Assembly: GCA_010093605.1 (NCBI GenBank)
Contig: MU004184.1
Span: forward strand, 382,801 to 446,800
DNA from: Lophium mytilinum
Taxonomy: Eukaryota
Reading direction: 5' to 3'
Length of the DNA stretch: 64,000 bases
Position numbers and translations under genes: made by a program. Positions 1-64,000 of this stretch are shown here, in pieces. The notes under the pieces are model-generated. The model saw only the letters and a list, made by a program, of their open reading frames with translations, made no database searches and had not been told where the DNA came from. The first letter of the stretch is position 1; every line of letters begins with the position of its first letter.

Positions 1-2013
1 ACTATAGAACTAATTTAGAGATAAGTAAAGTATTTAAGTTAGAATTTAAGCCTAATATAGATAATATAGAGAAGAAGAATATAGAAATAGAGGTAGGTAA
101 GATAGATAATACTAAAGCGGAGATAGAGGTAGATAATATAGAGATAGAGAATAGCAGATAGAAGGCTTCTCTTAAGTATATTTAAGTTATATAGTAGGCA
201 GTATATATAGTTAGTTTAGACCCTTAAATATAGTAGTTTATTCTATAATAGCGTCTATATTTAAGTATAAAGTATAATAGAGTTTTAAAAATATTAATAT
301 ATAAGTTAATTACTAGTAATTTAATTTTTCTTACTATTTATACGCTTAACTCTTCTCTTTTATAGATTATTAATTATAATTAGAGATTATATATATCTCC
401 CTTTTATAATTAGAGTTAGCCTACTACTTATATTATTTTACCCGTCTTAATTCTATTATACCCCTTCTTATTAAGTAGGGCTACTACTTATTTAAATACC
501 GCGCAGGTATATATAAGTTAGTTATACTAGTTAAGATTTACACCCTATAAACTATTTAAAGTAATATCTAGGGTAGCTAATATTAGAGGCTGCATTTCTA
601 ATAATATTAAGAGGTATTCTATTAGTAGACCTACTACCCCATCTAATAGACCTAAATTCTTTCTTTAATTCTAAAGTAGTATATATTATTCTTTATCTTT
701 AGGCTCTAATACTAGAAGACTACTCTTTTTAAAGCCTAGTATTATCTATAGCTTCTACTCTATTACCTTTAATACTTAATATAATTAATTATAATTAGAG
801 ATTATTACCCTCTTATAATAGTATAAAGTCTATTTTAACTATTTAACTTCTTAGGCTATATAGTATTATCTATTACCTAAGCTAAGGCTATAAACCTACT
901 TTATCTAGTAGGCGTATATTATATTATAGCTAGTAAAGACCTTTACTTTCTCTACTAATAACTAAGTAGGCTAGTAAGTAAAATCTAACTCTAACCTTAC
1001 TCTTGCGTATAAGTTTTACTATACTCTTTCTTACTATATTACTAATAGCTTAATAGCCTAAGTTACTATAACTCTACTACTATAATAGAGTAGATAGTAG
1101 TCTACTAGAATAGACTAGTAGACCTTATTATTACTATTTATATTAATAGCTATATAGACTACTTTAAAGCGCTATATACTATATATAGTAGAGATAACCT
1201 AGAGAAAGCTACTATATTTCTCTAGCGCCCTTAGAAAGATATTACTAACTTTAAGGTTAAATATAATATACTTATCTAGTTTATATATAAGTATTTACTA
1301 TATCTAGTTTTAAGTTAAGAATTAAATAATATAAAGGGCGGCTAGTCTAATAAGCTAGAGATAAAAACTATACTAGAGGTAGTAAAGAAGGCCTATAGGG
1401 AGGGCTCTAAGAGCTTTTTTATTAAGAATTAGGCCTATATAAGTCTATCTACTACTTCTCTATCTATATTTACTAACTATTTACTAGTATAAGAAGCTTA
1501 TAGTACCTATAGTTCTAGATAAAAGTAGCTTTAAATACTCTAGAGATAAAGAAGATATAGTAGTATAGCTATATAAAAGCTATAGACTTTAAGTTAATAT
1601 ATCTATAAATATACTTAATATTACTAGTAGCGCAGCACTAATTATATATATAAGCTATACTTTAATACCTACTCTACTAAGTATATTCTAATCTATAATT
1701 ATTAATATAGATATTAGAAAGACCTTCTACTACTACTAAGACCTAAAATATACACCGCTACTATATATAAGAAGATTATATATTTACTAACCTATATTTA
1801 GTCCTCTTACTAATATATACCTACTTTATTAACCCTAAAGATAGTTCTATATTTAAAGTTAGCCTTATAAATCTAATATTATTCTACTTAAATTACGCCG
1901 CCTTAGGTAAGACTATTAGCTGCTATACAGCTATATATAGAAAGAAAGAGAAGAAAGATAACTATAATCTCTAACTAGAAGTCTAAATTTATACTAAGTA
2001 TATTCTTATAGTT

Positions 2014-2161
2014 AAGCTATAGATCTTAATATTCTAGAAGACTAGAAGTATATAAGTAGCGCTATTATTACTAGAGACCTATATCTTTATAGATAAGCTA
2101 TAGACCTTAGTATACTAGAAGACTAGAGGTATATAAGAGGCGCTATTATTACTAGAAACCT
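2014..2161 (+). repeat. 81-bp tandem duplication (27 codons) inside a RIP-destroyed gene relic
   Basis: aagctataga(t/c)ctta...gcgctattattactaga(g/a)acct starts at 2014 and again at 2095. Confidence 0.85.
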
Positions 2162-3504
2162 TAGTAATAGCTAAGGCTAAAGAGAAGAACTTAGAAATAG
2201 TAGTATTAGAATAAGAGACTTAAGGTGCAACCTTAAAGAATAAATATAAAGCGCTATCTAATAAACTAGAGCCTATAGACCTTATAGAAGATAAAGATAA
2301 ATTAGATATATACTACTTTAATAATAGAAAGAACTAAATAGAGAAAGTTAACTAGAATAAAGAAAATACTATAAAGGAGGTATTATCTATAGAAGATCTA
2401 GATAGCTTAAAGGTAGTAGAGGCGGCCTTATATAAGGCTAAAATAGGCCTAATTATAGCTTAGACTAGTATTAAAAAGGCTTTAGAAATTATATATACTT
2501 ATATAGTAAGAGATAAAGAGAAGAATACTAACTCTACTATTTTCTACTCCCCTAATATTATCTAAGAGACGCCTAAAAGTAGATATAGAAGGCGTATATA
2601 CTTAGTATAGTAAGTATCTTCTTAAGAAATTACTAATTTCCTAGTATATATATAGGTAGAAAGCAGCCTTAAATAGAACTATATAAGTCTATCTATATAT
2701 ACTCTCTATATATCTTCTATATTCTTATACTACTACTAAGTTAACTTTTAATAGATATATAGTATATATATATACCTTATATCTTAAAGCCTACCTCCGC
2801 CCTAAGCTCTAACTTAGAAACTACTTATCTACCTACTTTTAATATAAACCCCCTAAACTATATACGCTTAAAAATACTACTAGTTTTATAACACCTATTT
2901 AGAAATATTCTATAGTTATAATATCTAGCGCGTTAAGCTATAATATAAGGGATTAAATCTAAGGCTAATTAAGAATAACTATTAGTAATAATAGCGCACT
3001 ACTATAAAGATATACTTATGCAAGATTCTAATAGTATACTTAAGAGAAAAGTATATAGTAACTATTAGTTAAAATATATACGCCTAAGCTTTAAATTTCT
3101 AGCGCCTACCTATATATATAATAGGACTATTCTTCTCTATTCTATAGGTATAAAAGCCTACTCTATATCTCTTTCTCTATACTATAGAGTAGTAGAAGGT
3201 AGTAAGAGTTAAAAAGATAGAAGAGTTATAGTAGAGATTAACTTAAGGCTAACTATTTAAAATATAGTAGGTATTAAAATTATATATACTAATAAATTAT
3301 AGTAGAGGCTAAAGCTAGTAGAAACTTATTTAAAAAGCTAGAATATAGAGAATAAAAAGTAGTATATAGGTATAGCTTACTAATAGTATTTATTATAATA
3401 GAAAGCTAATAGCGTACTAATATCTAGATTAGTAATTAGACTAGTATAGTTCTATAGAGCTATATTAGGTAAAGGTAATATACTTTAGTATTACTAGCTT
3501 ATAT

Positions 3505-3640
3505 TATCTACTAAGCTTTTCTATTTCTTCTACTCTACTTTATAAGCTTTTTTATCTACTAGATTTCTCTATTTCTCCTACTCTACTCTATAGAATTTTT
3601 TTTCTACTAAGTTTTTCTATTTCTTCCACTCTACTCTATA
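3505..3640. repeat. 48-bp tandem repeat, about 3 copies
   Basis: Units tatctactaagcttttctatttcttctactctact.. at 3505, 3553 and 3601. The period is divisible by 3 and the minus strand is purine-rich (possible K/E-rich coding relic). Confidence 0.85.
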
Positions 3641-4359
3641 TAATAGCGCCTTAGTTTTAGTATAATCTTTTATATATATAGCTCTTAATCTTTTTAACTA
3701 CTATATATAACTATATATCTATATTTTCTACTAGCTTTTAACTCTACTCTAACTACTACTTCTCTAGCCCTACTTTTCTTAGAAAATAAGCGGGCGGATA
3801 GAATATATACTCTATTACTAGCGCTAGATATACTTTAATTTAGTATTATAGAAATAACCTAGCCCTTATATATACTAGTAATAGATAACTATTTACTATA
3901 TAATAACGTAGTAGAGAGAGGGAAAATAAAGCTACCTCTACTTTAATATCTCTAACTCTTCTTATAGTACTATATAAGATTATCTAGAATTATATAAAAT
4001 TATCTATAATTATTATAGTATACTTTCTATATTTTTATATTCTAAAAGAGACTCTAGCCTATTCTTTTAAGTATATTTTAGGTTCTATAACTGCCCCGCT
4101 AGATAGAGAGTATATATTCTTATTACCTTCTAGCGCATAAGTATACTATAGACTAGATTATAAAATAATAGTATTTTAACTTCTAAGGTTAAAAGTATAA
4201 TAGAAGAGACTATAAATAGAGAAGCGGTAATTTAAAATATAGATAGAAGGAGTAAAGCGTACTAATATAGAGGGAAATAAGAGATATAGAAGAAGTAAAT
4301 AGAAAAAAGGGGCTATAGAGGTAGTAGCGTTATAGCTATAATACTAGAGGCTATTCTAT

Positions 4360-7300
4360 AATATAGATATAAGAGACTACTACTAGAGCTTATATTAGTA
4401 GTAGAATAGTTATATACTTTTTATTATTTATAGATAGTTATATACCGCGGCCTAACTTTTAAATAATAGGTCTTAGTAGTAATATAGTAAGAGTCTACCT
4501 AAGAATATATTAAGCATCCTAATTATAATTTATAAGCTAGACCTAGCGCTAAATTATAGAAAAAATAGATTATATCTTTTCTACCTATTCTCTATATATT
4601 TATTAAATTTACTTTTTAACTACTATAGCTTTAACTTTACTATACTAACTATTTATAGAATAAAAATTAAATATTCTAGCCTAAGTACTTACTATCTCTA
4701 CTTACTTCTACCCCCGCCTTATACTACTATAGAGAGGGAAGAGTAGTAAATAGAATTATTTTATAGTAGAATATAGGCGGTATTATATATAGTATATATA
4801 TTAGCTCTAGCACTACTAAAACTAATTAGGTAAAAGATACTATAGAACTAAATTATTAATAGTTTAAAATAATAGATAATAATTAAGTATTATTAAGCTA
4901 TATAGTATATAGGTAAACTACTACTAGTTTATATAGTAATATTACCTGCGCTAGTAGTTTATATAGATATTATATAATTTACGCGGTTTACTAGAAGTTT
5001 ACGCTATTTACTACTAAGCACTAATAGCCCTAACTTTTATAGTTTTAGGTTTTTCTAATAACTACTTATTTATATTTACCTTAATATAAGTAGACTATAT
5101 CTAGCTACTTTCTAGAGAGAATACTACTATTTTCTCTTTACTTATAACTACTCTAGGTATATATAGGTAGAAATAATAAAAATAAAAGGTAAAATAGTAG
5201 AGAAGATCTAAAAGTTCTATATTATAATTAAAAACTAGTATAGCTATTAGCTAAAAATACTCTATAGTAATAACGGCGGTAAATTTATTAACTTTTTAGT
5301 TAAATAGATCTACTAGAAATATAGAATCCTCTATAAGCTTACCGCTCTATATAATCTAGAGTAAAATAGTATAGTAGAGATTAGAAATAAAAAGATCTAG
5401 AATATTATATAAGCGCTACTTAAGAATATAAATATATTTAAACTTACCTAGTTAAAACTAGTTAAGACCGCTATCTATATTCTAAATTAATTACTAACCT
5501 TAAGCCTTAATAATAATATTATACTATATAAAGCTCTCTTTAGTAAGAAACTAGACCTCTCTTATATACGCGTTATTAGTTTAACTAGTTATATATCTAT
5601 CCTTTAAACTATATTATTAAAGAAAATAGATAATTACGCCTATAAATATATTCTTCTAAGCTATAGTAGTATCTACTAATACTATATTTAGCTACTAAAA
5701 CTAGAATAAATTACTCTTATTTAGTACGCTATTTTTAATAAGAAAGAAGTATATAAACCCTATAATTTCTACCTATAAATTAATATAAACTAAGAAGCAC
5801 TAGAACTCTATTCTACTAAGAATTAACTCTAGTTATAACTCTAGAAATAGCTATATATATAAACGCTTACTATTAACTAGCGCTAGCTAGATAAGCTCTA
5901 GCTATAAGAAGTATAAACTAAGCTTAAGGGGGGACTATTATACTATATATAATTAAAATACTATATTAGTATACTTACTACTAATACTAGTAATATCTAT
6001 AACCTAAATATAGCTAATATATAGAAGCTTATAATTAAAGAACTTATAGCTAAGATTAAAACTATAATTACCCGCCTATAGTAACTTAACTTTATCTATA
6101 CTAATATTAGCTATACTATATAGAGCCTAATATATATAGTTAAAGCCCTTTAAGCCTATACCTATAATATTATTACTATACCTACTAAAACTAATTCTAC
6201 TAAACCTACTATATATAAGTAGGCTATATAATCTAAGTAATATACTAAATAGAATATAGCTATAAAAGATAAATTAGCCTTACTAGTAGAAAATAATATA
6301 TAGTCTATAGTACTTTAACTAAGAAATATAATAAAGGTTTTATAAGGTAAATAGGTATATAAACTTAAGTAAGATACTAAGAAATATATTAGCTACTTTA
6401 AAGTATAATAGATAGTATATAGTTTTAAATAACGCTATAGAATTAATTTTAATAAAACCTTTACTATAGTTATTAAACTAATAAGCTATAAAGCTCTATT
6501 TACTCTTACTATTTAAAATAGCTAGTATATCTATTAAATAGATATTAAAATAGCATTTCTCTATAGTAATATTAATAGAGATATATATATAGAATTACTA
6601 GATAGTACTAATACTCTAGGCTAAGTCTATAAGCTTAACCGCGCACTTTATAGGCTAAAATAGTTACTACGCATCTAGTACTAAACGCTAGCTAAATTTC
6701 TAGCTATAATTAACTATCTACTAGCTCTAGAAGACTATAGCGTCTTTATTTATAAGAAGAATAGTATAATCCTAATAGTATATATTAATAATCTACTTAT
6801 CTTTAGTTTAAATAAAAAGAATATTACTAGCCTAAAGGTAGCACTTACTATATACTTTAGTATAACTAATATAGGTAATATCTTCTACTACCTAGGTATA
6901 TAAGTTATAAGAAATAAAACTATAGTCTATCTCTACTAGTTATAATATATTAATAAAATTTTTAAAAACTTTAACTTTAAAAACCTCTCCGCAGTTAAAT
7001 AACTAATAGTTAGTAATAGCTACCTACTACTAGCGCTAGATAAATACCGCGCTTTAGAGGAATTTAGGGTATATTACTAATTAGCTATTAGATTACTAAT
7101 ATACTTTATACTAGGTACGCAGCCTAATATTATATATATAATCTTATAAGTTAGTTAATTCTCTACTAACCTAATAGAGGCCTACTAGAGCGCTATTAAG
7201 AAGATTTTCCGCTACCTTAAGAGTATAAAGACTCTTAGACTTATCTTTAGTAAAGTAGACCTTACTAGCTTCTTTAATACTAATTAGGCTAGAGACTATA

Positions 7301-8085
7301 ATTAATGCTCTACCGGCGGATATATTCTTAAACTTAGAAACGCTACTATTAGCTAGTTATCTAAGTATTAAAATACTACCGCGCTATTAAGCTATAAAGC
7401 TAAATATATTACTATAGCTAAAGTAGCTAAAAAAGCTATTTAGCTAGAATATCTACTATTATATATTAGATATAAAGGGGACCCTAAAATTATACTATAT
7501 ATTAATAATAAGGGCGCTATTAGTTTAGCTAAGAACTCTATTAGCTATAACTAAATAAAATATATTAAACTCTAGTAGTACTTTCTCTATAAGAAAGTTA
7601 AGAAAGGAGTTATTAATATAAAGTTTATTAGTACTAAGAAATAAACTACTAATAGACTTACTAAGCCGCTATTAAAAGACGCCTTTAACTAATTTATTAA
7701 AGATATAGACCTTAAGCACTACCCCTAAGACGTAAATAAGGAGAAGTATACGCTAATAGAGTACGCCCTATATTAGCTATAGCTTATATTCTTTAGCTAG
7801 CGCTAGTAGGGTCTATACTACACCGCTCTATATTAGTTATAGTAGTTAATACTAATAACTCTAGTAACCTACATTAGCTATAGTAGTTAGCGCTAATAAC
7901 TCTAGTAATCTATATTAGTTATAATATAAAGTAGATTAGTTATATAGTCTCTATATATATAATAGTTTACTTCTATATATAGATAATAAATCTAGAAGAT
8001 ATATAAATATAGCTATATACTATATAATTTAACTATATAAACTACTACTTACTATAGCTAACCTTTTAGCCTATTAAGATATTAT
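4360..8085 (+). mobile_element. Ty1/Copia LTR retrotransposon relic, 5'-truncated and RIP-inactivated (ends approximate)
   Basis: De-RIPped motifs in Copia order: integrase SDNGGEF (~5265) and TAPYNPEQNG (~5341); RT VVKPMSYKALF (~6470) and YVDDLLI (6781); RNase H FSDADWAGD (~7270), KHIE (~7558) and DGLTKPL (~7651). A purine tract at ~7737-7746 precedes a probable 3' LTR from 7747. No matching 5' LTR seen. Confidence 0.9.
7828..7923 (+). repeat. 41-bp tandem repeat (about 2.3 copies) within the presumed Copia 3' LTR
   Basis: cta(t/c)attag(t/c)tatagtagtta...aataactctagtaa units at 7828, 7869 and 7910. Confidence 0.85.
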
Positions 8086-8889
8086 TAGAGTTCTAGAATA
8101 GATATACTATAAGGTAGAAAAGAAATATTAGACCTAAGATATATATAATAATAAGAAAAGTAGTATTAAATTAAATAGTATGCGTATACTAATTAAAATA
8201 GATATCTAATTATTACTACTACCTAAATTTAGCTACACTAATAAAGATACTATTAAAGCGCCCTTTTATACTCTATTAGTTAGCTCTATATATACTATTA
8301 AGGTAAACTATCTTTATAAGATTTATAACTAATATATAGATTACTAGAAAAGCGCTATAAAATAAACTAGTAATAGTAATATCTATAATAAGTATATATA
8401 TAGAACCTTAGTAAAATATAACTCTTCTAAATAGATTCTTTAGAATAGCCTAGCTAATATTATAGGTAGCTAGAAAGTTTAGAACTAAGTTATAATAAAG
8501 CTAGTTATATTTCTTATATCTAAAAATAAGGCGCCTTTTATTAGTACTTATATAGAAGATATTTCCCTCTAGGTCTATAGTATAAATAGATTATATAATA
8601 TTCTACGCCTTACTAAAGTATTTATAGTCTTTAGATTTTCTACTAGTACTATTTCTTAGCTCTAGCTATAATAGAATAGGTTTACTATAATAATTATACC
8701 TAAAAATATACTTTTAATTAATAGAATTAGATATAACTTTAAATATATATATTATATTAAGTTATAAGAGAATATTATAGTTATTACTAAGTATAAAAGT
8801 AACCTTTTCTAGATATAGCTAAATATTAATAGTACTCCCCTTTCTAGTATCTATCTATAACTAGCTATACTAGCTATAGATAACCTACT

Positions 8890-8986
8890 TATAAAAATAC
8901 TACTAACTATAAGAGTACTACTAACTATAGAGGTCCTGCTAACTATATATTATAGGGGTTCTACTAACTATAAAAATACTACTAAC
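8890..8986 (+). repeat. 18-bp minisatellite, 5 copies
   Basis: tataaaaatactactaac-like units at 8890, 8908, 8926, 8951 and 8969. Confidence 0.85.
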
Positions 8987-9008
8987 TCTATTAACTAGCT
9001 AGCCTCTA

Positions 9009-9122
9009 TATATATTATATTATATTATAATTACCTTATTATATATTATATTATATTATTATTATATTATATTACGCCGCTATTACNNNNNNNNNNTATA
9101 TTATTTTTATATTATTATATAA
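9009..9122. repeat. (TATTA)n-like simple repeat spanning a 10-N assembly gap (9087-9096)
   Basis: Seen directly in the sequence. Confidence 0.9.
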
Positions 9123-10777
9123 TACTACACCCCTGCGCGTTCTAATATATAACTATAGTTCTTTTCTATATTTTAGAAAATATCTACTTTACTTCTATAC
9201 TCTATAATTAGTATACTTTATATCTAGTACTAAATAACCTTTATATAGCTTAGTTTCTACTCTATTATAACTTTTAAGTAGCTAACTAAGTATCTTATTA
9301 ACTACTCTTTAAGCTCTAAGCTCTTTTAGGCCTAGTCTATAAGCTCTAAGTACTCTTAGGCCTACCTTACTTCTCTCTAGCTAAGCTAGGCTACTCTTTT
9401 TTAAAGCTCTTATCTAAAGGCTATATATAGTAGAGATACTAGAAATACTATAAAGTAAATAGAGAGTATATTTAATATTATAGAAACTATAGATACTATA
9501 AAGAATACTAGATATAATACTTCTATTTCTAAATATATATACTAAGTTCTAGTAGCTATTATAGTAATACCTTTACTACTAGCCCTTTAAGAGAAATATT
9601 ACTACTACTCTACTAGTATATACTATTAAGGCCTAGAATCTTATATATCTAGAGAACCTACTACTTTTATACTATTAACCTTAACTATAGTTTTAATTTT
9701 AGTAGTAGAATTTATCTATACCTTAGAATATATAGATAGTAACTATAAAAAGAGTAGTCTATCCCTATATTCTTTTACTAGGCTAAGTAGATACCTAATT
9801 ATCTATAGTAGAGACTAGACTACTATTAACCTAGATATTACTAATAGCCTAATTAGAATCTATAGTAGTATCTCTCTAGTTAATAGTACTCTTAATACCT
9901 ATCTATATACTATTTTTTACTTTTATATCTTTTATACCTTTTATATCTACTATAGACTTTAGCTCTATCTAGCTACTTAAGCCTAACTTAATAATAGAAT
10001 AAATACCTTTCTTAATAACTATATTATAGCTATAGACTTAGTACTACTATACTACTATATTAAGAAAAATAACTAATATAAATATATTATTCTAGATACT
10101 TTCTATTTAATATATTACTTTTAGGTAATACTTATAGCTCTTAAAGATATCTAGAATAATATATAGTACTATACTAACTATAAGGCTATCTATAGCTACT
10201 TTAATAATCTAGAAAATAGACTAAAATTCTACTTTACCTTAGTATAGAGATAGTATACTACCTTTACTACTAATAACTTAGCTTAGTAAGTATAAGTTAA
10301 AAAGGGGGGAATTAAGCTAAGTATACTATTTTTATCTTTTATTACTAACTATATTCTCTCTTTCTATACTTAATCTTTTATATCTACTTATACTAGCTCT
10401 AATAGTAGCCTTAGATATTTAGTCTTAAAGCCTAGTATAATACTAGCTATCTTATTATTATATATATATACTTTTACTTAAGTAGAAGCTCTATTCTAGT
10501 AGAAGTTTTAATTACTATAAGCTTTAATTAAGTAGAAGTATTAGAAGTTATTAATCTAACGCTTCTAGTTATATAACTTCTAGAATATGCTAGTTATATA
10601 TAGACTTCTCCTATAGTATATATGGGCAAGTCCCCTTAAGTTAAATACAATCAAGGATTCACTTCAACAGTCTGTCGCGTGTCCGGTCGTCGAGATCAAC
10701 GACGCGGATGATGTGCGGGATACATGCTCCGAAATGCGGTGCCTCAAAACGATCGGATCGCTCGGCTTGCTCGCCGC

Positions 10778-10943
10778 AGGCTGATCTGGTCAATCTACGG
10801 CAGGATTATCCAAACCAAAAGCCTTGGGTGGCGTACACGTGGGAGTTGGGCTTGTACTCTTAGTACCGCGAAGTATCCTGCCAAGAACGGGCAGAAGGGG
10901 TGCCTATCAGGCGAAAGATCTTCTGAAGTTGATCGTCGTTGGT
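10778..10943 (-). pseudogene. PHO85: Fragment of Pho85-type cyclin-dependent kinase C-lobe
   Basis: Minus translation [39 protein letters not shown]..(frameshift)ILP*IDQISL matches the remembered fungal Pho85 [51 protein letters not shown]. It has stops and a frameshift; the rest of the kinase is absent. Confidence 0.85.
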
Positions 10944-11449
10944 CAACCTAGCAATGCTCTCCGTGTTTTTCCTTTTGCTCTAGTAGTCTGGTGGATTAAA
11001 GACTCTTTGTTTATTCGCCAAGTCTGACAACAGACTGTTATCGACACCTAAGACCGTTCCAGCTTTCTGTACTCTCATGATCAGGAGCAGAGGATCGCGG
11101 GTAATCTTCGTAAGACCATTCGGAAGCTGGAGGAGGGGGCGGCGGAGGGAGGGTGGATCCAGCTCGAGGAGGAGGTCAGCCGGTAGAAGCTCCTCCATAT
11201 CGCCGACGTCGACATCGTCCTCGTTGTCCTCGCTCCGAGTCTTGACTCCGGTCTTCCAACTAAAACTTCTGCTTTCTATGAGCGTTAATTTATGCAACGG
11301 AGACCACTTAAGGCACATACCTCGTGTCGCTTCTGTAAAGCCTCGTGATACTCACGATTCACATGCCGCAAGTAGCCTCCTCGTCTCATTCTCAGTTCGA
11401 GGTCTTCCTTCTTTACCCAAACAAAACGGAGAGACAGGAAGATCTCGAC

Positions 11450-11575
11450 CGTTTCTGAGCCAACTGCAATGGGAGCTTCCACAATGCATCCGTTTAGGAA
11501 CCTTCCGTTCATGAGTTTGACGCGCACATTGGCCGCTTCCACAGTCGAGAAACAAACGATGGCGATCCCATCACT
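11450..11575 (-). pseudogene. CUS2: Fragment of the UHM/RRM2 of U2-snRNP-associated factor Cus2/Tat-SF1
   Basis: DGIAIVCFSTVEAANVRVKLMNGRFLNGCIVEAPIAVGSE fits the Cus2/HTATSF1 pattern G(V/I)xxVxF...AAxACVxxMxGRxFxGRxVEAxIAxGxE. Confidence 0.65.
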
Positions 11576-11639
11576 CGAAGCAAAAATGAGCATGTTTCCA
11601 CGAAACTAGACTGCATTGACGAGAACCTATCCGATGAGA

Positions 11640-11975
11640 CCCTTGACATTCGTGCTGGCCACTGAAACCTAAAGCAAAAAGGAAAGGAAGGATGATCCGT
11701 CATGCTGGGCCCGTGACACTCCATATGCACAGGCTGATCGACAGAGATATTTCCGTCAACTCGCAATCATGGATCAGTATCACAAAGATCAGAAGCAGGC
11801 TATGCTTGCTCGAGTTGCTGAAAAGAACCCAGACGCCGCCACGACCTAGAACGCTAAACAGAGCCTGAAGGGGTGTGGGCGGACGGGGCTGGTTCTGGCT
11901 GGCCAAGGTCTCCCTAACACCATGTGCCACGAGAACAGCCCGGTCGAACCAGAGGTTGCCGGCCTGGAGTTGAGC
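11640..11975 (+). repeat. Diverged duplicated segment, copy 1 (paralog at about 30640-30985), unknown coding relic
   Basis: cactgaaacctaaagcaaaaagg...atgcttgctcg...agacgccgccacgac...ccggcctggagtt is collinear with cactaaaatctaaaccaaaagg...atgcttgctcg...agacgccgccacgac...ccggcttggagtt. Confidence 0.85.
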
Positions 11976-11994
11976 TTAAGTTAGGTTTCTATAT

Positions 11995-13156
11995 TCAGCT
12001 ATGGTTGTGATTTGGCGGAGTGACGGAGGGGAGGAACCGGGGGCCCGCGGCAGGGACGGGGTACTCTTGGTTGAGGGCCAACTTGTTCAGTATCGCGATC
12101 CCAAGCATTCGTTGTTGCATCTCAGAGCAGGAGATGACACATTTGCCGTCCAAATAGTTATTTAGAACACCATTGCGACTGACCAACGTGGTCCAGTGAG
12201 GCTTCTTCGGACTGTCCATGATGCCAGTATCGGTCGAGATGCGGTCGAGGCCGGCGCCGACACCAACGGCATGCTCGCTGTAGCGTCTGTAGGCAGAGAG
12301 GTCCTCCATCTGATCTTCCATTTCCTCAATGACAGAGTCGAACTCAGTCAAGCATAGGCCTCGAGTGGGGCCAGCGGTCTTGCGGCGATTGTAGGACGGC
12401 GGCGAGCCTGTGGCTGAAGCGCGATACCGTGCACGCGCGTTTTCTCTGCAGCTTGTCGCAAGCGCGCGATCGAGGACGCCTCGGCAGTCTTGTCTGGTTT
12501 TCCACAATATGAAGCTGGCAGCTTGAGGCCACCCTTTGAGTCGTTCGAATTGCTGCTGACGTCGTCGTCGTCTTCCAAGAGCTGGGGAAGGCCACTGGTA
12601 TCGAGAGTGGCCTCACCGAAAAGGATACTCTAGAAATCACGCCTAGGTCAACGCTCATGATGTCTCCAAGCGAGACAACTGGGTTCTTCGCCCATGTAGC
12701 TTCGATGCTCAGGTCCTCAGCCATATCAGCCATGGCAGTGTATACGGTCTTAGCTTCGCGTATGCCATCCGGAGTCGCGTCCTCGTCCGTCTCGGATGTC
12801 ATCTCGACAAGGAAGCCGGCGAAGCATTCTGTGGGGAAATAGTGGAAGGCAGGTGTAGAGAACGTAGTCTTGACCTCGACATTCTATCCACAGCCACCGT
12901 TCTGCATGGTGGCGAAGTTGGTCTCGGGCAGGAAGAAGCCCTGGGATGGGGGTAGAAACGTGACAAAAGTGCTTTGGTGAGCTCGATCGCAGGTGAAAGC
13001 CGAGGGTCGGGCGGAGTCGATGTTCACAGACGTATCAACTCCCAAGATGTCCCACTCACTCCAGGGTTGCTGCCCCACACGCTACAGTCTAGCATTATGA
13101 CGGCGGCGCCGAGATCCAGGAACGTGGTCATCGCCGAGATATCCCACACAATACAT
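11995..13156 (-). pseudogene. Disrupted hypothetical gene
   Basis: One reading frame from ATG 13156 continues through in-frame TAG stops at 13082 and 12884 into ORF 12344-12802, then shifts frame into ORFs 12348-12578 and 11995-12507. Confidence 0.65.
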
Positions 13157-16100
13157 GGTTGATCGGAGGCTCCGGTGGCCATGACCTTCGAGCCAACAGA
13201 TAGACAGAGGCTGAAATGGTCGTTGAGACGATGAAGTAGATGTAGGCGAGGTCGGGGAAGCGGAGGCTAGGCTGGCAGGAGGCAGTTTGGACGTGGCCGC
13301 GGAAGAGGAATTGATCCCGGGTGCACAGGAAAATGACGCCAGACGTTAAGATCGACCGTGAGGAGAAAGACGTTGCTGTCTGGATGAGGGGGGAGGTGCT
13401 GCTAAGGGCCAGGTGGTCTTGGAGAGAGTTAGGCGTGGGTATAAAGTGGAGGCAAACGCGAGCTTACGGGCCTCAGATAGCCTCAATGAAGGATTTACCA
13501 GCAACAGAGCTAGTGACGGGGATCTCAGAGACGGTAGAAACGAAGCTGACATAGCGTGTCGGCGATGTAGTTCAAGCTGTCTCAATCCGCGGTAAAGTTC
13601 TGTTCCGGCTGCGTCTAGGCGAGCTTCTCTGTAGAGCTACATTGTCAATGCCTCGGTCGCCTGAACGGTATGAGTTGGTTGTCGCTCTGCTTAGTACTTG
13701 GCTGAGTTCTGAGTAAAACGGTGACTTCGAGTGGACGTGACAAGAAGAAAGGCGTCAAGGAGGAATAGGTGGAAGGATAGGATGAGGTGGCGGACGGTTG
13801 AATTGGAAGCCGGGTTCGACTATTGAGAGCAATAGCGTCACACCCGTCTTCGGAGTGTCAGCGGCCTACAATGCGACATCCCAAGCTATCAATTGAGAAA
13901 TTTGCTTAGCGGCGCTACAGCAGATAGCGACACCACATCAGACAGCGCGTGGGAAGAAGGAACTTGGTACCACCGAGTGGTGACTGTCGAGTTGCCCAAT
14001 AGCGAGATGTAAAGCTGGCATGGTGAAGCATTAAGTGGTGGTGGGTGAGTTAACGTAGATAGAGCGGCTAGTGAGAACGTAGAGTGCCTTCGCCACAGTG
14101 AAGTCAGATGTTCCCCACCAGGTCAACCCCCACCAAGCTCTCACAATCTTCACCCCTCAACACCAATCGGCCCATATATACCTTCATATTCTAGGCCTCT
14201 TTCAGCTTAAGGATCTGGCACTTAGGTGGCGCTTTAGACCAGTGTAACAATTGCTTGTTTGTTTCAAGTACTGTTGTATGTACTCTGCAAAACTCTGGTT
14301 TTCATAACCCTGGCACCTCGCGGCCAGGGCGAACTTTTGCTGGTTCGATTCGCAGTGAAGGTGGCTCTAAGGTCTTCTTTTTGTCCTCTTTCCTTTCTTT
14401 TCGACGCGGCGTAGTGGTCATTTATTACACTGGGCTCGCTTTGGGCATTTAAGTTACGGTCTTGGACCACGTAAGTATCCTACTTCACGTTCATCCAGCT
14501 TTTACCTCTTACAGGCCAGGCGTAGAGTTATTACGGTGTGCTATGAATGTACGCGTATTACATCATAACACCCTCCATCATGGCCCTTGGTGTTGCAGTA
14601 TCTGCTAGAGACACCCGCTTCGACGATCGGCACCGGCCTTCGGTCTATAGCAAGCTCATCCGACACACACATCGTGCACATATCTTTTCTTTTTGCTTGG
14701 TTACCCTCTCCTCTCAGGAAGCTGAAACCAATAGCTGCGATTTCTTTAAAGTAGTTTATGAACTAGTAAGGTAAGCCTAACTTGTTAATTATTTTCCCTG
14801 CGCCAGATTCTTTTAGGAGTGTTTTAAGTAACTAAAGAATTTGCTACTTCTTAAAATGTCCTTGTTACTAGTTAATTGAGACGCTGCATGCCGCGAACCA
14901 GCAGTCCGCATGTTATCCAGTTAATGGGAGATAGAGGGTTGTGCGGTTGGCTTATTGGGTAATTTTACGTAGTAGGAGCAGGCGCATAGAAGCCACTAAT
15001 AAATCTACGCTACTTCGATCGCCTATCACCCTGTCCCCAGGGTTACTCGTGATCCAAGAGATACGGGTGGGGATTTTTCGAGGCTATCCGGAACCCTACT
15101 ACCGGCCCTAAATCCGCTCGACGTTCCTCTCCGCCACTGGGGCTTGGTTGGATGCTTGTTCCAGCTAATCTCGACAGTAAGGCAGTAAGATCTACAATCG
15201 TGTCTTCCACTTTCGGCATATAGGTAGTGAGTCCAAATTAATAGATCTAGCCTTAATTGGTGGGACGATAGGTCAGTTCCTAGAGGGTATCAAGCTGCCT
15301 CCAATGCATCGCTCTTCCTTGAGTCAAATCTGTAGAGTAGGGAGATCTTCTTTAGGCTGAGGGCAAAAAAGAAGTGCCATCTCGCCACGGTGGGCAGGCT
15401 GCCGTGTGACCAGGTTCTAGTTGGAACTCTGTTAATACATCTCCGAAGGTGAGCTATGTGTGATATGCCTTCATCCGCTCTTCTCTTATAGAGGCCGAAG
15501 AGCATCTCTGAAAAAGTGGCCGAGGTTTGGGACTCTACCCCTGGGTGAGCTTCTGTTGCTAGTTGGTGGACTAGAAGGCCTTCTTACCAGTGAAGTTAAT
15601 ACATAGTGGTCCACTATTGTTCTTGTTTCTTAGTGTCTTCTCCGCCATCCTTTTCGCCTAGTATCCTTCTTCGACTTCTTGATTGGCGCCCCCACTGTGC
15701 CCCCGCGTTAATGAGATGAGATGGAATAGTGATTAGACTGAGTTTGAGGGAGAAATAGACTACGCCATGTTAGGGTACCATTTATGTCTCCGCCGATATT
15801 TACCTATAGTCTCTAATTACTGGCTAAGTTTTGTCTGGCTTAAGTATGTATATTCCGTTTTATTATGTTGTTATATTCTCTACCCGTCTTGGGTGGGGCT
15901 TCCTTCTACTTCTTGTGCAGTATAATGTCTCCTCAGTCTCACCTAAGTAATTACTAGAACCTCCCCTAGCCCCGTTAGTTAATCCAGGTGAAGCGACAGT
16001 GCAACATAGAAAGAGAAGATTGAGGTTGGTATGATTGAATTCAGCACCTTCCGTGGTCGCCGTGACTGTCAACCGGATCTCGATTGTCACCTTGCGAGAG

Positions 16101-18208
16101 TTCTTGGACGTGTCCTGAAAGAGCCTGTTGACAAAATGTCTCTTGTGGCTCAGCCTGTCGAACTTCCTCTTTAGACGACGAGCGTCTTGACCGCAATCCG
16201 TGCCGTATGTCCTCCACTTTACCTAGTCACTCCCTTGCGGATCTCCCTGGACTTCCTCACCCCGTCGAAACTGATCTCCGCGCGCTTCCTTGGACCCTAG
16301 CTCTCAAAGCTCGCATTTGACTCTCGCATCTGGCTCGCCTGTACGCACTTTACTCCACCACGTCGTACTCCGCAAGAGACAGCACGGCCCAATTGGCGTG
16401 CTCAGTTTAGTCGTCGTCTCGTGTACCGTTGTCCAAGTGTGATGATACTGAGCATCTCGCAGGTCTTGTCGGACTGCGGTGGCCGCGTACAGATTATTCT
16501 CTTTGGGGTCGGGCTTGCGATTGAGCAACGCGTTCAGACGTGCCTCATGCTGTGGGACACTGCGACACCCGATCGTCTTCCGTCAGCTCGCCTTCTTCCT
16601 TGTCTGCCTCCGATATTCCCACAATGTGGCCGTGAGTCGTATAGCTCTTGTGAGGGGTGAACAGCTGGAAGCTGGCGGTGTCGGATGCAGGAATTGGATG
16701 CGCGCGTTGCTGAGCTGGCATGAAGGGGTTTTATAAGAACCATGCGGAGGAGCGATGGTGAAGCCATTAATGCCGAGCGGAGGAGGAAATAGGGATGGCG
16801 GCTGTCCATGGCTGTAGGACTGCTTTCAGGGGTCTCCGAACGGTGGACGAGGCGGACTCCGAGGCGGATTTGGCAAGCGGATTGGAGATCTTGGTTTTTC
16901 CTTCTTTTGAAGCTACACAACATGTCAGCAAGGCCAAATTCGGCGAGCGCCTGGGTTGCTGGCCATGTTGGCAAGACTAAGAGGCCAAGAAAAAGTAAGA
17001 TAAGTCCTAGTCATACCTTGAGATTCGTCGTCGAAAGTGTTCAGAAAGCGACTGGATATGACTGATACTCCACTCGCCTTGTCAATACTCGAGCCATTCG
17101 AGATCAGTGATGGAACTGCACTGGAGCAATTTGGACTGGGGCCGGATGGAGGCACCCTCGAAAGTGCGAAGCCTCATAACCCCATGGAGAGAACTGAATG
17201 GGGTTGCGTACAGCCACCAGATCTCCCGGTGCCCAAATTCAGAGAGACGCCGCAGAAGCAGATCTCGCACTCTATTAGGCTCTTCAGCGGGCGATCCTCG
17301 TAGTGTACCTGTCGGCTCTCTCCCAACATGGCGGCACGGTCGAAGAGATGATGATACTCGATTCATTGGCGCGTACGCGGTTCGTCGGTGCCATAGCTGT
17401 CTTGCTCGAGTTGGAGATGGTATAGCATAGCTCCGTGTTCGTATTGGCCACATAGAGCTAGTTGGCAATATAAGGCTCGACTATCATCATGCAGCGGGCG
17501 GTTGGGGGGTGGTTGTCGAGGCGGTTCAGAACGGCGGCAGCTCGGAGACGACTGAAAGGACCGGCCGGTGCTAAAGGTGGCGGTGGTACATGATCCGGGT
17601 ATCGTGATGTACACTAGATCCTTGAGATGGTATTAAGGCCGGGAGCCCTGAAGAAGGTAGGTGCAGCTACTACACCCAGAGGTATCGCTTCTGGAGCTTG
17701 GTAAGTCTTAGTAAAGTCTGCTTACTAAGAGTGATTATACCTGATATCCAGATCACGTGACATCTTGAGCTCCCTGGCGACTTCGGTGTTGGGCCACAAG
17801 TCCTTACCTTGTACTGTGATCCCGAGGCACGACTCGTGGAGGGTAGGAGAGCTTAACTCTCATTGAAGACGTTTGTGCAGTTCCACAGGTGCTACCGGTA
17901 CCTAGTTTTGACAATGCAGAAAGCATCTACAGATATACCCGCCCTCTTTGAGCTTGGTTTCGCCCTCTCTACATCTCTATCCCATCCTAAACACAACAGT
18001 CCTAGATGCTCATGCAAGCACACATACTACAGTCGGTCCATCGTCATTAACTCACCAACGTTTACTATTACTTTCATCTGCATCTAGCGGATATTGACTC
18101 TGGAATTTGGGTATGAAACTAGGGAATTAGATGAGATTAAAAGAGCAGATTCACTCTTGTGTACAGTATTAAGATGATTATAAAATAGAAAGGTGCAGTT
18201 GGTTTAGG

Positions 18209-20256
18209 ATGCGGCGATACCTCATCACTCCTCGTCCATCTTACAGGACCCGGACGGTCTCGGATGTCCTCCTTTCTCTCAGGAGACAGGATACCAGTTT
18301 CGATACTCGCGGTAGCGTGGAATTCCCGTCTCAGCGGTCTCTATGTAGAGAACTTGACGAGTTTAGCAATGGTCTTCCTAGTGACAGTCCGCCTGACAGT
18401 GTTCAAAAGGTTAACCAATGCAGCCGCAGCAGCAGCAGAGCGTTTTCGTCTGGGCGTTTCCCTCCATCTTGATGCTGTCCACTAGTCTTGAAGGTCAGCG
18501 CCGGCTTCTGTGGCGCTAGGTTAAGTGCTAAAATGCACCTGCAGCATCTAACAAGATCCGAAAGTCGCGCTCTCCGGGAACGTTCCAACCGCCCCAAACT
18601 CGAGGTCGTCCTTCATGATGAAGGCGAAGTACGCGATCTTTTGAATTATACGAAAGGCTGCGACCCAGAAGGAAGCTTGAAGGTGATGTTTGTTCGCAAT
18701 GCCGTACTTCGCCGGTTCGGAAGAGCCCCCTGGTGCTCTCCTTGATATCCTTCTTCTTTAAGGGAGCTTTTTATGCCCAGCCTCAGGGTCTCTAGATTAG
18801 TCGAGAATACTAGCCGGTGGGGAGCAGTCATCGCCTTCTTAGCCTTCTCGAAGCTGCTGATGCTCTCGGTAGTCTTGATCGCGGCCATTCCGTTCATGGG
18901 CACGTATGTCCGAACGACCTCACTGAATTGCTGGAGCTCGATTTCTGGTGAAACCTACTTCTCTGGTTTGCAATGCTGGCCTGCCAACGTCATGCTCATA
19001 AGGACTGAGTGAACTGCTACGGTGTTTTTGTAATCCTCCTGTCCGCTGCTAGCGATGACAAGGGCGTACATGATCTGCCTCTTGGATTTGACAGATGGTC
19101 AGTCCGGAGTCCGGGCTAGCCGCTCGCTTGCACTTGAGAGTGCCGTGAAAGGTCGGCGTACTGATCTCTACATCACTTCCGGGATGTTGTCTTTGGCAGC
19201 CTGCTTTGCAGTATCCTTCGTGATCTTCTTGACACCTCCGACGGGCGGAGCAGTAGCGGTGGCTTTGCCTCCACGACGGGCTCCACGGTTGGGGCGCGTG
19301 TCTCGGCGGGTCTTGAGGATGGCGGACGACCGGCTGCTATAGAATAGCAAGCTGTTGGGCTAGAACTCTTGAGGTCGTGATCTACGTGGAGCGGGCATTT
19401 CTAGGCGCGGCTGGTCATGTCTGATCCCGGGAACAACATTGGATTCATGGCAGCGGATGGATCGAGTGATTGCTAGTCAAGGAACCGCCACGACCGGTCT
19501 GCGCGAACACATCAGCGAGATACGTTCACAGGCGCCTTGCTCGGTGGTGATGAGTAACGAGAAGCTGGTTGTGAAATCGTCTTCGGCCCAGTGGTATGGT
19601 GAGGAGCTGGTGCTCTACCTAATCAAGCCCGAGCCTGACGCGGAGACGTATGCCCTTCAGCTCCCAGTCGTCGAACCTCTAGACCAGAGAGTAACCCAGG
19701 CGGGGATCGGCATCGACTCGGACGCTGGCTTCGTTTGAGATTGCGGCAAGGTTGCTGAAACTCTTTTGATGCGCCGTTCTGATTTGTACTGGATCCGGCC
19801 CTTTGCGCGCAGACTGTCCGAGACTTGATCGTTGCCGTAGTCTTGCTCATTCGCCCACACCATGCAGGGTATCCGGAGGAGTTGATCTTCAGAGAAACTC
19901 CACTGCCTCTCGACATCGGTGGTAACTGGGTGAGGAGGTTTCGGTCGCTCTCACATGCTAGTGCGTTGGCTTGGGTGAGGTACTGATGAAGGCTTCGCGA
20001 GTTTAAGTATGAAGTGCTAGGAAGCAGAGGGAGGGTTACGACTTGTAGCGATGGCTGTCGAGGTTGGGGCTGTGACTGGGTTCTGGACATGAGTAGAGGA
20101 GAGGAGGTTCGTGATCCAAATGAAAGTAACTTCGTTGTGGGACTCGGGCTCTACCTTAATCTTCTTCGCATAGACCGTTATGCCATTAGACAACATAATC
20201 CTGCGGAGACTCGGACTGTTCGCAGCGTTGAGGCGTGGACCCACTGGGGACGGCAA
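18209..20256 (-). pseudogene. Disrupted lineage-specific gene, family A copy 1
   Basis: Chain of broken minus-strand ORFs. Segment 19180-19322 (AILKTRRDTRPNRGARRGGKATATAPPVGGVKKITKDTAKQ) aligns without gaps to 62588-62730. Confidence 0.6.
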
Positions 20257-20372
20257 CTCTGGTTTGGCTCGGTAGACGGGGAGAAGAAGGACAAGCGGTC
20301 GATATTTTAGCGGGAGCTTGGATGTAACGCACGTGCGTAGGTTGCGGGCTATATTGATGATACTATCAAGAG

Positions 20373-21541
20373 TCAGCCCAATTCCTTGAAATTGATGGCT
20401 AGGTACCTGCCTTCATAGAGATTATCGAGATTGCGGTCATCAGTAAGAGAATGTATCATGGTACCCACACCTAGAGCACTCGATCTCCCCGTTAGTGAAA
20501 AAGAATATTCCAATCCACGGCGCCGAAATTTTAGAAGTCGTGAAATGGTGTTGTAGACCTGACCTCGCCGCTTAATGATCTCGCGAAGGCCTAGGTACCA
20601 CAATCGATGTACTCCTGGCAAAGAAACCAATTACCCTCTTATAGTAGTTTTCCCGTAGCTCCCCACCACTCCTAGAAAGGTGGAAGCCAAGAAAGCACAC
20701 CCGAAAGTCTCACTTCATCTCCAGATGGCTGAGGTTCATTGAAGGAAGCCACTGGTACCATACGCACCATAGTCTCCCCTCTAAGACCTCAGCCAGCACA
20801 AGCACGTCCTTCAAGTGTGAGGAACCTCGAAAATCTCCCACTCATCCTCTTCAATCTCTCGCTCGTCCGTGGCCAGGACTGAATGGACAGAGTCCTAAGC
20901 CTGACTGCCTATACGAGGGTGGAAGGCGTTTGTGGTACCGGAGTTCTCCTGCCCTTCCAGACGCATATAGGGGTGTGGATTGCTAGTGCGGCGAGCTGTG
21001 CCCTCCTGCTTCGGATTATGCGCAAACGGGATGTGTGCACGTGCCATGAACACCTCGAGCTCCTTCGGGAGGATTTGCTCTGCTATTCCGCGACGGTGCC
21101 AGTAATTGATAAGGTCTTGCAGCTCCTGAAGCCTGCCTAGGGCTTTCAATTCCTAAGCTGAGAGTAGGAGTCCTCCCATCTCTTTTATTTCTCGGCCCCA
21201 TCGCGCGTGGCGTTTCCGAGAGTTGTTCCGGCCTAGTTCTGACTCTGCTTTTGTATACCAATCTGGCATATACAGCATCCCTGTGGTGTTTACTTTGTGC
21301 GCCATTTGCGTGTTCGCCGCTGTGTGCTAATGTGTCCAACTCGATCGAGCCGACTCGCAATGTCTCGTGAAGGTTGACCATCCGTTCGGATCTCTGAAGA
21401 ATCTTGGCCGACCCAAGCTTTTGGTGGCACTCTATCCTTGTGGGCGGACCCACCCTGGTGCGAACGGCCTATAGATCTCTCGAGCTCTGCAAGCCGTCGC
21501 GGTTTGGAGGGAGAGTGGACGGGGTTCTCGTGCTCTTCCAC
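20373..21541 (-). pseudogene. Disrupted lineage-specific gene, possible family B copy 1
   Basis: Broken ORFs. ETLRVGSIELDTL..RLVYKSRVRTRPEQLSE weakly resembles KPLPIGTLRIVDSL..GFVYRLSPSKVGKGASE at 60817-61137. Confidence 0.35.
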
Positions 21542-22330
21542 GGGGCGCGGATGCGAGCATGGCGATAGTGATTATGCCGAAGAACTTTGGCGCATAGCAA
21601 GACGCAAAACGGGGCCTCTTAGATCCGGACCTTGCAGAGACTAGGGATTGAAGGTTAGCGCCTCTGTCTGCAAACTAAAACGGCAATCACCGCGCACGGG
21701 TAAAGTATACGTACTTCTCTTAGCCATACAGCTCTGCGGTTGTTGTGGGAAATGGGAGTGATGGTGATCGATATGGGAAGGGGGTGCTGGAGAAGCTGCG
21801 AGGACCCCTCCCGCTTCCATACTCTGCCAAGACACAGCACGTGATACCAGCGCGTGGCCCAAATGCTCACACTTAGGCTTCTGCAGGGAAGACTATGACT
21901 CAGTATTACTGCATGAGTCTAGCATAGTATTAAGTTAACGAGGTGCCCAACCCTAGAAAGAGGTACATAATATCACTATCTTATAGATGTCCCTCACCTA
22001 TAACTATCACAATGCTGAGGTTGCTAGTCACCCGATTGACTCATTCACTTCCTATGCATTTAGCCTTCACTTCGTGCACGTTCTTCACAGTCGAGGCTAG
22101 ACAGTCAAGCTAAGACATCGTCCCGAACCAGTGCATAGAAAAGTGGACCGCCAGTAAGGAAGCGAGTAAGATCATGGTCATTACCGTACTATCGAAACCA
22201 TATTTACGCAAGCTAAGCCATCCGAGAATATACTCCATCAAATCAACCTAGAACCCGTTCCACAACACTACCACGCCGCCCTACAAGTAAACTACTTCGA
22301 GTCGAGACATCCAAACGGTTCGCAAGACTT

Positions 22331-22560
22331 TAAGAAGAAGCAACACATCTGCGAACAGGACCTCGCCGGCTGTGAGATATTAGCTTAAGCAAAAGATGAA
22401 CAGCGGTAAGGTCACTCACCCTGTCGCATGAAATCCTTCAGGTGATGCTATTTGACATCGTAGGAGAGGTTGCCGATGTAGACGCGGCGATCCTGTTATA
22501 ATGACTCCCGTAGATACTGCATTATTTACTCCTTGGCCTGCACGCGCGCCTCTGAACCGG
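22331..22560 (-). pseudogene. GBP2: Fragment of Gbp2/Hrb1 SR-like RNA-binding protein (RRM1) with intron
   Basis: EARVQAKE*IMQYLRESL*QDRRVYIGNLSYDVK*HHLKDFMRQ, then intron 22370-22419 (GTGAGT..GCTAAT..CAG), then AGEVLFADVLLL. The stops are RIP-type (CAA>TAA, TGG>TAG). Confidence 0.9.
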
Positions 22561-23269
22561 GGGTCAGGGCTCCTCAAGACGCGCTATAGGACCTGGTGAA
22601 CGAGGCGGCACCGCCCTGTGCGGCTGCGCCGGGGGATCAAAAGCTTCGGTCCGTACAACAAGTCTTAAATCCATCCTAGAATCCAATCGCAAAGCCAAGG
22701 GTACCCAAGACATGAGAAAGTAAGCTTGGAGAGTGTCGGCGTCGAAGAAGGCTAGGTTATTCCCGTCTCTCTAAACATGCAGGTTGCGTTCAAAGAGCAT
22801 TAGGCGCGACTAAATAATAGCTTACCGGTGCCCCAACCATGTTGTCTTCTCCATTTTTGCGACCTCGGAATTTAGGGACAGCCGCATTGTGTTCATGACC
22901 ACCTGAAGTTTCTTGTTTTCTCTCGCCTCCGGAGGATCCCAGGTCGTGTCTATTCATTCCAGGCTCTAATTAAGTTATTAGTGACTCATCAACCGCGTGC
23001 CTGTGTACCAGCTATGCTGTCTTGTCCATTTTGGCGGCATCAGATTTTCGGAATAGTCGCCGCATCCAGTCCATGACTACTTGGAAGTTCTCATTCTCTC
23101 TTGCCTCTAGAGGAATCCAGGCCCGTCTACCGAGAGTAACTCTCATCACCAAGCATGGGCATTGTTGAAGTTGGGCGGGCAACGCGTCCCTTCGTCGTGA
23201 TCGAGCATTGCGGAAGAGTCGGCACCGAGACTTTTCGGACCGTCTTCGCGACTGCTCACGGTCGCAAGA

Positions 23270-23450
23270 CTGCGGCCGGATCCAGGATCGCGTCGCCAAA
23301 AGGATGGAGTGGCATCAAGTTCAGGGTAGGCTTGTTGACACGGACTGCCTTGCTGAGATGGACTGCTACGAGATCCAGGACCACCTTGCTAAAGGGACGC
23401 ACCGCCGCCAGATCTAGGATGGCTTTGCCGAGAGGTCCGACTGATGCCAC
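23270..23450. repeat. Degenerate 39-bp repeat (13-aa units)
   Basis: gatc(c/t)agga units. The minus frame reads ASVGPLGKAILDL/AAVRPFSKVVLDL/..MPLHPFGDAILDP. Confidence 0.6.
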
Positions 23451-24213
23451 GGACAGATGAAGTGTCGGGATAGTGAACTTCTTTCGGGGATGGGAGGCCG
23501 CTATCGTAAAGCACAGTGGTATAGGGAGGGTGCGGGTTCAGACCACGAGTCTCTGACAGTCGCAATTGCAGGCGGAGGGAGAGGCAAGAATTAGACACTG
23601 CGAGACGCTTCTGTTGTTTGCAACACCTTCGGTCCACGAAATTCGGCGGTCATCGCGGGTTCTCGAGGCGGGAATCGTCGGTTTGCGGTACTGTTGGTCT
23701 GAGACGGGGTTTCCTTCGGGCCACAAGCAGCCTCGATCTTCTTCTGTAACTCGTTCGCGATCCAGTTGGAGCTCCACTTGTCCTCCTGGGCCAGCCACCC
23801 TAGTAAATGTTTCATTGGTTCTGACTTTCGGTGCGACATTGCGGAACCCTCAACGCGGAGCCCACCGTCCACAAAGCGTCAGATCTTGCTTTGGAAGACG
23901 GTGTGGAGAACTATGAGGAGGGAAATGCTGTCATTGCTAAGCGCATGTGGGGCGAAGTCGATGAGCTCGTGGTGGCTGTCAGCTCTTCTTTCAGCAGACG
24001 GTCGAGGTCCGGGCCGTCCTCGAGCGCAGCGTGTCACTTGCCGGACGCAGTTAAGAGCCGAAGTGAGGTCTTAATTGTGGTCTTGTAGGACGTCCGTGTT
24101 GAAGGAGAGGTGTAAGTTGAGGCTCGCAGCTCTTACGGCAAGTCGCGCTCGTGAGGTCGAGCGGTCTCGTCGTCGAGCTTACCTGCAGTCCTGATACCAC
24201 AGTGACTCGATCG

Positions 24214-24430
24214 CTATCTATATTAGTACCCTATAACTCAGAGACTATGCGGTTAGGATACTTACGTAACACGCTCGCCGAAGTTTCTTGACTAGTGCGG
24301 CCGAGGGGAGATCGCACGGATTAACCACATTTCGATCTTCATGGGACAATTGTCGATCTTGACACCATTCAGGCTCTTGTCCGCTTCATTAGCGGCAGTT
24401 CCGATCGCAAAGACGATGATTGAAATGAGT
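24214..24430 (-). pseudogene. YRA1: Fragment of Yra1/ALY mRNA export adaptor (RRM C-terminal half) with intron
   Basis: SIIVFAIGTAANEADKSLNGVKIDNCPMKIE(fs)VVNP..(fs)NFGERVT, then intron 24214-24265 (GTAAGT..TACTAAT..TAG). Resembles remembered fungal Yra1 IIF..AAxAxKxLNGxKVDxRPMKIEVV...LxERVT. Confidence 0.75.
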
Positions 24431-25910
24431 TTCCTTGGGCTCATCGCCCTCGTTGGCGTCGTTTTGTTGTGGGGGATCGCTCGGTGCATCCGCATCGTTC
24501 CCGTCGTTTTCCGGTGGAGGTTCGCTGGGCTCGTCGCTATGGTCGTTGTCGTAGCTCTCTGGAGTCTCGGTGCGTGCAGCATCATCGCCACGGCTGGACA
24601 CTGACTTAGACAGAAGGTCGATTTTCTGCTGGTGTGAGAGTACAAGGGGTTGTAGTTGGGCAGCTGTTGTAGAGAGGGCGGAGTCTGGGCGATGAGGGCT
24701 ATTTTGGGCCGCTGCGGCTCACTTGTCCAATAGCTAGTGAAGAGTAGCGGTGGAGATACGCTGCGACTTCCTTCGGCAGCTTCACGGAGGTGGTTGTTCT
24801 GCTGAGCTTGAGCAATAGCGGCGACGCGGCGGGTGACAAGTCTCTCTGGAGAACAACAATGCAGCGCTGAAAAATTCCCTGGGCCAGGGAACAAGCCCCT
24901 CGAAGGCACCGGGGACGGAAGCGAGGATGCTAGGTGGCCACCCTGAGCTAGTCCGCACACTCCAGAAGTAGGCGGCAGACACGAGGTCATGAGAAACTAC
25001 TCTGAAGTAGCTGAAGAGGCAGCGCCTTCAGCAATATTGACATCCGAAGGAGATGGACGACGGAGCTAGAGGAGTCTTGCGTGATCGAGGGTGGAGGTGG
25101 GTGATAGAGGTGAGGTGGTTGGAAGTTGGTGGAAGCCGGTATGCAGACAGCGCGTGGTGGCCTTGGCGAGCGAAGACACTGGGCATTAGCCTTGTTACTT
25201 CGGAACCATAGATGCTGATGCAGTGAGGGACTATAGAATATCGCAATGTCTACTGGACCTTGTCTAGCGTCTGAATAGACAAAGTGGGAGAGGAAAGGCA
25301 ATGTCACCTCCCCAACCTACTATTAAGCTGCTCTGCTACCTTATATCTTTGCGAGTGGCTCCGGCTCCTTGCATGGGTTCTTATAACTTTAGAAGAAGCT
25401 GTTGGAAATTTCACGCAGACTAGGCATCCTAATTGGGACGTGATGATTAACACCTTGTAAGATGTGACAAGGGAACAGAAACATGGGCTCCATTTTTTTC
25501 TTGATTGCAAGATTCCCCCAAGCCTGTGCAAAAGATTCCGTCGAGAATCATCTGTTATGTCTGATTCATGCACCCACGGTATAGCCATGCCGTGGGAGCC
25601 TTCTCTCTCGCTCTCTGAGGACGTGCTCTGTGGGTATTTTGCTTGTTGGCGATGGTTTGAACGTCTATACGTAATGGGCAAGCGTAACTCTGGCTTTTGG
25701 CTGAGGGTGGTGGTGATGGGGAACGAGGAAGAGGAAGGAAGCTCAGGGGAAGGTCAATTGTTGTCGTCGTCGTGTCTTCGTATACGTAATCAACTACTTC
25801 ACTACCTCGATCCTTCATCGACTTCCGGATCACGAAGACATTGGCCTCGTCTCTTTTCCGCTATTCAATCTTCCTGCAGTATATGACCACTAGACGGGAG
25901 AGTCTCTTAA

Positions 25911-26980
25911 CCGGACGTCGGTTTCAACCCGTACACAGCGTGTTTTCGGACTTCCGCAATGGCGTCAATCTCCTTGTACAGCTTCTCTTTGTTTTCCGGG
26001 TTCATCTTCGCCGTGGCTAGTGATCCGCCATCCCATCCATGATGTGAAGCGCGTTCCATATCTTCTTTTTAAGTGCAGCCCTATCTACACTCTCGCTTTT
26101 GCCGAATTCGAAGTCCTTCGCGCATGACAAGGGGTGGCCCTCGAACATTGCAGTTGTGAAGCGTGTTCGCCATTCAGCGATCCTGATATGCCTACTCGCC
26201 GTTGCCGCAGGGCATCACCACTAGCATCGACGTATCCCTCCGGAACATCTGTCTCTACTCGTACACAGCGTTCTTTCGGACCTCGGCAATGGCGTTGACC
26301 TCCTTGTACAGCTTCTCCTTATTCTCCGGGTTCATCACCGCCGTAACTAGTAATCGTTAGTAAGGAGCCCATAAAGATGATAGTTTATAGGACCGTACCT
26401 TCGAAAACTCAGCGAACATTCTGTAGGCGATGTGGCAAAGCGAAAGCGCGTGGAACTGGCGTCGTCACCGGGTGAGGAAGTTCAGATGGTCAAGGTGAGA
26501 GCGAGAGGCGTCCGGAAGAAAGGTGAGACGAGCGGATTGGCTTGCACCAGTCCACCCGAACCTCCTGCTGCTGGGGCTTCTCTCGATCTGTCCTGCTGGG
26601 GCTTCTTCTCTTTCTGTAGCTTGGGCTCCTTCGTCCACCGTGTACCCAAGTCCAGCAACCAGCCGCAAATCTGTAACGAATGCCGCAGCCGGGGCGTTCA
26701 TTGGCTTGGTAAGCACGTCTGAACGGTCCTGAGCCGGCTGAGACTCAGGCTGCTGGTCCTGTGCCGGTTGGGACTTAGGTTGCTGGTCCTGTGCCGGTTG
26801 GGACTTAGGCTGCGGAGTGGCCTTCGAGGAACTCCGGCTCTCGGCAAGGGCAACAGCTTCGTCCAGAGCATGCCTCGGCGTGGCTGGCAAGAGGAACGCA
26901 AGGGCGAGACGCTGTGGTAGTAGAATTGGAGGCAGAGGTGCATTCGATCGAATTGTCGGACTGGTGGCTCCGTGATGCAC
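25911..26980 (-). pseudogene. Disrupted gene with a duplicated coding module and a QPKSQPAQDQ repeat
   Basis: ORF 26465-26980, a canonical intron 26347-26398 (GTACGG..TACTAAC..TAG), and two copies of MNPENKEKLYKE(I/V)(D/N)AIAEVRK at 25911-26025 and 26241-26355. Confidence 0.65.
26725..26813. repeat. 30-bp tandem repeat x3 encoding QP(K/E)SQPAQDQ
   Basis: ggtcctg(a/t)gccgg(c/t)tg(a/g)gact(c/t)agg(c/t)tgct units. Confidence 0.92.
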
Positions 26981-29900
26981 AACTCGAGGCTCCGGGGCGA
27001 CGCGGTACCACTCGTGCTGGTGAAAAAGGACATGAACGAGAGGCGAGCAACCGACAAGTGAAGGAGAGAGTACTGTTCAGGCGGTCGAGACTGTCGTGGT
27101 GGAAGCGTGAGGGTGATGAAGAGGAGTTCGCGGGGTGAGACCGCGAAGATTGGGAGTTTCTCTTTAGCCTTGGCAGCACCACTGACGTCTACGGGGAGGT
27201 ACGCAGCGGGACGACTCTCTGTACCTCATCATAGACCACCGTTGAGCTTCTTTCACTCGAGCTTCCTGCATACGTTCACTTACTTGAAGTGAGTTATCCT
27301 TTCCGCATTGTGGAAGTGAAGTGAGCGGCCAAACTATCTATATCAACACATGTTAGGACCGTATCTACCATCTTGTCAACCGATGATGCAAGAGACTCAG
27401 TTTCATACGCAGTGTAGAACTTCTCCCATTCATCCGGTACCCATAGCCCCGGACAGCAAATAGGTCTTGGAAGCGTCATACCTTGGATGTTATATCCCAG
27501 CGACTCCTCCTCGGGTTAAGATTACACCCACTCGCTTTTCACGCCTTTCTGGACCTGACAGTCAGCGGTAACAGATATCCATACCACTTCGAACCAACTT
27601 CAAATCACGACCGACCATCAAAGAAGAGGGGTCCTCCGAACCTACGCCCGCCGCTGTCGAAGGCCCCAGACCGAGTAATTCAACACCTTCTAACCGGGAA
27701 TCTCCGAATCGGGAAGGACCTGTAAGGGCTTCCATCTTCCCAAAACCCATATCCAGAGCGCACTCTCAATCCAGCCACAACTTCCGGATACCAAGCAGTG
27801 CACCCGGGCCGAGCGCGGCTACGCGGGAGGCAGGGCCAGGAGAGGATCGAGGCGATTCGAGAGAGCTCGAGAGGTTCGACGGCGACGATCGAGTCCACGC
27901 AACGGCCAGTCTGAGGCTCTGCTGCTGAAGCGCTCACCGGCCCCAGTCTGGCCTGTTCACGACAGCGGCAAGAAGTGCTTACTGCCGTCGCAGACAAGAT
28001 CAAGCGGCTAGACGGCCAACGCAAGCGCGACGAGGACAGAGAGCGAGCGGCAAGTATGCAGCGTTGAGTCAAGGTAAGTCAGCTTCAAATCACCCGGCAC
28101 AGTTAGGGCTAAACAGCATCTTGAGACAAGACCCGATACCCGGAATGTCGCCGTTGACATCTCGGTCGATGCACTGAACAAATCAATATCCTGGGCTAGG
28201 TACAGCCCTACTCAATCACAGAGGAATGCGGGCATCAGCCTCGAGGACTGGAAAAGATGATCTCACGACTCAGGCTCGGTGTCTATGGCGTTGGCAGACG
28301 AAGCAGATGGCTTTAAAGATGAGATGGAGCACACTCGACATCTCCTCCAGTTCGAAGGGTACCACTGCTGTTTGGCAGCTTCCACATATTCTTTGGACAC
28401 TACAGCAAAGTCGGCACGAACTTCATCTTGGCCAGCCCTGATCACATCACGTTTCTCTACGTTCACTCCTCCGACAAGACGCTGCCAAGGACGGAGCCTC
28501 AACCTATGAACATACCGTGTTGGAGGGCAGGAAACTCCTAGACTTTCGTGGCTGTTGGGCTAGGTGCGTTATATAAGCTCACGCTGAAGGGATCGCTGCT
28601 GTTCATCTGCCCGAAAGTATTGATGCAAAGATTGGCTGGAGAATTGTCTAGGGCCGGAAGCAGATACTATGCTATAGTTATTACTCTTGTTAAACATCCG
28701 CTTAAATGGCTCCATCAACGACGGTCGGAAGTATCATACAGTGAGAATGCCAGTGTGGTCTCCGAGTAGATTTCCTTCTTTTATCTCTGTATCTATCTCT
28801 GTGCTTCTGCGTCTTTCCTCAGAAGGCACAACGCATCACCATTAACGACGGGAATGAGGTTGCTGTTTTTTGCCCATTTCCCAGACCTTGATGGAGGAGC
28901 CATCTGGCATCTATCATTCATTAGGTACTCCAGGATGGAGTTTCCGGATACTCCTTTCGGTCAGACAAACTCCGGTTTGTACCAATAGCTTCTTTAGCCA
29001 AGCATCTCTCATGTACTCTAGTTCCACAGCAGCAAGTTCCGGGGAAACCTAGAGCAACGGCGCCCTCTTTACGACCCCAAGCGAGTCAACAATCACCATA
29101 TCGAAACTTTGGAGAGCAGCATTGCGTTTCAAACATCTTCACCCCAATGACTCGGCTCCTAGGGCAGACTTTTGGCCGTGCCATTTCTTTCGCCCCACGC
29201 GCCAACATCTTCCCTTTCTCCAACTAAATTTCTCGTCGACTAACGCCTCCCCATACTCCATCTATCGAGCATCGCCACAGCCCCCCTGCCCAATGATAGG
29301 GTATCTACCAGCTTCAATGTCTTTCGAGCATCGAGGTCGGGGTTTACCCAAACCAGACGATCCTTTCAACGATCTGACCATAGATATACGCCCCGTGACG
29401 ATTCTTGCACAGTCAGCACATCGAAACTGGCAAAGCCCAGCCAACTCGAGATCCGGTGATCGTCCGAGCGGATGGTACCCATGAAGATCGCAGTACCATT
29501 CAACCCGTAGCAGGAGCATGATTACTTGTGCGATGGACCAAGTTCAGACATGGTCAAAAACACTTCCCAGATAAAAAGCTAGCCGGGCTCGCCATTCCGC
29601 TCAGGTGCTGTGTCTCCCTTCCCCAGCAAGTCCTATGGTCATCGTTCCCTCGCCACCGGATGCCCCGGATCGTTGGATTGAAAGCTTTCTTGTCTCGCTG
29701 CCGAGACTTTCCCATCGCTAGGCCACGTGACAATGACGTCGGGGACCTAAATGATGGCGTTAATGGAAGATGGAAAAGGAGAGGCCATGTTCTCGTAAGA
29801 TGACGATGGTCGTCCGAATTTGAAGCCTATTCGGAGGTTGTGGACCTGAATCGTTGATTGTGTTCGATCCAAAGGGCAGAGCCCGTATCTACTGCAGGAG

Positions 29901-30639
29901 AGGCTGCACATGACCGGCAAGATCAGAAGTCACGTGCCCGAGAGCTTCAAATGACTTAGTCACCTCAAGCGGAGGAGGGATACGTGGACTAGGAGCACTG
30001 CGTGACACGGGTTGCGGGTGTCGTTAGGGATGGCGCTGAGACCTTGAGAGTTCTAGGACCGAATTGAAGCGTCAAAAGACGAGTACTCACCGCTTATGAT
30101 CAAAGGATGCGGACTGCAAATGCTGAGGTCGAAGGTCTCCAATCACAGACGGGCGTTCTTTACCTCCCTTGCGATACTCTAGGAGGAGACTGCGTTGGTA
30201 AAGTGCTAATTGTAAGATGTATGCTACAGCGGAGGAGGAGAGAAGGCAAATCTCCATTCGCCCGACTCCCTGAATGCTGCGGGGAACAGTAGCTTGAGCT
30301 CAATAGTGTCTACTATCTGAGTATGATGAGACTTTATGGCGGTCGATGCTCGGATGGACATTCGCGTTCGCAGTTCCACAGCTTGCAAGACATGGTCTCT
30401 GTTTAGAACAAGTGAATGTGGCGTTCGAGATGAATGTGATGAGGCTTATCTCAAGACACTATCAGCCACTTTCAAGTTCTGGAGATGTCAAGGTCTTCAA
30501 TATATGAATCTACGCCTATTGAGATCAATGACCTCCTAAACAGACGTCACATTTTGTTGCGAGAATGCGACGAAATAAGAAATAGGTAGACTAGGGGTAA
30601 CGACCAGCATTCCATCCTTACAATCGCGAGCAGATACGG

Positions 30640-30985
30640 AACCTACGACATTTCAAGGGGCACTAAAATCTAAACCAAAAGGAAAAGAAAGCGTGATCCA
30701 GTATGCTGTGCCCATAACACCCCAGTTGTCCAGGCTAGTGGACAGAATTATTTTTCAACTGGCCTGCTTGGAAACCATTAAGCAGCCTCATAAAGAACCA
30801 GAAGCAGACCATGTCACAAATGCTTGCTCGCATCACTGAGAAAAATTTAGACGCCGCCACGACTAGGAGCGCCAAACAGCTCCTAATGGTGAGTGCTGGA
30901 CCGTTGCTGGTCTTGGAAGGCACTCATAACGCCATCAAGCACAGGACTGTAGGTTCAAGCCAGGCGTACCCGGCTTGGAGTTTGG
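30640..30985 (+). repeat. Diverged duplicated segment, copy 2 (paralog of 11640-11975)
   Basis: Collinear nucleotide similarity. ORF 30811 (MLARITEKNLDAATT) matches MLARVAEKNPDAATT at about 11800. Confidence 0.85.
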
Positions 30986-33892
30986 CAGCATTCATGTTCC
31001 TCAATCCAGCCAAGGTTGTCACATCCCTTCGTAAGTCACCTGCTAGCGTCGGTTCGTGCACGTAAGCCGTAAGCCTGATACGACGTAGCACCGTATAAGG
31101 GGCCTAGATTTCTCGTTTATTAGCGTTTACCACTAAATCTAATAATAGCTACTTATAAAGTTATACTTAATATATTAAGAATCTTTAAAAAATTATATAT
31201 AGCTTATTTTTTATAGTATTAAGGCTAGAGTAGGCTTAAAATAGGTAGGCTACTATAGCCTTTCTATTTCTAACAGCCTTACTATCTAAACTTTATATAG
31301 CTAGCGCTTATAATAGGGCTCTATATACTTTCTATAGAGAGATAAAAGGTACGCCTTATATCTAAATATAGTTCTTAAGGTCTTTCTTTATAAGCTGGGT
31401 TTTATTATAGTCTTAATCTAGTAGTAATAGTAATAGAAAGGCTATAATTATTATAGATAATAAAACCTTTTAATTACGTGCCTGCGGCTATATAGATATA
31501 TAGTAGAAAGAACTATATACTATATAATAAGCTACCTAATAGCTACTTACCTATAGCCTATATAATTTAGGCGGAATTAACCTAGTTTATATAGCTTTAA
31601 GAATATTATTTAGAGGCCTATTATACGCCCGGTATTCTTCTATATCTTTTAATAGCTAATTTAAATAAGATTCTATACTAATTATATATAGAATCTTTTA
31701 TAGATTATTAGTATAGTATTTCTAAATATTTAGAATATAATTTTAGAGAGTATATATATATTAATAATAGCTATATTAAGTATCTAGAAGAATAGTAGTA
31801 TTTAGATATATATATATATAATCTAGGTATTATAATAGCTACGCAGCTAATTATAAATATTAATACTCTCTATCTAGTTATTATAGTTAATTAAAAGCTA
31901 AGAAAGATATAGAAATTTAATAGAATTATTACTCTATATTTTAGTAATAAGCTTCTTTAATTACGCTATATAACTATATAGGCGGCGGTAAAGAACCTTA
32001 TTATAGTCTAATAGCTAAGTACTATAAGTAGTAGTTAGAAATCTTATAAGATTTTTATCTTACTATATAATTAAGAGAATATTCTTTTCTAAGCCTAGAG
32101 CTCTTATAACTACTCTAGAGAATAGATTAAAAGAAAGCTATAACTTTACTTTATCTATAGCTTTATACATAGCTAGATAATATATAGAGTTAGACCTTAT
32201 AGTACTATAGATAGTAATTCTAATAGACCTTAGAGCACTAAAGAGATTAATATTAGTAAAGTAGTTATTATAGTAGAGGATATAGTACTATAAAAGAGTA
32301 GATAGTAATATATAAAGCTTAAATATAGCCTTACTAGTAGTATTAAAAGTATAGTTAAGAGCTTAAATATATTAAAAAAGGCTAAATACTCTATTAAATC
32401 TAGAGGTAAACTAGAAGGCATAGTAGTAGCTATATTAGTAGAAAGAAAAGATCTTATAGCCCTTAGAAATAGATTTTCTAGGTATCTTAATAGTATAAGA
32501 GCTTTAGCTAGTAAAGCGCACTATTATCTTATTAATTAAGACTATAGATCTAGGTATAATATAGTATTAAAAGTTATTTTAGAGTATTATTATAAAGAAT
32601 TAAAGCTTTTTAAATAGATATATATATCTTAGCTATTTCTTAGCTATACTAGCAGCGCTAGATATAGATTAATTCTATAAGTTTAATTAATTAGAATATA
32701 AGCTTAAATTAAGCTTAGCTAGTTAAAATAATAGAAAGCTCGCCTAAGCACTACTACCTAGTAAGGTAATATTATTAGCCTTATACCTTAAAAACTTACT
32801 AGATAAATATAGAAATATCTTTTAATCTACTTCTACCTATAATAGCTTATATACCTAGTAATTATATATAATAGTTATTTCTTACTTAAATTCTATATAT
32901 TCTCTATTTATAGCAGCCGGAAGACCCTAATATAGATAATAATTCTAACCTAAATTATTAACTTAGTAATACTAACCTTTTTCTAGAGCCTCTTCTTCTT
33001 TTCTATCTATTAGCCGGCTAAATTAATAGAACTATTATATAGCTATATTACTATATATATATTTATAGCCTTTATATAATACTTAAAAAGCTCTAGAAAG
33101 AAAAGTAGCTTAAAAATCTACTATAGTAAGTTCTATCTAGAACTAGAACCTCTAGAAAGATACTTATTAACTTTTTTATCTCTTTTTCTAGATATATAAG
33201 TATTATAAGTATTCTTATTCTCTTACTATTCTTCTAGGGCCTTAGGTAGCCTAAATTACTTTAAATAGTATAGTAAATAGGCCTTAGAGTATATAACTTT
33301 CTTAGTCTTAATAGTAGCTATAAGAAGGCTTATAGATATAGCGCTAGTAATAATTTTTAATAGAGTTTTATTAACTTAAGGTATAGAATTCTAGCTTATA
33401 GATATAGTAGGTAGATTCTTAATAAGTATAGACTTACGCGGCTTAGTAGTATTCTTCTTCTCTTTATTAGGCCTATATAGAAAGGTAAACTTATTAGTTT
33501 AATATATCTTAGCTATAAGCTTCTTCTTTTCTTTCTTCTCTTTCTTATTAGCTACTAAGGGCCTTAGCGGCTAGCCTCTAGTATAGAAATCCAGCGCGGA
33601 AATATAATTCTTAGAAATAATAGGTAGCTACTAGGTAATAGAAATAGGTATATATTATATAGCTAGAGTAGCTATATAGCTCTATAAGAAGCTACTAGAT
33701 ATAGTAGAGAAAGGGCCCTTTTTTAGTATATTTTTTAGTACTTTTAGTGCCTTTTTTAGGGCCTTTTTAGTTACTTTTTAAGCTTATAGTATAATAAGAG
33801 AGAGAATTATAGCTAATAAGTATAATAGATAAAGAACTAGTATATAAAACTAGCTATATAGAGTTTTCTAATAATATATAGCTATTTATAAG

Positions 33893-34094
33893 TATAATAG
33901 ATCTAGCTCTATATATATTATATGCCCTTAGCTATATTATATAAGCCTATGCGCTAGCATAGTTTTATACCTCTAGCCTATATTTAGCCTACGCTATATA
34001 GAACCTCTATCTCTATATAACTTTATCTTTATAAATATACTCTATTTCTTATTTAATACTATACTCTATGCCTTGCCTCTTATAGTCTATAATA
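33893..34094 (+). repeat. Gypsy 5' LTR
   Basis: Matches 41554-41755; the differences seen are C/T or G/A transitions. Confidence 0.95.
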
Positions 34095-37000
34095 CTATAA
34101 AGTTACTCTACCTAGCTACTATCTACCGGGTCCTTAAATTATAATCTACTGCTAGCGAACTATAATACCCTATAATTACCCCGCGCGGCTATTAATACTA
34201 TAGCTAATAACTCTAACTTTAACTCTCTTAGTATAACTAGTATATAGAAGCTTTAAGACCTCCTTTTATAGCGCACTATTCTTATACCCTTAGACTTCTA
34301 GGCCTTAACTTAGAACTTCTAGAATACTAACACTACTAAGAAATTCTAGATAATTACTAGAAATTTATAGCGCGCGCGTAGCTATAATAATAATACCTAA
34401 GATAATATTACTAAAGGCGACGCTATTCTTAAAGATAATAAGCTTTAGAAATACCCTAATTAACCTAACCCTAGTAGCTATATCTACTACCCTAAGATGC
34501 CCGGCGCCTTTAAGACTTTTATTCTTAAAGTAAATAAGCTTATTAATTATTCTACTATTAATAAGTAAAATACTAATAAAGCTTCTATTATATATAAAGT
34601 TCTAGACGCTAAAGCCTTTATAGACTTTATTACTAAAAATAAGGTAATAGCCTTTAAATTAACCCGTTTATATAAAGCTAAAATCTATTAACTATATAAC
34701 TATTTTAAGCGTAATAAGGCCTCTATAGAGGCTTAGGCTAAGCTTAATAAGTAAGCTTATAATATAATTAAGTAATAAGATAACCGCCTCCGGGCTATAA
34801 AAGATAATATTAAGTAGCTAGAAAAAACTATTACTAATATAAAATTTAAATACTAGTCTAACCTTTCCAACCTCTATAATAACTGTAATAATACTATCTA
34901 AGATAAAAATAACACTATCTACGCTAGAAATGCTAAAGATAAAATTATATATAAATACGTTACTAATATAGTAGCGTTTACCGCCTAGATAGATACTATT
35001 AATATAATAGTAGTAAAGTATATTACTAAGCTTAAGGCCTATAGAAAAGCTTTAGCTAAGTATATTACTAAGCTTAAAGCCTATATTAAGAATATTAAGA
35101 AAGCTCTTACTACTACTAAAGTCTATATTAACGGCCTAGAGAATACTACTATCTATAGCCCTACCGCCCGCACTAATAGCTCTCCCCCTAAGATTACTAT
35201 ATAGCTTACCGCTACTATAAGCTATTAATATAAGCTTATAGCCTATATTATAGCTAAAGGTAATACTAAGCTAGACTATTACCCGCCTATTCTACCTAGC
35301 TATAACTACTTACGCAGCCGCTAGCAACGTAAACCCTTACTACCCCACCGCCCTAATAAGCCCCTCTATAGTTAATAGAACTATATATACTCTACTAGGG
35401 GCGGTAGTAGACCCCCCTTTAATTCTAGTAATAGTAATAATAATAAGAACTTTCGTAACTATAATCTAATTTATATTTCTTAACTATATATACTACCTTA
35501 TATAAAACTAGATAGTACTCTATTACCTCTATATAATATTAACTATAGAAGCTGCGCTAATTAGAATAAAAATAAGACTATACTATACCCCCCTAAGTAT
35601 AATAGTAATAAAGCTAAGTATATTACCTAGTATTACTAGGTTCTTAGTAAGTTTATCTATAGTAGTTACCTATACTAATATAATAAAGGCTTCTGCCTCT
35701 ACTTTCTTAGTATATATCTTACTAGTATACCTCTTAGTAACTATATAGCGCGGATAATAGGCTATTAGCCTTTTTATACTCTTAATAAAGCTATTAAGCG
35801 CCTTAATATTAAGAATCTACTATATAACTCTAAAGCTACTACTTTCTAGTAACTTAACTAACTAATATAGAGTAATAATAACCTTAATATATTCTATATA
35901 AAGTACTAAGTACTTATAGTATAACTACTAAATTAAGAATACTATTAGAATATTACCGCGCTTAAGATAAAAATCCACCTAGGTATTACTAAGCCTGCGG
36001 GCGTTCTAGAAAAATATTATAAGAAGGGATATAAAGTTATTAATATATACCGCAACTAGCTTCTTAATTAGGCTATAGTAGACTATACCTAGCTACGCTA
36101 ATAATATAGTAACTAGCCTAAATAGTATAGCTAATAGCCTAATAACCTCTAGACTAGTAATAATAGCTACTATAGAGGCTACCGCGGTAATAAGCCCTAG
36201 AACCCTTCTAACTAGACCCTAATAGGTTAGTTCTAGGCCACTTAAAACTAGATTACTTAGAACTAAGGCTACTAAAATAACTATAGCTAAGAATAAACCT
36301 AGACTATAATAAATGCGCCTAGCTAGAATTACTAGATATCTATACTATAGATATATAAAGTTATAAACTTCCCTATTAATATTTCTACTAACTAGTAGCG
36401 CCTAGCCCTAGGCTATCTTATAGATAACTAAAAGCATTAACTTATAAGTAAGAATTACTACTTCTACTACTAACTTATTAGTTATATATCTACTAACTAG
36501 TAGTACTCTATAGAGCGCTCTATACTTACCCTATATAGTATTAGTATATATTCTAATAGTATTATAACTCTAGCCCTATTTATATATACTCTATTTATAT
36601 ACGCGCCCCTATTTATATATACTCTATCTATATATATAGCTTCTATAATATTTACTCTAGCTTCTACTAAAGTAGATATTAATACTTCTATTTTATCTAG
36701 AGGCGCGGGAGAACTATTTATAGAATACAGCTAATCTTAATACTAGAGCTACTTAGGAAATACTTAGTTCTAGATTATAGTCGCGATCTAGGGCGTATTA
36801 TTACTTAAGCAGTCTAATACTATAAAAATAAAGAATCTACATAGTTAAGAAGGTTAGTTATTTTAGCTACCTCTCTTAGTAATAATATTTAAGCGGGTTA
36901 AACTAATAAAAAGACTTTTTATAGCTTTCTAGTACTAGTAAAGATCTAGCGTTTCTATAAAGAATAACTACTAGATATAATTAAAGAATACCTTTATAGC

Positions 37001-40000
37001 GATACTAGAGTAACTAATAAATTTATAGATACTACTTATGCGTACTAAATAAACTTTTCTATCCGCCCCTTACCTAAATTATAAATACTTAAATTAGCTA
37101 ATAGCTCTACTATTACTAAAAAGATTACCTATAAAGCTTTTATTTCTATTACTATTTAGAACTACTAGAGCCGTAAATAGGCCTATATTACTAACCTTAG
37201 TAACTATAATATTATCTTAGGCCTCTATTAGTTCTAGTGCTATAACCTAGCTATTAATTAGGTTACTAGCAAGATTAACTTTATAAAAGAGAAATATAAT
37301 AGAATTTCCTATCTATATTACTATTACTATATAGATAATACTAATACCGCTATTATATATATAAAGGGCTTAGCTCTACCTAATTTTATATATAATTATA
37401 ATATAATACTAAAACCCTTTAATTTTATAGACTCTATATAATAAATAGGTATTATAGTCTACCTTACTATATGCCGCATGGCCGCTATTAAAGAAGACTA
37501 GCTTAATAACTTACCTTAATATATTATAGCCGACCTTACTAATACCTGCAAGGATTTTTTAATCTATTTAAATTATCTTTAGATTATAGCTATATAGATA
37601 AGTAATATACCCGTCTACCTCTATAAACTAGCTATGCGCGATATTAAAAAGTTTATAGAAGATAAGTAATACTATACTAAGAAGAAAATATTTACTTAAC
37701 TTCCTTCTAGTCTTTATAAATACATCTATATCTTTAACTAAGTTAATATAGATAGTTTACTACTATACTAACTAGAAATAGATTATAAGATTAACTAGGT
37801 TAACAGCGTTAACCTTACTAAGTTACCTAAAGCCCGCCTATACCCTATATTAGCTAATAAACTTTACATTATTAAGAAATAGCTAGATAATAATCTAGCT
37901 AAGGGCTATATTAGATAATTATAATTATAAGTCTCTTTACCTATTCTTCTTATCTATAAGCTAGGGGGCGGTATCTAGTTCTATATTAACTATAGAGCTA
38001 TTAACGCCCTTACTATTAAAATACGCTACCTAATTCCGCTTATCTAGAAAACCCTCTATTAACTAGGTAAAGCTAAATAGTTTACTAAGCTAGATATTAT
38101 TGCCGCCTTTAATAAAGTCTATATAGTCCTAGGCTATAAATATAAAATAGCTTTTATAATATATTATAGTAAATATAAATTACTTATTATACCTTTTAGC
38201 ATTATAGGGGGCCCTAGAACTTTCTAGTTCTTTATTAACTGCACGCTATATAATTTCCTTAATAAATTCTATATAGTATATCTAGATAATATTCTTATTT
38301 ATATAGAAGGTTTAAAGAAAGACTATAAGGCCTATATAGCTACTATTCTTAAATATTTAGAGGCTATAGGCCTATATATTAACTTATTTAAATACGCGTT
38401 TAACTAAAAAGAAGTTACCTACTTAGGCCTAATAATTTCTACTAACAGGATCTATATAGACCTAGAGAAAGTTATAGCTATTTTTAAATAGAATACTCTA
38501 ATCTATATTAAGAATATTTAAGCCTTTATTAGGCTATCTAATTTCTACTAGCGCTTTATCTATAGCTTTTTATATACTATTAAACCTCTTACTAATATAA
38601 TAAAGCTCTAAGAAGAATAGAAGAAACCCTATTTCTTATAGATAGAGGCCTATAAAAAAGGCTTCCGCGCGCTTAAAAAAGTATTTATAGAGGTACCCGT
38701 CCTTATATACTTCTAGTATAGTAAAAAGGTTTTTCTTAAAACTAACGCTTCTAATTATATAATAGCCGGCGTTATATTCTAAATTAGGCCTAATAGCCTT
38801 CTATACCTAGTTACCTTCTTTTCTTCTAAGATATTACTAGCTAAGTATAACTATAAGATCTATAATAAAGAACTTCTTACTATAGTTAAGGCCTTTAAAA
38901 AATAGAGACCCGAGCTTATAAGTGCTAATTCTAAAGACCTAACTAATATCCTTATAGATTACTATAATCTTAAGTAGTTTATAACTACTAAGAAGCTTAA
39001 TTAATAATAGGCCTATTAGGCTAAATTTCTTACTAGGTTTAACTTTAAGATTATATACCGCCCTAGCGTACTAGAAGGTAAACCTAATAGCCTTACGCGC
39101 CGTTTATAAGACCTATCTTATAGGCCTAATAATCTATAAAATTAATTTTAATATTAAACTATACTTAAATTCTATAATCTTAGACTAGAAGTTATACTAA
39201 ATAGTAAATTACTCTTACTTAATAACGCTAAGCTAAGTAAGCCCGGCGCCTATAGGCTATTTAACGCACTTTACCCGTATACTAAGCTACTTAAGCCTCT
39301 TCTAATAACCTTACTATAATTCTCTCTTAAAATATATTCTCTCTTTCTTTTATCTCTATAACTTACCCCTGCTATACTACGCAGCTATAACTAAAACCGT
39401 GCTAGTAATAACAGTAATAGTAATAGAAGCGCTAATAAGAACTTTATAGCGCTACCCGGTAATACTAATAAGATTTTTATAGCTCTATTAGCTAATAAGA
39501 ACTTTATAGCTGCTAATAAAGTTATTATAGTATAGCTAGATTAAGGTAATAGTAATATTAATAATAATATTAACTATAATAATAATAACTTATAGTACTT
39601 TATTAATAAGGCCTATATATGCCCCTCTTATTCTAAACCTCTATATAATTCTATACTATATAAACTAACTAACTTTATTTAAAGTAGCGCTTACTCTATT
39701 CTAAAAGCCCTCTGTAACTTTATTAGTAATCTTAATATTAATAGCTTTAAAGTATAGAATAACTAACTATACTATTATAATTATCTATATATACTAGCCT
39801 ATAACTAGCTCTATACTAAGCTACTTAGCCTCTCTTATAATACTTCTATTACTAGCTATTCTAGTAAATATAGCTTCTATAAGCTACTTTAGTACTACTA
39901 CTTCTAGCCTAACTTCTATAAAGATATTAAGCGTTATATAGGTGCCTACTATAGCTATTACTAAGTAAAGGCTTTCTAAGATAAATAGTAAGAACTACTC

Positions 40001-41553
40001 TATAGCCTTAATATACTAGATAAGTAATAGACTAAAATTACTATAGATTTTATTATAGACCTCCCTTCTTATATATAAAATAGGTAAATATATATACTTA
40101 TTCTTATTAGGGTTAACTAATTATCTAAGAAATACTACTATATTTCTATAATAGGCAACACTATTAAAGATATTACTAACGCCTTTATTTATAAAGTCTT
40201 CTAACTATACAGCTTATCTAAAGTTATTATTAGTAACCGCGGCGCGTAATTTATATCTACTATTTAGCGCCGCCTATATAAATAACTTAGCGTTAAGCCT
40301 AAATTCTCTACCGCTTTCTATTCTAAAACTAATAGCTAGACTAAGAACGCTAACGCTGTTATAAAAGCCTATCTATAATAGTTTATTTTATACTACTAAA
40401 ATAACTAGGTTAATTATCTTTCCCTTAGTAAATTTACTATTAATAACTATAAATTAGCCTTAATAGGCTTTACCCCCTTTTTTACTACTTATAGTTTCTA
40501 CCCGCAATTAGGTATTAAACCCTATATACTAGTAATAGAGCGTGCTATAGTATATAATAAGTAGCTACTAGCTAACTAATATACTAATTAGATAAAAGAG
40601 ATTCTTATAGAATGCCGCTAAGCTATTATCTAGGCTATAGCTGCCTAAGCTTACTTTATAAATTAATATTATTAACTACTACCTTATCTTAAGATAGATA
40701 ACTTAGTCTAGTTTAACGCGCGTAATATTAAAACCTAATACCCTAATTATTTACTTAACTATAAGAATCTTAGCCTATTCTATATTACTAAAGTTATTAA
40801 TTAGAATTATACCTTTTAGCTTAATTTTATAGAAATATTACTTAAAGAATATTATATCTATAATATCTTTTATTCTTACCTACTCTACCTTTTTAAGCCC
40901 CGGCCTATACTAGAATAGAACCTAGCTCCGCCTCTACTAGTATAAGTTATTAACCCGCATAAAATAACTAATAATAAGCAAGATTATATTAATATATAGC
41001 TAATTAACTTTATTATAGATAGCCGTTAGCTATAACGCGGCCGCTATAGTTATAAGCTATAATACTATACCTAGTATAAGGGCTATACTAAGCTATAGAT
41101 ATAGTAGAACTAGACTAACTTTAGTAAATATAGTTTTAATAAGCTTATTAGTAAGTTCTATTACTAATACTCTAATACTAATAGCCCTTATCTAAACTTT
41201 AGGCCTAACCCTAACTAGTAGTAAGTCCTTAATAAGCGCGTACTTATAATCTATAATGCGCGCGCTTATTAACTCTAATTATATACCTTGCGCAGTAATA
41301 TTATAATATTATTTATAACTTAACTAAGACCTAGATTCTCTACTATATCTAGCTAGCTAAGCTATCTTAATAGGAACGCCTACCTTTATAATACTATAAG
41401 TACGCCCCTTTCTTATATAATTTCTATTTAATTACTTATAACTATATTTTCTTAGTATTTTATTTTTTCTAGTCTATAGCCTTACTATATAGCCTTTTCT
41501 TTTTATATAGCCTTTTCTTTCTATAGCCTTTTTTTTCTATTTAGGGGGGGTAG

Positions 41554-41755
41554 TATAATAAATCTAGCTCTATATATATTATATGCCCTTAGCTACATTA
41601 TATAAGCCTATGCGCTAGCGCAGTTTTATACCTCTAGCCTATATTTAGTCTACGCCGTGTAGAATCTCTATCTTTATGCAACTTTATCTTTATAAATACA
41701 CCCTATTTCTTATTTAATACTATACTCCGTGCCTTACCTCTTATAGTCTATAATA
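41554..41755 (+). repeat. Gypsy 3' LTR
   Basis: Matches 33893-34094; preceded by the PPT and followed by TSD ATAAG. Confidence 0.95.
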
Positions 41756-44242
41756 ATAAGCCCTAAGGCTATATACTATAATTCTAGATATTTTATATAA
41801 TATATAGCTTAATATATAGCTTAATAGCTTACTTAATAGCTTTAAAAATAGAATATATTAATAATTTATTATTATAGTATATATAATTATATATTAGGCA
41901 TTAGCACTTTAAAGGTCTTAGTTTAGTAGGGGGGCCCTTACAAGCGCTAACTCCGGCTATGCGCTAATGCAAGACTAGACTGGGTGCTTTAAAATCGCAC
42001 GACTTTTTTAACTCCCAAAGGGATAGCTAACTAACGACGGGAAATGACACGGGAGCACGGCGGTGAGCCGGGATACTCTTGGTGGAGGTCCAATAGGGTT
42101 ATCATCATCATCTTCGGCATCGTTGTCTTTTAGGTGTGAGGTTCGCTGGGCTCGTGGCCATCGTTGTCGTTATTGTTTTGTTAATGGTCGATGGGTGCAT
42201 CCTTGTCGTCCCCGGCATTTTGCGGGGGACGGCAGATAGACCACCCTTGCAGTGCGCAGCGCCATAAAGAAGCTGAGTCGTACCCGGAGCATGCCCAGCT
42301 CTCACCAGTTATATATCCCATGGTGTTTCGAATGTGCCGCGAGTGACATACCCACCGCAAACATCACGGTGCTGCTTCGACCACAGAGTTTCAGAGTACT
42401 ATGGTGGTACCACACTGTAAATCTCCACATTCACAGCTAGATCTAAATGTTCTCAGCTTCGTGGTTACCATAATAACCTACGCAAGAAAACGCTTCGTAG
42501 TCGCTCCGTCCAGCTGCTAGGTACTGTCGGCGCCTGTAATGACTCCATCGCTATATGGGATGATGTATCTACTCCTCTTTTACTATCGCTCCTTCACGAT
42601 GGACGACTAGAAATGCTGCTATGTTCGATTGCAGACGTGAGACGTATCAGGGTTGATAAAATTATCGAGCTCAAGTTTTGGAGATCCGGTGGATCTTCCG
42701 TCTCCAACCACGCAGTGCCAGCAACGAAGCCCGCATGCTGCTGACACCTGAAATGGTCCCGGAATCGCGGGAGAAACTTTGGCAAGGTAGGACCCTATAC
42801 CCTGTCCTAAATCATTTCGTTCCCCTTGACCTTCTCTTGTCTACTGCCACTTCACAAGATTTTCCTAACTCGAAGAAAGGACTTCGGAACTCCCTACGAC
42901 GGTAGTCCTCGGGTCTGGAATTATGTTTATGTGTTGGAGTAGGAGTGCCACTACGACGCGGCCAGTTGGAGTGACGGTGAAGATAACGCAACTGGTACGA
43001 CCAGATCATCGCTTATGATAGATGGGAATTTGGTATTTTTGGTATTGCGTGGAAGAGGAAGGAAGGGCGAACTATGCTGGATCTGTTGGGAAATTAGCTA
43101 AAATGTGTTTGGCAACCTGTAAGCTCACCCAGAGATTTCTCCAAATGGTTCCACAACCGACCTCAAGTTCGCACAGGCTAAATAGCATGTTCATGTCCTC
43201 GATAGCCCTCTCGCCGTCTTGCTCGCGGCAATCGATCCACACCCGCTCATATGAAGTAGGTAGGGAAGCCGGCGTTTTGAGCTGGGCGTTCCCTGTGTCA
43301 TGAGTGAGAGCCCACGTAGCTGCGTACTGAGGAGGTTTCGAACCCCCAACGAGCGGCTCTGAAACTGCTGAAGGAGATTTGGTCGAAATAATCTCTAGAT
43401 GTAACGCGCTGGGGCGGTTGCTAGATTCGTTGAGCCAAGAGCTCTCTCTGGGCGATGGTCAGTAAACCCCGATGAGTGCTCATGGTACGAGGAGACGTCT
43501 GTCGGCCCCGGAAAGGGATTGTGAGGAATATTGTGATGCTAAGAGGGTCCGAAAAGAGTGATGGTATGGGGATTAGGCGACAGGGAAACATAAACCATCG
43601 CAGTGAACCATAACAGAGCCACCGTTCCGTCAATTCATGCGCGCGGACTGTCTTGAGATCCTGTGGTCTTGCTGTGAGATCTCATAACGATATTCTGCAT
43701 TATGATGCAGCTACGGGTGTTCAATCCCGTTCCCCATTTCCCAAATGTCGTAGCCGGCATCGTTGTAATCAGAGAGCTCAGCTTTCCGCTTACTCGCCGA
43801 TTGAATGACGTGGACCTAGTACTGCGAAAGAAATGAGACGGAGATGATGGGCAAGAGGTCGCAGGGGTTGTGGCGGGTGGCGCGAACGATGCCCCATCGG
43901 CGGCGCAGCTGCACTCGTACTTGGTGGTCTCGGAGGTCCGAATTCGGTCTTGCTGATTGCTACAGGCATATTAGTAGAGACGCAAAGATGGCGCTGAGTC
44001 GCCCGAGGCTGAACTAGGAGGTGGTAAAGCTGGATGGAGATTGTTAAGTGTTAAAACTGGTGATGATGTCGCGAAGCAGCACAGCACTGCCGGAAGTCGA
44101 TTTTGTTTGGACGTATTTAGGGAGACTTAGAGACCGAGACCTTTACAGTAGCAGTGCATCTATTGCTGCACGTTAGTTCATTATCTATGGCGAGCTTTGC
44201 GTTGTGCAAAAAGAATGGTAGTCCAAAAAGGTGACACGACTG

Positions 44243-44253
44243 GGGCTCGAACC
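44243..44253 (-). promoter_or_regulatory. Downstream (extragenic) Pol III B box of the U6 gene
   Basis: GGTTCGAGCCC on the minus strand, about +129 from the U6 5' end, 3' of the terminator as in S. cerevisiae SNR6. Confidence 0.75.
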
Positions 44254-44276
44254 TCAGCTAAGCAAAACAAAAAGCT

Positions 44277-44284
44277 AAAAAAAA
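44277..44284 (-). terminator. Pol III oligo-T terminator (T8) of U6
   Basis: A8 run on the plus strand directly after the U6 3' end. Confidence 0.85.
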
Positions 44285-44381
44285 TATTGAAGCTAACTCT
44301 TTGATAAAGCGTGTCATCCTTAGTGCAGGGGCCATGCTAATCTTCTCTGTGTTGTTTCAAATTGACCAAATGCCCGAAGGC
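44277..44381 (-). ncRNA. U6: U6 spliceosomal snRNA (intronless)
   Basis: Minus strand GCCTTCGGGCATTTGGTCAATTTGAAACAACACAGAGAAGATTAGCATGGCCCCTGCACTAAGGATGACACGCTTTATCAAAGAGTTAGCTTCAATATTTTTTTT. Shows the 5' UUCG hairpin, A box TGGTCAATTTG, ACAGAGA box, AGC triad, internal stem-loop and TTTGA/TCAAA telestem. Confidence 0.96.
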
Positions 44382-44390
44382 GGAGGGTCT

Positions 44391-44410
44391 TATTTTATAG
44401 TGAGTATATA
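44391..44410 (-). promoter_or_regulatory. TATA elements upstream of U6
   Basis: TATATA at -29 and TATAAAATA at -18 on the minus strand. Confidence 0.7.
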
Positions 44411-45267
44411 CCCTTAGAGCGGAGAGGGTCAGTGCGCGATTGTTTGCCTACCCCACCACATATTGTGGCCAAACAGCGCGCGAGATCTTCGACAGACAGT
44501 TTATTATGCACCTCCGAGTCACACTTTGCGTTGGATATTACTGTGTGCGGCGTCGTCGTCGCCAGCCGCTGCGTGGCATTTGGTCAACGGTTCTCCGCCA
44601 CTGAACCCGCTTTTGCGACAGATACGCCTAGGGCTTTTCACGCCCTGCTTTACGCATTCTTCACTCTAAAAAGAACCCTTTCTTAGCTTTGAGTGAGACC
44701 CTCATCACGATATAAACTGCTATAAAGTTGAGTGCGCGAGGAGTTCGACACGCCAGCTGAGGGCGGGCCAAAGATCCCAGGCCGTGTAGCATCACGCACC
44801 TCCACTAAAGCGCAGTAAAGTGGTCATAAGCCCGATGGTTCACGTCGGCGTGCTTGGATTTATCTTCATTGTCTTGGCCGTGATGTGCACCTTGTCATTA
44901 CTCTCTACTGATGGCGCTGTCTGCAATCAACCTATGCCTCGCACCAGTCTGTCATCCGCCAAACCAACCCTATTTGAGACTCCGCTATGCCCTCTCCATA
45001 GCCTCCAAAGCTGGGATTATCAAGAGACGCCTTCCATGCGCTCAAATCACTCCACCATATCCTCTTGTTTGCCCTCCGTGAGTGTGAGACGCCGAAACGT
45101 CTCAAGCGCTCTCGCCTCCTCCTCGCCCGACAACCCGCGTCCTGTAAGATGTCCATTAGCCTCATGCAGCACATTACCGCGAGAAGAAAGATATATGTGA
45201 GCCCATGACACCTTCACCGGCGCTATAGATAGCAAGGCAGTGCTAGCGCCGTGGTATCTCTGGTGAC

Positions 45268-45900
45268 TCAGCCATCGCCAAATGCTGCCTCGACCCTGCC
45301 TGGCCTGTAGACGTCCCGGCCTGGTCTCCGTAGTACTACTTGAGGACTTACGCGCCGATCTCGATCGTTTGCAAAACGAGAGAAACGGCCGGACCCCCTC
45401 GCGCGATAGCTTTGTTCGATCTTGGCCCGCCATCTGGGAGCGAGGCTATGGGAAGCGCGGGCTCGGTCGATGCGACGGTGCCTGTTGGTAGGACTTTGGG
45501 TATTGAACGGAGGAGGAGCAGAAGGGGACCTACTTGGAGGTTCGAACATCGGGAGGTCGTGTTGTGAGGTCGCTTGCGTCTTCACCGCATTCAGCTTGCG
45601 TTCGCGCTTCTTGGATGCCTTCCGCTCTCTCCTAATGAAGCCGCGGAAGTTGGCCTGCTGCAGAGGCGTCGCTCGCATTCGTAGCACAGCGTCGAGCAGT
45701 TTCGCGTTGTCGTAGTTGAATCGGCTCTCGTCGTACAGGCGGCGCAAGGCTTTTCCAACGTTGGGTCTACCCCCGCTTTCCGACCTCTGTGCAGCTGAGT
45801 TGACAGCCCGAAGGACAAGGGCGTCTTTGGCGGGCGTCCTTGTAGGCGTCGGGGTGACAATGGGGGTCAGTGTATTCGAATTCCGCAGTTGACGATCCAT
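45268..45900 (-). CDS. Hypothetical 210-aa protein; N-terminal half resembles the pre-PHD region of Pezizomycotina Rco1-like PHD-finger proteins
   Basis: Open ORF. LRAVNSAAQRSESGGRPNVGKALRRLYDESRFNYDNAKLLDAVLRMRATPLQQANFRGFIRRERK recalls that family; no PHD finger present. Confidence 0.5.
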   Translation of the reverse strand: MDRQLRNSNTLTPIVTPTPTRTPAKDALVLRAVNSAAQRSESGGRPNVGKALRRLYDESRFNYDNAKLLDAVLRMRATPLQQANFRGFIRRERKASKKRERKLNAVKTQATSQHDLPMFEPPSRSPSAPPPFNTQSPTNRHRRIDRARASHSLAPRWRAKIEQSYRARGSGRFSRFANDRDRRVSPQVVLRRPGRDVYRPGRVEAAFGDG

Positions 45901-47351
45901 CTATGATACATTAGTCTTTCAAGTAGAAGTAAACCCATTGAATTCGAGAAGGAAAGAACAACATGTGCAAGCCCAGATACAGCACCACCGTCGCCAGTGT
46001 GCAGAGCAGTACTGACTACGTGGTAACTCTAGGCGTTAGTAATCGCGGAAGTGCTACCCCGGCTCTGCTCAGCCAGCCTCTTTCGGGTTCAAACAAATTC
46101 CGTGAGTGCTAGAGGACTCACGCAGTGACCAGAAAAGCATCACGCACCGACACTAGTGCCAACGCCCGGGATCAACTCCCCGGTCAGGCGCGATGACTTT
46201 GTCTGATCTTGGCCTCCACCCGTCTGCGAATGAGTGAGGCTGTGAGAACCCGGACTCGATCGACGGTACGAAGCCTGAAAAGAAATTGAAGGGAAGGGAC
46301 ACGCGTCGGGGAAAGATCAAAATACGTACCGTAACTTTGAGCAGTCTCGTTGTGAGATTCGGGTTACTGCGTAGTCTGGAGGGATGTTTCGGAAAGATTG
46401 TTGTTGTGCGAAGCCCTCGTCTTGAAAGTTAGTGTAGGTCTGTGCACAGTCGTCCACCGTTTGGGCCCGCTCCTAAGCATGTGTATATGATGACTTTGAT
46501 GAATGAACTCGAAAGCCGGCGTCTCTTCCGGGTAGCGCCACGCAGCGTAGGCCAAAGAATCACGCGGATTAGGAAGAAAATGGGCTGGAGTTGGAACTAC
46601 TCTTTCTAGCGAGTTGCACCGGCATAGCGAATTTATGTGTCACGTTTTGACGCGTTATTCACGCATCTCATTCATCCAAGGCATATATGCTGTCTTAAAG
46701 TAACAAGATATTGAGAGAGAGAAGGTATTGGAATAGGTTTTAACGTTCCAACTCGGCCTCACACGGCATGGTGCTGTCTCCAATTTCCTCGCACTACTCC
46801 GCCCGAAACCAGCTTTCAAAGTTCGAGGGCCATGTCCTGTCTGAATCCCTCTAAACGGTCTCCACGCCCCGTAGTCCAGATGCCTTCCAACCCCAACTGG
46901 GCATCATGCGCATATCTAAATCAAGAAAAGTGTTAGCAGAATCGTATATCATGTTGACGAAACAAGACGCGAACAACACAGGAAGACAAATATGTACGAG
47001 GTGGGCCGCCCGAACGGACTCCTTTCTAGCAGAGCAGGCAGCTGAAGCCGCGGTACGCCCTTTCGTCGCTCATCGTGCTCTTACGTTTTCAGGGCCCTGC
47101 TCTACCCTCATTAGACAGTCAGATCCGATCTTGCTTGCCCGTTCGCTGGTCAAAAGCATTCCCAACACCCACTGAGCACGACGATTTGGTTTAATCTTGG
47201 CATGACAGCCCAGAGCGAGAGCTACGAGAGTCGGGCTCGGTGGACTGAAGTGCCAGAAAATGTTCTTCTTGTCTTGCTCGTTCTTGGGAATTTTGTGGGA
47301 ATAGCAAACATGGAAATGAAGACTCTTACCTATTTCGCGTATGCTTTCCTC

Positions 47352-47707
47352 GAATTTCTCAGAGGCGCGGCGGATGTCCTCGGAGAGAGTCGCGCTGAAC
47401 ATCATCACCTGCTTTTGTTGAGGAGTCGCACGGAATATCTTATCGCGGCGCATGTCTTTCAAGTGACGTTAGCATAGTCCATCGAAGGTTTGGGAGGGAT
47501 AGGGTGAACGCACCGATCCGATCGAGCATCTTGTCGCATTCATCGAGGACGAACCGCTGGATGTTGCCTAGTCGTAGCTTCTTCCCGCGGACGAGGGCGT
47601 TCAGGCGGCCAGGAGTGGCAACGATGATATGCGGATGTTGATTTTTGTTCGTTGATCTTTGTTTGCGAGCATATCGATGTCCTTCTGCATGGGAGTACCA
47701 CCGTAGA
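47352..47707 (-). pseudogene. SUB2: Internal fragment of DECD-box RNA helicase Sub2/UAP56 with intron
   Basis: [18 protein letters not shown], a 14-bp duplication causing a frameshift, [41 protein letters not shown], intron 47456-47513 (GTGCGT..GCTAAC..AAG), then [29 protein letters not shown]. The DECD and SAT motifs are diagnostic. Confidence 0.95.
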
Positions 47708-48329
47708 CTGCAGAAAGATTAGCAAAGATGTTTGACTGGGACCACCTACTGGCGCCATCGAGTGCGGAGCAGCGCTGACGCCAGGGTAACTATCCCGAAG
47801 TCGTCGCCGCCGTTGAAGATAAAGGCCGCTACCCCGGCTCATAACCCCGAAGGGCCTGAAGAAACACCATACTACACTTTTACCGCATTGCGGCGAGCTT
47901 TCGGACAGGGAACCACGGTGGCGACTTGTTGGATCGATCTCGGCAAGGGGCATAAGAGCTTAATGGCTATGGAAGAGCCAGGCTCGAGTGTCCGTACCTT
48001 GCCTGTGTGGGATGGGGTGTAGCGTGGAAGGTACCTAGGCGGCTGACAACGGTTGAGAGAAGGGCATGAACGTACCATTGCTTGAAGCCGTGCTTGTCGA
48101 CGCGAATCCGGATGACCAGGAGAGGCATCAATGTCGTCTTGATATGAAGTATATTGGGCAAGCTAGACTGCGCGGAAGAACGCCGGTTCTGTGTGCGCGG
48201 GTGATTTTCTGATGAATCTCTTCCAAATCCACACGCGGATTTGGCACAGGACAAGCACGGAGGAATTATTTCGATCGCATTCGACTGGCTGTCCTGCCTC
48301 GCGAAGATCTTGATATATCTCTGCGTCGG

Positions 48330-48470
48330 GCGAAGAAGGCCTGAAGGCCGGAGAAGTCGACGTTCTTGGTGAAGCGGACGTAGATCTTGTGGCGGTTCTC
48401 CTTGCCCTTCTTGACGTTGGCACGGCCCTCTTCCTGGTCGAGGTCTACATGAATGCGATGTTCCAGGCGA
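48330..48470 (-). pseudogene. Fragment of Argonaute (QDE-2-like) N domain, embedded in ORF 48266-48862
   Basis: EHRIHVDLDQEEGRANVKKGKENRHKIYVRFTKNVDFSGLQAFF matches the remembered fungal ArgoN pattern RIxVDLDxExGR...KENxHxxxxRxTKxVxFxxLQAY. No PAZ or PIWI seen. Confidence 0.7.
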
Positions 48471-49757
48471 GGGGAGCTGGGCGGACATGAGAAGAAGGGG
48501 GAGGATGCCACGGCCACTGGAGTCAGGCCGGCGCCTGACTTGGGCTCGCTGTGGATGGCTGACGGGAAACGGTGGAAGTTGTACAGTGCCTGGTTTGGGG
48601 AAGGGCTTTCTGACGATGACTTCATGACGTTGGGCTCGCCAGTCCTTTTCTCCATGACCTTGCTGTGGAAAGGGTTGCTGCCGAAAGAGAGAATCTCCAC
48701 AAGAGCAGCCTTATTCTTCCCGGATAGAGGCCGAGAAGGTCGAGGTCGGGAAGTAGCAGCTGAAGCCGCTCCACGTCTGGCTTGGAAAGTAATGACGTGG
48801 GTCGCAGGCTGGTTGACAAGAAAAAGGCTGTCGAATGGCGATGGTGCGCACAATGCCATCAAGTGGTGCCCATTTTGCTGCCATGCGTGCGTAGGCTAAG
48901 GAGACGGTATCCAAAAACTAGATCAAGAGGGAGTTGTTCTTGTTCAAGTGATGAAGTTGACGATTGAAGAAGATGTTTGGAGGATTTGTGTTGCCGGTCA
49001 AGCGATGACGCCGGTCTTGTGGTAGAAGATCGGTCACTGCCGAAGAAGCCCCGACTGGTCCAAAAGGAGGCGAGTATCGTCGATTGGTCTGTGAGATGTC
49101 GACAAGCGTTCTGCCTTAGTAGTTGTTGCTATAGTAGCAACAAATCTGGACTACTTTGTACATATCGACATAAAAGGGAAGGGCAGCTGATTAGTTTGGT
49201 AAGCTGTGCATACAATGTAACAGGCAAGTCTCGACAGGCAAATTGCACGACGAGCATCTTATAACACCACGTAGGGATCTACTATCATAGAATGCTATTG
49301 TCCTTCTTTAGTAGCTTTAGTTGAGGAGAGATCCAGTATATATAGATGCCTTAGAGCTACCAAAGGGAGAGGTAGCATGCGATGCCAATATCTAAAAGAC
49401 GTCAAGGGCCATGGGGCAGCACACTAGGATAGTCAACGCACTGAGCGCGTGGTATTGACATAATTGAGGAATAAAGGAGAAAGATGTAGAAGAGGCAGCG
49501 CTGGATTTTAACCAGGGACTGATAGGACCGAAGGCATCACAAAGGGACTACATATCGCATTTCTTGAACCAAGTCTTGAAAACATGCACTCGGCATTCTG
49601 CGTGTTCTTGTAAGCTGTTCGATGCTCCGTAAAGTCTACATCATCTGACCACTGCGACCCTATGACCCTTTACGCTTCCCCAATGTGTTCATTTGATGCC
49701 AACTAAACACAAAATTGCCTAAACTACGCGTAGCGATTGAGCTTCTAAACGGAATAT

Positions 49758-50635
49758 TTAAGGACGTGAGCTGTTGTACGCCCTAATATCCAGGACAGGA
49801 ATCTTGGTGCTAGGGTCCAAGTCTCCAGGTAGTGTTGCGTACATGTGCGCACCGGCTCTCACCGAGTGCCCATGCCGTAGGTAGCAATTCGCTCTGTTCC
49901 CACCGTGACTCCCACTATGACTGTGAAACTCGCAGTCCCACCACCCTATGCTATTGGTGTTGTCGGCAGCCTCAGATAAGTCCCAGAACAGCTGTGGGAT
50001 CTCGATCGGACTCCGGAAAACAGCTCTCAGGCCAACGCTGCCTAACCGAAACATCGCTTCGCGCAAAGGCGATCCCTCTGGAAGCTTGGTATTGGAGAAT
50101 ATGAGCTCGAGGTGGTCGGCGGTGATGAAGTGCCCGTCGCTGTATCGGCGGACGAGCTGGAGAAGAGCGTCCATGATGGTATCCTTGAACCAAGAGTCCA
50201 GAATTCGTTCGCCGAAGACATAGCAGTTTGCTAGAAGGGTGAACTCTGCGTCGAGGGTGTTCGGCGTTGGAGCTCCTGAAGTAGTATCGAGCCTATCGGT
50301 GTACGCCCAGTACTGGTAGATGCCAAAGACACGAGGAGAGACATCCGGGAGCTTGATGATGCCTTGAATAGACTCTAACCATCCTCCTCGCAGCGCAGCT
50401 CGGAAGAACGCTGAAGTTTTCCGAAGCGTGTCCTCGTGGATGAGAAAGTTGATTCCGTACTCGTCGTCCGTGGAAGCTTTGATATGAACGGTAATGAGAC
50501 GGCATGCTGGAAAGAACTACTATCAGCTAGTTGCCTTCGTCTAACAGGAATTGGACTCAACTTACTTCGCTTCTGCGCCCTCTTGCGGACAAACCAGGTG
50601 CTCCAAGCGGCTTCCGACCTGGTCATCCAAGGCAT
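49758..50635 (-). CDS. BTB/POZ-domain protein, 272 aa, 2 exons (50635-50566, 50506-49758)
   Basis: Intron GTAAGT..GCTGAT..CAG keeps the frame. ITVHI..FLIHEDTLRKTSAFFRAALRGGWLES..IIKLPDVSPRVFGIYQYWAYT..LANCYVFGERILDSWFKDTIMD..EGSPLR..CEFHSH is typical of fungal BTB proteins. Confidence 0.9.
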
Positions 50636-50975
50636 CTTGATGGAACTAGGATTCAATTGTGGGGTATGGGAGCTCGCGATGTTGTCAGCGTACGCGAAGT
50701 CACTTAATAGTCTCGATGGACAGAACACTAGCTGAAAGAAGCTCAGGCCCTGTTATCACGTGCTACAACACACTAGCGCCCCAGGCCGGATGAACAACAC
50801 CACAGTTCCACTCCTCTAACTTCGAAACAAGACACAGCTCCTATCGTCTTGAACCATCAGATCTTTCATCGACTGTACCTCGCCGCCATCACCAATTCTA
50901 CACTTCAAGCCTCCTCCGACGCTTCACAATTCTTCTCCACTTCACAACCGACGGCACATCGAGCTTGTCACAAGC

Positions 50976-51398
50976 ATGGACAACTTCCAGAACGTCTTCG
51001 ACAACGCCACGGCCGCTACCACACGCCGCCAAGAGTCTAGGACTATCGTCGAGACCTTGCTCACCCTACATCGGACGCGGGGTGCTCGAGCCGCCAGTCG
51101 ACGCCTCCAGGACGCCATCGGAGGTGCTGAAATTCGTCAACAACTTGCCCAAGACGTCGAAAAACAACTGCATGCCGCGATGGAACAACATATCAGCAAC
51201 CAAGACGCAGAGCGCCGCGCCCTCGAAACGAAGATCCGTGTGCTTGAGCACGTAGGCCGCCAAAGAGACATCGCCCTTGGGGCTCTGCAGCGGACTTGCG
51301 AGGCAAAGATCGTTGAAATCGCCACTTTGGAACGTATCCTTCGCCACAAGGACCGGACCATCGACGGGTTGAAGGGGATCATTCAGGACCAAGGCTAG
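50976..51398 (+). CDS. Hypothetical coiled-coil protein, 140 aa
   Basis: Uninterrupted ORF, AGCATGG start context after a CT-rich leader, heptad-like L/I/E/R/Q pattern. Confidence 0.7.
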   Translation: MDNFQNVFDNATAATTRRQESRTIVETLLTLHRTRGARAASRRLQDAIGGAEIRQQLAQDVEKQLHAAMEQHISNQDAERRALETKIRVLEHVGRQRDIALGALQRTCEAKIVEIATLERILRHKDRTIDGLKGIIQDQG

Positions 51399-52256
51399 GA
51401 AGAGGCTTGGGGGAAGTATGGGCGATGGAGGGAAAGAAGAAGTTACATCATGGAGCGGAATGGTTGAGTTGATGGGAGTCTCTCGCCCTACGAAATGCTA
51501 TTCCTGAGGCGTTTCTTGTTCTTTCCTGGCTTACTACCGACGCCTTAATACAATGAAAGAACCACCCCGTGGCCTGCTCCCCCCCTTATTCTTACCTATG
51601 TTTCTGTGATGGGTGAGCGCTTTGAAACGCATACATTGTTAAGCAAGTTTTCTTCTTCCTTACCGCTGCTTGAGGTATCTTGACGCCTTCACAATCCTCA
51701 AGGAGGAAGCCTCTATAGCCACACTTTAAGTCTAAAGGTCTACAAAAGGCAGGCGACACAAGTGTTCTAATCCGATTACAGCTGCCTTGCTGTGCTGTAT
51801 AGAGCCTGACCTGCATCATCTATTCTCTTGACATACCACCGTCAGGAGCACTCCAAAGCTTTCCAAATTCCCGAAAGATATGCCACGACCCTCGGAGTAC
51901 AATCAGGAAACAAGTTTTTCGACGTCCGCTTTCAATGTCAGAACGGAAGCTTATTGCCTCCTGCTTGCATTGGGGGATTGAGATAAATAGATCGTGTCTC
52001 TATCCTCTTGGGAGCTTCAGAGCACTTCTCACACCATCAACTACAGAGCAGAATTCACTACAAACTGACGTTGTTAGCACACCCTTGCGATTTTCGCCAC
52101 CTGAATGCTCCAATTCACCTCCACGATCCAAATCTACAAGGCCTTTCTAGTCTACTGCCTGCCTACTTAAAGCACAAAACCACCCTCGAGCTTTTCTAAA
52201 ATCCAACAACCACATCCTCCCACCACCTACCTTCACATCAACACACCACACCAACA

Positions 52257-53249
52257 ATGCCGTTCCCTGACCAAATTCTCAACATATTCTCCAGCCCTAG
52301 CAGGCGTTCAACGTAAGTCGACTTCCACACAGACGCACTTTGCATTAACGCTTACAAAACCAGGACCCCCCAGACACCACAAGTACCCAAGACGCCCAAG
52401 TCGACACGGGCCGCTCCATCCATGTCGACACAATCCATTGTCGCCGTAATCCACACTGGACCCGAAGCAGCGCTCAACCAATCTCTTCTACGCCAGTCAA
52501 ACGCCACCTCCCCATCCAAATCAGCACTGGCAATCACCATCCCAACCGCCATTGCGCCAGAGACACCGATCAACACCCCCTCTCAGCAGCAGGCATTCTC
52601 TGCCACTCTCACCACTCCTCGGACCGGAACCAAGCGCAAGCGGGTCGATTCTACCGCCTCTCCTGGCCCTGAGAAGAAGTATGCACGCAAGTTCATCTTC
52701 CACAAGGCCAAAATCCTCGAGCTCCCCGAAAAGGACGAGTTCAGCGATGTCGAGATCAAGGCTATGGTTGAAGCTATCCGTCACAACGAGGGCATCATGA
52801 AGAAGTGGAAGGAGGGTATGATCAAGCATATCGATACCCATGAGCGAGCGCTCGCGATTCAGACTAGGATTGCGGAATGCATGGAGAAGAAGAATCTTGC
52901 GCAGGAGCATTATATCAAGGTTGAGCTGAAGTCGATGAAGGAGGCGAAAGTGTGGATGAAGGAGGAGCTTGCGAGCAAGAAGAGGGAGATTGCGAGGAAG
53001 AACCGGGAATTGGATGAGGCCGAGGAGAGGATCCAGGAGCTAGAGATGAGGCTAGAGCTGGAGAAGAAGAAGGGTAGGGAGGAAGACGACGACGAGGTGG
53101 AGGAGGAGGCGATGTACGAGACGGAGACGGACAATGAGGGTGTGAACGAGGATGAGGGAAAGAAGCAGCAGGGCGACGTGGCATTCCACAAAGAGAGTAT
53201 ACCAACGGAGGTCAATATGAAGGTCAATTATGGCTGCGGAAAGTTTTGA
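52257..53249 (+). CDS. Hypothetical protein, 313 aa, 2 exons (52257-52312, 52364-53249); S/T/P-rich N-terminus, KRKR NLS-like motif, coiled coil, acidic tail
   Basis: ACAATG start; the GTAAGT..ATTAAC..CAG intron joins in frame to ORF 52422-53249; AAG/GAG-biased codons. Confidence 0.8.
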
Positions 53250-53874
53250 TCCTACTGTTACGGTAATCTTGTCCAATGCTGGGCATCCAGCATGTAGAGC
53301 CTCCCCGCTGAAATAGCTAGATTTTGGAGGGGGGCCTAAATAACGAATTCCATTCTCATCTGCAACTGCAACATCACGAACCAGGCCAGAGATCTATACT
53401 CCAGTAGGTTGAATTCACGGCTTCCTGATCCCGCTAGATACCGCTGTCAGGAGCATCCTGGTGACTGAATTGCTAGCCAGTCAAGAGGCAGCTCAGATTC
53501 TGCGGTCTGGAACTTGACATCGCTTTCGGATTATCAACAATCTATGGAGGCACCTCTAACAGTGGCAGAATAGTGTGCAGAATCCTATGCCTGGTCAGTA
53601 TAAGAACTGATTTCAGAGCAAGACGAGCTAGCGAATGGCATCTACAGCTAAATTGCCTCCATCTCTCTTACACTCTACTTTCTTATACCACTACTGGGGG
53701 TGTCCTCGGTAGGTAGCCAATCACGCATCAGTCAAGGTGGTCTGTGCTGATATTGACTTAATTTAACTTCACTGTCTCCGTCACACCTTCAAACCTCGCA
53801 CACGACAGACCCGACGAAATTCACGTCTAATTCCCACTGCAAAAACGCACATAAACCACACCACATCTCAAATC

Positions 53875-54431
53875 ATGTCGAGCAGCACTGGCACTGGCAA
53901 GCCTATGGAGGAGCACCTGGCGGCGGCGGCGGGAGAGCAGCTGCAGGCCGAAGGTAGGCAAATTTCAAGCCTGCTGAGTTTGACTGGCGCTGACGCATGC
54001 TTATAGACAACGCCCATGCCTTGGCGGGCTGGATGGAGGGGCTGGCGCTGAGGCCGAAAGAGCCTCCAAAGCCGCGCAAGCTGAAGGTAATCACGCGTCG
54101 TACCCTCCTTGACGTAGCTGGCGCTGACGCGGTGTCATAGACAATGGCGAAGACAAGGGTGGTCCTGCGCGGGGCACGCTTCCGGCCGAGAGAGGAGAGA
54201 GAAGAGAAGAAGGCCGAGGAGGAGAAGAAGGAGAAAGGGGAGAAGAAGGAGCCGAAGAGGGGACGCTACGGGGAGAAGAAGAGACGCGCACTAAAGCTGC
54301 ACCGCCGCAACGAGGCCCAGAGGAAGAGAGAAGAAGGGGAAGAAGGACAAGAAAGAGGTGAAGACCAAGAAGGACAAGAAGGAAAAGAAGCAACCGCGGT
54401 CGTGGAGAAGGGGGCCAAGCTTTCGAACTAA
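53875..54431 (+). CDS. K/E-rich hypothetical protein, 3 exons (53875-53953, 54007-54086, 54141-54431); possible late frameshift
   Basis: Two GT..GCTGAC..TAG introns keep the frame into ORF 54144-54431. The alternative frame to 54543 (KKDKKEKKQPRSW...) may be the original C-terminus. Confidence 0.7.
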
Positions 54432-55099
54432 GTTGTGGGTGCTGGGGGAAGTTTGGCACGTGGAGGCCCCGAGTCAGGTGCAAGTTTGTACAATAGATGA
54501 TGATAAGTGGCCCCTCGGGGTCCTTCCTCGTGGCGGAATGTAGTCACTTTCTTTTCCGAATCCGTGCCATTTGGCGACATGCTTTGTGACGATGTTAGTA
54601 CATGAGACCCCTAAATAGGTGGTTCTCAATATAATAGATGGTAGTTAAGGGCCCCTCTAGGCATTCAAGGGCCCCTCTAGGCACTCCTTGTAACGAATTA
54701 TAATATTTTTCTTCTAAGTTCGTGCCACGCATTGTGTTTGTTTTAGGACGCAATAGTCCCACGTTAGTCGCAATTTGTAGAATATGTACCAATTACTAGC
54801 CTCTTAGGGTCCTTATGCCCTGCTATTTGTGGATGCTTTCCCCCTAAATGTACGCTATTCATGCCAGGCGCTGTAATGATTTAACAGCGTAATGCCAACA
54901 CGTTCTGTTGGATTATGTACCTTTTTTAACGAGACAAAAGCCGTCCGAGGCACATAGAGTTACAAGTTGCAGTCACGTTTCTGCTCAAACTTCTTCCAAA
55001 TCGTGATACGCGCTGTGGTGGTTCTTGTGCTAAGATTCACGATATCCAACTTCAGCGGGCTTGCACCGAATATCTCGGCTTGATTAAGTGCTTCTTGAC

Positions 55100-55615
55100 T
55101 TCTTCTTGCCGCCGTCTGACTGACTTCATGACCTCAAGTTCAATTTGTGCAGAATGTAAAGTTCGAGAAGGTGTTATTAGAAGCGAAGCATTTTCACAGC
55201 ATGTTGACGCCGTCTGACTGACTTTGTGGCCTCATGATTAATCCGCAGGCAATGTCATGTTTGACAGGGTTCAATTCGGCCCGAATAATCCATACAGCAT
55301 GTTGACGCCGTCTGACTGACTTTAAAGCCTCATAGTCAATTCGTATATGATGTAATAATTGGGGAGGTTCAATATAGAACGAATAGATCATACGCCATCT
55401 TGTCACCATCTGACTGACTTCATAGCTTCATATATAATCCATATACGATGTAATGTTTCACGAGGTTCAACTCGGAGCTACTATTCACATGCCATCTTGA
55501 CGCCGTCTGACTAACTTCATGGTCCCATAATCAATTCGTATGCGATGTAATGTTCCGCAAGGTTCAATTCACATCGAACAATTCACCCGCTATCTTGACG
55601 CCGTCAGAGTGGCCT
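55100..55615. repeat. Diverged 98-bp tandem array with six core motifs
   Basis: Core (TTGAC)GCCGTCTGACTGACTT at 55111, 55209, 55307, 55405, 55502 and 55600. Confidence 0.92.
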
Positions 55616-58600
55616 CAAGGCACAGCACATGTCCGAAACGAGACGTAAACGTTCACCGAACGTAATACGGCCTCTGAATTTGATGATCGGATACCTCAAG
55701 CAAAGTTGGAACCGGCTTCAGACGAGCGCAATGGTGCTGTTGTGCTGCGTGTATCCATAATGCCCTTGGCCGCCTCAGAACCATTCAACGAGTCTGAATC
55801 GTGAATGTAAAGGCCCAGACATCGTAATCTAGACTCATGTTTTTTCGTTATGTAGATTGGACCTGCTCTACTGCCCGGGCATTATGAGAGCTTGGGTGCG
55901 TTGACTTTGAGGACAACGATAGGTCTTCCAGACGCCCCCGCTACTCCATCTTGTTTCAGAATACTATAGCATAAGCCTGGGCACACAGATTTATAACGGA
56001 TGGGCTCTAATACTGCTCACTCGACGCCACTGTAGGGAGAAGCCTGGCTACTCAGTATCTAGACGGTTAAGAGGTGGCCTAATATGCACCGCCAGGTAGG
56101 CTTTGATTCACGGCGGCGGCGACTATGTGGTCTCTGGCTTGCAATCCCTGGAAGCTTTCTCTCCTTGTAGAGAAAAGCATAGACTTCTCAGAACGGCGAT
56201 GGCGCAGGGGGAAGTGGTGAGGATGCTGGTCGCCGTCGCGTCTCGTCGCGTTTTCGGCTTGACGCGTCCCACCAGCCCGCACGATCGTCCAAACAAGGGC
56301 CGTGTCTTGCGAAGACCATATGGAGCTTCTATATCATTCTCTTTCCGTTCTCGCTGCTATCAATTCGGGGGTGTGGGGCAAACAACACTGGTGCTTACAC
56401 AAAGTTGATCACTGTCCGCGCCACCTCAACACCATCACGAAAACAGTCAAGAAGTGAATCGGGGAAGTAAAATAGCAACACGGATACTGCATAACGGTTT
56501 CTACAGACACTCCCGTTGGGAAAAGCAAACGGCGCCTCTTCGACTAAGTGACAACATGATCCAGGCCGACACACACAAGCTCCCAACATGGCGTTAAAGT
56601 CATCACGATGCAAAGGCAAGACATCACAGCACCAGAAATGCGGAGAACAAGAAGCTGATTGATTGATTGATCGTTTCTTCTTCAAGGTCCCGCACAAGGC
56701 GAGAGGCTCAATGAAAAAATGGGTGACTAGGTCACAAGAGAGTTCATTGAAGGTGATCTGCCCATCCGAAGACAAGCCATCGACCTCCGCTGAAGCTGAA
56801 GACTCCGAAGAGACTTTGAAGATAGGCCGCCCCAAGAGAGAGAAGAAGATCCGGTCCAGTAGGAGGAAGAAAAGATGGAAGAAGTTTGTCGAAGTCGCCA
56901 TCACCGTCGCCGTCGCCTTTACCTTGCCGTGCGGAAACAGAAAACACTGGGAGGAGTGACGTACCTGCGCTAAAGAGTCGAGAGAGTCGAATGGATGGGC
57001 GGTCTGGCATGCCCTCCATACCCAGAGCCACGAGAGAAGACCATGATTCGAGAGGGTGTAAAAGTATCTTGTCGACGAAGAGTGTCCTGAAATTGAAGAG
57101 GAGTGATGTAGGAGTGAAAAGGTCGAGGGGCGGGCGGGTTGATATACTGGAGAATATTTGGAAGTCTTGGCGCTGACTCATCAGCGCTAGACCGTTTAAT
57201 CAGACCCGTTTTAACGAGGACTGGGGGTGGCCGCTCCAGGCAACAGGAGCAGCCTGCTTCACCTGCCATGGAAGCTTCCAGATCACAGGAGGGGTTCCGC
57301 TCCAGCTGGCCGCGCCGCGATACGCGAGGGCCGCCGCCGCCAAGCCTGTGATCCCGACTGGCACTCCCACGACAGCCAGCCTGATGCCCGCCTACTGTAA
57401 TACTGAGTGTCTGACATGTGATAGAAGGCCTCAGTGACTAGCTTTATAGCATGTGTTAATAGAGAGTCTCGTCTCGCGTCGGTCTGGGGATATCTTCAAT
57501 TTTACTATGGAGCAGCAACTTTGCTAAGTAACTTTAAGTAGCTTCCCGGAGCTTGACGCATTACCGGTGCAACCTTCGTGTATAGTGTCATATAGCAGAG
57601 CGTAATCATGTCTTTGTAAATGATGCCTCGCGCTTGGGGAAGTTTATTGTGTGTGTACCACCAGGTTCCGACAAGTTGTTCACCAACGTTGATTTCCATA
57701 ACTTGGCTACAGGCACGAGAACAGATCGTCCTGCTATAAATGCGGTAAAGGGGAAGTACTTCGATTTCAGGTCTTGAAGCCTAGAGAATGGGGTATATTG
57801 ATTTAGTCTTAGCAATATAAAGAACACATTATGATAGCTAAAAAATACAAGGTTATCAGGGAATAGCGAGTATCGGGGGCCAACAAATGCTTTATGACAG
57901 AAACAATACTTTAGAATACCACAGGAGATTTTTCTGGCCGTTTCGAGGACGCTATGTGGTCTTTTGGTATCGTGTGCGGTGATGCCAGGGCCAAGATGGT
58001 GGCCGAAACCGAGGTCTCAGGGACGCCACCACAGCTCGACTTCAGGGCCTTGCAACGCAACGATGAGGATGCCAAGTCTATATAAAATGACTTTGGAACA
58101 TCTGTCTTGCGATTGGAAAAGAGCAAGAGTATATCCTGCTCAGTGACTGACGCCGCTGCCCATCGCTGCCTGGCATGCGTACGCAACGATTGACTAAACC
58201 CCCCGGTTTTGGGACGCAAGGTTGTTACATCGAGAGCCTCAAGAACTCAAGGAGATACTGCAGTCTTTCTCTTCCTGGCCTACAGATATTCCTTAAGCTA
58301 TTTCTTCCCAGTGACGGACGCCGCTATTCCATCTCCGCCAGTCTCGTCCGCCGAGAGGTTGTCAAAGCTCTCAACACCATCCTCAAGCATCGTAACGCCA
58401 AGTCCGAACCTAACTTAACGCCTTACCAGCCCTACAAATCATGCCGCTGCAAATTTATTTATGGATTAGTGCTGCCCAGCGACGAACGATGCTGCCCCAA
58501 TCGCTGCCTCCGCCACCTGAGATTAGGTTCGGTGCTCAGGGCCGAGCCAAACTCTCAACACCACAGCTACCAAGCACCACAAGGACCACTCAGAGACAAC

Positions 58601-59027
58601 CTGAAGCTCGATCTATACCCCTACTGTGCAGGAAGAGGTGAGACAGATTTGCGCCTGGTCAGTGGCGGTTCGCAATCTCGACACCACGGTCTCAACACCA
58701 TGACGTCAAGAGGGCACGCTGAGGATGAGAATCCCTTCCAGAATATCTCGCCCACTCTCCTTTGTACAAGTAACTAAGCTGACCGACCAACTGCTCAGTG
58801 ACGAACAGCACTTCGTGCTCCACTCAGCCTCCGTCCCTCAGGGCAAGCTTGAATTCTCAATACCACAGAACCAGTTTGATCTTTGGCGTACCACGCACCC
58901 CAAAGACACGTTTCTCAATGCACCCCCTGCTCACTACCGGAATGGACGTCTCCCTCCCGATTCTCACGCGAGTCGCCAACCTCATACAACTACATCACGA
59001 ACCGCCTCCACACAACGATCTCCCCTC

Positions 59028-59297
59028 CTAAACCTCTTCACCTGGGACATCCTTCTCGCCAAGCTGAGAGTCCGCCTCATACCACAATGGCAGCCCGGGC
59101 TCCTCATCCTCTTCTTCGTCACAGAGGAACGGCCACCCGAATATCGAGACCAGCGCGGCCAACGCGGTGATAACCCCGTATTCTCCGCCCATCTCCGACG
59201 CGAGGATGAGAATTAAGATGACACCGCCGATGCCTAAGACTGCGGCAACGAGTGTAAGGATAAAGGTCCGCATTGTTGTATTGATAGTCCTTTGCAT
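59028..59297 (-). CDS. Small putative two-TM membrane protein with acidic tail
   Basis: FILTLVAAVLGIGGVILILILA and GVITALAALVSIFGWPFL hydrophobic segments, then DEEEDEE. Confidence 0.45.
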   Translation of the reverse strand: MQRTINTTMRTFILTLVAAVLGIGGVILILILASEMGGEYGVITALAALVSIFGWPFLCDEEEDEEPGLPLWYEADSQLGEKDVPGEEV

Positions 59298-60409
59298 GGG
59301 ATCTCGAGACTGAAAAACTGGATATCAAGGTGGCCTACGTTGAAGCAGGAAGAGGGCGGAGGGACGGTCTTAGGATACTTGTGGGTTGTTGAGGTGGTGT
59401 GTGCGATGAGTGTTGTGGTGACAGGAAAGTAGTGGGTATGAATGGAGCTGATAGGCGGATAGAAGGTTGGTTCCGAGGAGTTGAGGAAGAGGGTAAGGTT
59501 TGCCCTTCGCTATGAATCTGATTCACCTGAATCAAGATTGCTTCCCTTTTCCTTGTACGGGGTCAATTCACATAGATGAGAGCCGGGGTCTAGAAGACAA
59601 TGGAGTGACTAGTGGATTGGTAGGCCTACGAAACAGATTGAAATGTTCAAACAAGATTGAAAGCCAAGCAAGAGAAAAGGAGAATGCCTTTACTAAAGCT
59701 GTTAGTATGCAATGAAGAGGTTTAGGCGCTCCCACAACGACCTACACCGAGAGTTAGGCACTGTTTGTGAGATATCGACGAAGCTTTGACATACTTAAGG
59801 ACGTTGAAGACGCCGTGCATGCATGTCAGTCATCTTTCTCGGAGCCCACCCTACCTTAGACTGAGCGTGCACTGCTTATTCCCAGTGACGACCCCCCTTG
59901 TCATCATTCTGCCAGACATGCTGTATCCGAAGTGATAGAACAAAGCGCGTCTCTACTCCAATGCTTAAATGAAATATCGTACGTCGATCTAGAAAGGGTC
60001 GGGTCTCGATGACTGACAGACAGTGCGAAGAGGCAGGACTGAACGTGATCTTCGCAACCTTCCATAAGGCATTTCACTCGTACATGAAACCCCGCCCGAG
60101 TTCTGAAACGCTTAGTTCCGTTTCTACGTTCAAGACGAGTATTGGTAAACTTTAAGGATAAGAGCAACTTTGGTAAGACGTGCTGTGCCTTGTGCTCAGT
60201 AGTCCGATACCGCCGCCCTAGTAGATGTGCCTAGGAAGAACAGCTTGTCCCTCCGTAGCTATACTCCGCTGAGTCTACGATTTCGATGTTGTCGCGATTG
60301 AATCACGATGTGAAACCTCGCCCGAGAGAATTTGACACTTTTCAGACTTTCAGCCCAATCGAGATCGGTCATGCAGCCGTTCTCGATCTGTATTTCTTGT
60401 GAAGGCGCA

Positions 60410-61137
60410 TCATATAGATGTATGAAAAGATAGATATCTACCGCGAGCAGTGACAAAGAAGAACCAGGAAGGACTTTGAAGAGTCACATCCCTCAAAGAG
60501 TGAAGATGCAAATGCGATCGTCTCCTCATAGCCTTTGACCCACCGAGCTCCTTCCCCCGAACCCATTCGTAGTGCTTGAATGACACCGAGCCGTCGGTGT
60601 CTCGCCAACATCTTTGGCCTCGACACCACGAGTGATCCCAGCGGAGACGAATGGTCGATCTCCAATACTCTAAGCAGGTCGCTGTGGGCTGATCATGGAA
60701 GTTCTGCTCGTAAAGTAACTTCTTTTCTAACCCCTCCTCGTCTTCCTTCGCGGGCAGCTTCGCCAGCATTTTGCCAGTTTTACTCAAATTCGGGGCGCAA
60801 AACTTGATTCCACTGACTATTCGCTTTTCTTCCTTGGACTGGCACAAATCAAGCCGTCCCGGAGCCGCACTCGAAGAAAGGCGCTATGTGAGACTGCACG
60901 CCCGGTTGCGAATGCGCGTCTGATCTTTATAACCTGCAGTGTCGTAAGCGTGAACGACACCTCGCTCGCTCCCTTCCCAACCTTGCTCGGACTTAGTCGA
61001 TACACAAACCCTGTGAATACAAGAAGTGAATCGACGATCCGTAGTGTCCCTATGGGGAGTGGTTTTGGAGATAGTTGAAGCCTCAGAGGCTGCGGAATGT
61101 CTTCTTCATCCTTTTGATTCCAAGTAAAGGCAACCAA
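60410..61137 (-). pseudogene. Disrupted lineage-specific gene, possible family B copy 2
   Basis: Overlapping frameshifted ORFs 60817-61137 and 60410-60847; weak similarity to 21016-21453. Confidence 0.35.
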
Positions 61138-61513
61138 ACATTAATCTTGTTGAAGCATACGTACGAGAGAAACCACGAAGGAACTTCTATTGCCAGAGCC
61201 TTACTGTACCAGGACAACCACACACCTTGAATCATTGTGTTCCAAGTCACCTTCACGCGCCGGCCACGCGCTGGCTCTGTAAGATTTCTTTCGCATTTCT
61301 TCGCTCATCTTGCCCTCCACATTTGTGTCCCTCCCGCTTCCTCTGACAAGCTTCGGCCGAACGTGGATGAATTCAATTCTGGGGAATGGTGTCAGTGTGG
61401 CCGCAGTTGTGGGATGAGGTGGACCGATACGTACAACCTTGAAGTCCCAAGGGCAACTTCCTCCTTATTGTCCTTGTCTACCATCTCAACCTCCATCGTT
61501 TCGATGCGTTGAG

Positions 61514-62035
61514 TCAGCTTGTCGAGATGTGCCTCCATATTCTCCACGGTCGGTTCTTTGTCCCCATCTCAGCCTGGACCTTGCCACTCTTGTTCTCTTT
61601 TTTGAACTGATCTGAAAGCTCATCCGCGATCTCCATGCGCTCCTTCAATTCTCTGTTTTTAATGTCCGTCTCATCTTCGTTGACAACCTTCTCGTTGACT
61701 TTTTCTTTTCTTAACTTCTTCGTGACCCTCTCGCGCTGTTCCTCCACGAGAGCGACCTGGTGCTCCTTGAACCTCTTGTCTAGCTCATCCACAACCTGCA
61801 TGCGCTTTTTTAACTCCTTGTTATTTATCTCCTTCTCGCCTTCGTTGACAAGCTTCTCGAGGTTTTTCTCAAATCTGATCGCGGTTTCCTGGCGCTGTTC
61901 CTCACGAGAGCGGCTTGGTGCTCTTTGCCCAAGTCCCATCAGGTTCTGGAGCAATTCTCTTGACTTGGGGCCGGCGTCCTGGGGTCCAGAAGAAGGACGC
62001 CCGCCAGCCATGATCCTTCCGTTAATTCCTGGCAT
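61514..62035 (-). CDS. Charged coiled-coil ORF with an internal ~33-aa duplication (may be the 3' part of a larger broken gene)
   Basis: EKLVNEGEKEINNKELKKRMQVVDELDKRFKE versus EKVVNEDETDIKNRELKERMEIADELSDQFKK. Confidence 0.55.
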   Translation of the reverse strand: MPGINGRIMAGGRPSSGPQDAGPKSRELLQNLMGLGQRAPSRSREEQRQETAIRFEKNLEKLVNEGEKEINNKELKKRMQVVDELDKRFKEHQVALVEEQRERVTKKLRKEKVNEKVVNEDETDIKNRELKERMEIADELSDQFKKENKSGKVQAEMGTKNRPWRIWRHISTS

Positions 62036-62449
62036 TTAAACAGTGGCTGATTCCTAGCTAGGGCTTTCGGGCATGGAAGCGCTTGTAGGGGAGGCGACGA
62101 GTCGTTTGGAACCATGTATCTGCTTGATACGCGATTGCTAGGAACGAAGGCCCTTGGTTTATTATTAGCAATGCGGTCACCATGATCAGGCATTGATATC
62201 GTACCTTCGTCTTCCATCTTCTCGAACTGCCCATGCAAGACGTTTCATCTTTACTCTTGGTACATGAGGCACCCTCTAGCCTATGGGCGGTGTAGGTTAT
62301 GACAAACAGGGAGAAAAACCCTGACATGGCTTCGCGGAAAACTGTGCCTGGAACCGCGTCCAGACATGATCAAGCGTAGGGAGGCGATGCGAGTTACTAG
62401 AAGCGGACGCAGGTGGAATATTCTAGGTCGGTTTGATCTTGGAAACGAG

Positions 62450-63900
62450 GAAGGTTGACGCATCCTGCAGTTCATCAACGTCGCTCAGCTGTGAGCTGCT
62501 AGCAGCGTCCATTTCCTCGAGGATCTCGTGTGTAGTGACCAATTTGCTGATGCTGATCTTGTTTTCGCTTGCTCAAATTGTGCCAGGCGGGACGTTATGC
62601 CTTCCGGTCTGCTTCGCAGTAGCCTTGTTCGTCTTCTTCATGTTCCCGACAGGCGAAGCGGCGGTGATGTCCCTGCCTCCACAGCGACCACCACGGCTCG
62701 GTCGGCAATCACGGCGACTCTTGAGGATACCATGGAATGACTCCTTGCGTTTGCCGGTCGTTGTGGATGTAGGCGACGTGTTGTCTCCGCGGTCTGCACC
62801 CCCATGTGGGCCAATCCTCTTTCTGGAAGCTATGCTCCACAAAATCGGAGGCGCCTATGTCGGCAGCTCGAATTCCAAAGCGCTCGGCGTATCTGCGTGC
62901 TTTGTTTTTCTGATCGGATGGGATCCATGTATGAGACTGTTGCGGGACGGTCTGTTTTCGGAGGTGGCGTCGAGAGGATGCGGACGGCGATTCAGGGGGT
63001 TGAAGGGTCTTGTCGAGTACTCTAAGCTGCCAGTGCATCCATAAAGATGCATGGGATTTGTTCATTTCCAGCTCAACTTTTTTCTGCCCTGGCCCAGAGC
63101 CTAAGAGCGTTTCTTCCTCCGCGGTCGCAACAGGTTCTTCTTCCTTAAAAGTCAACAAAAGCAGTGGCCACCGCCCCCATTATCTCGCATTTTGTGAGGA
63201 CAAGACTATGCTTAGACGGCTCGGGTAGCTCCAAGCTTTCTTTGGTATCTTACAATGCTATGATGTTCTTGAAGTATTTTTACGTGATTCCCTGAAACAA
63301 ATTTAGCGAAAAGTCGCAGAAGCGTCGAATCAGCGGAAGTGAAGTCGACGGCGCCTGATGGCATTCCTCATGTAGCTTACCGGGAAGCTCTCATATTCTC
63401 CTGATCTCCGGACGTAGTGTGGAATCGAATGGACCATTCGTTCCCATTCGAGCCAGTTGTCAGATGGTTCTGAGCGGCGCTGACGGGAGAGCGATGAAGG
63501 GGGAGGCGTAGTTGCAGAAGAGAGGCGGGGAGAAGGGAGCCGAGGGCGGCACAGTAGCTCTGTAGTTGATATGGGCAATTCCCGGGCGGTGATGGATGTT
63601 GAGGTCTGGTGGCGTAAAATTCGTGGTGTTGCAACCGGTGGCTGAACCACGCAGTGGCTGATCAGGATTCAGCGCCAATGACGTCAACGCCCCCGAAGAC
63701 ATAGCTTTGCCAATGTAGAAGACCTATGCACAGCTGGATTGGGGTTCTATGTATGATATCGAAATGCCGGTCGCAGGTATGATATCGAAATGCCGGTCGC
63801 AGTAACAGGCGTCAATTTTTGTAGCGCCGGACGGCAGCTGGCCCTTGTAGAGCATGATTGGCCCCCGGAGGTTCCTCAACGCCTCGGAGGGGCCTGTGCG
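62450..63900 (-). pseudogene. Disrupted lineage-specific gene, family A copy 2
   Basis: GILKSRRDCRPSRGGRCGGRDITAASPVGNMKKTNKATAKQ (62588-62730) is collinear with 19180-19322; multiple frameshifts. Confidence 0.6.
63751..63802. repeat. Perfect 26-bp tandem duplication
   Basis: gtatgatatcgaaatgccggtcgcag x2. Confidence 0.95.
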
Positions 63901-64000
63901 TGGCGGAAAGCGCAGGCTTCTCGCATCGTGATGCTCTCTATGGTCTGATTCTGGAAGCGCCAGTTTTGGGGAGGTATGCCCTTGCAGTGGCGAGTTTAGG

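Follow-up and report, generated by a model that had tools for sequence, protein, structure and literature searches.

Same-strand, decayed fragments of conserved genes in a gene-poor region bordered by RIP-degraded transposons in Lophium mytilinum

The window analysed here, a stretch of 64,000 nucleotides of a Lophium mytilinum contig, contains two blocks of normal GC content (~10.65–31.1 kb and 41.9–64 kb) that sit among transposon blocks ruined by RIP. RIP indices are extreme in the AT-rich blocks and normal in the GC blocks, and the edge of the first AT-rich block near position 10655 is abrupt. By its sequence the window derives from a RIP-active filamentous ascomycete, the nearest named orthologues being those of Dothideomycetes. 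The Gypsy-type element in the second AT-rich block is recognized by RVT_1 (1.3e-14) and RT_RNaseH_2 (5.8e-17) Pfam matches in one plus frame. The GC blocks are nearly gene-free: one of 406 ORFs of at least 55 aa (206 minus, 200 plus) reached the Pfam cut-off, and every frame of both strands has stops at close to random density. The number of intron-like motifs departs little from chance in the first block (plus strand 3, 3.1 expected; minus strand 4, 2.3 expected) and in the second (plus 4, 2.4 expected; minus 6, 1.9 expected). Old repeats of 65–72% identity in the GC blocks comprise five direct versus no inverted cases (≥35 bits). Copies A and B of one of them align directly by blastn with 64.7% identity over 371 nt (E 3e-34), and a search of these two copies for a conserved reading frame found none. 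The GC-block region is best explained as a gene-poor, single-copy-looking segment within a transposon-rich, RIP-affected part of the chromosome. Its features are listed in Table 1.

Table 1. Features located in the window, in order of position, with the evidence for each.
Feature	Position	Strand	Evidence or description
AT-rich block 1, RIP-degraded repeats	1..10655	.	GC 0.25; TpA/ApT 1.77; (CpA+TpG)/(ApC+GpT) 0.05
CDK (CDK5/Pho85-class) fragment	10830..10946	-	PDB phmmer; ~39 codons, one in-frame stop
RRM C-terminal half (earlier "CUS2")	11450..11578	-	Pfam RRM_1 E 0.13, profile 37-67 of 70
Old dispersed repeat, copy A	11657..12008	.	Direct partner is copy B at 30658-31019
GBP2-like fragment	22335..22654	-	Protein matches; orthologue P0130
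DEDDh exonuclease-like piece	26044..26202	-	Pfam DEDDh_C 2.5e-4, 21.7 bits (cut-off 27)
Old dispersed repeat, copy B	30658..31019	.	blastn against copy A
AT-rich block 2, RIP-degraded	31125..41905	.	RIP indices
Gypsy-type LTR retrotransposon in AT-rich block 2	33891-41758	plus	207-nt LTR pair, 91% identity
U6 snRNA gene with flanks	44243..44412	-	Rfam RF00026
SUB2/UAP56 fragment	47330..47715	-	Pfam DEAD 4.7e-9; protein matches
129-codon ORF P0242	48269..48655	-	Public predicted protein; spans the Argonaute piece
Argonaute N-domain fragment	48308..48475	-	~50 codons; library matches, ArgoN
2EXR-family gene fragment	48620..48721	-	71% identity over 34 residues to P0248, E 6.7e-4
BTB/POZ-like open frame, head without start codon	49761..50516	-	252 codons; Pfam BTB 0.072
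TOP1 fragment (linker end and C-terminal domain start)	61361..61556	-	Pfam Topo_C_assoc 5.9e-5

The U6 gene is intact and on the minus strand, as stated in the preliminary description: positions 44282–44381 match the full RF00026 model (1–105) at 82.9 bits, where the gathering score is 44 (E 1.4e-19). TATA-like boxes precede the gene, its terminator is T8 and a B-box-like GGTTCGAGCCC is found downstream at 44253–44243, both labels following the promoter consensus. Since these elements lie outside the transcribed part, this copy does not appear to have been copied from RNA. It is best explained as an ordinary resident Pol III gene that is on the strand of the fragments by chance.

The SUB2 piece, announced at 47.5 kb on the minus strand, is genuine. 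It retrieves 655 proteins at E ≤ 0.001, the named full-length ones among them being SUB2/UAP56, and 42 of 45 residues are identical to P0025/P0026, with further exact stretches adjoining. It spans residues ~152–246 of P0026, followed by a diverged 14-residue tail, in frame and contiguous with the core, that carries 8 changes of mostly non-RIP type while the core is near-identical to the parent. A 58-nt intron (47513–47456) is kept at a position that is read through in SUB2 ORFs of other fungi. The piece is damaged by one frameshift and by small deletions (3 and 6 nt), and also shows a short tandem duplication and, at its 3′ end, clustered substitutions that are mostly not of RIP type. A simple one-off capture does not predict such uneven divergence between core and tail.

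The GBP2-like identity of the minus-strand piece at 22.4 kb is confirmed, with 305 proteins matched at E ≤ 0.1 (best 5.3e-16), several of them named g-strand binding protein or GBP2. It corresponds to residues 47–137 of P0130, with which it has 76% identity and lineage-specific residues in common, and it has five in-frame stops and a 50-nt intron (22419–22370; GTGAGT..CTAAT..CAG). One C>T or G>A step would suffice to produce each of the five stops (for two of them a transversion would as well), and a single step of this kind could account for 11 to 13 of the 21 changed residues, the opposite direction for 2. Judged by these substitutions, the piece carries RIP-type changes.

The other identifications vary in precision. 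The fragment at 10.8 kb, described as PHO85, does belong to a CDK-family kinase on the minus strand, as do all 58 matched PDB sequences (chain residues ~204–244; best a Cdc2 homologue, 5.9e-6, and CDK5, 2.2e-5); the Pho85 name itself rests on class resemblance. At 11.5 kb a partial minus-strand RRM stands (PDB RRM 0.81; Atlas RRM_1 clusters 0.90), while its assignment to CUS2 is only partly supported. An Argonaute N domain was correctly placed at 48.4 kb on the minus strand: four of seven library matches carry ArgoN, three also ArgoL1 (E 5e-5 to 6e-4, 46–50% identity), the ORF that holds the piece scores only 0.14 for ArgoN in Pfam, and PAZ and PIWI are absent from all ORFs of the window. The same open frame is occupied by the 2EXR piece, whose relative P0248 itself carries Pfam 2EXR (3.5e-5). 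P0242 matches residues 81–209 of the ORF 48269–48895 with 100% identity and is recorded in NCBI and UniRef as a predicted protein, in a cluster of 1. In the PDB the TOP1 piece matches ten sequences, each of them a topoisomerase I aligned where the linker and the C-domain meet (Topo_C_assoc 0.011 in the whole-frame screen), and an intron-like gap is present at 61434–61379. The DEDDh-like piece is below the Pfam cut-off and has E 0.049 in the whole-frame screen, while the best PDB matches of the BTB-like frame are BTB domains at weak scores (E 0.2–0.9). YRA1, proposed at 24.3 kb, was not confirmed: it gave no Pfam match at E ≤ 10, no relevant PDB match and none at E ≤ 0.1 among 5.8 billion proteins. 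The Rco1-like call at 45.7 kb was not supported by the searches.

Every verifiable piece is short and on the minus strand, as had been claimed, and this includes the added TOP1, 2EXR, DEDDh_C and BTB-like sequences. Most fragments came from earlier minus-strand leads or lie inside a minus ORF, so the count of nine out of nine is partly biased; the symmetric screens alone yield only three protein matches and U6. The Pfam screen of both strands (E < 1e-3) gave 3 matches in the 206 minus ORFs and 0 in the 200 plus ORFs, a whole-frame read-through screen again 3 minus and 0 plus (12 + 12 frame pieces), and the sole Rfam match, U6, is on the minus strand. ORFs of at least 150 aa number 20 on the minus strand (5.7 expected) and 7 on the plus strand (3.6 expected).

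The pieces are gene-internal, 100–450 bp long and interrupted by stops or frameshifts, which argues against dominant-negative peptides; together they make up only ~6% of the 42 kb of both GC blocks. Flanks were analysed for SUB2 and GBP2; in both, near-identity within the piece gives way, outside, to sequence with no detectable homology. Flank tblastn matches were weak and no better than with the reversed query, and in frameshift-tolerant alignment three of four flanks scored at or below shuffles, the fourth being reached by 16 of 60 shuffles (positive control, 370 versus 35). The CDK and RRM pieces are ~500 bp apart, and Argonaute, 2EXR and SUB2 lie within 1.4 kb, a spacing too close for remains of whole genes. 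The introns kept in GBP2 and SUB2 indicate copying as DNA; with the TOP1 gap a third piece probably keeps one too, and capture at the DNA level instead of retroposition is borne out. Donors are dispersed, the full SUB2 P0026 and the GBP2-like P0130 being on different contigs (at least two). The contig of P0026 equals in length the one that carries P0242 (2,482,353 bases). ORF and whole-frame Pfam screens of the GC blocks revealed no RepHel, PIF1, transposase or RT domains, inverted repeats of at least 50 nt number 0, and Helitron-type ends (hairpin and CTRR-T) occur 0 times on the minus strand and once, at chance level, on the plus strand. No transposon hallmark was thus found in the GC blocks, which tells against transposon capture; a multi-copy element, moreover, would have been RIPped, and these blocks are not.

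It had been argued that five of seven fragments come from mRNP/RNAi biology. This is not supported, as YRA1 fails and "CUS2" is an RRM half only; RNA-related pieces are roughly 3 to 5 of 9 protein fragments. The wider search brought more fragments and a weaker enrichment, the latter through the dropping of failed calls and the addition of unrelated fragments (TOP1, 2EXR, BTB-like, DEDDh-like), whereas the strand bias persisted. All donors are conserved genes easily recognized from 40–90 residues, and the apparent RNA-processing theme largely reflects which genes can be identified in pieces of that length. The null considered in the preliminary description, transposon-type capture combined with recognition bias, fits the evidence better than an RNA archive, and the region looks like the outcome of accidental DNA capture, not like a collection of RNA-processing genes built for a purpose.

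Our preferred reading, held tentatively and at somewhat less than even probability, is that the pieces are captured gene fragments (transduplicates) produced by a directional process that behaves most like Helitron capture. No fewer than eight or nine such pieces (~100–450 bp) from the interiors of conserved genes, whose intact versions reside elsewhere in the genome, were copied as DNA with their introns and have died through stops, a frameshift and small deletions, at least one being struck by RIP; they presumably have no function. The process would be either directional or such that it leaves one orientation only. Several internal gene pieces, sense-oriented and from donors that were probably well expressed, would be Helitron-type behaviour. 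In maize, and also in bats, Helitron captures are likewise clusters of short pieces of different host genes in one orientation, often internal exons with introns from well-expressed donors. The maize study reports that 78.6% of captured fragments are sense-oriented, that several captures per element are common and that donor genes are expressed above other genes (10.1101/777037); capture is described as stepwise (PMC3288121). Unlike those elements, the blocks here are ~20 kb each, single-copy-looking and devoid of RepHel, a 3′ hairpin with CTRR or recognizable ends, and one account of fungal Helitrons reports no tendency to capture host gene fragments (PMC4289320). Pack-MULEs and the histone H3 transduplication of Pyrenophora tritici-repentis, a fungus of the same class, also copy host genes at the DNA level into mobile or repeat-rich DNA (PMC3538342, PMC6710886). 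They differ from this region, which has no terminal inverted repeats and many different donors instead of an amplified family, and Pack-MULE captures are reported to have no orientation bias (10.1101/777037).

Templated insertion, in which microhomology-mediated template switching at broken ends or stalled forks of a fragile, repeat-flanked region takes up stretches of a few hundred bases from remote genes that are open (transcribed), is rather unlikely. The missing transposon hallmarks, donors on at least two contigs, sharp ends and small rearrangements inside the pieces (SUB2 3′ end, deletions, tandem duplication) all suit it. Alone, however, it predicts random orientation, so selection removing orientations that give antisense RNA to essential genes must be added, which requires region-wide transcription of one strand; nine events per 42 kb would also be an unusual density. 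We consider it improbable that the pieces are instead shrinking islands of older, longer gene copies in an old duplicated or accessory segment, where ectopic gene conversion holds the centres similar to the parents while edges decay. The SUB2 core with its diverged in-frame tail, a similar tail that seems to follow the TOP1 piece and the ancient direct repeats agree with such decay. So does the precedent of Zymoseptoria tritici, whose dispensable chromosomes, as reported, hold non-syntenic copies of genes from most core chromosomes and, in this RIP-active Dothideomycete, form a compartment that is poor in genes and hard to annotate (PMC3111534). The report describes genes and pseudogene footprints there, not same-strand fragments of 100–450 bp (PMC3111534), and the contig studied here bears a functional-looking U6 gene. 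Neighbouring pieces are too near each other for whole genes, flanks have no residual homology, conversion requires long identical stretches that decayed copies do not have, the GBP2 piece is unhomogenized with 24% of its residues changed, and the common orientation is left unexplained.

That the region is a one-strand archive of mRNA-export, splicing and RNAi gene pieces, acting through chimeric peptides or through small RNAs or sense decoys in homology-dependent control of the host RNA-surveillance genes, is highly improbable. Uni-strand piRNA clusters of animals do hold fragments of sequences to be controlled on one strand, an arrangement also seen here; those fragments come from transposons and yield piRNAs, and no piRNA pathway is known from fungi. 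The single strand, the real SUB2, GBP2-like and Argonaute pieces, parts of SUB2 almost identical to the parent despite a broken frame, and the recorded chimeric ORF P0242 speak for an archive. Against it are the failure of YRA1 and Rco1 and the reduction of CUS2 to an RRM half, the ready appearance of unrelated donors (TOP1, 2EXR, BTB, DEDDh, CDK), the stops and frameshifts that rule out most peptides, the drifted or RIPped GBP2 piece and the absence of inverted repeats or hairpins to make double-stranded RNA. An RNA-mediated origin, by reverse transcriptase switching template onto unspliced pre-mRNAs and U6, is the least probable and already disfavoured. U6–LINE chimeras in mammals are a model for such same-sense inserts, and the common sense of all pieces, with U6 among them, and their sizes of 100–450 nt would fit. 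The retained introns and the U6 elements outside the transcribed part do not, the only RT found in the window is that of the RIPped Gypsy-type element, which lies on the plus strand in an AT-rich block, the GC blocks have no RT remnants, and an unsystematic look beside the pieces noticed no poly(A) tracts. For an archive, there remains the siRNA cross-talk reported between captured fragments and donor genes in maize (10.1101/777037).

Two minor observations concern the surroundings of individual pieces. One end of the DEDDh-like piece is overlapped by one copy (25915–26025) of a 111-nt direct repeat whose second copy is at 26245–26355. The lysine/glutamate-rich ORF upstream of the TOP1 piece (to ~62035) may be further linker.

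A cluster of same-strand, intron-bearing pseudogene fragments adjoins a real U6 gene in a gene desert; it is real, somewhat unusual, and best read as capture debris. The window alternates between AT-rich and GC blocks with sharp borders. The AT-rich blocks (1-10.65 kb and 31.1-41.9 kb; GC 0.25-0.27) have a TpA/ApT index of ~1.77 and a (CpA+TpG)/(ApC+GpT) index of 0.05-0.11, as is characteristic of repeat-induced point mutation (RIP). The second one carries a degraded Gypsy-type element whose RVT_1 and RNase H domains lie in a plus-strand frame readable only across many stops. An assembly gap of 10 N is present at 9087-9096, within the first AT block. The GC blocks (~10.65-31.1 kb and 41.9-64 kb; GC 0.51-0.52) show RIP indices that are normal in bulk and are nearly empty of genes. 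In each of the six frames their stop codons are about as dense as expected at random, and a single one of the 406 stop-to-stop ORFs of at least 55 aa (200 plus, 206 minus) reaches a curated Pfam cut-off (DEAD, 47443-47718, minus strand). Of the 359 ORFs between 35 and 54 aa long, 120 were searched against Pfam; they gave no credible match, the known CDK piece being likewise missed. None of nine additional ATG-to-stop ORFs had an exact counterpart in the protein collection. Intron-like motifs occur at about chance frequency on both strands, the sole, small excess being on the minus strand of the second GC block (6 against 1.9 expected). Long ORFs are somewhat commoner than in Markov shuffles, chiefly on the minus strand (at least 150 aa: 20 against 5.7 expected; plus strand, 7 against 3.6). 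The two lysine/glutamate-rich plus-strand frames (see table) may represent a real lineage-specific gene.

Features of the window, with positions in nucleotides from its first base
Feature	Position	Strand or orientation	Remarks
CDK piece	10830-10946	minus	
RRM piece	11450-11578	minus	
GBP2-like piece	22335-22654	minus	
DEDDh_C-like piece	26044-26202	minus	Pfam 2.5e-4, under cut-off
SUB2 piece	47330-47715	minus	
Argonaute piece	48308-48475	minus	
2EXR-family piece	48620-48721	minus	34 residues, 71% identity; same open frame as Argonaute piece
BTB-like ORF	49761-50516	minus	among the few open frames that may be real genes
TOP1 piece	61361-61556	minus	linker/C-domain junction; Pfam Topo_C_assoc 5.9e-5; 10 of 10 PDB matches are topoisomerase I
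Open frames, 181 and 310 codons	50853-51395 and 52317-53246	plus	lysine/glutamate-rich, coiled-coil-like by eye; no family match
Gypsy-type LTR retrotransposon	33891-41758	plus	RIP-degraded, in second AT block; 207-nt LTRs, 91% identity
Old dispersed similarity	11657-12008 and 30658-31019	direct	longest pair
Old dispersed similarity	19180-19320 and 62588-62728	direct	
Old dispersed similarity	24426-24594 and 42114-42229	direct	repetitive acidic coding-like motif, minus strand
111-nt repeat	25915-26025 and 26245-26355	direct	82% identity; one copy overlaps end of DEDDh-like piece

The gene pieces are internal parts of genes, 100-450 bp long, whose closest named orthologues are found in Dothideomycetes, the best being two Mytilinidiales records. 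The SUB2 fragment was correctly identified in the preliminary description: it matches Pfam DEAD (4.7e-9; profile positions 77-132 of 167 only) and retains residues ~152-246 of the full-length SUB2 proteins P0025 and P0026, relative to which its core has 3 substitutions in 45 residues. Neither Helicase_C nor residues 1-150 and 248-434 are detectable in the window, so that an intact SUB2/UAP56 gene is absent from it. As read from the sequence, the fragment is thrown out of frame by a short tandem duplication and has lost bases in two small deletions; its 58-nt intron lies at a position read through by the SUB2 ORFs of other fungi. The 45-residue stretch carries 1 RIP-type change against 2 reverse ones, hence no RIP bias. 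Next to ~95 near-identical codons lies a diverged 3′ tail (47372-47330, minus strand), in frame and contiguous, with ~11 substitutions over 42 nt, most of them non-RIP (8 changes in 14 residues), which ends at a GTAAGA resembling the start of the next intron. Error-prone synthesis or an older layer of sequence are possible sources of this substitution cluster. An intron-like GTAGGT..CTAAT..CAG stretch at 47749-47713 (minus strand) ends exactly where SUB2 similarity starts; in other fungi SUB2 lacks an intron at that site. Weak tblastn matches suggestive of additional SUB2 pieces at 48.07-48.43 kb and 46.45-46.61 kb were discounted, since the reversed query equals them in score.

The GBP2-like fragment also proved correctly named (best match E 5.3e-16, with g-strand binding protein and GBP2 records among the matches). 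It corresponds to residues 47-137 of the orthologue P0130 at 76% identity and has a canonical 50-nt intron and five in-frame stops. It shows what appears to be RIP-type decay and, unlike the SUB2 stretch, has the profile of a RIP-mutated duplicate: in a comparison made with the protein rather than with donor DNA, 11-13 of the 21 residue changes can be explained by one C>T or G>A substitution and 2 by one in the reverse direction. The same substitutions could have produced all five stops; for two of these a transversion would do as well. P0130 is encoded on a contig other than that of P0026, in keeping with dispersed donors; the contig of P0026 equals in length the one carrying P0242, an ORF of the window. 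The SUB2 and GBP2 similarities stop abruptly, weak tblastn matches past their ends not exceeding those obtained with the query reversed. When the missing protein parts were aligned to the flanking DNA with tolerance for frameshifts and introns, three of the four flanks scored no higher than shuffles and the score of the fourth was reached by 16 of 60 shuffles (the core, used as control, scored 370 against 35). Exceptions to the sharp ends are the SUB2 tail and, apparently, a similarly diverged one after the TOP1 piece. The TOP1 linker/C-domain junction is also followed by an intron-like gap. Upstream of TOP1, a lysine/glutamate-rich ORF contains an internal tandem duplication (61617-61769 and 61782-61927; 72% identity).

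The Argonaute piece was likewise borne out. Among 1.84 billion representatives, a full HMMER search found 7 matches at E<=0.001. They include the window's own ORF (P0242), a long protein that aligns in 10 stretches, and four proteins with 46-50% identity over one common span of 50 residues; ArgoN is present in all four of these and ArgoL1 in three. This is not an intact Argonaute gene: only ~50 residues of the N domain are present, and the Pfam scans of ORFs and whole frames detected no PAZ or Piwi anywhere. Other identifications fared less well. The presumed PHO85 fragment is indeed from a CDK (~39 codons with one stop; 58 of 58 PDB matches belong to the CDK family), with a Cdc2 homologue (5.9e-6) as best match and CDK5 at 2.2e-5. 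The presumed CUS2 fragment is the C-terminal half of an RRM that could not be assigned to CUS2, and the searches gave no support for YRA1 or Rco1.

All verified pieces lie on the minus strand, as had been claimed of every recognisable one; this count is partly biased because most of them came from minus-strand leads. Screens treating the strands symmetrically agree with a single orientation, but their numbers are small. Pfam at E<1e-3 found three matches on the minus strand and none on the plus strand; reading through whole frames, a procedure less sensitive than ORF scans, gave the same split among 12 and 12 frame pieces (six frames in both blocks), and the Rfam screen returned one match, U6, on the minus strand. 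The lysine/glutamate-rich plus-strand frames are the main exception to the rule.

The U6 gene (44282-44381, minus strand) is confirmed; it matches Rfam RF00026 over the full model (positions 1-105; 82.9 bits against a gathering score of 44; E 1.4e-19). Reading of its surroundings reveals a TATATA at ~-29 and a TATAAAA at ~-18 upstream, a T8 run at 44284-44277 on the 3′ side and, ~25 nt downstream, a B-box-like GGTTCGAGCCC at 44253-44243. Yeast-type U6 genes have as Pol III signals a TATA box before the transcribed part, a terminator made of a T run, and a B box beyond it. Complete and furnished with external promoter-like elements and a terminator, the U6 gene thus has the appearance of a functional Pol III gene rather than of a copy derived from RNA.

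Dispersed similarities within and between the GC blocks (65-72% identity) are all direct (five against no inverted at 35 bits or more). No coding frame was found in the longest pair. We discarded a model of a 13-kb element ending at 11657-12115 and 24426-24594, of which 30658-42229 would be a deleted copy, because the second similarity is the repetitive acidic motif and not a terminus. The 111-nt repeat suggests local duplication of a coding fragment, because both copies encode the same short minus-strand peptide. A tandem array of ~98-nt units, with copies 69-73% alike, occupies 55102-55621 in the second GC block.

Copying took place at the DNA level: both the GBP2 and the SUB2 piece retain introns, which a processed (retro) pseudogene or LINE-mediated chimera would have lost. 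An RNA-mediated route is also unlikely because U6 has promoter-like elements outside the RNA and because the window's sole reverse transcriptase lies on the opposite strand, in an AT block. In behaviour the pattern resembles capture by maize Helitrons, in which 78.6% of captures are given as sense-oriented, with multiple captures per element frequent and donors expressed above other genes (10.1101/777037). Fungal Helitrons are said not to be prone to capturing host fragments (PMC4289320), and PMC2575219 and PMC3288121 yielded nothing on the orientation of fragments. Unlike Helitrons, however, the pieces are accompanied by neither RepHel nor a hairpin-CTRR end, and Helitron membership fails on every hallmark tested. 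The 406 ORFs and 24 whole-frame read-throughs contain no Helitron_like_N, PIF1 or other helicase except the SUB2 DEAD match (a non-autonomous Helitron would lack RepHel). The subterminal hairpin and CTRR before T were found 0 times on the minus strand of either GC block and once on the plus strand, against 0.1-0.3 in shuffles (old ends could have decayed). The terminal inverted repeats of Pack-MULE type are missing as well, no inverted repeat of at least 50 nt being found in the whole window with a 14-nt seed.

The pieces are best read as capture debris copied as DNA, and several other origins were weighed against this. Insertion templated by repair, with antisense orientations purged afterwards, would yield one orientation and is rather unlikely. 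That the pieces are old copies whose centres were kept similar by gene conversion is a doubtful explanation; neighbouring pieces are too close for remains of whole genes. A one-strand locus could give a long RNA whose SUB2, GBP2-like, Argonaute, TOP1 and CDK pieces, giving rise to small RNAs or serving as sense decoys, would act on their parent genes through sequence similarity, or the locus could reflect an undescribed directional DNA capture of fungi that leaves no transposon termini; we regard this as very unlikely. Among the sequencing runs compared, two contain 0.99 and 0.98 of the words of the stretch and may be the source sample itself, a third contains next to none, and no run listed as RNA contains it. 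A targeted functional archive of RNA-processing gene pieces found no positive support and is highly improbable. The enrichment in RNA and RNAi functions on which it was founded weakens, as two of its seven calls fail and one is generic, and the larger list brings in TOP1, 2EXR, BTB-like, DEDDh-like and CDK sequences. The remaining donors are probably well-expressed, conserved nuclear genes, a set expected from capture bias and from recognition bias alike.

Capture of host gene fragments is well described in plants and poorly in fungi, where, owing to RIP, any duplication of an essential gene puts the parent copy at risk. Dense, intron-bearing pieces of essential genes in one orientation, un-RIPped between RIP-ruined transposons and devoid of transposon ends, are a useful test case for the origin of such pieces in fungi, for the shortest duplicate that draws RIP, and for the purging of orientations that produce antisense. 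They also hold a warning for annotators: a chimeric 129-codon ORF (48269-48655, minus strand), formed in part by the Argonaute N-domain fragment, is recorded as the predicted protein P0242 in a cluster of one, and this record is probably the annotation of a pseudogene mosaic.
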